A DNA stretch of 64,000 bases from Pseudovirgaria hyperparasitica (lineage: Eukaryota), in assembly GCA_010093815.1 (NCBI GenBank), contig ML996568.1. One strand, written 5' to 3'. Below are positions 1-64,000 of the stretch, piece by piece. Each line of letters starts with the position of its first letter. The first letter of the stretch is position 1. Position numbers and translations under genes: made by a program. The notes beneath the pieces were generated by a model. It did not search any database. It saw nothing but the letters and a program-made list of their open reading frames with translations, and was not told the origin of the DNA.

Positions 1-2102
1 TACCAGAGTGGCAACTCCTTCACAAAACACACCTACAGCACGCCCTTCTCCAGCTGACCGCTTGAATGCTCGTGTCAGCGCTCTTTCACGCGCGATGTCA
101 TCACAGACCCCTCAAAGCCTGCCAACCTCCTCGTCTCGTCCATCTTCATATGCTGCAGCTCTCCAAGCCACGCCGCAGGACTGGCATATCGAGTTCACGG
201 TGGACGGGCAGCCAATCACCAACGAAACTACCATTTACCGTGCTGTTCACTTTCAACAACTGCAATCGGATGACAATGGACCGCGACCAGTTTGGAGTGC
301 AATCCATACAATTAAGTTCAAGCGGGTAGAAGGTCCACCACCCGTCGAGTCGACATCACTTCATGCGCACGGCGAGCAAGCCAGAGTTCATGATGGCTTG
401 CCGGCATCTTTGGCCAAGCACCCGGCAACAGCATCGATTTTACAACTTCTGAGCATTCTCCATGATATGAATTCGAACTTGGACGATGTCCTCGCCGAGG
501 ATCAAATAGCAAGCAAACTGAAACCTGAACCCGTGTCCCAGTTTGTCAATACCAAATTGACCGCGAAGTTAAATAGGCAATTGGAAGAGCCACTGATTGT
601 AGCAAGCAATTGCCTGCCATCGTGGAGCGAAGATCTCGCGAGGCTCTATCCATTCTTATTCCCATTTGAGACTCGGCATCTCTTCTTGCAGTCGACTTCC
701 TTCGGATACTCTAGGTCAATGACGCGATGGCAAAGTGCGCAGACGTCCAATGACTCCCGCTATGATAGACATCGCGATGAACGACCATTCATGGGCAAAA
801 TGCAAAGGCAGAAGGTGCGGATCTCACGTACTAGAATTCTCGAGTCAGCCATCAAAGTCATGGAATTGTATGGATCTTCTCCAAGCATTCTTGAAGTCGA
901 GTACTTTGAAGAAGTCGGCACCGGCCTCGGCCCCACTTTGGAATTCTACTCGACAGTCTCCAAGGAGTTCTCCAAGAAGAAGCTCAAGCTGTGGCGGGAG
1001 AATGAATCAAATGAAGATGATGAGTATGCTTTTGGAAAACAAGGGTTGTTTCCTGCACCGATGAGCGAGGAGCAGGCTGCCAGCGAGAATGGGAGGCGAC
1101 TGCTTCACCTTTTCAAGATGCTAGGCAAATTTGTCGCACGATCTATGTTGGACTCACGCATTATCGACGTTTCCTTCAACCCAACATTCTTCCGTGTCGG
1201 AGACGGCGCGACGGCTGTTACCCCATCCCTTGGCGCCGTTAAATCGGTAGATGCTGATCTCGCTCGGTCCCTGAAAATGCTCAAGAAGTTTTCCATGGCA
1301 AAGAAAAAGGTTGATGAGAATGGAACATTGAGCGCTGCTCAGAAGGTCGAAGCGGCTCAAGCTATCACGATTGATGGCGCACGAGTTGAAGACCTCGGTT
1401 TAGACTTTACCTTGCCAGGTTACCCGGAAATTCAGCTGCAGCCAGATGGTGTCAACACGCCTGTGACTATCGACAACGTCGCGAGTTACGTAGATAAAGT
1501 ACTCGATCTTACCTTAGGAAGTGGTGTCAAAGCACAAATCGACGCTTTTGGTGCCGGCTTCTCTCAAGTGTTCCCATACTCATCAGTGAAGGCATTCACT
1601 CCAGATGAGTTGGTCATGCTCTTTGGGAGGGTGGACGAGGATTGGAGCCTGGAAAGTGAGTATACCTGCTAAGCATCTATCCCCAGCTATCTGACAATTA
1701 TGGCAGCATTGATGGATTCTATCAAGGCCGATCATGGTTTCAACCTCGACAGTAAAAGTGTCCGCAACCTCTTGCACGCTATGAGTGAGCTGTCTGCTCC
1801 CGAGAGACGCGACTTCTTGCAATTTGTCACGGGCAGCCCCAAGCTCCCCATAGGAGGTCAGTCCATCCTGATCCTTTCTTCTCACATTCTAACAACTCTT
1901 ACTAGGTTTCAAGAGCCTCACACCAATGTTCACTGTGGTGTGCAAGCCCAGTGAGCCTCCTTTCACATCTGATGACTACTTACCCAGCGTCATGACGTGT
2001 GTCAATTACCTCAAGATGCCAGATTATTCGAGCATGGAAATCCTTCGCAATAAACTCAACGTCGCTATCAAAGAAGGTCAAGGAGCCTTCCATCTATCTT
2101 AA
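1..2102 (+). CDS. UFD4: HECT-type E3 ubiquitin ligase, UFD4/TRIP12-like (3' part; 5' end outside window). Exons <1-1655, 1707-1856, 1906-2102
   Basis: HECT motifs [61 protein letters not shown] introns 1656-1706 (branch ctgac) and 1857-1905 (branch ctaac) restore ...[15 protein letters not shown]... and ...[18 protein letters not shown]...EGQGAFHLS* with the catalytic Cys; TAA at 2100-2102. Confidence 0.93.
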
Positions 2103-3321
2103 ATTACTCACGTCTTGCATGTGGTCGTATAACACAATAGTACCAGACCGCTACAATCGCATTATTCCTTTAGTCGTTCTTCTGTCTCTCAGAACACTCG
2201 CAACGGTCAAGCATATCTTGGTGCATATCATGATCTCCAATTTGGTGTTTTGCGATTTTCCACATCCGGTCATACACCATGATACGCTTTCGCCATTGTG
2301 GTTTTCTCTGCTTAAATTGATGCATGGATACATTGGATGACGGTCGTACTGCCTAAGCATTCCTACAATGGGCTGGAATGGAAGGTCGGCTCGAGAAGCC
2401 CAGGCGTTAACATTTGTCCTTCCACAAGGAAGATAAAAGGGCCCTAGCCGCTAGATCGAGGTTGGTGCACTGCACATGGAATAGATATCTCTCGGATAGC
2501 GGTATGGTAATGCAAAGGATAACATATCTCGGGTGTTTCTTGCGTTGTGTGATATGATTCTGAGTTGCATGCATTACCGGCACGCAACTCGTAACTTACA
2601 AAAGCTCCCGATGTGTATACTCATAATCATCTTCGCTATCACTGCATACTGCTGTCGCAGGCGATGTTTATACGGAGACAATAGTCATGTCGCAACAGTC
2701 CGAAATCCGCCTCTTCCTGATGAGTCCTCCCTTCAAATAATCCTCACGAAACTTGACCTGTCCTTGCCCGCCGAGCGCCCGGCCCCTTTCCGCTAAGTGG
2801 CGAGTCAGGTGGGATTGAGAGGAGTGTCCAAATGAAGCAAGTCTTTATCTTTAGATATTCTGACAGGCGACAATAGCAGGATTGGGTAAGTCATCTCTCC
2901 GCGCTCGGTATACCGTTCAAGAGGTTTTGTTCGTAGAATGTCTTCTCCGCTTCACGTTGTCTGGACCATGTCATGTTTCTACCCGCATTATGGGACTCAT
3001 ACCATACAACAATTACGACGGAGATCAAGAGGGGTCATGCCAGCAGTGTCCCGTTGCGTAAGTCCTCTACATAATTGTCTGGCAGACTTCTGGTTGGAGT
3101 AATTAACAGTATCGCAAAGTTTAGCAGGCGCGGCTCTAGGAAGTCACCAAAGTCGCTGATCATAGAACGGGCACTTCATCTTTATAATCCTGTTATGCTG
3201 ACAGGAAGGAAGCTCTGACAAGTAAATGGAAAGATTTATCTCGATCGTATCAAGGAATTGTATATTCGTCTGCTGTTTACTACTATCGTAACTCAAATTT
3301 CTGGTAGATCATTTAAGGCAT

Positions 3322-4526
3322 TTATAAGTCTTGGAACCACGCATACACAGCAACCGTGAAGCAAGCTATCATAGCCACCAGATAGCTGCCAACCCCAAAA
3401 GCCTGCTCTTGAGTTTTCGCCAAACCAAGAATCAGTAGCGAGATTGACAACGATAGGGCGACCGCACAACCAAATATGAAGGCAAGTACAGCATGGTCAG
3501 CACCGTCAATGATATGGATGCCCCATCCAAATGCCAGATCCGGATCCGAGTTGAGGTCAACAATGTTTTGTTCAGAGTTATTTTGGCTCTGCACTACCTC
3601 AGCAAGAACAGTCTCACTGAGTTTCTTCGGTAAACGCTGTAGCCAAAGATCTTCACTGTGCTCCCCCCAAACCTTATACTTTGCGCGGTTGAGATAGTGG
3701 AGGAAGATTTTAGCTGGCATCCTCAGTTTCGGATGTAAGTAGTGATACCGTTGATGGTCCAGCTCAACCTTAGGAGGAAACTCGTCGGGCTTCTCGTGAA
3801 TACCAGCAGTGCACTGATAACGCCGGCTCATAGAAAACTATGTTCATGTTAGGAGAGGCGTCGTTTTAGCAAAATTCATAGATGCATACCAAGACGAAGT
3901 GGACATCTCGAGGCTTTAGCAGCCATTGTCTCGCAAAACCGCGCTTCGCAGACTTGTATCTCTCCCTGATTAGTCTGAATAGCTCGGCGTCCGAGCTCAC
4001 CTGCGAAATATCGATTTCGTAATGGTCTGTGGTATAGTCACCAACGTCGACGCAAAGCTCAAACCATCTCAACGTGAGAGTCTCCTGTGATGTAGACCGG
4101 GTCTCTTTGGGTGCGTGTATGGGCGACACTACCACGCCTTGCGATACATCTTGACAGAATTGGTTCAATGCATGCTCAGCGTGAGCGTCAAAGTCCTCCC
4201 AGTGTATAGTGTTACAAGACTTTAGTCGTAAGCTCGATGAAGCAGTAGTACGGAGAGGAACTCTGAGTACTTACGCATCGCCAACGGATTCTTCTGTACC
4301 CGGGCTTAGCCCAGGGCAGCAAGTACTCAACTAGATCATGGAAGATGAGAGATGCGCCTAGGGAGTCCACTATAGAACATGATAGCCGACGTAAAATCCA
4401 AGAGATGGTGGGACCTCGGAAGAGACGTTCGAAGGGTTGATTTACCATAGAATCAGACTCTGAAGCTTTCACGAAGATAGTCTCGTCCTTGGATCCTGCT
4501 AGATCGTCGTTTTTGTCTCTGACCAA
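3322..4526 (-). CDS. Fungal hypothetical protein with two C-terminal hydrophobic segments (3' exons ~4526-4275, 4219-3890, 3837-3322); 5' end unresolved, possibly a pseudogene
   Basis: Three ORF-track pieces join in frame across GT-AG introns 4274-4220 and 3889-3838: RIRWRC|SCNTIHWEDFD...WFELCV...VHFVL|FSMSRR...WLQRLPKKL...GWGIHIIDG, then two hydrophobic stretches. An in-frame TGA lies just upstream of 4526 and I found no convincing ATG exon. Confidence 0.65.
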
Positions 4527-4606
4527 TAAGAATGTTCAAGAATGCGGTGTGCTCTGGCTGTTCTAATCTCTGTTACGTCTAATCCAAGCTGTGATGTATA
4601 CCTTTA

Positions 4607-4800
4607 TACTGTCCGACAGGAATTTAAAGCTTTGTGCTGTCTCATTGTGCTTATCGTACACCCGGGTCTGAATGCTTTGGTATCTGCTCTGTTTAAATAA
4701 AACTATGATCGTTGTATATACACTGTCTGACAGAACGTCAAGGCTTTGTGCTATCTCTTTGTATTTATCGTGCACCCAGATTTGAGTGACTCATATCTGG
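4607..4800. repeat. Degenerate tandem duplication, period 114 bp
   Basis: ctgtccgacagg...gctttgtgctgtctcattgtgcttatcgtacaccc (from 4609) vs ctgtctgacaga...gctttgtgctatctctttgtatttatcgtgcaccc (from 4723). Confidence 0.75.
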
Positions 4801-6366
4801 CTAATGGAATGAATCTTTCCGAAGGGAGGAGACCAATACGCCAGAGTTATTAGTCAGCGCAAGTGCTGAACGCAAGCAGCGTTGAGAATCGACTACCCCC
4901 TAGACGGGCCGGATCCTGTTCTTGTCCTTCGCTCGTCGAGACATTTCTCGATTAGTCTCATATGAATCAAGACATTTCCAGACTATTGTACGGGTTATAC
5001 GTCCAGTGGGGTCGTCGGTCCGTCTTTGTTACCGTGTGCCTCTATTAGAAGGTTCCGTCCCAGCGAAACGACGAAGTTTTCGTTCAAATTTATTGCTTCT
5101 CATTCGAAGACATATCGATGATTGTTGGATATAAAGCACCCAACCGTTCGGATCCGATGCTTCAGGGATATCAGAGATCCCCTTCGTCTGACTCGGGCCT
5201 GATGATATCTCTATTTCACGTCGAGTCGCCGCATGGCCTTTTCCTTGCCTTCTCCGTAGACTGGGAAGGTGTTAAAGTCCAGGATGCCAAGACAGTATAC
5301 AATGTCTTCCTCCATAGTGGTTTTTCGATTGGCTGCCCAGGATAAGCATTTGTTGTCTACACTATAGACAGTCCTACTGCTTTCACAATCTCGTGCCGCG
5401 AATCTGATTTGGTTCCTAGTCGTTGCCACTCTGTTGAATATAAAATGATATCTTCGGGAGCAAGGAGCTCTGGTAATGTCCAACCCCGAAACACTGTTAC
5501 CCAATTTTCCACAAAGACCCTTTCGAGCACTCCTGGCTGGTCATGACATCTGGAGGGTAGACATAGCATTTAGTTGAGTTTCGAAACCAATGAAACATAG
5601 AATTTACAGCCTCTGCAAGCTCAGCGTTACTTTGTCGATTGATACAACAGGTGTCAACCCAGAACCATTCGAGTCCGTCTCGAGCTGCTTGCTGCGAGAT
5701 CCAGAGTAGTTTACCGTAGCCGGACCTTATCTTTCCCTGTCCAGTGATGACATCGTGAAAGGATACCTCCGCAGAAGATGTTGGACCCCAGACATGTGAT
5801 AGGATAGCATACGGGGGAATTTCGTCACCATAATTCTCAAATCGGAAGTCGCCATTCTCATCAACCTTGAGAAGTCACATGTTTGATAGTCGAATATATC
5901 ATGAGATGAGGTTGAGATTAATGTAATACGGCAGACACTGCCGTTTTAAAAAGATTTTGTAGTTCTTCATCGTCTGCGAGGCTGAACAAACCCTGCTCTA
6001 CTGGCGCACAATAGGTAAGTATGCGCTCCGAACCTGCATGTGATGGATGTTATTTTTAGCCCGCCACAAGGCCAAAGCCGCTTGGGGAGGGCCAGCTTGT
6101 GCTTCAAGCAGGAATTATCACGTAGCCTTGTGCCTTGTCGAATGCTATGCGTGATTTAACCGCCCAGAGCGACGGTATGTTGGTCGTCTCACCGAGGTTT
6201 CTGCTATCGGTTGCCTATCATAGCTTAGAAGAGAGTAGGTGGCTTGACTATTTATATCCCAACCTGACCGAAAGGAACAGACATGTGCTGAGAGTCCTTG
6301 ATACTATGCATTGTATATTCTCATGGCGAAATGACTTGTGAATCGACTCCGGCTCCAATTAGTATT

Positions 6367-7853
6367 TTACTGGTTGAATTCCCAATTTGGCTCGCAGTCC
6401 TCGTAAACCTTGCCGAACTCCTTCACTCTCTCCAGTAACCAGCCTGAAGATATGTTCGAATCAGTCTTGACAGTTCCAACTCTGATGTTCTCGCCCAGAT
6501 AACACTCCCCAACCTTCCATTTGAATTGGCGACAAGTCGGTATTGCAGAGCATGCGCTTCTACAGTCTTCGAATGACTCAACAGCTTTCTTCTCCAGCTC
6601 ATCCAGCTCTGCCCACGTCTCTTCCATCTCATCCTTAGGCTTAACATATTTCCAATCATCAGAAATGTTGTCCCAGTCGTCACGTCGTTCGCGAACGTGC
6701 TTTTCGACATACATCGAAAAGATATCACGGAACATCAACGGCTTCTCCCAGCCCTGCGTATCGTCAGTTAAATCGCAAGACAACGGGTATCATTGATACT
6801 CACGTGCTCTTTCACCCATGCCATCATCAGCTCCCACAAGTCGAGAATCTCCCTTGTATTCACATGATGCCAGCTCACGCTCGGCGTACACATATGCCTC
6901 TCGTTCCAGTCTATCGTGCCTAATCTCTCGCCCTGTATCAGTGGAAAACTTGCCGTCATGCTGATTCCCACATCTAAGAAGTTCCTCGCCATTTCCACGT
7001 CACCGCAGCAGCCTGCGGCTACGTTCAACCACCACTCGTCCTGCATCTTATCATACTCGTCCATCAGCCTCTGCATAGCAGCTTTACTGACAAGCACTCC
7101 GCTACCTCCATGTGCGAAGGTAACTCCGCCATGGCTGTTCTGACTCCCGCTGTAAATCTCGCGGTCGGGATTGAGGCGGCGCGTCCAGGTGAGCAGGTTT
7201 GGCCAAATTACTGCAGTATCGGGCTCCATGAAAAAGTACCATTTCGCCTTGGGCGCCTTCGCATAGCTCTCTTTGTAGCTGCTCAAGAACTTCCATTTGT
7301 CTAGTTTCCATCCTGCTCTCTTGTCGCCTTCTTCAGTTTTGTCCACAACAGCAGCGATATCTTGGCCGTCAGCATGAAGGGCGTTGACTGTGTGATAGTA
7401 TGCGAACTCGGGCTGTGTATTCTTGAAAGAGGAATTTATACTGGCAATGGAGTCGTAGATAGGGGTGCCGTGGATTGTTTGTGCAACATCGGAGTACACG
7501 GTATATGAAGGGGCACAGGAGAGGAGGGTGAGAAGTTGTGGTGGAAGTTTCTCGTAAATCTCGTTGATGCCGACTTTAAGAACTATGTGTACATCACTGG
7601 CGCCCGGGGCGTTGCGGCAGTCATTCGAGTCGTCGACGTTGGAAGCATCGTGTTGAGTGATGGACGAGTTGGGCTTTGTAGTCGAAGCGGTGTCGATACT
7701 GGGCTTCTCCGGGGAATAAGAGGATCGTGAGAGGGATGTGGTGTAATCTGTCTGAGATAGCCAGACTGTAAAGAGACAGAAGACGCCCAAGAAGGCGAAG
7801 AGAAGCGGTCTACGCCGGCCTTTGAAAGTCGGCTGGTAGCTTAGGATGCCCAT
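6367..7853 (-). CDS. Glycosyltransferase family 31 (Fringe-like), type II membrane protein. Exons 7853-6804, 6753-6367
   Basis: N-terminal basic residues plus TM helix (RRRPLLFAFLGVFCLFTVWL); motifs GWKLDKWKF, KWYFFMEPDT, FAHGGSG, CCGD, SWHH; C-terminal Cys module ending SSGW. Intron 6803-6754 (gtgagt...ctgac...cag) joins KEH|GWEKP in frame. Confidence 0.88.
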
Positions 7854-8091
7854 TCCTAGCCTTCCGGCGATGACTTTCAACCGAAACTAGTCACAATGCC
7901 TGATTCGGACAGCGACGAGCAAGCTGGAAAGGTGTGAGTCGAGGCTTCGTGCAGGGACTCAGGGAGAGGTATGGAGAGGATATGTATGCGGCACAGCACC
8001 ATCATCTTCTTAGTTGAAGCTGCTAGATTAACTCATCTATCACATCTCCATCACACGTTGCGCGCTTACGAGGAGGGTTTCTCAAGCGTCC

Positions 8092-8185
8092 AGTGTATAA
8101 ATGCGTATTTGTGCGTATTTGTGCGTACAAAATGTGACGTATGTGTATAAAATGTAACGTCTATATACGGAATGTAACATATAGA
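8092..8185. repeat. Short imperfect tandem repeats at the gene/transposon boundary
   Basis: tgcgtatttg repeated, then three ~21-bp units of the form aaaatgtgacgtatgtgtata. Confidence 0.6.
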
Positions 8186-8810
8186 CTAAGTAGGTTAGTA
8201 GATCTAGATACTCTATATAATTTTATATAGGGCGTTTGGATTAAGGGATACCCGAGACTTACCAAGTATATACTATACTTATCTATCTTTATTATCTTTA
8301 TTCCTTCTATTATACCTTATTATTATCTTACTATCTTCTTATCTCTTAATACTATAAATCTATCTATATTAGTATATCCTTATTAATATTAAGGTTAAGA
8401 TATCTTATACTACCCTATAAATTAAGGCTAATATACTTTAACTTACTAATCTTATTATTAATAATATTTCTATTACTAAATTAGCTAATAGATAGCTATC
8501 TAGAGTTATTATACCTATTAAATCTCGTGATTATAACGCTATAGAACCTTAGAATATTACTAAATCGGGTAGTACTATATCTAACTCTACTTCCTTAACT
8601 TAGGCGCTAAGCTAGTAGTCTACTATTACTTATATTATACTATCTATTACTATCTAGAAGTAACCTTATACTAAGCGCTATTACTACGCTAGCCTTAATA
8701 ATCTAGAGAGTCTTATATAGTAGAGAGAGAGGTTATTCATGCTGCCTAAAGGCCTTATATTAATATAATAGAAGTAGAATACCTACTAGCTATATATTAG
8801 TAATATATAG
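8186..8810. mobile_element. Unclassified heavily RIP-mutated repeat; outermost host of the nested cluster
   Basis: Strong TpA excess and CpA/TpG depletion from ~8190; no recognisable domain; interrupted at 8811 by an LTR of family A. Confidence 0.4.
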
Positions 8811-9192
8811 TATTAGAACTTAGTCTTAGGTATAATCTAATCCGCATGTACCTTAGCTAATAGGGTTAGAAGGTAGCGTGAAGGGCGGTAAATAGTTATA
8901 TACTAGATAGATTAGCGTCCCTTTATATATATACTCTTAGATTCCTACTAAAAGGGTTTAGTAGTAATTTATTCTATAATAGAATATACCCTATTATTCT
9001 ATCTAACTATACTACTATCTAATAACCCTATTCTTATATTTAAATTACTCTCTATATAGTACTATAGTTAAGATAGTCTAACTAGAACTAAGAAGGTTAA
9101 TATAATCTACTATAGAGATAAGTAATACTATATTAAATAATAGGGATCCTCTATAATTAGTATTAATTCTAGCCGTTTCTAACTAAGAAGTA

Positions 9193-9394
9193 TATTATGG
9201 ACTTCGGCTTTGCCTTGTCTCTAGTATCACATGACGGAGCCGGGACAGATGGAGACTAGTATAGGGGTATCACGTGACCTCGCTTAAGACTATACTTAAA
9301 GCTATAACCATACGGCTTATCCCTACTCTCTCTAAGTTAAATTATAATATATCTTAATTACCATTGTAGTAACACCTTGGTTATATCCATTATA
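9193..9394. mobile_element. Solo LTR (family B), 202 bp, inserted in the A1 gag region
   Basis: Absent from A2/A3 at the homologous site; 5-bp TSD aagta (9188-9192, 9395-9399); ends tattatgg...ccattata, consistent with RIP-mutated TG...CA inverted termini. Confidence 0.85.
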
Positions 9395-10665
9395 AAGTAG
9401 AGATATTAGACTAAATTATAGAGCTTTTAGATAAAGAAATAGTAGATATACTAAGTAACTTCTAATAATATAAAGCTAGATAATAAGTTATGGCGGAGCT
9501 ACGTAAGGTATTATAATAAACTATTACTAAACTTTAGAAATATATTATAAATTAGGCTTAAGAGATTTAAACTCTTAAAGAATAGATAGAATATATAAAA
9601 CTTCTTATAAAGAGATAAGAACTTAAGGAGTCTCTTAAAGAACTATACTAAACGATAGTAGATAGATAACTTCCTATACTAATTTAGGCGGAATTAGTTT
9701 ACCTACTATTAGAGTTATAATAATCTACTATATACCTAGCCGCTTCGTTACTAATTTACTCTACTTCTTCTCTAGATATACTAAAATCTAAAGACCTAAC
9801 TATATTTATAGAGAAGAACTAAAAGGAGTAGAAAGACTAGAAGAGAGACTATAAAAAGTACTTCCTTAATAACCCTCTACTCTTTTCTACTAAAGTATAA
9901 TATATTTTATTTAGAGAATGATACCTAGACTTATAATTCTATAATTAATAGAATAGATAGAAGGAAGTATAGCTACTATCTATAATAACCTAGGAATATT
10001 TAGCTATATTTATACTAAATACTCTCGGAACAAATAGAGAATATAAAAGAAAGGCACTATCTAAGTTAAGAAGCGTAGTATAATAACCGAACTAGATATC
10101 TACTTAACTACTATAATACCTCTAAAACCTATAGGATAATATCCCTATACTATAGGAAAATATTTATATATTCTAGTTTTATAAAGTACTACTTCTATTA
10201 ATCCGCGAAAGACTAGAAATAGTATTATTAAGTTTTAACTATCTATATAAATTAGAGAAGAAAGCTAATAAATACTACTATATTCTTAAGGAACGCGGCT
10301 CTCTAGGTAAAACTAACGAACCCTATATAGATTAGAAATAAGGTTAATTAAATATATTTAATTAAGAGTAACCTTACTATAATTAGCGCTAGAAGAGCGT
10401 AAATTAGGGTAGAAACGCGTTAAGAGGATAATAATAATAATAATATTATATAACTAGGTAGAGTAGTACTCTACAGGCCTATGCCTCCTCTAGTCTAAGC
10501 TACTATATAAGAAGAAACCCTATAGGGAAAAACTTCCTTATATCTATAACTATATCTCGTTAAACCTCTATTTCGTCTTAAGTATATAGCTATAGGGTAT
10601 ACCTATTAGCCTATAGCCTATATTACCGTTATTTTACCCTTAGATAGTACGTATAGGTGCGGAGG

Positions 10666-10696
10666 TTATTAGTTAAGGGCTACCCTTAACTAATAA
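10666..10696. promoter_or_regulatory. 31-bp palindrome, copy 1 (3' region of LINE C1)
   Basis: TTATTAGTTAAGGG-cta-CCCTTAACTAATAA; function inferred only. Confidence 0.55.
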
Positions 10697-13600
10697 TTAG
10701 GGTTCTCCCGGGGTTCTTCCGGTATATATCGGGTTACTACCGGCGTATACCGGGTCTCTTCTAGTATATATTTCCGGGTCCACTAGTACTAGAGGAGTAG
10801 TAGATATATAAGCATCTATTAGAAGACGTCCTTAGGGTACTTATTAAGCTATTATATAATATTAGAGGTTCTTATCGTATAGATAAGCTTCTACCTTTAT
10901 ATATAAAGATCGGGGTATATTATAAGATAGTAGCGTATTATACCTCTCCGGCCGCACGCCTTATACTATAGAGATACGTTAGGGACGCCTCTCTTATAGA
11001 GGTAGTATAGAAGTCCTATAGCGCCCGTTCGGGCTTAGAGGAGTATAGATACCTAGGCCTTTATAAGCCCTTTATATATCTATTTACTCGGCTCCTTCTA
11101 TGGTTCTCGGATCTACTCTAGGTACCTATCCTACTAGGAGGCCCACTAGGCCCGGAGTATCTCTTTCTACTTATCTTAGATCTATAACTATATACTTCGT
11201 CCGAGCTCTTAAAGGCTCTATTAGTCTAGAAGGGTATCTAGATTATCCTTAATCTCTTATACTACTTAGTTCGAGTCTATTTCTATCGGGCACTTATACC
11301 GTAGTCGAGTCCGGCCTATATATAAGAGTACTTAGTAGTATACGCTAACTCGCGCGCGTAGCGCGGCGAAGGTATATTCTATATTTTCTATACGTTCCTA
11401 TACTTATTATTTAGTAAAGTATACTACCCTCTATATCTAGTAGAAGTTATATATACTTATAACGTCTATCTCGCGTTATAGTAGTACCATATTAGTAGCT
11501 TTATATACACCTAATATAAGACGGAGTATACGGTTCTATATGGATTCGAGCTTTATTTACCTAGTCTATATAAGGGCCGTATACTAGTACTCGTGTCTAT
11601 ACGTGAAGGCGGGTCGTACTATAGATATATATAGCTAGCGTGCCTTATCCCGGGTAGTTCTCTATATAGAGGCTATAATCCGTTATATAGCGGCTTCTAC
11701 CTAGAGGGCCCTAGAAACGGTGTATGTTACCTATGGTCCCTATTTAAGCTTATTATTAATTATAACGCTAAGTACGCGTATGCTTTATGTCGGCGGTTCG
11801 TTAAAGGCGTCTATTCTAGGGCGTCGCTTGCCTTCCCTAGTAGCCTATTTCCTACGGCGGTTAATGAAGTACATGAGTTAGTACTTTTCGGGGCGAACTT
11901 TACTCTATAGCGCTTTGCCCATTAGACGTATCTCCCGTGGTCTTATTCGAGTCGTCTATATGTTTAGCTAGTATTATTATCGATAGCTAGAAGGTATATA
12001 TCGTCTACGTATCCTACTACCTCTATATATTATATTCCCTAGAGGAGGTCTATAGTAAAGAAGAGGAAGAGAATCGGGGAGATAGTACTTCCTTATAGGA
12101 TGCCGTAAGCCGTCTTCTCGTACTCACTTTAATATCTAGAGATATATATCTAGGTAACTCTTTCGGCGAGGAAGGACTATATAAACCGCGTAATCTACGC
12201 GGGTATACGTCTCTTCCGTAAGTTAAGATGAGTCTCGTGTGGTTTACTTTATCGAATACGCCGGCCATATCGAGGGAGAGTAGCGTTACTATACGTCCCT
12301 ACTTCTATACGGTCTAGACGACTTTAAGGATGTATTAGATAGCGGTAATTAGAGAGCTTCTAGCCTTCGCCTTCTGGTTTACTAGGAGGAGGTTATGTTC
12401 CTATACTACGGCGCTTATCTTCTTCGCGATCATGGCCTCTAGTATCTTCCCGAGATAGGAGAGGAGGGTAATTAGCCTCCATCCTTTCGGGGAGCTAGGG
12501 TTCTTCTCTAGTTTCGGGAGTATAATAGTATAGACGGCCCGGAAGCTTTGGGGGTGGTATCCGTTCTTAATACATGCTTGAAATATATAACTAATGAGCG
12601 GTAGGGTAGCTAGTATAGTGCGTTTAAGGCACCTATTCGGTATCCCATCCGGTCCGGGTACCTTGTTATTCGGGAGTACTTTAACGGCGTCGAGTATATC
12701 CTCCTTAGTAACCTCTTAGGGGATATCGATTACGTCTAGGTATTTAGTATTATTAATATCTAATAGGTCTACTAGCTCTAGGAGGGGGAATATAACTTTA
12801 CGTAAGATCTCCGTCTTCTCTAGGCTTATAGAGTATATCCTCTCTTAGTATATTAGGGGAGGCATTAGTGGCGGCGGTGTCGGCGCGTCTATACCCTTAG
12901 CCTACTTTGCCATGCGCTATAGCCCTACGGCTTACCGTGTATGTTTATCGGTAATTATACGCTATTATTTTCGTCGTTTATTACGGAGGGCCCTATCACG
13001 ATATCGCACTACTTCCTTCTACTCTTCCTAGGCCTCGGTCGTCCGGATATAGTATACACGTATATATAGTCTATGGGCGTCTCTTCTATACTCTTATATT
13101 TAAGGTATACCCCTCGCTTCTAGGGGTCTATACGTTCGGTATAGTACGTGTTTATCTCTTATGGCTTAGTATGCTTGAAGGAGGACTTGCACGGCCTTAT
13201 CTATGGCTGGGCCGTTAGATACGTCGACTATAGAGGGGTCTAGAATTACTAATTCTAGGTCCTCTAGGTATTTATCCTAATTAGTATCCTTCTATAGCTA
13301 TTTCCCATATTATTCGTTAAGAGTGGAGACGTCTATTACGGTTTCCATGCATTCGTGGTCGGAGTCCGTCTATATCCGGCTCGGGCGGTAGTACTATACT
13401 CTATGGCTGATGTGCTCGGTAGCGAGGGTAAGGTCGAGCGTAGACCCGTTCTCGTCCTATTTATATTTCCTCTAGGTAATCTACCCCACGGGTATAAGGA
13501 GATATAGAAAGTCGTAGTACCGTATATATAGTTCCCTTACTCTAAGTTCTTCTCTCGCGATGGCTAGGCCTCCCTACTACCTATGGTAGAGATTAAAGTC

Positions 13601-15473
13601 GCCTAGGAGGATATATTATCCCGGCGTCGTGGTGCCCTCGAGTATATTATCTAGCGTGAGCGATCGCTATTAATTATAGATATTATAGATATAGAGAGGC
13701 CCTATACTTATCTAGAGATATAGTGTTATCTGGAGGTCATTACGTTCGGTATAAGACCATTCTAAGAGCGGGATCGACTTGTGTATATAAAATATAACTC
13801 TCCTGTCCGGGCCCGTGGGGTGGATGGTATAGTATCCTAGGTATGTTGTTAGCTTGTTAGTTTAGTAGTGTTTATATAGTTCCTAGATAGCTATTATTGC
13901 GGCTCCTATCTCTTCTAGGAGCGTCGCTTGGTTTTCTTGTTTATGTTATACGTTCGCCTATATAATAATAAGTATATCTTATACCCTTATTAGGTGCTAG
14001 GGAAAGTTCGAGTCTATATGTTAGTGGCGCTAAGGCGTGATTATCCTCGCGCGGTAGCGGCTTTAAGTATACCCTAGGGTCGGCCTATCTTTCTCTATAT
14101 AGTATGCTATTACGCGTTGTCCTCTCCCCTTTAGGGGGTGGTTACCGGATTTATAAGTAAAGTTAGGGATAGCGGCGAGGGTAGCGAGGGCCTTATAGCT
14201 TAGTATATCCACCTCGCTTCTCTTGTCTTTATCGCGTTAATATATTCTACGACCTACTTATGTTTCGTGCACGTTACTAACTAGGATAGGTGTTTCCCGT
14301 CGTAGTTAGAGTACTTAGCGGTGTCCCTATCTCGCGTCTCGTCGCTCTGCGTCTTATAAGGGCATTCCTTAGTGTTATAGCCCTATTTATACCACCTATA
14401 GGCGGTCTTCTAAGAGTACCTCTACCTAGTATACCCATATCCTTAATAGTTAAAGCATTGCGTTATTACCTATGCCCTATCCTATGGTTCCGCCGTAAGT
14501 AGCTCTCCTTCGGCTAGGAAGCCCTCCTACATTATCCTATAGGCGAGAGCAGGGTCCCTAAGCTCTACTATTATAGTAGAGTACTTTTTCGATTTTATCT
14601 TGATTCTCTAGACGTTCTTCTACCACGCCTTCGCAATCTTAATCCTAGGGTACTTTGGTTTATTAGATTGCTCTATTTACTTAATATCGTCTTCTCCGAT
14701 GACGTGTCCTTAGATAGGGATAGTATATATCTATATTAGGTACGTGGTTACGCGGACGGACGCGCTAGAGAAGATATTATTAATCGCGTTCGGGTCGCGC
14801 GAGATAGTCTACTAGGCCGTATTAGTAGTGGTAGTTAGTACTATACCTCCTAGGGTGAGTTTAGCGGCCACCATATTTAACTATATCCCTTTCTATTCGT
14901 TAATCTTATTTATAATATCCTTTAGGGACGCTTACTAGACTTATACGAGTACTTCTTTATTCTAGATAGTAACTTATATACTATATACCCCGTCCGTGGG
15001 TGCCCTTAGTGTTTTAGCTAACATGGCTGTTCCGCTTATAGGTGCGGCGACCTATGCCCACGTACTAGGGCGTTTTCCCTGGGTAAGGCCCTCCTAGATC
15101 CTCTATAGGCTGGCCTCTATGCGATCTAGTCTAGATTCCGGGTCTAGTTCCGGCGCCTATTTTACTCCTACGGTAAGCTCCCTAATATTCCGGATAAGGT
15201 TCCGGAAGATACTAAGGAGGGCCGTTTCTCCCTTCTCGACTTCCCCCTCTACACGTACTACCTAGTAGTTAATCTTATCCGGGAGGGTCTCCCCGGGCAG
15301 GGTCCCCTCCGTCTCTATTATCTATAGCGTTATACGCCCTTGGTTATTCGTCGTTTATTAGACGGGGGTTTAATCGTCCTAGGATATACCGCTATATAGC
15401 CGTTTCTACCATACTAGTGTTAGGGGTATACCCGGTGGAAGCCGAGGTACGTCGGTGCCTAAGGCCGCTATAA

Positions 15474-15504
15474 TTATTAGTTAAGGGTAGCCCTTAACTA
15501 ATAA
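15474..15504. promoter_or_regulatory. 31-bp palindrome, copy 2 (just upstream of the probable ORF1 start of LINE C1)
   Basis: TTATTAGTTAAGGG-tag-CCCTTAACTAATAA; function inferred only. Confidence 0.55.
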
Positions 15505-16934
15505 AAGGGGGTTAGCGTGTCGGCGTTTATTAGATGTAGTCTATGCTCGTGTTATCGAAGAGTCTTCGAGCGTATATATATAGTATCTCTATACGTTAGT
15601 ATCGTCGCGTATTATACGCTATACGTACGCACGTGTGTCGGAGGTTATTATACTTGGTATACTCTATCATTTGATGTATGTAAATCGCTGTTTTACCCCG
15701 AATTGACTAGTTTAGTCCGTTAGGGTATAAGAAGTTGTCTAAATTCCGCGTTAAGAGGATACTAAAATAATTAAGGCGGTGCTTCTTAATATAGAAAAGG
15801 ATAAGATATAGACTTAAATATAATACCTATTATAAAATATTAGGATTATAGCGTACTTTATTACTATAAGTATAGAGAAATAGAATATATTTCGCCTAAC
15901 TATAAGAATCTAAAAAAAGAATAGGCTAGTATATAAGACCTAACCGTATTCTTAGCTAAATTATATATACTTAGAAGAAGCTATAGCGCCTTCCGGCGAG
16001 TAAAGACCTTATATTACTAAAAGTATTATTATCTATAGTAAATAGTAATAAAACTATATAGGCCCTTATAGATACTAGTATAGAAGATAACTATATTTTA
16101 TTAATTCTTATAAAGGAGTATAGATTATTATATAATCTTAGTAAAGTTAGCCGAACTATTATAGTTAATAGATATAAAGTTAGAACTTTAGGTAAAGCTA
16201 TAATAAATTACGAAGTTTATAACTTAAAGATAATAAAATAGTAGATATCTAATAAATTTATTATAGCTAATATTAGCTAATAGAATATAATTCTAGGGAT
16301 GCCTTAGCTTAGATATCTAAACTCTATCCTTAATTTTTAGAAGAAGATATTAATATTCTAATAATACCGTAGTAAATTATACTAGTAAGTTATAACTATT
16401 AGTAAGAAGGTATAGAACCTTACTATACGGACCCGATTATTACTAATCTATCTTATATTCTTATTAATTATTAATAAAGATAAGGATAATAGTAATAATT
16501 AGGGTAAAGACACACTATCTAATATATATTTATAGTATACGGATATATTTTCGGTAGAAGATACATTACTTCTCCCTAATCATAGGCTATATAAGCTAAA
16601 GATTAAGCTTAAAGAGGGAGTAGACGTCCCTTATAGTCTACTTTATCTACTTTTAAGACTAGAACTTAAAGTTCTTTATAAATATATTAAAGAATACCTT
16701 AGAAGAGGCTAGATACGTTATAGTACGTTATTAGCTAGTATATCTATTCTCTTTATAAAGAAGAAAGATAGAAGTTTACGTCTATACGTTAACTATTAGA
16801 TACTAAATATAGTAACTAAGAAGAATTATTATCTATTACCGCTAGTTAGTAAATCTTTAGACTAATTAATAAAGGTAAAGTACTTTATAAAGCTAGATTT
16901 ATAAGATATATATTACCGGCTTTAAATTCGTTGC

Positions 16935-17280
16935 TGTTATAGCTATAGTAGTAGTATATACCATGTATAATTAATATAGGTAGTTACAAACCGGTCGTTT
17001 ATATAAATATAACCGACCGGATATATATATAGAAAATAGTATACTTTATAACTAATATAACTTAACTTATTAATAATCTTAATAAAGTAGTAGCTAAAAA
17101 CTAGTATCTACTAGTTCGTATACTTCGAACACTAAGTCCTCTTTACTAGGCTATCTTAGTTAATATAGTAATAATAGAATAATCGCTAGTTTAAGTAACC
17201 TCCTCCTTACTATACTACCTATACTAACTACTTTATTATAGGCTAGTAAAGTATCCTTCTTCTAGTATATAGCACGAGTA
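16935..17280 (+). mobile_element. Start of an LTR element inserted in the A1 RT (LTR ~16935-17084, then PBS-like tagtagc = TGGTAGC); probably the 5' end of Gypsy G
   Basis: Homology to A2 stops exactly before TGTTATAG at 16935; candidate LTR end ...cttaata at 17084; sequence runs into the assembly gap. Confidence 0.55.
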
Positions 17281-17520
17281 NNNNNNNNNNNNNNNNNNNN
17301 NNNNNNNNNNNNNNNNNNNNNNNNNNNNNNNNNNNNNNNNNNNNNNNNNNNNNNNNNNNNNNNNNNNNNNNNNNNNNNNNNNNNNNNNNNNNNNNNNNNN
17401 NNNNNNNNNNNNNNNNNNNNNNNNNNNNNNNNNNNNNNNNNNNNNNNNNNNNNNNNNNNNNNNNNNNNNNNNNNNNNNNNNNNNNNNNNNNNNNNNNNNN
17501 NNNNNNNNNNNNNNNNNNNN
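17281..17520. other. Assembly gap (240 N)
   Basis: Run of n. Confidence 1.
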
Positions 17521-20500
17521 GTCACGTGCTAGATAGATCGGCGTCCCTTTATGTATATACTCTCGGATTCCTACCGAAAGGGTTCGGTAGTAATTCGTTC
17601 TATAATAGAATACACTCTATTATTCTATCTAACTATACTACTATCTAATAACCCTATTCTTATATTTAAATTACTCCCTATATAGTACTATAGTTAAGAT
17701 AGTCTAACTAGAACCGAGAAGGTCGACACGATCTACTATAGGGATAAGTAACACTACATTAAATAATAGGGATCCTCTATAATCGGTATTAATCCCGGCC
17801 GTTTCTAACCGAGAAGTAGAAATATTAGACTAAATCACGGAGCTTTTAGACGAAGAAATAGCAGATACGCTAAGTAACTTCTAATAATATAAAGCCGGAC
17901 AATAAGTCGTGGCGGAGCCACGTAAGGTATTATAATAAACTATCACCGAACTTTAGGAATACGTCGCGAATTAGGCTTAAGAGATTTAAACCCTTAAAGA
18001 ATAGGTAGAACGCGCGAAACTCCTTATAAAGAGACGAGAACTTAAGGAGTCTCTTAAAGAACTACGCCGAACGATAGTAGGTAGACGACTTCCTATACTA
18101 ATTTAGGCGGAATTAGTTCACCTACCATTAGAGTTATAATAATCTACCGTATACCCGGCCGCTTCGTTACCGATTTACCCTACTTCTTCCCTAGATATAC
18201 TAAAACCTAAAGACCCGACTATATTTATAGGGAAGAACTAAAAGGAGTAGAAAGACTAGAAGAGAGACTACGAAAAGTACTTCCTCGATAACCCTCTACT
18301 CTTTTCTACTAAAGTATAACACATTTCGTTCGGAGAACGATACCTAGACTTATAATCCCGCGATCAATAGGATAGATAGAAGGAAGTATAGCTACTATCT
18401 ACGATAACCTAGGAATATTTAGCTATATTTATACTAAACACCCTCGGAACGGATAGAGAACGTAAAAGAAAGGCACTATCTAAGTTAAGAAGCGTAGTAT
18501 AACGACCGAACTAGACACCTACTTAACTACTATAATACCTCTAAAACCTATAGAATAATATCCCTACGCTATAGGAAAATATTCATATATTCTAGTTTCG
18601 CGAAGTACTACTTCTATTAATCCACGAAAGACTAGAAATAGTATTATTAAGTTTTAACTATCTACACGAATTAGAGGAGAAAGCTAACGAATACTACCGC
18701 ATCCTTAAGGAACGCGGCTCTCTAGGTAAAACCGACGAACCCTATACGGGTTAGAAACGAGGTCGATTAAATACGTTCGATTAAGAGTAACCTTACCGCG
18801 ATTAGCACTAGAAGAGTATAAATCAGGGTAGAAACGCGTTAAGAGGATACCAAAATAATCGAGGCGGTGCTTCTTAACACGGAAAAGAATAAGGTATAGG
18901 CTTATATATAACGCCTATCGTAAAATAGTAGGATTATAGCGCACTTTATTACTATAAGTATAGCGAAATAGAATATATTTCGCCTAACTATAAGAATCTA
19001 AAAAAAGAATAGGCTAGTACACGAGACCTAACCGCGTACTTAGCTAAATTATATATACTTAGAAGGAGCCGTAGCGCCTTCTAGCGAGTAAAGACCTAAT
19101 ATTACTAAAAGTATTATTACCTATAGTAAATAGTAATAAAACTATATAGGCCCTCGTGGACACTAGTATAGAAGATAACTATATTTCGTCGATTCTTATA
19201 AAGGAGTATAGATTATCGTACGATCTTAGTAAAGTTAGCCGAACTATTATAGTTAATAGATATAAAGTTAGAACTTTAGGTAAAGCTATAACGAATTACG
19301 AAGTTCATAACTCGAAGATAATAAAATAGTAGATGTCTAATAAATTCATTATAGCTAATATTAGCTAATAGAATATGATTCTAGGGATGCCTTAGCTTAG
19401 ACGCCTAAACCCTATCCTCGATTTTTAGAAGGAGATATTAACGTTCCGATAATACCGTAGTAAATTATACTAGTAAGTCGTAACTATTAGTAAGAAGGCA
19501 TGGAACCTCGCCGTGCGGACCTAATTATTACTAATCTATCTTATATCCTTATCAATCATTAATAAAGATAAGGACGATAGTAATAATCGGGGCGAAGATA
19601 CGCTACCCGACGTATATTCGTAGTATATAGATATGTTTTCGGTAGGAGATGCGTTACTTCTCCCTAATCACGGGCTATATAAGCTAAAGATCGAGCTTAA
19701 AGAGGGAGCAGACGTCCCTTATAGCCTACTTTACCTACTTTTAAGACTAGAACTCGAAGTTCTTCGTAAATACATTAAAGAATACCTTAAAGGAGGCTAG
19801 ATACGTCGTAGTATGTTATCGGCTGGCGCATCTATTCTCTTCGTAAAGAAGAAAGATAGAAGTTTACGTCTATACGTTAACTATTAGATACTAAATATAG
19901 TAACTAAGAAGAATCGTTACCTATTACTACTAGTTAGTAAATCTTTAGACTAATTAACGAAGGTAAAGTACTTTACGAAGCTAGATTTACGAGATATATA
20001 TTACCGGCTTCGAATTCGTCGCGGAGATAAGTAGAAAACCGCATTTCGGACTAGATATAGTTATTTTAAGTATACTATTATGCTATTCGGGCTAATAAAT
20101 GCGCTAGGAGCGTTTTAAGAATATATTAACACTATACTCGTAGGATTACTTAACGTGATTTATGTAGTTTATCTCGATAATATACTAATTTACTCCGATA
20201 GCATGTAGAATTATAAAGAACACGTGAAATCGGTACTAAATCGTCTAAGGTAGTATAAACTCTACGTAAAATTATCTAAATACGAGTTTTACTAATAAGA
20301 AGTTGGGTTTCTCGGCTTTATTATAATATATAGCGGCCTAAAAATAGAGCCGGAGCGTGTAAAGACCATCATGGAATGGCTAGAACCTACTACTATACGT
20401 TAAATTAGAATATTTATAGGTTTCGTAAACTATTATCGTAAATTCATTATAGGCTTCTTACGAATTACGGCGCCGCTTAATAAACTTATAGAGAATGGCG

Positions 20501-23500
20501 GTAAAATCCGTATAGGTAGGCGAGTATAGCGTAAAGCTAAGTCGGTTAAGATATAGTTAACGCCGGAAGCGTAAGATACGTTCCAATCGTTAAAGAATTA
20601 CTTTATAACTACGCCGATTCTTAGGTATTTTAATCCTAAGAAGTATATTTAGGTCGAAACTAACGCGTTAGGATTCGTAATTACTAGAATCATTAGTTAA
20701 CCGTATAAAGATGCGAAAGACAAGGTGTAATGGCACCCGGTCGCTTTCTTTTCCCGTAAAATAGCGGATATAGAGACGCGTTATAACACGCACGACTAGA
20801 AACTACTTATAATCGTCGAGAGTTTTAAGTAATGGCGATATTATTTAGAAGGCTCCGTACATTAGATCGAATTATTATTAGATTACGTAAATCTACGTTA
20901 CTTTATATCGACTAAGGTCCTTAATCGCCGATAAGTATGTTAGGCTAAGTAGATATTAATATTTAACTTTAAAATCTTATATAAAGCTAGAAGAGAGAAT
21001 AAAGCTAATCCTCTATCGCGGTATAAAGATTATAAGAAATCGTTATAGAATAACGTAGATAGTCGGTATAAGTTAGACTATACTATACTTTAGATACTAT
21101 AAGACTAGTTATCTAATAGAATACTAGAAGCTAGGACACTTTCGGCGATTCTCTGCGGGAATTAGAGCGGGTATTAAGTAATCTAAATAAACGTCTAAGA
21201 AACTAAGAAAACCCTTAAAGACTTAATTAAATCTACCTAGAATTCTAATATATTAGTAAAGAAAGTCATAAGTATAAAAGGAAGCGCTATAGATCCGCCG
21301 TGGTTATTAAGGTAGAAACGACGATCGGACGCGATCTACTTCTAAGGCCGACTCTACGTGCCGGAAGGCGGCTTATAAATCGATATTTTAAGGGAATAGC
21401 ACGATTATATATTAGTAGGGTACTTCGGCGTTATAAGGACGGTCGATTTAATCCGAAGGACGTACGACTAGCCGGGTCTTTATAAATATATAAAAGACTA
21501 CGTAAAAACGTATAACGTTTACCAGTATACGAAAGTATATAGACACTTACTATATAGCGAATTAAGGCTATTACCTATGCTAAAGGAGGCATAGAAGAAA
21601 TTATTAATGGATTTTATTATAGATCTACCCCTAAGTAAGTGTTCTAGATATATTTATAATAGTTTACTCGTAGTTCTAGATAGATTTACGAAGATATTAT
21701 ACTATATCCCTATAAGGAAGATGATCTAAGCACCGGATCTTATAGATATACTACTCCGTGACGTAGTCCGGCTCTATAGTATACTAAATGGTATAGTTTT
21801 AGATAGAGGTCCGTAGATAACGTCTAAATTTTAGAAGGATTTCTACTATACGCTAGGAATTAAGCGGAAACTTAGTACTATATTCCACCTATAAATAGAT
21901 AGATAGATAGAGCGGTAGAATTAGATAGTCGAGGCGTATTTACGTGTATATTATAACTATAAGTAGGATAACTAGGTAAGGTTAGTCTATGTCGCGGAAT
22001 TCGCGTATAATAATAGCCGATATACGTTAACCTACGTAAGTCCGTTCGAAGTAAACTTCGGTTAGAACTATAATGCGTAGTTCTTAGGGACTTAGTTCAA
22101 AGTAGAACGACCTAACGTTAAAGTAATAGAAATTACTATAGAACTATTCTAAACGCAAAGAAGCGTTATAAAGTTACTATAAGATACTACGAATTATAGT
22201 AAATCGCACTATAATAAGGGTAGAAAACCCATGATCTTTAATGTTAGGGACAAAGTTTTACTAAATAGCAAGAATATTCGTAGTATCAGGCCAAAGAAGA
22301 AGCTTAACTATATAATAATAGGTCTATATAAGATTACTCGTGTAATTAATAACCAGGCGTACGAGTTACAACTCCCTCCTACGTTAAAGATATATAATAT
22401 GTTCTATATTACGCTTCTCGAGCCATTTCATGCCTTATTATTACTAGATCGTTCCGAATAGATACTATATAAAGTAGTTACGTAAGAAGGTATAGATATC
22501 TACGAAGTTAAGTAGATACTTAGCTAGTAACGCGCTAAAGATGGCACGTGGCTATATAAAATTCGTTAGAAAGAATATAATCCTAACGAAGATACTTAGA
22601 AACCTATAATAAACATTAGTAAAGTAGCGATATTAGTATATAAGTAGCGATTAGTAAAGGAAGCCGCGGAATCGCAGAGAATTATACTAAAGTACGGCGA
22701 TTCGACATTTTTTAGTATAGTTTAGCGCTAAGGACGGCCGCCTAAAAGGAAGAAGGTAAAAGAGATATAGATCTTTAAAATATTCTAAGGAATTAAGGAA
22801 CTTCCTTAGAAAGTTCAAACTTAGAACTTCAAAAATTTAACTAAAAAAAAGACTTAGAAAAATAATTCACTAAGAGAAATAGACATCGAAAATCGATACC
22901 AATCAGTATAGATCGGTATAGATTACTAAAGAGATTAAAGAAGTTATTATTAAAGAAAGATAAAATTAAGAAAGCTAAAAGAAAATATAAAGATCTATAT
23001 AGATCTATATAAACTCGTACTAATCTATCTAGAAGAAGTAAGATCGCTTTAAAATTAAAACCGAAAAAACAAAAACGCCAGATAAAAGAGACATATTAGC
23101 ACCGATCGGTATAGATCCAAACCGATTAAGTCGGAGTAGGAGTAGAAGTACTAATTACCGCGATGGTTACATCTAATTCCTTCCGCTAGTTCTTATTTAG
23201 TATAGTATAGAGCTTTATAATATAAGTCTCTAGCCTTTCGTTCTAACGCTATAAATTCTATATAGCGCGCCTTATAGCTATAAACTCCTCTATAGAAACC
23301 TATAGAGCGGCGGGACCTAGGACGGAGAGAGATAGACCGGCGTGGGCACGCTAAGAATTATATAAATTAGCGAAAAGATTTAACGATCGGTATAGAACCA
23401 CATACCTTTAGTATAGAAACTTCTAGATTAGAGCTATCTTCCCTAAATTTACGGCTCTTTAGCATACGCGAGGAAGGAACCTTAGCCTTTTTACTAGAAT

Positions 23501-24819
23501 CTTTTCTAGAAATTCTAATATCGCCGGTATATAGAAAGAAGTCCGAAGTAGTAGAGATTTTAGTACTATTATAGAGATTAATATATATTAGTAAGAATCT
23601 ATAACGATTTAAGAAAAATAATATTACCTAGTAATCATGGTAATAATAGCTATAGTAGATTCCGATAAATCCTTACGGATCTTATTAGAATCGTACTCCT
23701 AGGCGTAACCCTTGCCTTAGGTATATAGCTTATAGAAAGCCTTCTCTAAGGCGTTACGATTAGTAGTACCACGCTCCTTATTAGTAGAGGTTACTAGAGG
23801 CCTAGTAGTAATCTATACTAATATAAGTAAATCTACGTAAAGTTCTTCGAACTTACTTAAATACCTATAAGTAATAACGCTTCTTGGTTATGTAAGTACT
23901 ATATATTATAGATTTAGCACTGCCGTAAGTAATATACGACGGAAAGTAACAACTATAATAATATATAGCTAGATTATTAGAGCCTAGCCTAGGTCGGGGT
24001 AGATTAATGGCTTTCGACATGTCGGTAACGTATACAAGATAGGGATTATTTAAAGGCGCCTATTTCCGTACTAATTACTTTAGAGCGTTAAGATTTCGGG
24101 AAACTATATTAAGATTATTATTAATTTATACGGATTATTACGAATTATATTATTACTAGCTAAGGACGGTACGAAAATTAGTAAATTACGTAAATCGTAC
24201 TAAATTATAGTAAATCTATATAAATCTATATCTATAAGGATTAGGTAATATACCTAATAATCTAAAAAACTCTATAAAGAGTTAAGAAGTTTTTTAAAGA
24301 AAGGAATATTTCTAAGAGAAGATTTTAATATAGGTAGTACCTAGGCTTACCTAATCATATTACGTAATACGCTAGGCCTAATTAGGCAATCTCACCTATA
24401 TAAGAAGTTAAGATAGATAAAATCTAGTTTATTAGGAAAACGCTTATATAAATCTTAGATCGGTAAATATTAGTAAGTATCTAAGACGAAGCGTAGAGAA
24501 TAACTAAGGTCTTATAAGACTTAGGATAGAGATATAGGGATAGGTAATAATCTAGGTCGCTAAGGGTAGCTTCCTAGAGGGAAGGGATAATTATTAGGAC
24601 TTAGCCTTAGGTAGGACCCGACCTATATATACCTTAGCTAATAGGGTTAGGAGGTAACGTAAAGGGCGGTAAACAGTCACGTGCTAGATAGATCGGCGTC
24701 CCTTTATGTATATACTCTCGGATTCCTACCGAAAGGGTTCGGTAGTAATTCGTTCTATAATAGAATACACCCTATTATTCTATCTAACTATACTACTATC
24801 TAATAACCCTATTCTTATA
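17521..24819 (+). mobile_element. Ty3/Gypsy chromovirus family A, copy A2 (5' LTR partly in gap, ends 17664; 3' LTR 24592-24819), inserted in the 3' region of LINE C2
   Basis: Protease ALVDTS (~19150); RT VYLDN = YLDD (~20170); RNase H VETNA; integrase; chromodomain YEV..I...YKIR*KEYNPNEDT*KP (22501-22620); PPT agagggaagggataat before the 3' LTR. Confidence 0.93.
23126..24107 (-). pseudogene. Antisense, intron-containing accessory gene of family A (Cys-rich Zn-cluster-like N-terminus, coiled-coil-like C-terminus), RIP-mutated
   Basis: De-RIPped reading MVSRNLDALKQLVRKQAPSNNPCLVC...GCYFPS...CSTCITKKRHCLQ...EEFTAMRRAMQNLQRQNERLETYVAKL...TPTPT*. Intron 23405-23351 (gtatgt...gctaat...ttag); further probable introns ~23627-23566 and ~23860-23820. 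Confidence 0.6.
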
Positions 24820-24886
24820 ACGCCTATTAGCCTATAGTCTATATTACTATTATTTTACCCTTAGGTAGCACGTGTAGATACGGAGG

Positions 24887-24917
24887 TTATTAGTTAAGGG
24901 CTACCCTTAACTAATAA
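24887..24917. promoter_or_regulatory. 31-bp palindrome, copy 3 (3' region of LINE C2)
   Basis: TTATTAGTTAAGGG-cta-CCCTTAACTAATAA; function inferred only. Confidence 0.55.
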
Positions 24918-27838
24918 TCGGGGTTCTCCCGGGGTTCTTCTAGTATATATCGGGTTACTACCGGCGTATACCGGGTCTCTTCCGGTATATATTTCCGGGT
25001 CTACTAGTACTAGAGGAGTAGTAGATATATAAGTATCTATTAGGAGATGTTCTTAGGGTACTTATTAAGCTATTATACGATATCTAAAGTCTTTATAATA
25101 TAGATAAGCTATTACTATTATATATAGAGGTTAGAGTATATAGCTAGATAGTAGCGTATTATACCTCTCCGGCTATATACCTTATACTATAGGGAGGTAT
25201 TAGGAACGCCTCTCTTATAGAGATAGTATAGAAGTTCTATAGCGCCCGTTCGGGCTTAGATAAGTATAGATACTTAGGCTTTCGTTAGCCCTTTATATAT
25301 CTATTTACTTAGTTCCTTCTATAGCCCTTAAATCTACTCTAGGTACCTATTCTATTAGAAGGTCTAGTAGATATAGAGTGTCTCTTTCTACTTATCTTAA
25401 GTCTACGACCGTATATTTTTTACGAGTTCTTAAAGACTCTACTAGTCTAGAAGAGCGTCTAGGTTATCTCGGACTTCTTATACTACTTAGCTAGAGTCAG
25501 CTTCTATTAAGCACCTATACCGTATTTAATTCCGGCCTATATATAGGAGTGCGCGGTAATATATACTAATTTATATATATAGCGCGGCGAAAGTATATTC
25601 TACGTTTTCTATATATTTCTATACTTATTATTTAGTAAAGTATACTACCCTCTATATCTAGTAGAAGTTATATATACTTATAACGTCTATCTCGCGTCGT
25701 AGTAGTACCATATTAGTAGCTTTATATACGCCTAATATAAGACGGAGTATACAGTTCTATATAGATTCGAGCTTTATTTACCTAGTCTATATAAGGGCCG
25801 TATACTAGTACTTATGTCCGTATATAAAGGCGGGTCGTACTATAGATATATATAGCTAGCGTGCCTTATCCTAGGTAGTTCCCTACGTGGAGGCTATAAT
25901 CTATTATATAGCGGCTTCTATCTAGAGGGCCCTAGAGACGGTATATACTACTTATAGTCCCTATTTAAGCTTGCTATCTAGTATAACTCCGAGCGCGCGT
26001 ATACTTTATACTAGTAGTTTATTAAATACGTCGATTCGGGGGCGTCGTTCGCCTTCCCTAATTACCTATTTCTCTTAATAATTAATAAAGTGTATAAGCT
26101 AGTATTTCTCTAGGGCGAACTTTACTCTATAGCGTTTTACCTACTAGAGGTACCTCTCGTAGTCCTATTCTAGTCGTCTATACGTTCGGTTAGTATTATT
26201 ATTAATAGCTAGAAGGTATATATTATTAGCGTATCCGACTACCTCTATATACTTTATTTCTTAAAGAAGGTCTACTATAAAGAAGAGGAATAGAATCGGA
26301 GAGATAGTACTCCCTTATGGGATGCCGTATACCATCTCTTTATATTTACTCTAGTACCTAGGGATATATATCTAAGTTATTCTTCCTATAAGGAATAACT
26401 ATATAAAGCGTATAATCTATTCTAGTATTCGTCTTATCCGGAGGTTATGAATAAGTCTTATATAGTTTACCTTATTAAACGCTCCGGCCATATCGAGGGA
26501 GAGGAGCGATACTACCCGTCCCTATTTCTATGCGGCCTAGACGACTTTAATAATATATTAGATAGCTATTATTAGGGAGCTATCTATCTTTACCTTCTAG
26601 TTCGGAGGGAGGAGATTATATTCCTATACCGCGGTACTTATCTTCTTTACTATTATAGTCTCTAGTATCTTATCTAGATAGAAGAGAAGGGTAATTAGTC
26701 TCTATCCCTTTAGGGAGTTAGGGCTCTTTCCTAGTTTCGGGAGTATAATAGTATAGATAACTCGGAAGCTCTAGAGGTGGTACCCCTACGTGACGTATAC
26801 TTAGAATATATAAGTAATAAGCGGTAGGGTCGCTTTTATAGTACTTTTTAGGCATCGATTTAGAATTCCATCTAGTCCGGGTGCTTTATCATTTAGGAGT
26901 ATCTTAATAATATTAAGTATGTTCTCCTCCGTAACTTCTTCGGAGATATCTACTATATATAGTATGGAAGGCCGCTCCTGTAGCCCTACATGTATGTGTC
27001 CCTAGCTCGATCATATGGCTCATTGTATATTTAAGGAGGGCGTTTTCCTTGGTCATTCTACATGACACGCTTCCACCATCACTAATATTCGACGATTCGA
27101 CCTTTCCTTACGTTCATGGGCCTCTATGGGTATTGATTATTAGGCTTAGCTATTGATGAATTGATTAAGAGTATTATATAGACCCGTCCTATCGTAAAAG
27201 AGAACTAATAAGAAGTCGTGCGTTCAAAGAGAACTTATAATACCTAGGAGAGATACTTGTGAGTTCGTCGCGACTACTATACTAAGGACACAGCCATTTA
27301 TAAAAAGGGACATACGTGGCGATAGCTTATCATAATTTTAGAGGTCGTACCTAGACTACGAACTTATAGGGGGAGATTAGGACTCCGAAACTAGCTTAGG
27401 GGAAGTATATGGCGTGCCTAATAAGGTAGTCTAGACTTACTAGATCGAAGCCACGAGTCCGGAAAACAGGGAGTCCGGAGTCGCTAGGGGCTAGCCTCTT
27501 AAAAGTAGCCGTAAAAAGCATGCGCATGCTAATACGGGTGATAGCGCGACTCGAAAATGTCTTAGGGGAATAGGATATAAAACAGGGCCAGATGAAGCAG
27601 TAAAGAAGAGTTCAAAAACGATAAATATAACCTGTTTAGTGCTGCTATAGCTGTTATTCACAAACACGGCTACACGAGTATACCACTTTAGGAACGCCTC
27701 ACACGAAGATAATAATATAAGTAGGATACCGTGAACCTTATATTGATAAAGACGATAGTGATAGTTCATCTTATAAAGGGATTAATCAATATGGAGAAGG
27801 GATGATGGGTGTTATGGGTAGACGTATTGGGCTAACCT

Positions 27839-27866
27839 TTAGTTAAGGTAATCCCTTGACTAATAA
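27839..27866. promoter_or_regulatory. Degenerate palindrome, copy 4 (in the gag frame of D)
   Basis: ttagttaagg-taat-cccttgactaataa; keeps the unmutated TTGACTAA arm. Confidence 0.45.
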
Positions 27867-30546
27867 CCTTACCCCCAGCGTCTCCACTGGCACACCTGCT
27901 GCTAGTAATGGTGCGATAGGAGCTTAAAATAACGACCTAGTAACTCGTAGAGAGATGCTTAACTTCTTCGTAGCATTTGCGCGATAAGGAAGGATGGTAC
28001 CTCTATCCACCCTAGCCCCCGAGCGCTTTGAAGGAATAAATATTACGGCCTTCCTTCGGAAGTACGAGGACATATATATAAACTACGAAGTTCCGCCTGA
28101 TAAGAAGATAACCTCCCTACCGTTATACTACGAGGACTATCTCCGTCCTGCCATTGAAGGAATGGGTGGGTTTTAGAAACAGTAGTAGACCACGCTACGT
28201 GAAGAATTATTAAAGGAATTCTCTCTATTTGACTCCGCCCTCGAGGAAGGCACCATCTACTTTATCCGAAAATACGTGGAAATGGTTAAAGTAGACCCAT
28301 TCTACTCTCTCCCTATGTACTGCTCCCGGTATTATATTATCACGGAGAAACTTACGGCTAAAGGAAGCCTAAGCTCGTATTCGCGAATAGAGCTCTTCCT
28401 AGAAGGGCTGCCTAATAGTCTTAAGGCTCGGGCTATAGAGAAATGTTAACTCACGATGGAAGCATATAGTTACGACTAGGTAATTATCTATGACTTCGTA
28501 TCACGAAAGGCTAGAGTACTTAAGGAACTAGCTCGTATTAATAAGCACTCAGCCGCACAAGAGCTGGCTATAGCCATATACTATAAATTAAAGATAGGGA
28601 GTAAGAAGACCAGCTTAGAAGAGCAGTCACATGAAGAAAGAAGAACTAATGAATTTAGCCACCCCTCTCTAGTCGAAGTATACGTCGCGCTAGAATCGGA
28701 TAAGTTTAACGAGATAGTAGAGAGATTTAGTAAACTAGACCTCACGTCAATTAAGATGAAGTCCTGCTTTACCTCTGATCCCTTATTCTTATCCCTTAAG
28801 AAGTACGAACCTAAGCTGCTTTCGGCTATTATTAACTAGTAGGCGCGAAGGCTAAATCTTTTAATACACCCCTAAGTACGAGGCATGCCCATGGAACTAA
28901 CGTAAGTTTACCCATAGAATTATATATAGAATAGAGAATACGTCTCTACCCGAGACTCCTAAGGAGGCGTTATGGCCTAGGATAGGCCTCGAAGACCGAT
29001 CGTGTGTATTACGTGCGGAGGAGATTACCTAATATATAGATGTCCGGAGATGGTAGAATATATTAGAGACGGATTACTAAATGTTAACGGGGTGCGAGTG
29101 TTCCGAGGGCGTTTCAGGGCGAACAGAGAAGAAATCCCATTACTACCCTCCTCGGTAGGGCTATAAGCTACCCTATAAGCTATCCAGAACTACGTAGTAA
29201 CGGTTTAAAACGGCCTAAGCTAGTACGGAGGGGGAGTGAAGGTTTCTACGTCTATAGTAAATATTAACGCTTCATGGGGAGTGCCGGTATATAGTATTAG
29301 TATAAAACCTACGAAGGGTCCCTACTAGGCCTTGGCGGACAGCGATTCGGAAGAAGAAGTCACGTCGCCCGAGAGTAAGAAAGATAGATATATAGAATTC
29401 CACGAACGCTTCGACGTGGCTAGTAATAGATATATCCACGAGGAGATAGCCCTGGAAGAGCCCGCTATGCTCGTAATATCTAGAAGGGGGATTACGAAGA
29501 GTATACCTAATTATACTAAGGAAAGAAAGATCGCCCGTCTCCGCGGAATGCGTGAAGGGTAGTATATAAGGATTATCGAGGAATAGGAGGACGGCGAGAA
29601 GAGTAGCGACTAGAGAACGTCTAAATAAGAGCTAACGGCGTCTAAGGATAAGATGGATGAAGGGGATGGCCTAAATCCTAGTTAAAAGGCACGTATCCGA
29701 GGCGTTAAGCTTAATGACTATCTACGCGAGGGATAGCGGCTGAGTATAGAAGCTAGCGAAGCATAGCTAGTGCGCGTTCTAGGGATAACTATGAATATTA
29801 CCATTAGCGAACTATTAAGTCTTAATAGCGACTTACGTCGTGCGGTGTTCGAGAAGGGCGCCCCCGACTTTATAGCTAGAGAGGTCCGCGAGGCTTAAGA
29901 GGAGAGAGCCGAGAAGAAAGGAAGAAACGACCATGCCATGGCTTCTAAGATAAATAAACTTAACGTATTAGCACCCCTCTATGCTACGGGGACGGCCATC
30001 ACGTAACAAGATATTAATTAGCTTAAGGAAGGGATAGTAAGGCTAGTGGCCGAGTGTCTAAGGTACCCCGTGGAAGTTAGTCCTAAAAGGGCGACTAGTA
30101 TAGTACTATTCAATAGTGGCGCGCAGGTAAATAGTATTCGACTAGATGCTACGAGGCGTCTCAGGCTAGCGATATCTTCGCTTCCACCATATATAAAGAA
30201 CTCGAGTTTAGTTAGCGCTACTTAGTATAGCACTCCATTCATGGGAATAGTATAGTAATACCCCATCCGTATAGGTCGGATCGTTACGGCCACTTCGATA
30301 TTCGTATACAGCGAACTTAATCATGACCTTATCCTAGGGGAGCCATATACTAGGTAGGCCTTACTTACGGTGTAGAGGTTAGCCTCTAGGTAAGTACTCT
30401 TAATAGTCCACTCCGCATATGGATAAGAACGTATAACCTTCGAAACTAGTCCGGACGAGTATATTCTGGTCTTAGAGAAGGAGGGTAACTCCGTGGCTAG
30501 AGACTAACTATATAGCGGAGTATGTTGCTAGAAGCCGGAGTTAAGC

Positions 30547-30585
30547 CGGATTATTAGTTAAGGGCTACCCTTAACTAATAATCCG
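30547..30585. promoter_or_regulatory. Palindrome, copy 5, extended to 18-bp arms, between protease and RT of D
   Basis: CGGATTATTAGTTAAGGG-cta-CCCTTAACTAATAATCCG. Confidence 0.55.
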
Positions 30586-33500
30586 CACTAAATGGGGTCC
30601 GGTGAACCCACTAACGAAGGGGATAGGATATATTTTTATACGGATATAGAAATGAGTTATATAGAGTTGCTTTCCGAGAAAATCCGGCCTAAAAATGTTA
30701 CTCGGTTGTCGAGAAAAGATGACTTAGCCGCCCTAGTTACGGCGGTAAGGTACGCTGCCTTCGTATATAAATAAGGCACGATAATAGAACGGCTTATAGT
30801 AGGCTCCACCGGCCTCTAAAGACGGTATTCATCCGGGGTATTAAAGGGATTTAGTATAGCTACCATATATAAAAGAAAGGGAGTTAAAGTACACCCCGTA
30901 GATGACTCCGAAGCCCACCGAAAGGTCCCTAGGAATCTATTAGGGTATCTAGACTAGCGTGAACGAGTAATCGCACGGTAGATACTTCTTCCAGCCGTCT
31001 ACCTAGGCCTTAACGCGTTTAATAGGCTAATAGAGCCTCGAAGGGTAACTATCCCGCTAGGAACACGTCTAACGCCTCTACGTATAAGTTAGCTAAAGAT
31101 TAGAATAGAGCTACGTCCCGCGGAACTTAAGTTACTATATATAATCTTATTATATCGCGAGGAAGTACTAGCATGGGAATTCTTATACCTTAGTAAATTT
31201 AATAAAGAGGTGGCACCTCCGTAGGAGATCCGAACGGTGGAACATAAGGTATAGTAGGCTAAGAACTTTAATATTCCTAGAGCCCTTTATAGGAAGGTAC
31301 TCACGATCCTAAAAGAGCGTCTTAATAGTAGAAGGCTCGAGCCCTATAGTAGTCCTTATCGAAACGCCTATTTTCTCGTGGAAAAGAAGAAGGAAGCTAA
31401 TAAGGAACGAGATTATAGGTTAATTAATTCGGTGATAGAAATCAACCGAGTCACTATTCGTAATGCGGCCACGCCGCCCTCGTGTGAAGAATTCTTAGAG
31501 CACTTTACGGGGATGGCCGTCTTAACGTTTACCGACTTCTTCTTAGGATACGATTAGATTTCATTAGTAGAGCATTGCCGAGACTTAACGGGGTTTATGA
31601 CGCCCCTAGAATTACTACACGGGATAATATTACCTTAAGGGGCCACTAATTTAGTAGCTTAGTTCGTTAGGATCATGTTAACTATTATATAAGAATATAT
31701 CCCGGAGAGGGCTCTACCATTCCTAGATAACTTAGGCATTAAAGGACCTACGATGAAATATAACTCTAAGGAGGCCCTACCTAGAATTTATAGGTATATC
31801 CTAGAATATTTAATTAACGTGGATAAGGTTCTCGCGGATATAGAGCGCGCCGGATACGCCCTAAGTAGTAAGAAGACTCAGTGGTATATTAAAGCCGCTA
31901 ACGTTATAGGATACGTCTACGGCATTAAAGGGAGGCGACCGAGTAGTAAAAAGGTTACTACTATTAGGGACTGGAAACCCTATAAAAACACGACGAATGT
32001 ACGAGCCTTCCTTGGCGTTTATACATATTTCCGGATATGGATCCCCGGGTACGCTATTATCGCATCGCCGCTATTTACACTATTAAAGAATAAATCGGCC
32101 TAGTAGTAGATAGCTAAGGAGTAGACCTCGATGGACGCGCTAAAGATAGCTCTAACTACTACTCCCGCACTAATAATGTTACGGTACGGGACAGGTGCGG
32201 GAGATATAATCCTAGTAGTAGACTCTAGTAACGTTAGGTGGGGGGCTGCGTTAATGTAGGAGAACGAGGATCATAAACGTTAGCCATCGCGGTATAATGG
32301 AGGAATGTGGTTAAAAGCTAAGAGAAACTACGACACCGTGAAACTAGAGTGCCGAGCCCTCCTCCACGCGTTATAGAAGTTCCGGTAATATCTCTATAGC
32401 ACGCACTTCATTATAGAAACAGACGTGAATACTCTAGTCGCTTAAATCAACCGTACCGTAACTAACTTACTAGGGGCGCTCGTTACTAGGTGGCTCGCGT
32501 GGATTTAGCTATAGAACTTTATAGTTAGGCATGTACCTAGGAAGCGTAACATAGTCGCCGACGGCATCTTACGGATGCACGAAGGAGAAGAACCACCAGA
32601 CGTCCCTACCTTTAACCTAGACGAGTTCGTGGATATAGCTCTATGTATAGACGTGCTAGAGACGTCGTTAATCAAGCCCATTAGCGGGAGAGATTACACG
32701 ATAGGGATACTCGACTATGCCGCCATTAAGTCTCCCTTAATAGATGAATATAGCGATAAATGGTAGAGGATTACGAAGTATCTTACTACACTCGAGAGGC
32801 TAACCGACCTAACCGACCGAGCGTATAAGGCCTTTATGACCGACTGCCTAAAGTTCCTCGTGCGTAACCGAATACTCTGGCGGAGAGGAGATGGGTATCG
32901 CTAATATACACGAGTAATTAAGGATCCGAATACTAGGGCGTGTATAATTACTACCACTCACGACGAGATAGATCATAGAGGTAGCGAAGGGACCCTCGGA
33001 AGGATTAAGGATAAGTATTAGTAGATAGGTATGCGTAGAGACGTGTGATAGCACGTGAAAACCTATAACGAATATTAACGACGAAGTAAGCTCCTCGGAG
33101 GTCTTAATAAAGGGCTCTACCACGTTATAACACCTATTCTTTAGTAAAGAATATACTTAGACGTAACGATACTACCACCTTCTATAGGGTATAGTAAAGT
33201 AGTATCCATATAAGAATAGCTAAGCGGATGGACTAAGGCGGAGGCATGTACGGCGGCCACGTCTATAGTCGTCGTAAAGTTCCTCTTTAAGAACGTGATC
33301 TATAGATACGGAATCATTCCTAAAATTACCTATGACGGTGGTAGAGAAAATATGGGTGCCATAGAGGAGCTCCTCCGACTCTATAGAATTTATTAGAAGG
33401 TTACGTCTGCGTATAATCCCCGAGCAAATAGGATTATTAAGAGAAGTTTTATACTACTCGCTAATGCTCTCGCGAAGATAACTAATGGCGGATTTAAGAA

Positions 33501-34539
33501 CTGGCCTAACCACCTCCATGCGGTCGTCTAGGTAGATAGAATAACGACACGTGCTAGCATAGGGTATAGTGCCGCATACCTCGTGCTCGGCCATGAACCA
33601 ATCATGCCTATCGAAGTCGAATTTAAGTCGCTCCGAATGCTCCCTTAGGACGAGGTGCGATTAACGTCCGACTTACTCGCTCTTCGAGCTAGATAACTTA
33701 AGAGAAGATCCGAGGATCTTAAGGAGGTCTATGCCCACGCGATACGAACGCGTAAGGAATCAAGAGAGGCATGGAATGACGACTATCACCTTCGTTAAGA
33801 GTCGTTACTAGTTGATACGATTATCCTCCTATACGACTCGCAGCGACAGAAGGATATAGGGCGAAAGCTAAGATAGCATTAGAGGGGGCTATACAGAATC
33901 TAGTCCGTGTTTAATTATACTTATAAGCTCGCGGAGCTTGATGGAGCCATGCTTAGAGGGACGTTTCCTAGCCATAGGTTAAAGAAATATTTCATGAGAA
34001 ATGCGAGTAACGAGAGTTACGACGAGCCCTCGCGACCACCGATCGGAAGAATTACCGAGGAAAATAAGAGAGTGGCGATAAGGAAAACTATCATAAATAA
34101 CTCACGGAATACCTCGACGACGCCACATGAACCCGGGTAGAAGTGGTGATTCCTACTCCGTAAGGCTTTAATAGAGAGGAATATTTGCGTTTCCCTAGAA
34201 TCGATATCTCCTTCTAGGGGATAGAAGTTTTTTTTAAGGAGGGAAGGGATGCTTGTAAAAGTAGTCTCATGACGATGAACTCCATTATCGAAAGAGGATG
34301 ATAAACCCCATTATCACTATAAAATAATAAAACCCATTATTAAAGTAAGCAATGCTCGAAAGAAGACATAATGGCGTTTACGCGAAATTCCACCCACCAC
34401 ACATTAAAACCGGTCGTGTAATCAAAGCCCACCCATCGAAGGCCTATTTCGTTACTATGGAACGGGCCCCGTTAGGAACTAATAAGGAAGAAAAGAAGGA
34501 GGAGATATAAGAGAAAAAGATACTTATAGGAAGTCTTAT

Positions 34540-34720
34540 GAGGATGAGAATATACCCGGTATCTATTTATTTATAGATTCCGCCATATACCCGGTAGACA
34601 CATTCATTCATAGATTTCCTATGTACCCAGCATATATTTATTCACAGATTTAACACGTATACGGGCCTACGGCCGTTGGCAAGGATCATTTATAAAAATC
34701 ACTATATACCCGGCATTCGA
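34540..34720 (+). repeat. Imperfect ~35-bp tandem repeats upstream of ORF3 in D
   Basis: Three units of the form tatacccggta...ttcattcatagatt starting near 34550, 34585 and 34620, plus tatacccggca near 34705. Confidence 0.65.
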
Positions 34721-34873
34721 GGAGGCATAAAAAGAGAACTTAAGATAGTATATAACTCTTCCCTCTTACACCTCTCCATACCTCCTTAATCGATAAAACC
34801 TCCTCCTCCACTTCCGCCTCGCTCAAACCACCTCTCCTTAGAACGTAACTCGCCGATAGAACTAATAATAATA

Positions 34874-37779
34874 ATAGCCCCGCCGAAGAAGAAAACGCCT
34901 ACCCGTGAAGAGTCATAAGATCGTTAAGTACTAATAAGATAGACGCGGTCCTAGTTAAGAGTCGTGAGTGCTAAAGTAGGGCCATCGACGGCTATCGTGG
35001 TATCGAGGCCATCTACTACTCCGCACGGATAGGCTATAGAAGCTACGGAAATAAATGAGTCCACCATTAACCGAATCATCGCCATCTAGGACCCGCAAGA
35101 GCGATAGGACTATATTCTAGACACGTTTAATAATCTCCTTTATATTACCAGCCTCGTAGAATAGCTCTTAAGTAGTATAGTTAACCTCTTCTAGGAAGTA
35201 GGAGCCGCAATAGGGTATAGTAAGGTAAAGATTAACTCCTCTATTCCGAAAGAAGTCCACGAGATGATTCGTCGTGGAAGAGACACCAACTCCCGCATCC
35301 TAAAAGCCAAAAATGCGATCCTACAAAACTAGCGAAAAGACCTCCCTAATAATAACGGCCAGTCACTCTAATCCGCCCTTGGACAGCTCTAGTAAACATA
35401 GAACTTCATGGAAAAGCTAGTAGCGCTCTCACGAGTGCGAACATGGGCGAGAGCGAGGAACTAGTTAAACGTATCCCTATGGTCCTAAATCGGCCAGGGA
35501 CAGAAGGGAAGGGGAATCAAGGCATATCTTTAGAGCTCTAATATCGATGCCGCTCTAGCTAGCGATAGTAACGAGGACGGCCTATCTCTCTAGTAACTCT
35601 CGAACTACCCTAGCCGATAAAATAAACTAACGTTCCATAATAAGACGGGACTTATTATCCCCGCTAGTTAACAGTCACGGATAAGTAGAATGGTTCATAG
35701 GCCCGTCGAACACTACCTATAAATCAAAGAGATAAGTACATCGCCTCCGCCTTAGACCTTACCGTCGCTAAAACCAGCGTAGATAACGCCCGTAGTGAAG
35801 TCCCCTCCACGAAGCACGCCTCCTAGTTTAGTAGCACGTTATCTCTTCGAAGCTAGTCGTCCGTTCGAAGCAAGTATTCCTCCTACCACCACTAGTAAAC
35901 GTCCCCTACCGGGCCATGCGAGAACGTCTTTAGTATCTATCACGGCCACGCCGATAAAACCCACTTACGGACGTGCCTCATCTGCCGGCCCTTAGTAATT
36001 ACTAGGGGCGCCTACATGATAATCCCCGGTTATTCTTAGTTCGCACCCTAAGACGATGGCATCGGTCGAGGAAGAGGACGAGCCTAAGAAGTATTAATAC
36101 GCGCCTTTAGTGACGAAGACTTTTAAGGCAGCTACATTATCAAAGAAGAATTTCACGAGCATTAAGGGAATGGCCCTACTAGTGCGCTGGAAAGCGTAGA
36201 TAGGTAACATGGCTATTCCGTACAAAGTCTACTACAAGCATTGCTAAGACGTGGCTAGAAAGAATGATATACTCGTTAGCGTGTCCCACTTAAACCTAGT
36301 GGCGAGACTTAAAATGGTATATGAGTTTAGAGATAACGTGGGGGCCCTTAAAGTTCATAAGGACCGCTATACCTGGTTCGCGAAGTACGCGCGGCCACCT
36401 TATCCAATAGAGGCATTAGGTATCTATCGTTACCAGGCCCTAGAGACCCCGAAGTAAGTCATTAATATTAAAACCATCCTTACTAGTATCGCATTTATGA
36501 TTCAGAAGGAGGACGGTAGAATAGATAGATAACTCTTCGACGAGTGGGAACGTACCGGAAGTGTTAATATTAAAGGGCTCTTCGAGCCACTTAAAAAGAC
36601 GACCTCTATACTTAATAAGAGTATCCTGGAACTCGCGAGGGATGAATTTAATATGTACAAGTACCACCAGCGCATGTTTAATAAGAAATCGAACTACGGC
36701 TGGCTACGAACTATATACCACTCCTATATCTAATAGTTTATTAGGTAATGCCTACTTTACTAGCTCACCTATGTCGCTCTTTGGCCCGATCTTAACCACT
36801 ATCTAATCTCGTACCCGTACTATGCGAAGTCCTAGGATAGGGGCGATAAGACGGGTTTTAAGCATCTCGATAACGCCATCAATCGAATCCTCGATCCTAG
36901 CGATAGACACGGGTTTAACATGATCTAGGGGAGCATTAGTCTCGACGACAAACGAAGTGACGACTGCACTATAATCGTTCCCCGCTTCTATAAGTTCTTA
37001 AACGAATGGTAGTCGAAGGGTAAGCTCCGCGAGGGGGTTAATCGAAACGGTATAATCACGGCTATTAACGATAAGATCTATAATGCGGACGACAGGAAAC
37101 GATTTGGTCCCTTCGTCCCAGTCCCCTACTAGTCCCTTAAAGTACGTATCTCTAGCCCACTAATAATACACGGCGCCTAGGGTCCCGTAAAGGGTGGAAG
37201 ACGCACGATGCTTCTATAGTATATCGCGATTAGCCCTAATCACATGATAATGGAAGTGCCTGAAATGGGCACATGGGAACAACTCGCAGTAGCTCACAGG
37301 AATTTGACTCCGGGACCCACGTCTCCGTCGGGATTTTCTAATAAATACGGCGCGATTCCTTTTGCCTTCCTAGCCGCAGTTCAACTCCCGAGTTTTAACG
37401 CCGTTAGTAACGCATTAGTCGGCCGTAAAAGATGGGACAGCTAGGAGGTGAAAGAAGAGGCAGCTACGTGGCTTAACGCAAGTCCTTAATAACTTAAAGC
37501 TAAGGTAGACGCCTGGTTTAAGGAGGGCTCGAGGGTATTTATAGAGACCTTTAAGAAAATGGTAAGGTAGGAAAGGCTAGTCTATAGGGATAGATCGTTC
37601 TGGAAGGAATTTAACGAGGCGCGCGCCGCTAAGCGGCCAATTAATTTTAAGAAATTCAAGCCTAACGCGGGCCTAGATAACGTCGAAGAGAACTTCTATA
37701 GATAGGAGAGGCCTAACGAACTATCCGACGAGGAGGAATCTAACCTCTCTAAGATAAGCGACATGATTCTTTAGGAGCT
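34874..37779 (+). pseudogene. ORF3 of element D: ~970 codons; helical N-terminus, Pro/Ser-rich linker, C-terminal PhyH-like 2OG-Fe(II) dioxygenase-type domain; RIP-inactivated; 3' end runs into gap
   Basis: One frame from ata(ATG)-gcc-ccg-ccg-aag-aag-aaa; stops are TAA/TAG explainable as RIP of CAA/CAG/TGG, plus one TGA. Motifs ISYPYYAK, GFKHLD (36863-36871), MI(Q)GSISLDD, CTIIVPRF, VPVP(C)...VRISSPL.IHGA (His 37169), RRTML(PW). Confidence 0.72.
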
Positions 37780-37849
37780 NNNNNNNNNNNNNNNNNNNNN
37801 NNNNNNNNNNNNNNNNNNNNNNNNNNNNNNNNNNNNNNNNNNNNNNNNN
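37780..37849. other. Assembly gap (70 N)
   Basis: Run of n. Confidence 1.
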
Positions 37850-37850
37850 A

Positions 37851-37881
37851 TTATTAGTTAAGGGCTGCCCTTAACTAATAA
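37851..37881. promoter_or_regulatory. 31-bp palindrome, copy 6 (between ORF3 and the 3' LTR of D)
   Basis: TTATTAGTTAAGGG-ctg-CCCTTAACTAATAA directly after the gap. Confidence 0.55.
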
Positions 37882-40800
37882 TCCGGGCTAAGGTTTACCC
37901 GCGCCGAGAGGTTTACTAGGGGCGCATTTTATTCGTATTAAGGTCTTTCTTTTGGGCGTTCTTCACACGGTTTCTCACACGGTTACTACACTACTAAGGG
38001 CAGCAGTTCTATGGGCCGGGGAGGTATATATGGAAGGCCGCTCCTACAGCCCCACATGTATGTGTCCCTGGCTCGATTATATGGCTCATTATATATTTAA
38101 GGAGGGCGTTTTCCTTGGTCATTCTGCATGACACGCTTCCACCATCACTAATATTCGACGATTCGACCTTTCCTTACGTTCATGGGCCTCTATAGGTATT
38201 GATTATTAGGCTTAGCTATTGATAAATTGATTAAGAGTATTATATAGACCCGTCCTATCGTAAAAGAGAACTAATGAGAAGTCGTACGTTCAAAGAGAAC
38301 TCATAATACCTAGGAGAGATACTTGTGAGTTCGTCGCGACTACTATACTAAGGATATAGCCATTTATAAAAAGGGACATACGTGGCGATGGCTCATTACA
38401 ATAGATATTTAGCGCCGTAAACGTCTAATAGGTCTACTAGTTCCGGGAGAGGGAACATGGCCTCCTATAGGGCCTTAGTTTTCTTAAGGCTCGTAGAGTA
38501 TATTCTCCTCTAATGTATTAGGGGAGGCATAAGTAGCGGGGGTATCGGAGTATCTACGCCCTTAGCCTATTTCGCCATACGCCATAGCCCTATTATATAT
38601 TATATCTATTAACTAGTAATTATATACTACTATTTACGCCTTTCGTTACGGAGGACTTTATCGCGTTATCGTATCGCTTCCTTCTATTCTTTCTACGACT
38701 CGGGTATTCTTATATAGTATACGCGTATATATAGCCTTCGGGCGTCTTATCTACTTTCCCGTACTTAAGGAATCCCCTTTACTTCTAGGGGCCGGTATAT
38801 TCGGTATAGTACGTGTTTATTTCTCGTATTCTAGTATGTTTATAGGAGTGTCTATACGGCCTAGTCTATGGCTAGGTTATTAGATATATCGACTATAGAG
38901 GGATCTAGAATCGCCGATTCCAGGTCCTTCAGGTACTTTTCCTAGTCGGTGTCCTTCTATATCTATCGTCCCCGTTATTTATTCGGGGTATATACGTTTA
39001 TTATAGTTTCTATATATTCGTAGTCGGAATCCGTCTATACCTAGCCTAGGCGGTAGTATTAGATCCAGTAACTAATATACTCCATAGCGAAGGTAAGGTT
39101 AAGCGTAGACCCGTCTTCGTCCTATTTATGTTTTTTCTATATAACTTATTCTATAGGTGTAAGTAGGTATAGGAAGTCGTGGTAGCGGGTGCGTAGTTCC
39201 CTTACTCTAAGTTCTTCCCTAACCACGGCTAGGCCTCCCTACCATTAGTGGTAGAGGTTAAAGTCTCCTAGGAGGATGTATTACCCTAGTTCCGTGGTAC
39301 CCTTAAGCATCTCGTCTAGTATAAGTACACGTTATTAGTTATATATGTTATATATATATAGAGGGCCTATATCTATTTATAGGTATAGTATTATCCTAAG
39401 GTTATCGCGCTCGGTATACGACTATAATAAGAGTAGTATTAACCTATAAATATAGAAGAGGACTCGTCTTTCTAGTCCTAGAGGGTATATAGTATAGTAT
39501 CCGGGGTGTGTGGTTGGTTTACTTATCTAGTAGTATTTATAGGGTTCCTAGATAGCGAGTATTATGGCCCCGGTCTCTTCGAGGAGCGTTGCCTAGTTCT
39601 CTCTTTTATATTATATGTTTACCTATATAATTTAGAGTATATTCTAGTCCCTTATTAGATACTAGGGAGTATATATACCTATATACTTATTCCTTAGAGG
39701 CGCGACTATCCTCACGCGGCAGCGGCTTTAACTATACCTTTTAGTCGTCCTATCGTCTTCGGAATAGTCTACTATCCTACCTAACTATCTTCCGGAGGGG
39801 AGGTTAGGGGTATTATAAAGGAAGGGCTCGTGGTAGGTATTATATTCTATAACTATCTCGTGCCTCTTACTTTTATCATACGAATGTATTCTATAACCTA
39901 TTTATATTTTATACACGTTAACGACTATAACGGGTATTTCCCGTCGTAGTTTAAATACTATACTATATCTCTATTTCTTAGTCCGTCTCCTCGCGGTTTA
40001 TAAGGGCACTTCTAGATAGTATGGTCCCTACGGTACTATCCGCACTTAGTCTTCTATAAGTACCTTTATATAGTATATCTATACCCTTAATAGTTAAAGT
40101 ACTATGTTATTACCTATACTCTATCCTATGGCTCGGCTATAAGAAGCTCTCCTTCTATTAGGAATCCCTCCTATATAATATATTATATAAGGGCGGGGTC
40201 TCGGAGCTCTATAATTATAGTAGAGTGTTTTTTCGCCGTCGTCTTAATCGCCTATAGGTTCTTCTACCACGCTTTTACGATCTTAATCCCTAGGTATTTT
40301 CGCGTGTTAGATTATTCTATATACGTAATATCCTCCGCTCCGATAGCCTATCCCCGCACGGGTACTACGTATACTATAATCGGGTATATAGCTACCCTAA
40401 TAGACGCGCTAGGGAAGATACTACCTATTGCGTTCGGATCTCGCGAGATGTTTTACTACGTAGTATTCGTTATAGTAGTAAGTACTACCCTACCTAGCGT
40501 AACTTTAGTAGCCACGACGCTTAACTACATTCCTTTCTATTCATTAATCTTATTTATAATTTCCTTTAGGGATACCTATTAGACCTACGCTAGCGTGTCC
40601 TTATCCTAGATTACAACACGTATACTATATACTCTATCTATAGTCCTAGTAGTCCTTAGTACGGTAGCTCCGGGTATTACTATAATCTAAGCCTACGTAT
40701 TAGGGCGCTTACCTTAGAATAGCTCTTCCTAGATTCTCCGTAGGCTAGCTTCTATTCGGTTGAGTCTACTACTAGATTTCTCTTATAGCGACTTCCTTTC

Positions 40801-41105
40801 TTCCTCTATAATTCCTCTTAGATTCCGGATAAGGTCCTAGAATATATAAAGAAGGGTCTTCTTTCCCTCCTCGGCGTCCCTCTCTACACGTATTACCTAG
40901 TATTTAATTTTATCTAGGAGGGTCTCCCCTCTCGGGGTCCCCTTAGTCTAGGTTATCTATAGCGCTTTGCACCCTTGGTTAGTTCCTATATTTTAGATAG
41001 GTGTCTAGCTATCTATATTAATGTCGCTATATAGCCGTTTCTACTATACTAGTGGGGGTATATCCGGCGTATACTAGGGTATTACGATGCCTAAGGCCGC
41101 CATGG

Positions 41106-41136
41106 TTATTAGTTAAGGGCAGCCCTTAACTAATAA
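41106..41136. promoter_or_regulatory. 31-bp palindrome, copy 7 (2 nt upstream of the probable ORF1 ATG of LINE C2)
   Basis: TTATTAGTTAAGGG-cag-CCCTTAACTAATAA; minus strand continues cc-ATG-GCG-GCC. Confidence 0.55.
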
Positions 41137-44100
41137 AAGGGGGTCGGCGTATCGGCGTTTATTAGATATAGTCCATACTCGTGTTATTAAAGAGTCTTTA
41201 AGCGTATATATATAGTGTCTCTATATATCGGTATCGTCGCGTATTATACGCTATACGTACACACATGTATCGGAGGTTATTATACTCGGTGTACTCTATC
41301 GTTTAATGTATGTAAATCGCTATTTTACCCTGAATTAACTAGTTTAGTCCGTTAGGGTGTAAGAAGTTTTGAAACTATATATAGATCGAACTAGATATCT
41401 ATAACTCTATTACTTCTATATTTTACTATTTAGCTTAAAAGTTTTCTATTATACGCTAGACGCTAGTAATTTTATATTTCTTATACTCTTACTAGCCGCT
41501 TATAATAATAGCTTATATCGCTACTAGAGAACTTAGTTCTCCTAGGGCATTAACTATTTAGTTATAGATAAGTTAATTAATAGGCGTTTAGAAATCTACT
41601 ACTACTTAAGATAGTACTTAATTATCTTATTACTAACTATCTACCGCCCTCTACTCTAGAACGTTCCTTATAAAGTAGAAGACTAGCTACTAAGCCTTTT
41701 CTACTATAGTAGTTAATAAATTACCTAGTATTATAAGAGGCGTATAACTCGTTTCTAAATAACCTATTAATTTAAGCTTAGTACCCTTTAACTACCGGGC
41801 TCTCTAGGGCTTTCTTAAGCTTATTAGACTTAGTTAATTATATAGTAAGCTCTAGTACGGACGCTACTATATCCGACCGCCCTAAACATACTAGTACTTT
41901 AGTAGAATATACTATACTACGTTAGGTAGATATAGACGCTAGTAATAGTAGTATACTAGCTAGGGCCCTAATAACCGATAATAGGGACTTTATAGTAAGG
42001 TAGTAAGCTATAATTATAGCTATAATCTAGTAGGCTCTTACTTAGCGGGTGGGTAGTTTATAAGATAATAACTAAAATCTAATAGATAGTAGTAAAAACC
42101 TACCGTTTAATGATAACGAAGACGGTTAAGGGTTTAGAATATAAGAAATTAGATTCTTCTAATCTAACTTAGATTATAGCTTTAGAAATAGAGATATCGT
42201 TTTTACCGGTTAGAACACGTATATATATAGCATATATATTTTTCTTAACCGGATTAAAGACGCTACTACGGCTAGAGGAACTAAAACTATTAAGTTAAAA
42301 ATCTCTTAGTATCTATAAGGATATACCCTTAAGTAGTTTATATTAGGTTTATCTAATCTTAAGAAGAAGGCGCTCCGTTACTTATCTAGTTTAGACGCCT
42401 AGACTACGGCCTTAATTAAGTAGTTTAAGTAGCTATTATCTAACGCTCTATCGTCTCTTATAATATAAAGATATACTCTCTAATAGGCCCGCTCCTAAAC
42501 TAATATTACTTTATATATATATACTATAGCTTACGACTATAGTACCGTATAATTATTAGGCTCTTCTAGCTAAAACGCTTAGACGTTTATATAGAACGGC
42601 ATTAATATCCTTCTTTACTAGGGTCTATCTCTACTAATAGAATCCACGTCTCTAGTCTAATTTATATAAACTCTATAGATAAAACACGAAGAATAGTACT
42701 AACTTATCTACTATTATCTTAGGGGTATATAGCGCGGTACTTTAAGTTAATTTACTTAATAAGAAAGAGAAGATAGTTAATATAACGGCTCTTATCGCTA
42801 TAACTTACCTTAACCGTTTAGTAACTCTTAAGACTAGGGCTAGTCTAATAGCCGTTATCTTATAACTAATTAACCCGATTAATACTATAACTTATACTAG
42901 CCCCGCCCTCCGTAATAGTTCTAATAAGGGTTAGAAGATTTAGATAAAGGCGGTTAAAAGGTATTAGCTAACGTATATTAGCTACTAGCTATAACCGGCG
43001 CTTCTATAGGTTATTCTACCGGTCCTAGAATAACTAATAAGCCCTATACCAGCTAGCCTCGGTCTCTTAGTAATAATAGATGATTTATCTAACCACTATA
43101 ACCGTTCTACTAGGCGTATAATATTTAGAAAGGATTATATAACCTAGACGTTAAAGACGCTTACTATATAGAGATTAAAGAAGCTTTCTTCTATCTTAGG
43201 CTAACTAATACGGATACTATTAAACTTATATAGTTTAGTAACGAAACCAGCCTCGCTAGCCTTAACCTACTACCTAGTAATATTAACGAGAGCCTACCTT
43301 CGTAGTTTATAGTATACTAAGTAACTAATATATATCTAGTATACTAGATCTAATATAACGTTTATAACGAGGTATTTCTATTATAAAATAAGCTATTTAG
43401 GTACCTTAAGAATAGAAAGTACCTTAAGATAATAGTAAAGGCTAAGGTTCTCCTATATAATTATATAGTTCTAAGATTAGATATTATATATTATAATATC
43501 TAGGGTAACGTAGTACTATTATTAGTTAGTAACCTACTAGATACCGGCTAAGTATATAAAGGATTATACTATATCTAAGTTAAGGCCTTACTTCGTCTTA
43601 ATAGCCCCGTTAAATATATCTATCTAGATATAGAAAGTATAGTAATACTAATTAACTAAGCCTTTCTTAAATGGTAGAACCCTAATACCTAAATACTTAT
43701 CTAACTAGCTATTTCTATTTAAGAAGTAGAGGGAGTTAAGCCTATAAAGTCGACTAAGTTCACGGTTATTATACTATTTCTTCTAGGCTAAACGTCTAAC
43801 GGTTTAACCGCTATAATTATAAAAGTAATATACGAAGTATATATCCTTAACCGTCTATAGATAGATCTCTTTCTTAGAACTAATGTTATAGTATCTATTA
43901 GAACTTAGCCTTAGATAGGACCTAACCTACACGTACCTTAGCTAATAGGGTTAGAAGGTAACGTAAAGGGCGGTAAACAGTCACGTACTAGATAGATCGG
44001 CGTCCCTTTAGATATATACTCTCGGATTCCTACTAAAAGGGTTCGGTAGTAATTCATTCTATAATAGAATACACCCTATTATTCTATCTAACTATACTAC

Positions 44101-47100
44101 TATCTAATAACCCTATTCTTATATTCGAATTACTCCCTATATAGTACTATAGTTAAGATAGTCTAACTAGAACCGAGAAGGTCGACACGATCTACTATAG
44201 GGATAAGTAATACTATATTAAATAATAGGGATCCTCTATAATCGGTATTAATCCCGGCCGTTTCTAACTAAGAAGTAGAAATGTTAGACTGAATTACGGA
44301 GCTTTTAGATAAAGAAATAGTAGAGACACTAAGTAACTTCTAATAATATAAAGCTAGATAACGAGTCGTGGCGGAGCTACGTAAGATATTATAATAAACT
44401 ATCGCCGAACTTTAGGAATACGTCGCGAATTAGGCTCGAGAGATTTAAACCCTTAAAGAATAGGTAGAACGCGTGAAACTCCTCGCAAAGAGACGAGAAC
44501 TTAAGGAGTCTCTTAAAGAACTACGCCGAACGATAGTAGGTGGACGACTTCCTATACTAATTCAGGCGGAATTAGTTCACCTACTATTAGAGTTACGATA
44601 ATCTACCGTATACCCGGCCGCTTCGTTACCGATTTACCCTACTCCTTCCCTAGGTATACTAAAATCTAAAGACCCGACTATATTTATAGGGAAGAACTAA
44701 AAGGAGTAGAAAGACTAGAAGAGAGACTACGAAAAGTACTTCCTCGATAACCCTCTACTCTTTTCTACTAAAGTATAACGCATTTCGTTTAGAGAACGAT
44801 ATCTAGACTTATAATCCCGCGATTAATAGGATAGATAGAAGGAAGTATAGCTACTATCTACGATAACCTAGGAATATTTAGCTATATTTATACTAAACAC
44901 CCTCGGAACGGATGGAGAACGTAAAAGAAAGGCACTATCTAAGTTAAGAAGCGTGGTATAACGACCGAACTAGACACCTACTTAACTACTATAATACCTC
45001 TAAAACCTATAGAATAATATCCCTACGCTATAGGAAAATATTTATATATTCTAGTTTTATAAAGTACTACTTCCGTTAATCCGCGAAAGACTAGGAATAG
45101 TATTATTAAGTTTTAACTATCGATACGAATTAGAGAAGAAAGCTAATAAACACTACTATATCCTTAAGGAACGCGGCTCTCTAGGTAAAACCGACGAACC
45201 CTATACGGGTTAGAAACGAGGTTAATCGAATACGTTTAATTAAGAGTAACCTTACCGCGATTAGCGCTAGAAGAGCGTAAATCAGGGTAGAAACGCGTTA
45301 AGAGGACACCGAAATAATTAAGGCGGTACTTCTTAACGCGGAAAAGGATAAGGTATAGGCTTAAATATAATACCTATCGTAAAATAGTAGGATTATAGCG
45401 CACTTCGTTACTATAAGTATAGAGAAATAGGATATATTTCGCCTAACTATAAGAATCCGAAAAAAGAATAGACTAGTACACGAGACCTAACCGCGTCCTT
45501 AGCTAAATTATATATACTTAGGAGGAGCCGTAGCGCCTTCCGGCGAGTAAAGACCTAATATTACTAAAAGTATTATTACCCATAATAAATGGTAATAAAA
45601 CTATATAGGCTCTCGTGGATACTAGTATAGAAGATAACTATATTTCGTCGATTCTCGTAAAGGAGTATAGATTATTATATAATCTTAGTAAAGTTAGCCG
45701 AACTATCATAGTTAATAGATATAAAGTTAGAACTTTAGGTAAAGCTATAACGAATTACGAAGTTCATAACTTAAAGATAATAAAATAGTAGATGTCTAAT
45801 GAATTTATCATGGCTAATATTAGCTAATAGAATATAATTCTAGGGATGCCTTAGCTTAGAAGCCTAAACCCTATCCTTAATTTTTAGAAGGAGATATTAA
45901 CGTTCCGATAATACTATAGTAAATTATACTAGTAAGTCGTAACTATTAGTAAGGAGGCATGGAACCTTGCTATACGGACCCGATCGTCGCTAATCTATCT
46001 TACGTTCTTATTAATTATTAATAAAGATAAGGATAATAGTAATAATCAGGGCGAAGACACGCTACCTAACGTATATTCGTAGTATACGGATGTGTTTTCG
46101 GTAGGAGATACGTTACTTCTCCCTAATCACGGGCTATATAAGCTAAAGATCGAGCTCGAAGAGGGAGTAGACGTCTCTTATAGCCTACTTTACCTACTTT
46201 CGAGACTAGAACTTAAAGTTCTTTATAAATATATTAAAGAATACCTCGAAAGAGGCTAGATACGTTATAGTATATTATTAGCCGGCGTATCTATTCTCTT
46301 CGTAAAGAAGAAAGACGGAAGTTTATATCTATGCGTCGACTATTAGGTACTAAATACGGTGACTAAGAAGAATCGTCACCCATTACTACTAGTTAGTGAA
46401 TCTTTAGACTAATTAACGAAGGTAAAGTACTTTACGAAGCTAGATTTATAAGATATATATTACTAGCTTCGAATTCGTCGCGGAGATAAGTAGAAAACCG
46501 CATTTCGGACTAGATATGGTTATTTTAAGTATACTATTATACTATTCGGGCTAATAAATGCGCTAGAAGCGTTCTAAGGATATATTAACACTATACTCGT
46601 AGGATTACTTAACGTGATTTACGTAGTTTATCTTAATAATATACTAATTTACTCCGATAGCATGTAGAATTATAAAGAATACGTGAAATCGGTACTAAAT
46701 CGTCTAAGGTAGTATAAACTCTACGTAAAATTATCTAAATGCGAGTTTTACTAATAAGAAGTTGGGTTTCTTAGCTTTATTATAACATATGGCGGCCTAA
46801 AAATAGAGCCGGAGCGTGTAAAGACTATCATGGAATGGCTAGAACCTACTACTACTTCTTACGAATTACGGCGCCGCTTAATAAACTTATAGAGAATGGC
46901 GGTAAAATCCCTATTGGTGGGCGAGCATAGCGTAAAGCTAAGTTAGTCGAGATATAGTTAACGCTAGAAGCGCGAGATACATTCCAATCGTTAAAGAATT
47001 ACTTTATAACTACGCCGATTCTTAGGTATTTTAATCCCGAGAAGTATATTTGGGTTAAAACTAACGCGTTAGAATTTATAATTACTAGAATTATTAGTTA

Positions 47101-48802
47101 ACCGTATAAAGATACGAAAGATAAGGTATAATAGTACCCGGTCGCTTTCTTTTCCTATAAAATGGCGGATATAGAGACGCGTTATAATACGTACAACTAG
47201 GAACTACTTATAATCGTTAAGAGTTTTAAGTAATAGCGATATTATTTAGAAGACTCTATATATTAGATCGAATTATTATCGGATTACGTAAATCTATATT
47301 ACTTTATATCGACTAAGGTCCTTAATCACTAATAAGTACGTTAGGCTAAGTAGATATTAATATTTAACTTTAAAATCTTATATAAAGCTAGAAGAGAGAA
47401 TAAAGCTAATCCTCTATCGCGGCGTAAAGATTATAAGAAATTATTATAGAATAACGTAGATAGTTAGTATAATTTAGACTATGCTATACTTTAGATACTA
47501 TAAGACTAGTTATCTAATAGAATACTAGAAGCTAGGATACTTTCGGCGATTCTCCGCGGGAATTAGAGCGGGTATTAAGTAATCTAAATAAACGTCTAAG
47601 AAACTAAGAAAACCCTTAAAGACTTAATTAAATCTACCTAGAATTCTAATATATTAGTAAAGAAAGTTATAAGTATAAAAGGAAGCACTATAGATCCACC
47701 ATAGTTATTAAGGTAGGAACGATAATTAGACGCGATCTACTTCTAAGGCCGACTCTACGTGCCGGAAGGCGGCTTACGAATTAATATTTTAAGGGAATAG
47801 TATGATTACGCGTTAGTAGGGTACTTTAGCGTTATAAGGACGGTCGATTTAATCCGAAGAACGTACGACTAGCCGGGTCTTTATAAATATATAAAAGACT
47901 ACGTAAAAACGTATAACGTTTACTAGTATATAAAAGTATATAGACACTTACTATATAGCGAATTAAGGCTATTACCTATGCTAAAGAAGGTATAGAAGGA
48001 ATTATCGATAGATTTTATTATAGATCTACCCCTAAGTAAGTATTCTAGGTATATTTATAATAGTTTACTCGTAGTTCTAGATAGATTTATAAAGATATTA
48101 TACTATATCTCTATAAGGAAGACGATCTAAGTACCGAATCTTATAGATATACTACTCCATAACGTAGTCCGGCTCTATAGTATACTAAACAGTATAGTTT
48201 CAGATAGAGGTCCATAGATAACGTCTAAATTTTAGAAGGATTTCTACTATACGCTAGGAATTAAGCGGAAACTTAGTACTACGTTCTATCTATAAATAGA
48301 TAGATAGACGGAGCGGTAGAATTAGATAGTCGAGGCATATTTACGTATATATTATAACTATAAGTAGAATAACTAGATAAGGTTAGTCTATATCGCGGAA
48401 TTCGCGTATAATAATAGCCGATATACATTAACCTACGTAAGTCCGTTCGAAGTAAACTTCGGTTAGAACTATAATATATAGTTCTTAGGGACTTAGTTTA
48501 AAGTAGAACGACCTAACGTTAAAGTAATAGAAATTACTATAGAACTATTCTAAATATAAAGAAGTGTTATAAAGTTACTATAAGATACTACGGATTATAG
48601 TAAATCGCACTATAATAAGAGTAGAAAACCCATAATCTTTAATGTTAGGGATAAAGTTTTACTAAATAGTAAGAATATTTATAGTATTAGGCTAAAGAAG
48701 AAGCTTAACTATACGATAATAGATCTATATAAGATTACTCGTGTAATTAATAACTAGGCGTACGAGTTATAACTCCCTCCTACGTTAAAGATATATAATA
48801 TA

Positions 48803-49403
48803 TATAAGGAGGCGGGCTCCACGCACCAACCAACTACACCAAAAGGACCGAATCTTAAAGCTACTACTTCAAGGGTGGAGTACACTACTTATATACGACT
48901 ACTATATACATGTATAATTAACTAGTAGGCCACGTGCTCCTCACGTGCCTAATATTATCCCCCTTTTTAAAGGCGCGTGTCCTTACGCGTCGTAGGTATA
49001 CTACCTTACGAAAGATAAACTAAACTAGCCGTAACGGGCCTAGTATAAACCATGTGCATATATAACCAATACTCGCAATGCCGCCTCCAGTACTAGACAC
49101 GCTAACTTACCGTAGTAACGTTACTACCATGTCATCCGTCACGTGCATAAAGTACACGTAACGTGGTAAGCTAAACGGAATCGTGCGAAATTCAATAACG
49201 GTTAACTAGACCGAGAGTTAAACCCGTGACCCCGTAGTAGCTTTAAGATTATATAAGGAGGCGGGCTCCACGCACCAACTAACTACACTAAAAGGACCGA
49301 ATCTTAAAGCTACTACTTTAAGGGTGGAGTACACTACTTATATACGACTACTACATACATGTATAATCAACTGGCAGGCCACGTGCTCCTTACGTGCCTA
49401 ACA
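48803..49403 (-). mobile_element. TRIM-like non-autonomous LTR element H, 601 bp
   Basis: 152-bp direct repeats 48803-48954 and 49252-49403 (ends ...cctaaca); 5-bp TSD atata; PPT complement ttatccccctttt at 48955; 297-bp core with no ORF-track ORF. Confidence 0.9.
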
Positions 49404-50133
49404 ATATATTCTATATTACGCTTCTTAAGCTATTTCATGTCTTATCGTTACCGGATTATTCTAAATAGATACTATATAAAGTAGTTACGTAAGAAGGTAT
49501 AGATATCTACGAAGTTAAGTAGATACTTAGCTAGTAACGCGCTAAAGATGGTACATAGCTATATAAGATTTATTAGAAAGAATATAATCCTAATAAAGAT
49601 ACTTAGGAACCTATAATAAATATTAGTAAAGTAGCGATATTAGTATATAAGTAGCGATTAGCAAAGAAAGCCGCGGAATTATAGAGAATTATACTAAAGT
49701 ACGGCGATTTAATATTTTTTAGTATAGTTTAGCGCCGAGGACGGCCGCCTAAAAGAAAGAAGGTAAAAGAGATATAGATCTTTAAAATATTCTAAGGAAT
49801 TAAGGAACTTCCTTAGAAAGTTCGAACTTAGAACTTTAAAAAATTTAACTAAAAAAGAGACTTAGAAAAATAATTTACTAAGAGAAATGGACATCGAAAA
49901 TCGGTGCCGATCGGTATAGATCGGTATAGATTACTAAAGAGATTAAAGAAGTTATTATTAAAGAAAGATAAAATTAAGAAAGCTAAAAGAAAATATAAAA
50001 ATCTATATAGATCTATATAAACTCGTACTAATCTATCTAGAAGAAGTAAGATCGCTTTAAAATTAAAACCAAAAAACTAAAAACGCTAGATAAAAGAGAT
50101 ATATTAGTACTAATTAGTATAGATCTAAACTAA

Positions 50134-51115
50134 TTAAGTCGGAGTAGGAGTAGAAGTACTAATTACCGTGATAGTTATATCTCATTCCTTTCGCTAGTTC
50201 TTATTTAGTATAGTATAGAGCTTTATAATATAAGTCTCTAGCCTTTCGTTCTAATGCTATAAATTCTATATAGCGCGCCTTATAGCTATAAACTCCTCTA
50301 TAGAAACCTATAGAGCGGTAGAACCCGGGACGGAGAGGGACGGACCGGCGCGGGCACGCTAAGAATTATATAAATTAGCGAAAAGATTTAACGATCGGTA
50401 TAGAACCATATACCTTTAGTATAGAAACTTCTAGATTAGAACTATCTTCCCTAAATTTACAGCTCTTTAGCACGCGCGAGAAAGGAACCTTAGCCTTTTT
50501 ACTAGAACCTTTTCTAGGAATTTTAATATCGCCGGTATATAGAAAGAAGTCCGAAGTAGTAGAGATTTTAGTACTATTATAGAGATTAATATATATTAGT
50601 AAGAATCTATAACGATTCGAGAAAAATAATATTACCTAGTAATCGCGGTAATAATAGCTATAGTAGATTCTAATAAATCCTTACGGATCTTATTAGAATC
50701 GTACTCCTAGGCGTAACCCTTACCTTAGGTATATAGCTTATAGAAAGCCTTCTCTAAGGCGTTATAATCGGTAGTACTACGCTCCTTATCGGTAGGGGTT
50801 ACTAGAGGCCTAGTAGTAATCTATACTGATATAAGTAAATCTATATAAAGTTCTTCGAACTTACTTAAATACCTATAAGTAATAACGCTTCTTAGTTATA
50901 TAAGTACTATATATTATAGATTTAGTACTACCGTGAGTAATATACGACGGAAAGTAATAACCATAATAATATATAGCTAGATTATTAGAGCCCGGCCTAG
51001 GTTAGGGTAGATTAATGGCTTTCGATATATCGGTAACGTATACGAGATAGAGATTATTCGAAGGCGCCTATTTCCGTACTAATTACTTTAGAGCATCGAG
51101 ATTTCGGGAAACCAT
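50134..51115 (-). pseudogene. Antisense accessory gene of family A (A3 copy; ATG retained at 51115-51113)
   Basis: Homologous and colinear with 23126-24107; ATG GTT TCC CGA AAT CTC GAT GCT is intact. Confidence 0.6.
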
Positions 51116-52489
51116 ATTATAATTATTACTAATTTATATAGATTATTATAAATTATACTATTACTAGCTAAGGACGGCATGAAAATTAGTAAATTATATA
51201 AATCGTACTAAATTATAGTAAATCTATATAAATCTATGTCTATAAGAATCGGGTGATATACCTAATAATCTAAAAAACTCTATAAAGAGTTAAGAAGTTT
51301 TTTAAAGAAAGGAATATTTCTAAGAAAAGATTTTAATATAGGTAGTACCCGGGCTTACCGAATTAGATTACGTGATACGCTAGGCCTAATTAGATAATCT
51401 CACCTATATAAGAAGTTAGGATGGATAAAATCTAGTTTATTAGGAAAACGCTTATATAAATCTTAGATCGGTGAATATTGGTAAATATCTAAGACGAAGC
51501 GTGGAGAATAACTAAGGTCTTACGAGACTTAGGATAGAGATATAGAGATAGGTAATAATCTAGGTTACTAAGGATAGCTTCCTAGAGGGAAGGGATAATT
51601 ATTAGGACTTAGCCTTAGGTAGGACCTAACCTATATATACCTTAGCTAATAGGGTTAGAAGGTGACGTGAAGGGCGGTAAATAGTCACGTGCTAGATAGA
51701 TCGGCGTCCCTTTAGATATATACTCTCGGATTCCTACCGAAAGGGTTCGGTAGTAATTCGTTCTATGATAGAATACACCCTATTATTCTATCTAACTACA
51801 CTACTATCCAATAACCCTATTCTTATAGTATCTTAGAAGATAGATATCTATATAAGTACGTATATAATAACTATTGGTATATATAGCGGGATTACTATAC
51901 TAACCTTTACTACTACTATTTAACTAGTAGTATACTAGGGAGTAACTATTTTATAGTATACCGTCCTCTAGCTATAAATACTTATACTAGTCCTAATTAT
52001 AATCTATCGCTAGCACGAGTTAGTCGTAGAAGATTATATATTTACTCTAATATATATAAGTATAAGGCTCGGTTAGAGCGGAGGCGTCTATATATATCTT
52101 ACCAACTAAAATATAGTATATATATTTATTATAAACTATGGATTTAGATTAGTATATATAAATAAAAATATAAGACTTAGTATATTAATAGACGAAATAG
52201 ACGCCCTCTATATATTTTAGACTAAAGTAGTCCCTTTAGATAGTATAGAGGAATTATCTATAAAGCTTACTTAGCTTAATAAAGTTAAATAGATAGGTAT
52301 ATTTAGTATAAAAATTTACGCTAAAGATAAAGCAACTACCTAGATATTTAATAAGATTATCTAAAGTTATACTACCTTATTTTACGATACTAGACTCGTA
52401 AATATCCTAGAAAAAGACTAGATATATATCCCCCTAGTAAGTAACTAGAAAACGCCTAGTATAAAGCTAAGCTACCGTATCTACCCGTT

Positions 52490-55400
52490 TGTTAGGGCTG
52501 ACACTAGGATAGACTCAACTAGAATACTATGGTCTAGTACGGTCCGTGACAGGTGGACCCAGGGTAAGCCAGCTAGAATAAGCAAGACCACTATATAAGT
52601 AGGCCGCATACACTTAATTCCTACTCTTTAGGAATTAACCTTATTAAGAGAGTAGACTACCCTTTTAAATATATTCCCGAATCCTTCTATGACCTGTTAG
52701 ACTACTATCCTACGTCTATAATTCTTATATTTTAATTTCTCTTTATATAGCACGACGGTAGTTCATAGAAATGGCTCTAACTACTCGTTATAATACCCGT
52801 CGCACCGCCTCTTATAGTAGACCTTCTCCTAACCTAAATGAGGAGAATAGTCTATCTATAACTACCCCTACCGATAACTATATCTTATAGGCTATCGCAC
52901 TAATAACTCGCACGATATTCTATGTAACTATGGAAGATATTATAGAATACGAGGATAGAGTCTATTATACTCTATCTCGGTCTAGTTCGAACTATACTAG
53001 ACCTAACCTTAATATAAGGCTAGACTTTATTAACGTTAACGAGTTAATCCGTTAGAATCGCCTAACGTTAACCATACCTTATAATAACGTGTATACTAGA
53101 CTATACGAAGAGAGGTAACGATAGGTTTAACTTAAGTAATAACTACGCGAACTCGACGAAGCTTAAGAACGCACTATAAGACTTAAAGCTATATTACACG
53201 CTTTAGTTCTAGTAACGACTAATCTATATTTATATAGACCTATACTAACTAAAACGATCTATCCTAGTCTACTACTATCCTAATTACCCCGATCTAAGAA
53301 ACCACCTTACTTTAATAGTAAAAGTAGAAAGAGTTTCCACGTATAGGCTTACTAATATAGCTGATTCTTCCATCTATTCACGAATAATAGCGATAAAATT
53401 AGATTCGCCTAGAACTACCTCGACCCGACGCCTTTAGAACGTTAGATAATATACCGAATTGAATATTCTAAGGATACCTATAACTAGGACACGTTTACCG
53501 AATTTCTCCTCTAATATTTTAGCGATAGGGCTAAACGACGCGACTAGGCCTAGGGCCATATCTTCGAGACTCGATAACGAGATAATTAGTTACCGTTATA
53601 ACTCCTTAAATACCTTCGGCCTCTCTAGAGAGAAGCCGAAGAAGATCGTATAATTCGATAGTACGACGACTTTAAACGGTCCCTTACCCTAAATATAAAG
53701 AACCGTCTCGACCTTATAACGATAATCTCTATAGACCTCTAAGCTCTTATAAACCTCGCGGAGTAATACTAGCGTATAATAAATAATTAACGCCGCGCTA
53801 GTATATGACTATCCCTAACGATCTAATTAAACGTAAAATCGTCTAACTAAAACCGATTTAGTAATAGATCTCGCGGGACGTTATAAGGCTACTACTACGC
53901 CTCAAATTTAAAACCACGCGGATCGTATCGTGGATCTCTCTACCAATTAATATATTAAGATACGAGGACCGACTTATATAAACGACCTAAAGTCACTTAC
54001 TATACCTATAGTAGAATAGACTATATAGTACCTAAGTACCGTTTAGGGAAGCCACCGAGTGCTAATATAACTAACTAACTAGTTATATACTATAAGTACT
54101 AGTAGCTAGGACACATCGCGCCTAACTACCTAGTATAGAATATAAAAAACTAATAGCCTATAAGAAACCCTCGCGACTTATAGATATGACTATAATAGAG
54201 GGGTAATCCGCTAAATAGTATATTAAACTATAGGCTAGACCTATTAAGGTCCCTTATAGATAATATTAGACTATAATACTTAATAGTAGGTCGGCTACTA
54301 ACGTTATGTTAACCTAACGAGCACGAGAACTTAACGCCGACATCCAAGCTCTAATAGGTGCCATGTTCTATAGTATCGACGGTCCTATTAAGTCATACGG
54401 TATCTATACTATTAAATATAGTATCTAGGATAGCGGAGGGAAATAGAAACTCTACTACTTAACCTTTATCGTGGTAGATAGTCCCTTTAATATAATCCTA
54501 GGTATACCGTAGCTTAAGAAATATAATCTAAAACTAGACTTCCTTAAGAAGACAGCTAGCTAGCGTATAAACCTACCTTAATGGGAACTAGTATAGCTTA
54601 TCGACGACGAATAATTCTAGAAAGATTATAAGAAGGCGATCTCTACTATCTACGTACTCTTACTCACGTAAAATAGTAAGCTTAGTATTAAAGTGGACGA
54701 AAACCTACTATATTAGTATAAAATATACTAACATATTACGTTAGCGATCGATTTCTCCGAACTACCTTAATACTAACCTACTAACCTTACTATTAATCTT
54801 AAAGACGGCTAGTAACCTCTATATAGACCTATCTACCCTCTTTTAGAACCTAAGTTATAAGCCCTTTAAGAATATATCGAAAAGAACCTTACGCGAGGAT
54901 AGATTAGGCCTAGTATATCCCTAGCCGGAGCTCTAATCCTCTTTATAAAGAAGAAGGATAGGAGCCTCTATCTATATATCGACTACCGTAGCCTAAATAA
55001 CATTACACGAAAGAATCGTTACCTACTACCTCTTATCTCCGAGTCTATTAATAGACTAGGACGCGTAAAGATCTTTACTAAGCTTAATCTACGTAACGCC
55101 TACTATCGCCTTTATATTAAGGAAGGCGACGAATGGAAAACGGCTTTTAGGACCCGTTATAGACACTTTAAGTATACCGTGGTCCCTTTTAGACTAACTA
55201 ACGCGCTAGGCATCTTCTAAGCGTATATTAATAACGTACTAGTAGGCCTACTCGACACGATATATATCGTGTACCTAGATAATATCCTTATCTTCTTAGA
55301 TAATAAGGAGGAGTATATCTAGCACGTACGTATAGTCCTAGATAGGCTAGAAAAGCATAAGCTATACATTAAGCTATCCAAATACGAGTTCCATTAGGAC

Positions 55401-58400
55401 TATATTAACTTTCTTAGCTTCGTTATTACTAATTAAGGTATAACCATAGAGAGAGATAGAGTTACTACTATTATAGACTAGCCTAAACTAAAATCCGTTC
55501 GAGACATACGTATCTTTATTAGCTTCACCAACTACTACCGAAAATTTATTAAACACTTCTCCCGTTTAGCCGCACCACTTAATACGCGTACTACTACCAC
55601 CGACTCGTCCATTACGGTCTATGGTAGATAGAAATAGCGTAATATTAAATCATAATCTATTAAATTAACTAAGGTCAAAAGAACATCCTTCGAGAAGATT
55701 AAAGAAGCATTTATAACCGCCCTATTACTAGTATACTTCGACCTAACCAAATCTATTCACGTCGAAACTAATATATTAGAATTTATAATCTCGGGTATAC
55801 TCTTCTAGCCTAGACTAATAGAGTCTAAAAAGGTCTAATAGTATCTAGTTACGTTCTTCTCGTGTAAGATAGCCGACGTCGAGACTAGATATACTATTTA
55901 TAACCAAGAGCTACTAGTAATAGTAGAGTCGTTTAAGTAGTAGCGATATTATCTTAAAGGTACTATGTATAACGTTAAGTTACTAACTAATCACTATAAC
56001 TTAAAGGGGTTTATAAGTACGACGGTTTTAAATCGTCGATAGGTTCGATAGGCTAAGTAGCTTATAAATTTCTACTTTATAATCTACCATCGACCTAGAA
56101 GTATAAACCTAGCTAATAGAATATTAAGAAGATCTAACTATAAAGAAGGCGCCTAGGATTATAGTAGCTATAGGGTCCTAGAGTAGCTATAGGCCCAACT
56201 CTTAAGGACGAGGTTAGATAATAAGTTATCTAACGATTAGCGAGATGCTAACGCCGATACTAGTAATCGAATTTATAAGACCGAAGCCGGTAACTAAAGA
56301 CGCGGTACCGAAGTCCCTAGTAAGCCATTTATTAGCGCTATTAGGGAGGGCGATAGTGCCCGGCGTGTATATTAAGTAGACCTTACCTAGTTAATTATAG
56401 ATCTATAAAAGACAGACCTAATAGTTTTAAAGTTACGTAAAATATAGTAAGATAGGTTATTACGGACCGAAGTAGACTATAAGTAGACCTTCGTAGACGG
56501 CTTACTCTACTATAATAGAAAGTACTATATACCGACGGGCAACACACGATTTACTATAGTTAGCCGATACCATGACGCTAACCTAGTAGGACATTTCGGG
56601 TATATACGCACCCTAAGCTTAATTCGTTAGTACTATTTTTAGAAAGATATACCTAAGTACGTCGAAGAATGGATAGCTACTTATCCGATTTATTAAAGAA
56701 TAAAGGCATCTAGATATAAGCCATATAGGAACTTATAGCCTCTACTAGTCCCCCTCTTTATATAGGAAGATATTACTATAGATTTTATAGTTAACTTATC
56801 TCTAAGTAAGATACTTAGGATAAGTTATAATTTAATTCTTATTATCGTAGATAGACTTATAAAGATGTCTAGGTACGTCCCTATATAGAAGACGATCACA
56901 TTAAAAGAACTAGTATAAGTATTCTAGAACAAGATTATTAAGGTCCATGGTATACTAAAAAGGATCGTTACGGACTAAGGGAGTATATTCACGTCTAAAT
57001 TCTAGACGTTATTCTACGAAATGGCCGGTATAAATAGAAACATGTTAATAGTATTCTATCTATAAATAGATAGTTAGATAGAGCGATAGAACTAAACGCT
57101 CGAGGCCTACCTTCGTGCATTCTATAATTTCGAATAAGATAACTAGGCCTCTCTACTAAGTATAGTAGAATTCGCGTATAATAATAGTCGTTATAGTATA
57201 ATAGGTGTTACGCCCTTCTAGGCGAACCTAGGACGTAGTCTAAGGATAGGTTTCGAACCTTATACGGTCTAGTTCGACCGAATGATAGATGTTAACGTCC
57301 ACGCGTAGAAACTAGTAATTAAAATCTTTAAAACCGCACGCAACTATCGTGTAATAATCTAGCAAGCGAATAAGTCGTATATAAAGTACTATAATAGATT
57401 AGTTAAAGATCAAGCGTACGAGAAGGGAGACGAAGTTCTCCTTAACGTTCGTAATATACGAACATCACGAGTAAATAAAAAGCTCGATTATAAAATAGCT
57501 AGTCCCTTCCGAATTAAACGTCGTATTAGTATAAGAGCCTACGAGCTCGACCTAGAAAACGATATAAAAGTCTATAATATATTCCACGTCTTATTACTTA
57601 AAAGGTTTCGACCTAACGTATATAAACGCACGAACGTATAATTATACTCTATTATACCCTAAGATAGACTAGACGTGTACGAAGTAGACTATATTATTAA
57701 ACATAGACTCGACGAGAACGGTGTCCAAAAGTATCGAATCCGTTAGAAGAACTATACTAAGGATAAGAACACCTAGGAACCTACGGTACATATCTTAAGT
57801 GCCGCGATAGCTATATATAAATAGAGGTTATAGAATAACACGTTACTATCGTAAACCTAGCGCCGTTAGGGCCGTCGTAAAAAGAAGAAGAATACTATAG
57901 AGAACGAAGTATCGAATCACGAATCCTAAACGCACACTAGAAAAACTCTATAAGGCAGCCCTATAATTTAAGCGATATACGCTTACTAAACGCGAAGAAA
58001 ACGTAAATAACCATTATAGGCACGCGACGCGATATATTATAATAGAATAATATAGAGAAGTCTAGAATAGACTAATATAGACTATTATACACGAGAAGAA
58101 CATAGAACTAAGAAACTAAAAAGGTACCCTACTACGGAATTAAACTCGTGATATACAACATAAAAGGTTAGAGTACCCGAACCGATAACTACTAGGCCAC
58201 TGGTTTAGATACTCTAATATAATTTAGAGAGATAAACTAATTTATATACGATGCCTACACTTAAGTAACTTAAAGGAAATTAGAACCTAAAATTTAATAG
58301 TTATAGAATAAATAAGAACGTATATAATATCATTAAGTTAAGAATTAAATTACTAAAAAACTAGTAGATAGGTATCTAAACGGTCTAAAAAGGACTAAAA

Positions 58401-60500
58401 CGGATAGAAACCAGGTAGATAGAGCTAACATATACTATATAGAAACCCTAGCAAACAGAGCCATAGAGCTACTCCTCTATCTTATTATTACTCTTAGAGT
58501 ATAGCGAACGAACTAACTAAGTAATAGAGCGATAGAGGTTAGAGACCTTATCCTCTAGAGTAACCACGCGCTTAGTTAGAGTCTAGTAAGACGACGACTA
58601 AGCGCTAGAGTAGAGTAACTAGACCTAAAGTTAGCTAACGCGGTCTAGAATAATCTAGAATAGAATATATACCCTCTTATGAGGTAACTTAGAAGGAGAA
58701 CTAGTAGACCTCTTATAAGACCCGTTAGTAGCACGAGGCGGGCGGGAAGGAATAGCACGAATCTCTTCTACGGCCTTAGTAGCTAAAACTAACTCCCTAG
58801 AATAGGTAGCCTAAGCGCTAGGAATCTCGCGGCGACTAAAAATTATAAGCTAAGGTTAATAATAATTAACGGTTTCTAAACTCATACTTTAATAACCTCT
58901 AGAAAGAGCTTATAGCGCTCCCTAAACTCCCTACGTATAGAAGCTAGGTAACCGCTAGAACCGCTAAGAGTCTCACGGACGCGAAGATCGTTATATATAT
59001 CTTATATATAAATAGAAACCTAAAAATATATTAGTATAGACGACTTTAGATTACCCTAGACTAAAATAGTCTAATAGACTTACCTAAAGATAAACTTTAC
59101 CGAGGACGGTATAGCGGCGGTAGTAGGTAGAGAGCTTAAAGATTAGGTGTATAGGCCTATCGCGGTTAGTAGAGTAGTAGCTAATACTAGAGTTAGAGCG
59201 GAAGAGATATTTAGAGCCGGTGGCGTAAGCCTTAATATACTTAAAGTATATTAAACCGTAGTTCGCCGTTTTCCTATAGCGTAAACCGCGACTACGTTTA
59301 GTATCTTCGGCGACCTAGGCCTTATTATTACTAGGGCTAGGTTTAGAGCGAATATTAAGGTTCTAAAAGGACCTAGAGTAACTAAGTCGGTCTATATTAG
59401 ACCGAAAAGAGGAACGGCGTTTAGAGCGAGGCGGCGAAGGTATAAACTCTCGATTATTATCTACGACGAGATCTTCTTTATCCTCTAAAGGAGGTAGAGT
59501 AGATAGACGGCGCGAGTAGGTGTAGGTAGACTTTATAGCTACCTCTTCCGTAATACTAGTACTAGGATTACCTAGATTAGAGCGACTAGTAGCTACGTTA
59601 GTAGTAATAGTAGTAGTAGCCTTAGCTACCTTCTTCTCTAACTTAGAGCGCGCCTTTATACTACTACGATAAGTGGATTTTTTAGCCGGTATAGCCGGGG
59701 TAGAGATAATCCCTTTAGAGCGAGTCTTACGAGAGGAGGAGGTAGGCTTAGAAATAGGACTAGTATTAGATATCTATACACACACGTTAGCTAGAGATCT
59801 AAGAGTAGAATACTCGTTTAGCCTTAAAGGCGATTAAAGAAGCTAAATTAGTAACCATAATAACGCGAATGGATTATATAGGACTAGCTCTAATAAAAAT
59901 AGACTACTCTAGACCCGAACGGATCTAAACTAAAGGAGATAGTATATGAATTAACGACTTACCTTAAGAGTAAGGTAGATATACTAGAGAAGAAAATTTA
60001 GAATAAGAGAACTAAATATAAGCTTAGTTAATATGGCGGTCATATAACCCGCGGAGCTACCTCTAAGGTAGTAGCTATAAAGTAAGGGATAAGCGCGTAT
60101 ATAAATAAAAGTGAACTAGAGCTTAAGTTTACTAATATAAAGACTATTAATAACGTTATATAGATTTAATTAGATACGCGCATAAATATAACGCTTATAG
60201 AATTATGGATTTATATATAGCTAAGTACTTTAGGGCGAAGCATAAAAAGAAGAAGGATATTATTAGGGCTAATACTAGAATAGACTTAACTAGAATACTA
60301 TGGTCTAGTACGGTCCGTGATAGGTGGACCTAGGGTAAGCTAGCTAGAATAAGCGAGACTACTATATAAGTAGGCCGTATATACTTAATTCCTACTCTTT
60401 AGAAATTAACCTTATTAAGAGAGTAGACTACCCTTTTAAATATATTCCCGAATCCTCCTATGACCTATTAGACTACTATCCTACGTCTATAATCCTTATA
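52490..60500 (+). mobile_element. Ty3/Gypsy chromovirus family F, with both LTRs (52490-52729, 60261-60500)
   Basis: 240-bp LTRs starting TGTTAGGG; 5-bp TSD ccgtt; two CCHC knuckles (~54000, ~54090); AAAAAAC slippery site (~54144); RT VYLDN (~55270); chromodomain YEVD...YRIR*KNY...T*EP (57678-57800); PPT aaaaagaagaagga. Confidence 0.95.
58448..59773 (-). pseudogene. Antisense, multi-intron accessory gene of family F (basic low-complexity N-terminus, six-Cys motif, coiled-coil-like C-terminus), RIP-mutated
   Basis: Acceptor gctaac-gtgtgtgtatag at 59774; ~230-codon exon ending ICFKCIKAY...SC...CRRCTVLGKVCLQ after de-RIP; introns 59083-59020 (gtaagt...ctaat...tag), ~58887-58850 and 58672-58625 (gtatat...gctaac...tag). 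Confidence 0.65.
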
Positions 60501-63500
60501 CCGTTAGGGGTAAGCGGTAAGGCTATCATTAATAAGATATATAATAAGCTTTATATATAAGATCGCATAGAATACCCAATATAGATAATACTATTTAGTT
60601 TCCTAATATTTATTATATACTCTATAGTAAAGTTACTTACCTAGATATCGCGCGAGGACGCTAGTCGGGTAGTTAGAGATATAAGAGACCTAAATAAAAT
60701 TAGTATTAAGGACTTCTATCTATTACTACTCTAGGGCGATATTATCTAACGTGCGGCTAGAAAGAAGTTTATATCTATTATTAATATAGCTAGCTTCTTC
60801 TACTAGTGGCCGGTTACTAAGAAAGACCGTTATAAACTAACGTTTATATTATACTAGGGCTAGGAGTAGTTAAACGTTATTCTAATAGGTTTCTATAACT
60901 CTCTACTATATATATAGAGGTAGATTAATAAGATCTTACATGACGCTAGATACGAGGTGTTTACTATGGCGTATATTAATAATATTCCCGTATTTAGTAA
61001 GGAACTTAACGAGTATCTTAACTACCTTTAGTAGGTATTTACTATACTATAAGTAAGAAACCTAACGCTTAAAGGTAAAAAGTATTACTTAGAATATCTA
61101 TCTATTACTCTACTTAGTTAGAAGGTCGACGCTTATAGACTCTCTACTATAGCTAAGAAATTAGTAGCTATATATAATCTCTAGTATTCTAAAACGCTCG
61201 ATAAGCTCGAATACTACCTTAGACTAACTAGATAGTTATAGTAATACGTGCCATATTATACTTAGCTCGCCTAGAATCTATAGGCTAAGAAAACGCGTCT
61301 TCTTAAAGAAGTATCTTTAGCGGGATATATATATATAGCGTACTATAAATAAATAAAGATTACTTAAATAGACTAGCTATTAGTATTATAGAAGGGTATT
61401 TAGACCGCCTTCGTAGATAAGACTAAGCTTATCTACTATAATCTAAAACGATAGCTCTATATAGATATTAACGTATTAAAGTACGGCTTTAGAGTCTTCG
61501 CTTACTATATTAAAGAGAAAGTAGATAATATTATAAAGATTAGATAATTAGATATTAAGCCTATTCTATATCTTAGTAAAGAACTCTCTATAGCCGAGTT
61601 ACGGTACTAGCTAATAGAGCTAGAAGTAGTAGCGGTTATATAGACTATACGCTAAATATACTATATAGTTAATGGTTTAGACTAACTAATAATTATTATT
61701 ACCGACTACGTAGCCACGCTAAGTATTATTTAATAGATAGTACTTATAAGCTTATTAGTCGATAAGCTAAATCTCCGACTAGTACGAGTCTTATAGTATC
61801 TATTATAGTTTAATCTAGAGCTTAAATATAGACTAGGTAAAGAGCACGTAGTACCTAACGCTCTTTCTCGGCTCTATTAGATCTATAATAGAGTCTAGCT
61901 AAGAGACTTAGATATTCTTAAGGAGCTCTCGACGTTTAACATTATAATAGTTAAAATTAACCTAAAATTTATAAGGTAGCTAGCTAACGTATATAATAAT
62001 AATAAGTACTAGATAAGTATAAAAGCTATAGTACTAGACTAGGATAACGATATTACCCGACTAATTCCTTTTTAATTTACTAATAGTATAATTTATTATA
62101 TTAATTAGCTTAATAGATAATATTAGATCTATATACTAAAATTACTTAATAGGGATATCTTCGCTTAATTCCATAATAAAAGCACTTATATAGGATTTTT
62201 CTAAGTATACGATTAAATTCGCGCGGGCTACTTTATTTATTAGCTTATAAAGTGTCTAAAGTACTATATTTAGTACTATCCTACCTATAAAACTTACTAG
62301 ATATAAAGATATACGCCGTATAGTAAATTAAAGCTAGTCTAGTTACTACTAATACTATTTTATATAGTTATAATAGACTTTATTATTAGACTACTAATAT
62401 AGAATAGGCTTAACGCGCTACTTACTATAATAGATAAGTTTACTAAGCGAATCTACCTCGTCCTAGGCCGGAATAACTAGACTACTACGTAATAGATAAC
62501 TATATTTAGGAGGAGTATACTACTAGAATAGAGAGTTCTAGCTATAATTATTTATAATAGGGACCGAAAATTCCTATTATTATTTTAGAAAGGAATTTTC
62601 GAGGGTATTAGTACTAAAATCCTAGTATTAACCGCTTATTATAAATAGAGTAATAGTTAAAGCGAATATACGAACTAAACGGTAGAGATTACCCTATATT
62701 TTCTTATTTTAATATTACTAGCTATAGGCTAGATAATCTATATTCTATTAGTCTAGCGGCTTATAAATAATTTAATAAACGCCTTAATATAAAAATCTCT
62801 AAATAAGATAGTATACGGCTTCTAACTATCTAAAGGTACTCTATTTAAGAAGACTAGTTTAATAGAAGTAAATAATTACGCCTGAAAGCGTAATATAAAC
62901 CGGAAAGAGATATTAGATATACTAGTATTCGCCTAGACGCGCATGAAGAAGCGTTTTAATAGGTGCTATATATCTCTACTAGACCTCGCTCCTAGCGACT
63001 AGATCTATATTTAACTATATAAAGGGTATAAGATTCTAGACGCTTATTATAAGCTTAGCTAATAATAAGTCGGACTAGTACTAATTAAATATATAGTAGG
63101 CCGTTAGATGTACGAACTAGAGCTACTAGAGATATAGAAAATATATCTAGTAATATCTATTAAATAGTTAGAACTATTTCTAAAGGATCTTAACCGCTTT
63201 AACCGTAGAGAAGATATATATCTACTTACTATTATAAATAAGTAGATAGTAATAGCTATCTATAATTAGTACTATATTTAAATCGGGCGTAATTATAAAC
63301 TAACCGTTAAATACTAGGTAATAGTATATAGCAATAGTCTAGAATTCGGTTAGTAGATATAGTAAAGTATACTCCTATTAGACTTAGTCGAAGAATACGA
63401 CCTTAGATAAGTCTATAGAAATAGTCTACTAGGAGCCTAGCTAGGTCGATAACTACTTAAAGTCGTAATATCTATCCGCCCCTAGCTATTATAGATAGAG

Positions 63501-64000
63501 AGCCGTTAATATCTATTATAATAAGTAGCGTTATAATATATATATTTACTAAGTATTCTATAGATATATAACTATTAAGTACTTCCTTATATTATTCGCT
63601 TAAAGATTAGTACCGGACCTAGATCTATTAACTAAAGACGACTACCACGGTTAAGCTAACCGTATAGCCTACTATTTATAGTTACTAATCTATAAATATT
63701 CTATAATATCGACTAATTACTATATATAACTAGCTTTATCCTTACTAGACCTAGTATATTAATTTAGTAGGCTTATAATAGTTATACTTAATCTAAACTA
63801 ACTAATATCCTTCTACGCCTACGTCTAAAGGTAGGCGAAAAGTACTACTAGTAGCCTATAGAAAAGATTTAGGCGCGAGTAAATATTAAACTAGCTAACT
63901 AACTATTCTATATAGCTCTATATAATGTAATAGCGAACTAGGTAGATTCTAAGAGTTTTTCTAGCTTGTTAAAAGCTTTTCTACTAATTCTTCTAGAATA

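Follow-up and report, generated by a model that had tools for sequence, protein, structure and literature searches.

Different classes of retroelements are thought to share little beyond nested insertions. Why, then, does the same 31-base palindrome recur in a LINE family and in an unrelated Gypsy family of the fungus Pseudovirgaria hyperparasitica? The window analysed here, that is, 64,000 nucleotides of contig ML996568.1 (assembly GCA_010093815.1), contains six exact copies, beginning at 10666, 15474, 24887, 30551, 37851 and 41106. All of these positions, given in a preliminary description of the window, match the pattern with 0 mismatches, and the number expected by chance is 0 (100 dinucleotide shuffles). 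The degenerate copy reported at 27839 proved to be real (it spans 27836-27866, with the core beginning at 27839), and it is the one that keeps TTGACTAA. Also as described, the palindrome is confined to the two LINEs and the Gypsy D element, with no match elsewhere in the window. The relevant features are the following:

10428-15736, minus strand: LINE1, a RIP-mutated non-LTR element with APE and RT, an (ATT)n tail and a TSD of about 15 bp
10666-10696, minus strand: palindrome, LINE1 3' site, with the ORF2 stop codon, TAG, at 10692-10690 (minus strand)
15474-15504, minus strand: palindrome, LINE1 5' site; the RIP-hit ORF1 start codon runs from 15471, 2 nt past the palindrome
24820-26962, minus strand: LINE2, 3' part
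24887-24917, minus strand: palindrome, LINE2 3' site; ORF2 stop, by homology with LINE1
26963-38400, plus strand: Gypsy D, inserted in LINE2, with LTRs at 26963-27334 and 38029-38400 and a 4-bp TSD; RIP-dead
about 27802-34200, plus strand: D gag-pro-pol
27836-27866, plus strand: degenerate palindrome at the D gag start, with 10-bp arms and an AAT-type centre, in the one open frame
30505-30507, plus strand: candidate D Gag-protease terminus, 55 codons beyond the LG motif of the protease; 28 of 28 copies read TAA here, which RIP makes ambiguous
30551-30581, plus strand: palindrome at the D protease/RT junction; pairing reaches 30547-30585
34874-37857, plus strand: D ORF3, about 900-1000 aa, with a Cys/His motif and an HxD..H..R PhyH-like 2OG-Fe(II) dioxygenase
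37851-37881, plus strand: palindrome with the D ORF3 stop (TAG, 37855-37857)
38401-41370, minus strand: LINE2, 5' part
41106-41136, minus strand: palindrome, LINE2 5' site; ORF1 ATG at 41103-41101

Copies and contexts of the palindrome

The palindrome is a perfect 15-1-15 dyad with a single-base centre, GGGC-W-GCCC. The CTA/TAG loops are RIP products, and the pre-RIP form that had been proposed occurs naturally, without a mismatch, at 4 other places in the genome. A genome-wide search, which the preliminary description had called for, yielded 482 exact sites. The LINE and Gypsy D families, both very abundant, together carry about 550-640 copies, and all contexts reduce to five fixed places and two solo sites. 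The opposite orientation of the loops holds for the two LINEs in the window but not for the LINE family, where A/A and T/T combinations occur; the 23 sites at the 5' end split into 11 with T and 12 with A at the centre. These data support the palindrome as a built-in, shared and constrained part of both families.

All five fixed sites lie at or near ORF boundaries. In the LINE, which we take to be Tad1-like and which in the LINE1 case is inserted in a Gypsy element of family A, the 5' palindrome ends 2 nt before the ORF1 ATG, and the 3' palindrome, some 240 nt before the tail, provides the ORF2 stop. In an unmutated copy, the frame runs through the C-terminal zinc finger to ...ENSDY-stop within the palindrome arm. 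Gypsy D carries the palindrome three times, as claimed, although the sites are internal and not in the 372-bp LTRs, the gag-start palindrome being about 500 nt inside the element. This degenerate copy is fixed in 64 D copies, and the protease/RT palindrome is present in 20 of 20 D copies fetched by their offset from the gag-start site. An N gap (37780-37849) lies just upstream of the ORF3-stop palindrome, and the frame there was read in another copy. Neither the LINE ORF1/ORF2 junction nor the D pol/ORF3 junction contains the palindrome. The placement at ORF boundaries had been missed in the preliminary description.

Searches beyond these families returned little. None of 80 LINE relatives carries the palindrome sequence, and the two best long-flank matches lack any long palindrome. 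For the DNA of D relatives, there was no true match in viral contigs and none that was useful among the 80 LINE loci; genome contigs yielded one 3-kb pol fragment. The peptide encoded by the palindrome was found in no searched protein other than D's own. In IMG/VR and in metagenomes from JGI, a palindrome pattern with arms of 12 bp and any spacing had 0 matches, and a relaxed 9-bp-arm pattern gave 15 in IMG/VR, all with other centres.

Of the two solo sites, one, denoted C47, is a LINE scrap fused to a third family: the RT of a family-A Gypsy element is cut exactly at the edge of the 31-mer and joined to a scrap of LINE 5'-UTR. The other is a single-copy A3G variant in host DNA with a longer stem, through which an RNA contig runs. 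Derivation of the host site from a LINE relic received pairwise p values of 0.005-0.015 (uncorrected), and a profile search gave no match.

The distribution of the sites bears on two readings, both now largely refuted. A terminus or remnant of a MITE or another small DNA element with TSDs is a very improbable source. MITEs are short, have inverted arms and occur in hundreds of copies, all of which applies here, and GA|TC at the edges of several sites as well as the one solo host copy would fit. However, the palindrome has no internal sequence, does not form dispersed insertions and owes its copy number to the host elements. No direct repeats flank any site class, in agreement with the earlier remark that no consistent TSD was visible, and the suggested comparison of filled and empty sites revealed 0 empty sites among 16-51 loci in each of the five contexts. 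Only 12 of 964 flanks start with the unusual dinucleotides screened for, and 11 of these represent LINE subfamilies.

A site for site-specific recombination or cassette exchange, flanking coding modules, is hardly credible. It would account for the perfect dyad and for the site pairs that bracket [ORF1+ORF2], [gag-pro] and [pol+ORF3], but the 69 genome-wide matches to the screening pattern consist of 67 with ordinary subfamily flanks, a LINE variant and C47; none of the 69 joins LINE 5' and 3' flanks, and there is no deletion or inversion junction. Neither is there a recombinant junction among about 100 sampled sites or a recombinase domain in Pfam scans of the proteins of either element. A 1-bp centre would not match the overlaps of tyrosine or serine recombinases.

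Constraint, folding and possible capture

At both LINE sites, 0 of 30 arm columns vary, compared to 122 of 488 and 55 of 408 columns elsewhere (homologous sites only; 24-26 LINE copies per site), and the LINE subfamilies agree in their arms, with flips at the centre. In a window test along the whole element, with the centre included, the motif falls at the 23rd and 70th percentile and is not singled out. The internal changes that are not due to RIP, namely A10G and A11G together with A3G in the host copy, preserve pairing as G·U on the displayed strand. The least mutated near-full-length LINE copy has A10G, and TTAGTCA of one arm is altered in three little-mutated copies. There are, in addition, a few non-wobble changes at outer arm positions 1, 2, 3, 5 and 30 of the 3' sites and a symmetric C-G to A-T swap beside the centre. 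RNA folding is pronounced for five of the seven sites (z -4.4 to -6.5), with site-specific flanks lengthening the stem; at the degenerate D site, it is no stronger than in shuffled sequences (z -1.3). Rfam covariance models gave 0 matches at E<=1 for a LINE copy and the host site.

Among the cis-element roles that had been envisaged, an RNA hairpin is the best reading, whereas a recombination site, local anti-silencing and recognition by the ORF3 protein gain no support. RIP is not reduced at the CpA/TpG sites of the motif, which are hit in 50-100% of copies (median along the LINE, 89%). The structural matches listed for a modelled ORF3 homologue are 2OG-Fe(II)/PhyH-like oxygenases only, a PhyH-like dioxygenase fold that is not an evident DNA reader, and a PDB sequence search with the ORF3 profile found nothing significant.

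We tentatively favour, at somewhat short of an even chance, a captured RNA hairpin maintained by selection. Under this scenario, a sharply bounded hairpin module would have arisen in, or would have been acquired early by, the LINE family of this fungus, and would have been duplicated so that either end of the LINE coding region has a copy. Three later pastings into the ancestor of Gypsy D would have preceded the multiplication of both families; because D carries both centre types, at least two captures into D are implied. Capture most likely would have involved reverse-transcriptase template switching or templated repair. The direction of transfer, from the LINE to D, is unproven because the D and LINE flanks show no significant homology (uncorrected p 0.04-0.14 within a set of 56 comparisons; profile search without a match); the LINE 3' and D ORF3 sites have the preceding five bases and the stop frame in common. 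The module would be kept because the element RNA would fold into a 14-18-bp stem at translation boundaries. On the start side (LINE ORF1, D gag and D RT), the stem would form just before the start codon; on the stop side (LINE ORF2 and D ORF3), the last stop codon would lie inside the 5' arm. Most likely, the stem would reduce initiation and flag the RNA for recognition by a protein.

Counting against selection, UTRs, linkers and tails are also places where a neutral insert survives. An alternative that we consider unlikely is a self-correcting hairpin: RT pauses or breaks would allow its easy capture, it would survive only where it is harmless, and fold-back correction would keep it symmetric. 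The sharp edges and the blunt capture at C47 fit this reading, as do the absence of the palindrome from the 80 LINE relatives and of RIP protection at the motif, and the centre flips and the symmetric swap resemble template-switch products. Self-correction, however, predicts that the arms drift jointly, yet four sites have identical arms; there is no compensated change among the 24-26 LINE copies per site, and the three separate acquisitions by D are all at boundaries. Moreover, a stem of roughly -20 kcal/mol located 2 nt before the AUG should be costly to LINE translation.

Two further roles were rejected. For ribosome shunting at the LINE 5' site, the 266-nt leader lacks an upstream ATG, and for a splice branch point, the acceptors are inconsistent across the sites. 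Two runs of one sample that are spliced, hence RNA-like, contain 94-96% of the sampled words of the LINE, possibly as DNA, which is a weak hint of LINE transcription; a run search listed no RNA run as a match.

The palindrome as a possible protein-binding site on DNA

We consider it distinctly unlikely that the palindrome is a dyad to which a dimeric bZIP- or Myb-type protein binds on DNA, so that it serves as a roadblock, an insulator or an internal promoter. The sequence is kept as well as the pairing, and a centre of A or T makes the same site on double-stranded DNA. The arm is reminiscent of AP-1/Yap sites, as had been pointed out, but A10G breaks TTAGTCA in young copies. The half-site has 80 matches, about 35 within palindromes and some 45 outside, against 57 for the control, and thus is not enriched in the host. 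The sole single-copy host site lies just downstream of a gene encoding a chromodomain and a Reb1-like Myb, a protein for which the ESM Atlas gave no match; the RNA contig, however, passes through this site. For a DNA site, moreover, an association with start and stop codons would be unexpected. The arm further resembles the Yarrowia telomere repeat GGGTTAGTCA, which is bound by the Myb protein Tay1 according to the relevant part of PMC4839565, but the telomeres in this genome are TTAGGG. An origin from telomere repeats was rejected as well: the arm is unlike the host unit, and TTAGGG repeats occur at 3 of 12 contig starts.

Related systems and implications

We found no account of the 31-base palindrome in the literature searched. 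Like the CHS of GalEa elements, it is a palindrome in fungal retroelements with a function deduced from conservation, and the 'extended CHS' of 33-62 bp is similarly common to different families of one species. Unlike the palindrome, the CHS takes the place of the PBS directly behind the 5' LTR and is restricted to a single Copia clade; the D palindrome closest to the LTR lies about 500 nt inside its Gypsy element, and the palindrome also occurs in a LINE. The CHS has 9-bp arms 12-41 nt apart, with other sequences (CHSeq1 is CTGATCAGT or CTAATTAGT, with the partner 12-41 nt away), in contrast to the perfect 15-1-15 dyad with a 1-nt centre. Finally, each element has several copies of the palindrome, placed at ORF boundaries, and the motif spans the LTR/non-LTR divide.

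Recoding stimulators are hairpins or pseudoknots downstream of readthrough or -1 frameshift sites. In relatives, Gag-protease ends where the middle D site is located, and it does so with slippery-type dipeptides: of 68 relatives in which the protease end is recognisable, 54 stop 49-72 aa after the LG motif (55 for the D candidate stop), with such dipeptides in 46 of the 54, compared to 7 and 10 in control windows. The D palindrome, however, begins 43 nt past the candidate, RIP-ambiguous stop rather than 5-10 nt past a slippery site, the D RT is in the protease frame, and the other four sites have nothing to recode. The D Gag-protease does not terminate at the arm TAG: the protease and RT share their frame with the open frame of the arm.

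For stringent-type LINEs (UnaL2, ZfL2 and SART1, and reportedly Tad1), the relevant passages of PMC5135761 describe 3' stem-loops that are conserved, near the LINE 3' end and thought to be bound by element proteins, with 3' ends common between elements. As described there, these structures lie at the very 3' end and have 8-10-bp stems and 5-7-nt loops, whereas the palindrome lies about 240 nt further upstream and contains the ORF2 stop; a second copy stands at the start codon, and a Gypsy element carries the palindrome as well.

The palindrome is a constrained signal, identical in sequence, that a LINE and a Gypsy element both carry at the boundaries of their genes. If functional, it offers a small, testable case of the exchange of a cis-signal between classes and points to a shared factor that binds RNA or DNA. 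If it is neutral, it documents the capture of a hairpin with maintained symmetry. Its reach is limited, given that it so far is found in one fungal species only.

It also is conceivable, but highly unlikely, that the 31-mer itself is mobile, as a micro-element without TSDs that inserts at ORF junctions in the RNA of any retroelement. A shared factor would then read, bypass or remove it at the RNA level, giving an LTR and a non-LTR element a signal in common. The hints in this direction are the blunt, exact-edge capture in the third family and the solo host copy, with its longer stem, in a transcribed region. A further observation, a 1-in-3 coincidence, is that the length is 3n+1 at the very junction where the register of the D RT differs from the inferred -1 arrangement of its relatives.

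Copies, fixation and constraint of the palindrome

Protein mapping and self-comparison of the window, which consists of fungal, RIP-mutated DNA, delimited the following palindrome-bearing elements.

10428-15736, minus strand: LINE1, a LINE copy inside a Gypsy element of family A
26963-38400: Gypsy D, with 372-bp LTRs and a 4-bp TSD, splitting LINE2, another copy of the same LINE family

The six palindrome sites claimed in the preliminary description are exact matches, where 0 are expected by chance, and the seventh copy, at the start of the D gag, is indeed degenerate, with its core at 27839. The genome contains 482 exact sites; the degenerate D site recurs 64 times, and the 25-nt core with at most 3 mismatches occurs at 642 sites, versus 1 for the reversed control. 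Unmutated, the palindrome has the form 15-1-15 with A or T at the centre (four natural copies). It is a real, constrained cis-element common to retroelement classes and, so far, limited to this species; its function is putative.

The palindrome is fixed, sharply bounded and not mobile now. The middle palindrome is present in all 20 D copies fetched by offset, and unusual flanking dinucleotides were found in 12 of 964 flanks (11 of them LINE subfamilies) in three screens that left out flanks starting with GT. The earlier view that the palindrome is not an obvious MITE holds, a MITE being largely excluded by fixation in five contexts, none of which yielded an empty site. Also largely excluded is the recombination site proposed earlier: none of the 69 sites retrieved when looking for junctions between LINE 5' and 3' flanks was recombinant, nor was any of about 100 sampled sites.

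Constraint was measured in LINE copies picked by flank-wide similarity, with only transversions and indels present in at least two copies being counted. None of the 30 arm columns varies at either LINE site; outside the arms, 122 of 488 (5', a figure somewhat inflated by alignment edges) and 55 of 408 (3') do. Other invariant 30-nt windows are absent from the 5' region and make up 5.8% in the 3' region. A cruder test with the centre included did not single out the motif. The centre flips freely, the non-RIP changes at internal positions all replace A by G within the 5' arm, so that G·U pairing is kept, and the outer positions show a few non-wobble changes. Five of the seven sites fold far better than shuffled sequences; the degenerate D site folds no better. 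One A-to-G change alters the AP-1-like core TTAGTCA in three little-mutated copies, and the half-site shows no enrichment in host DNA; both speak against an AP-1/Yap-type reading. Local anti-silencing is not supported, RIP being equally heavy inside the motif and elsewhere. Neutral hitchhiking would account for the centre flips and sharp edges but leaves the same arms at four sites unexplained, and we consider it rather unlikely.

Placement at translation boundaries

In a little-mutated LINE copy with APE and RT domains (contig C52), the ORF1 ATG lies 2 nt beyond the end of the 5' palindrome, and the leader, 266 nt long, contains no further ATG. ORF2 of this copy is short by about 270 nt; a different copy has an ORF2 frame that passes a zinc finger and stops at a TAG which the 3' palindrome carries in its 5' arm, in agreement with the length of relatives (about 1110 aa). 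No palindrome occurs at the ORF1/ORF2 junction. Two unmutated copies (L038 and L042) share an identical deletion of about 270 nt in ORF2 and the A10G palindrome variant, and thus a defective LINE lineage was recently copied.

Gypsy D, which we presume to lie near Ylt1, was read with X substituted at stops. The palindrome has just one open frame, and the gag-start and middle copies are both read in it, inside a single gag-pro-pol frame. The third copy provides the stop of ORF3, with the context also seen in the LINE; no palindrome lies at the pol/ORF3 junction. The middle palindrome is more than a linker insert. Among relatives of the D pol, 17 of 19 are 1196-1322 aa long, with matches starting past the protease. 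Of 152 gag-side proteins examined, 68 have a recognisable protease end; the stop falls 49-72 residues past the protease end motif in 54 of these, and 46 of the 54 carry a slippery-type dipeptide within the final eight residues, versus 7 and 10 in control windows. In the D relatives (P0161-P0310), Gag-protease ends about 58 aa past the LG motif of the protease, and slippery-type dipeptides occur at that end. We therefore infer from sequence that a -1 frameshift in this Gypsy clade would separate protease from RT, rather than precede the protease. D itself has a matching Gly-Asn and TAA 55 codons past the protease motif (28/28 copies), 43 nt upstream of the middle palindrome; this TAA is ambiguous owing to RIP because a known sense codon in the arm is likewise TAA in 28/28.

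The boundary placement, the stem extension by unrelated flanks, the wobble-compatible changes and the free loop point to RNA. We favour, at somewhat less than even odds, a hairpin module that would pass from element to element by capture and be kept as an RNA signal where translation units begin or end. The greater diversity of LINE subfamilies and the common stop context suggest transfer from LINE to D; flank homology between the D and LINE palindrome sites is not significant. Its closest counterparts in action would be the GalEa Conserved Hairpin Site (PMC5445492) or a stringent LINE stem-loop (PMC5135761), but its position fits neither.

Capture, solo copies and range

On contig C47 (L041:6990-7060), an unmutated family A Gypsy RT is broken at the first base outside the 31-mer, followed by a short scrap of LINE 5'-UTR. 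This is one natural capture of the palindrome into a third family, within a dead fragment. The scrap includes a 9-nt fold-back repeat, and the junction is likely a templated repair junction.

Contig C19 carries, between a chromodomain-Myb (Reb1-like) gene and one further gene, presumably ZIM17-like, an unmutated variant that is single-copy; its stem is longer, and its ATT centre resembles that of the degenerate D site. It may be an old LINE end. A second sample shows the identical sequence there, and an RNA-like contig spans the site. The Myb gene (L120:3173-5830), about 770 nt beyond whose stop the palindrome lies, is spliced and transcribed and combines a weak chromodomain match with Reb1-like Myb repeats. 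A single RNA-like contig (L120:191-6421) spans it and a second gene, which we take to be frequenin-like; a single transcript does not follow. A putative DNA-binding site would account for the sequence conservation, and a candidate Myb gene adjoins this host copy, but codon-level placement would be unexplained; we regard this reading as improbable. The palindrome arm resembles the telomere repeat bound by Tay1, a Yarrowia Myb protein (PMC4839565).

The palindrome had no match in IMG/VR or metagenomes, and literature search found no published report of it. It is missing from the 80 top-ranking loci among 411 LINE relatives (23-45% protein identity), which show scattered unrelated palindromes, many within AT-rich DNA. 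All four runs containing the LINE are from one organism. Fifteen IMG/VR contigs (L206-L220) carry palindromes that have 9-bp arms and whose inner core is the same; an ATT/AAT centre is present in three, and three have longer arms in common; these are probably unrelated to the 31-mer.

ORF3 of Gypsy D and neighbouring features

D ORF3 (34874-37857; P0123-P0141) belongs to a fungal family of about 900-aa proteins with homologues in many fungi (named matches in Coccidioides, Xylographa and Botrytis) and conserved Cys/His and HxD..H..R motifs. One of three homologues scanned matched Pfam PhyH, and a homologue modelled by AlphaFold has 2OG-Fe(II) oxygenases as its structural matches, so ORF3 is predicted to combine a PhyH-like 2OG-Fe(II) dioxygenase domain with a Cys/His motif. 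Nothing marks it as the sequence-specific palindrome reader suggested earlier, the homologue model being oxygenase-like, though no domain is assigned to its helical N-terminal part; a role in nucleic-acid modification or anti-silencing is a guess. A literature search found no dioxygenase-type third ORF in Gypsy elements; the accessible part of PMC3248453 mentions Ylt1-like fungal Gypsy elements and no dioxygenase.

Directly 3' of the D pol, a purine tract is followed by TGT (34230-34256); it resembles an older polypurine tract behind which ORF3 may have been added. Telomere repeats directly abut D ORF3 sequence on contig C9 (L024:1-240) and RIP-mutated repeat DNA on C11 (L026:1-240), which suggests chromosome healing within transposons. 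Elsewhere in the window, 5497-5874 is a HET-domain exon, and 6768-7886 is a membrane-anchored ORF of 372 aa with no Pfam match, which we take to resemble a family-31 glycosyltransferase.
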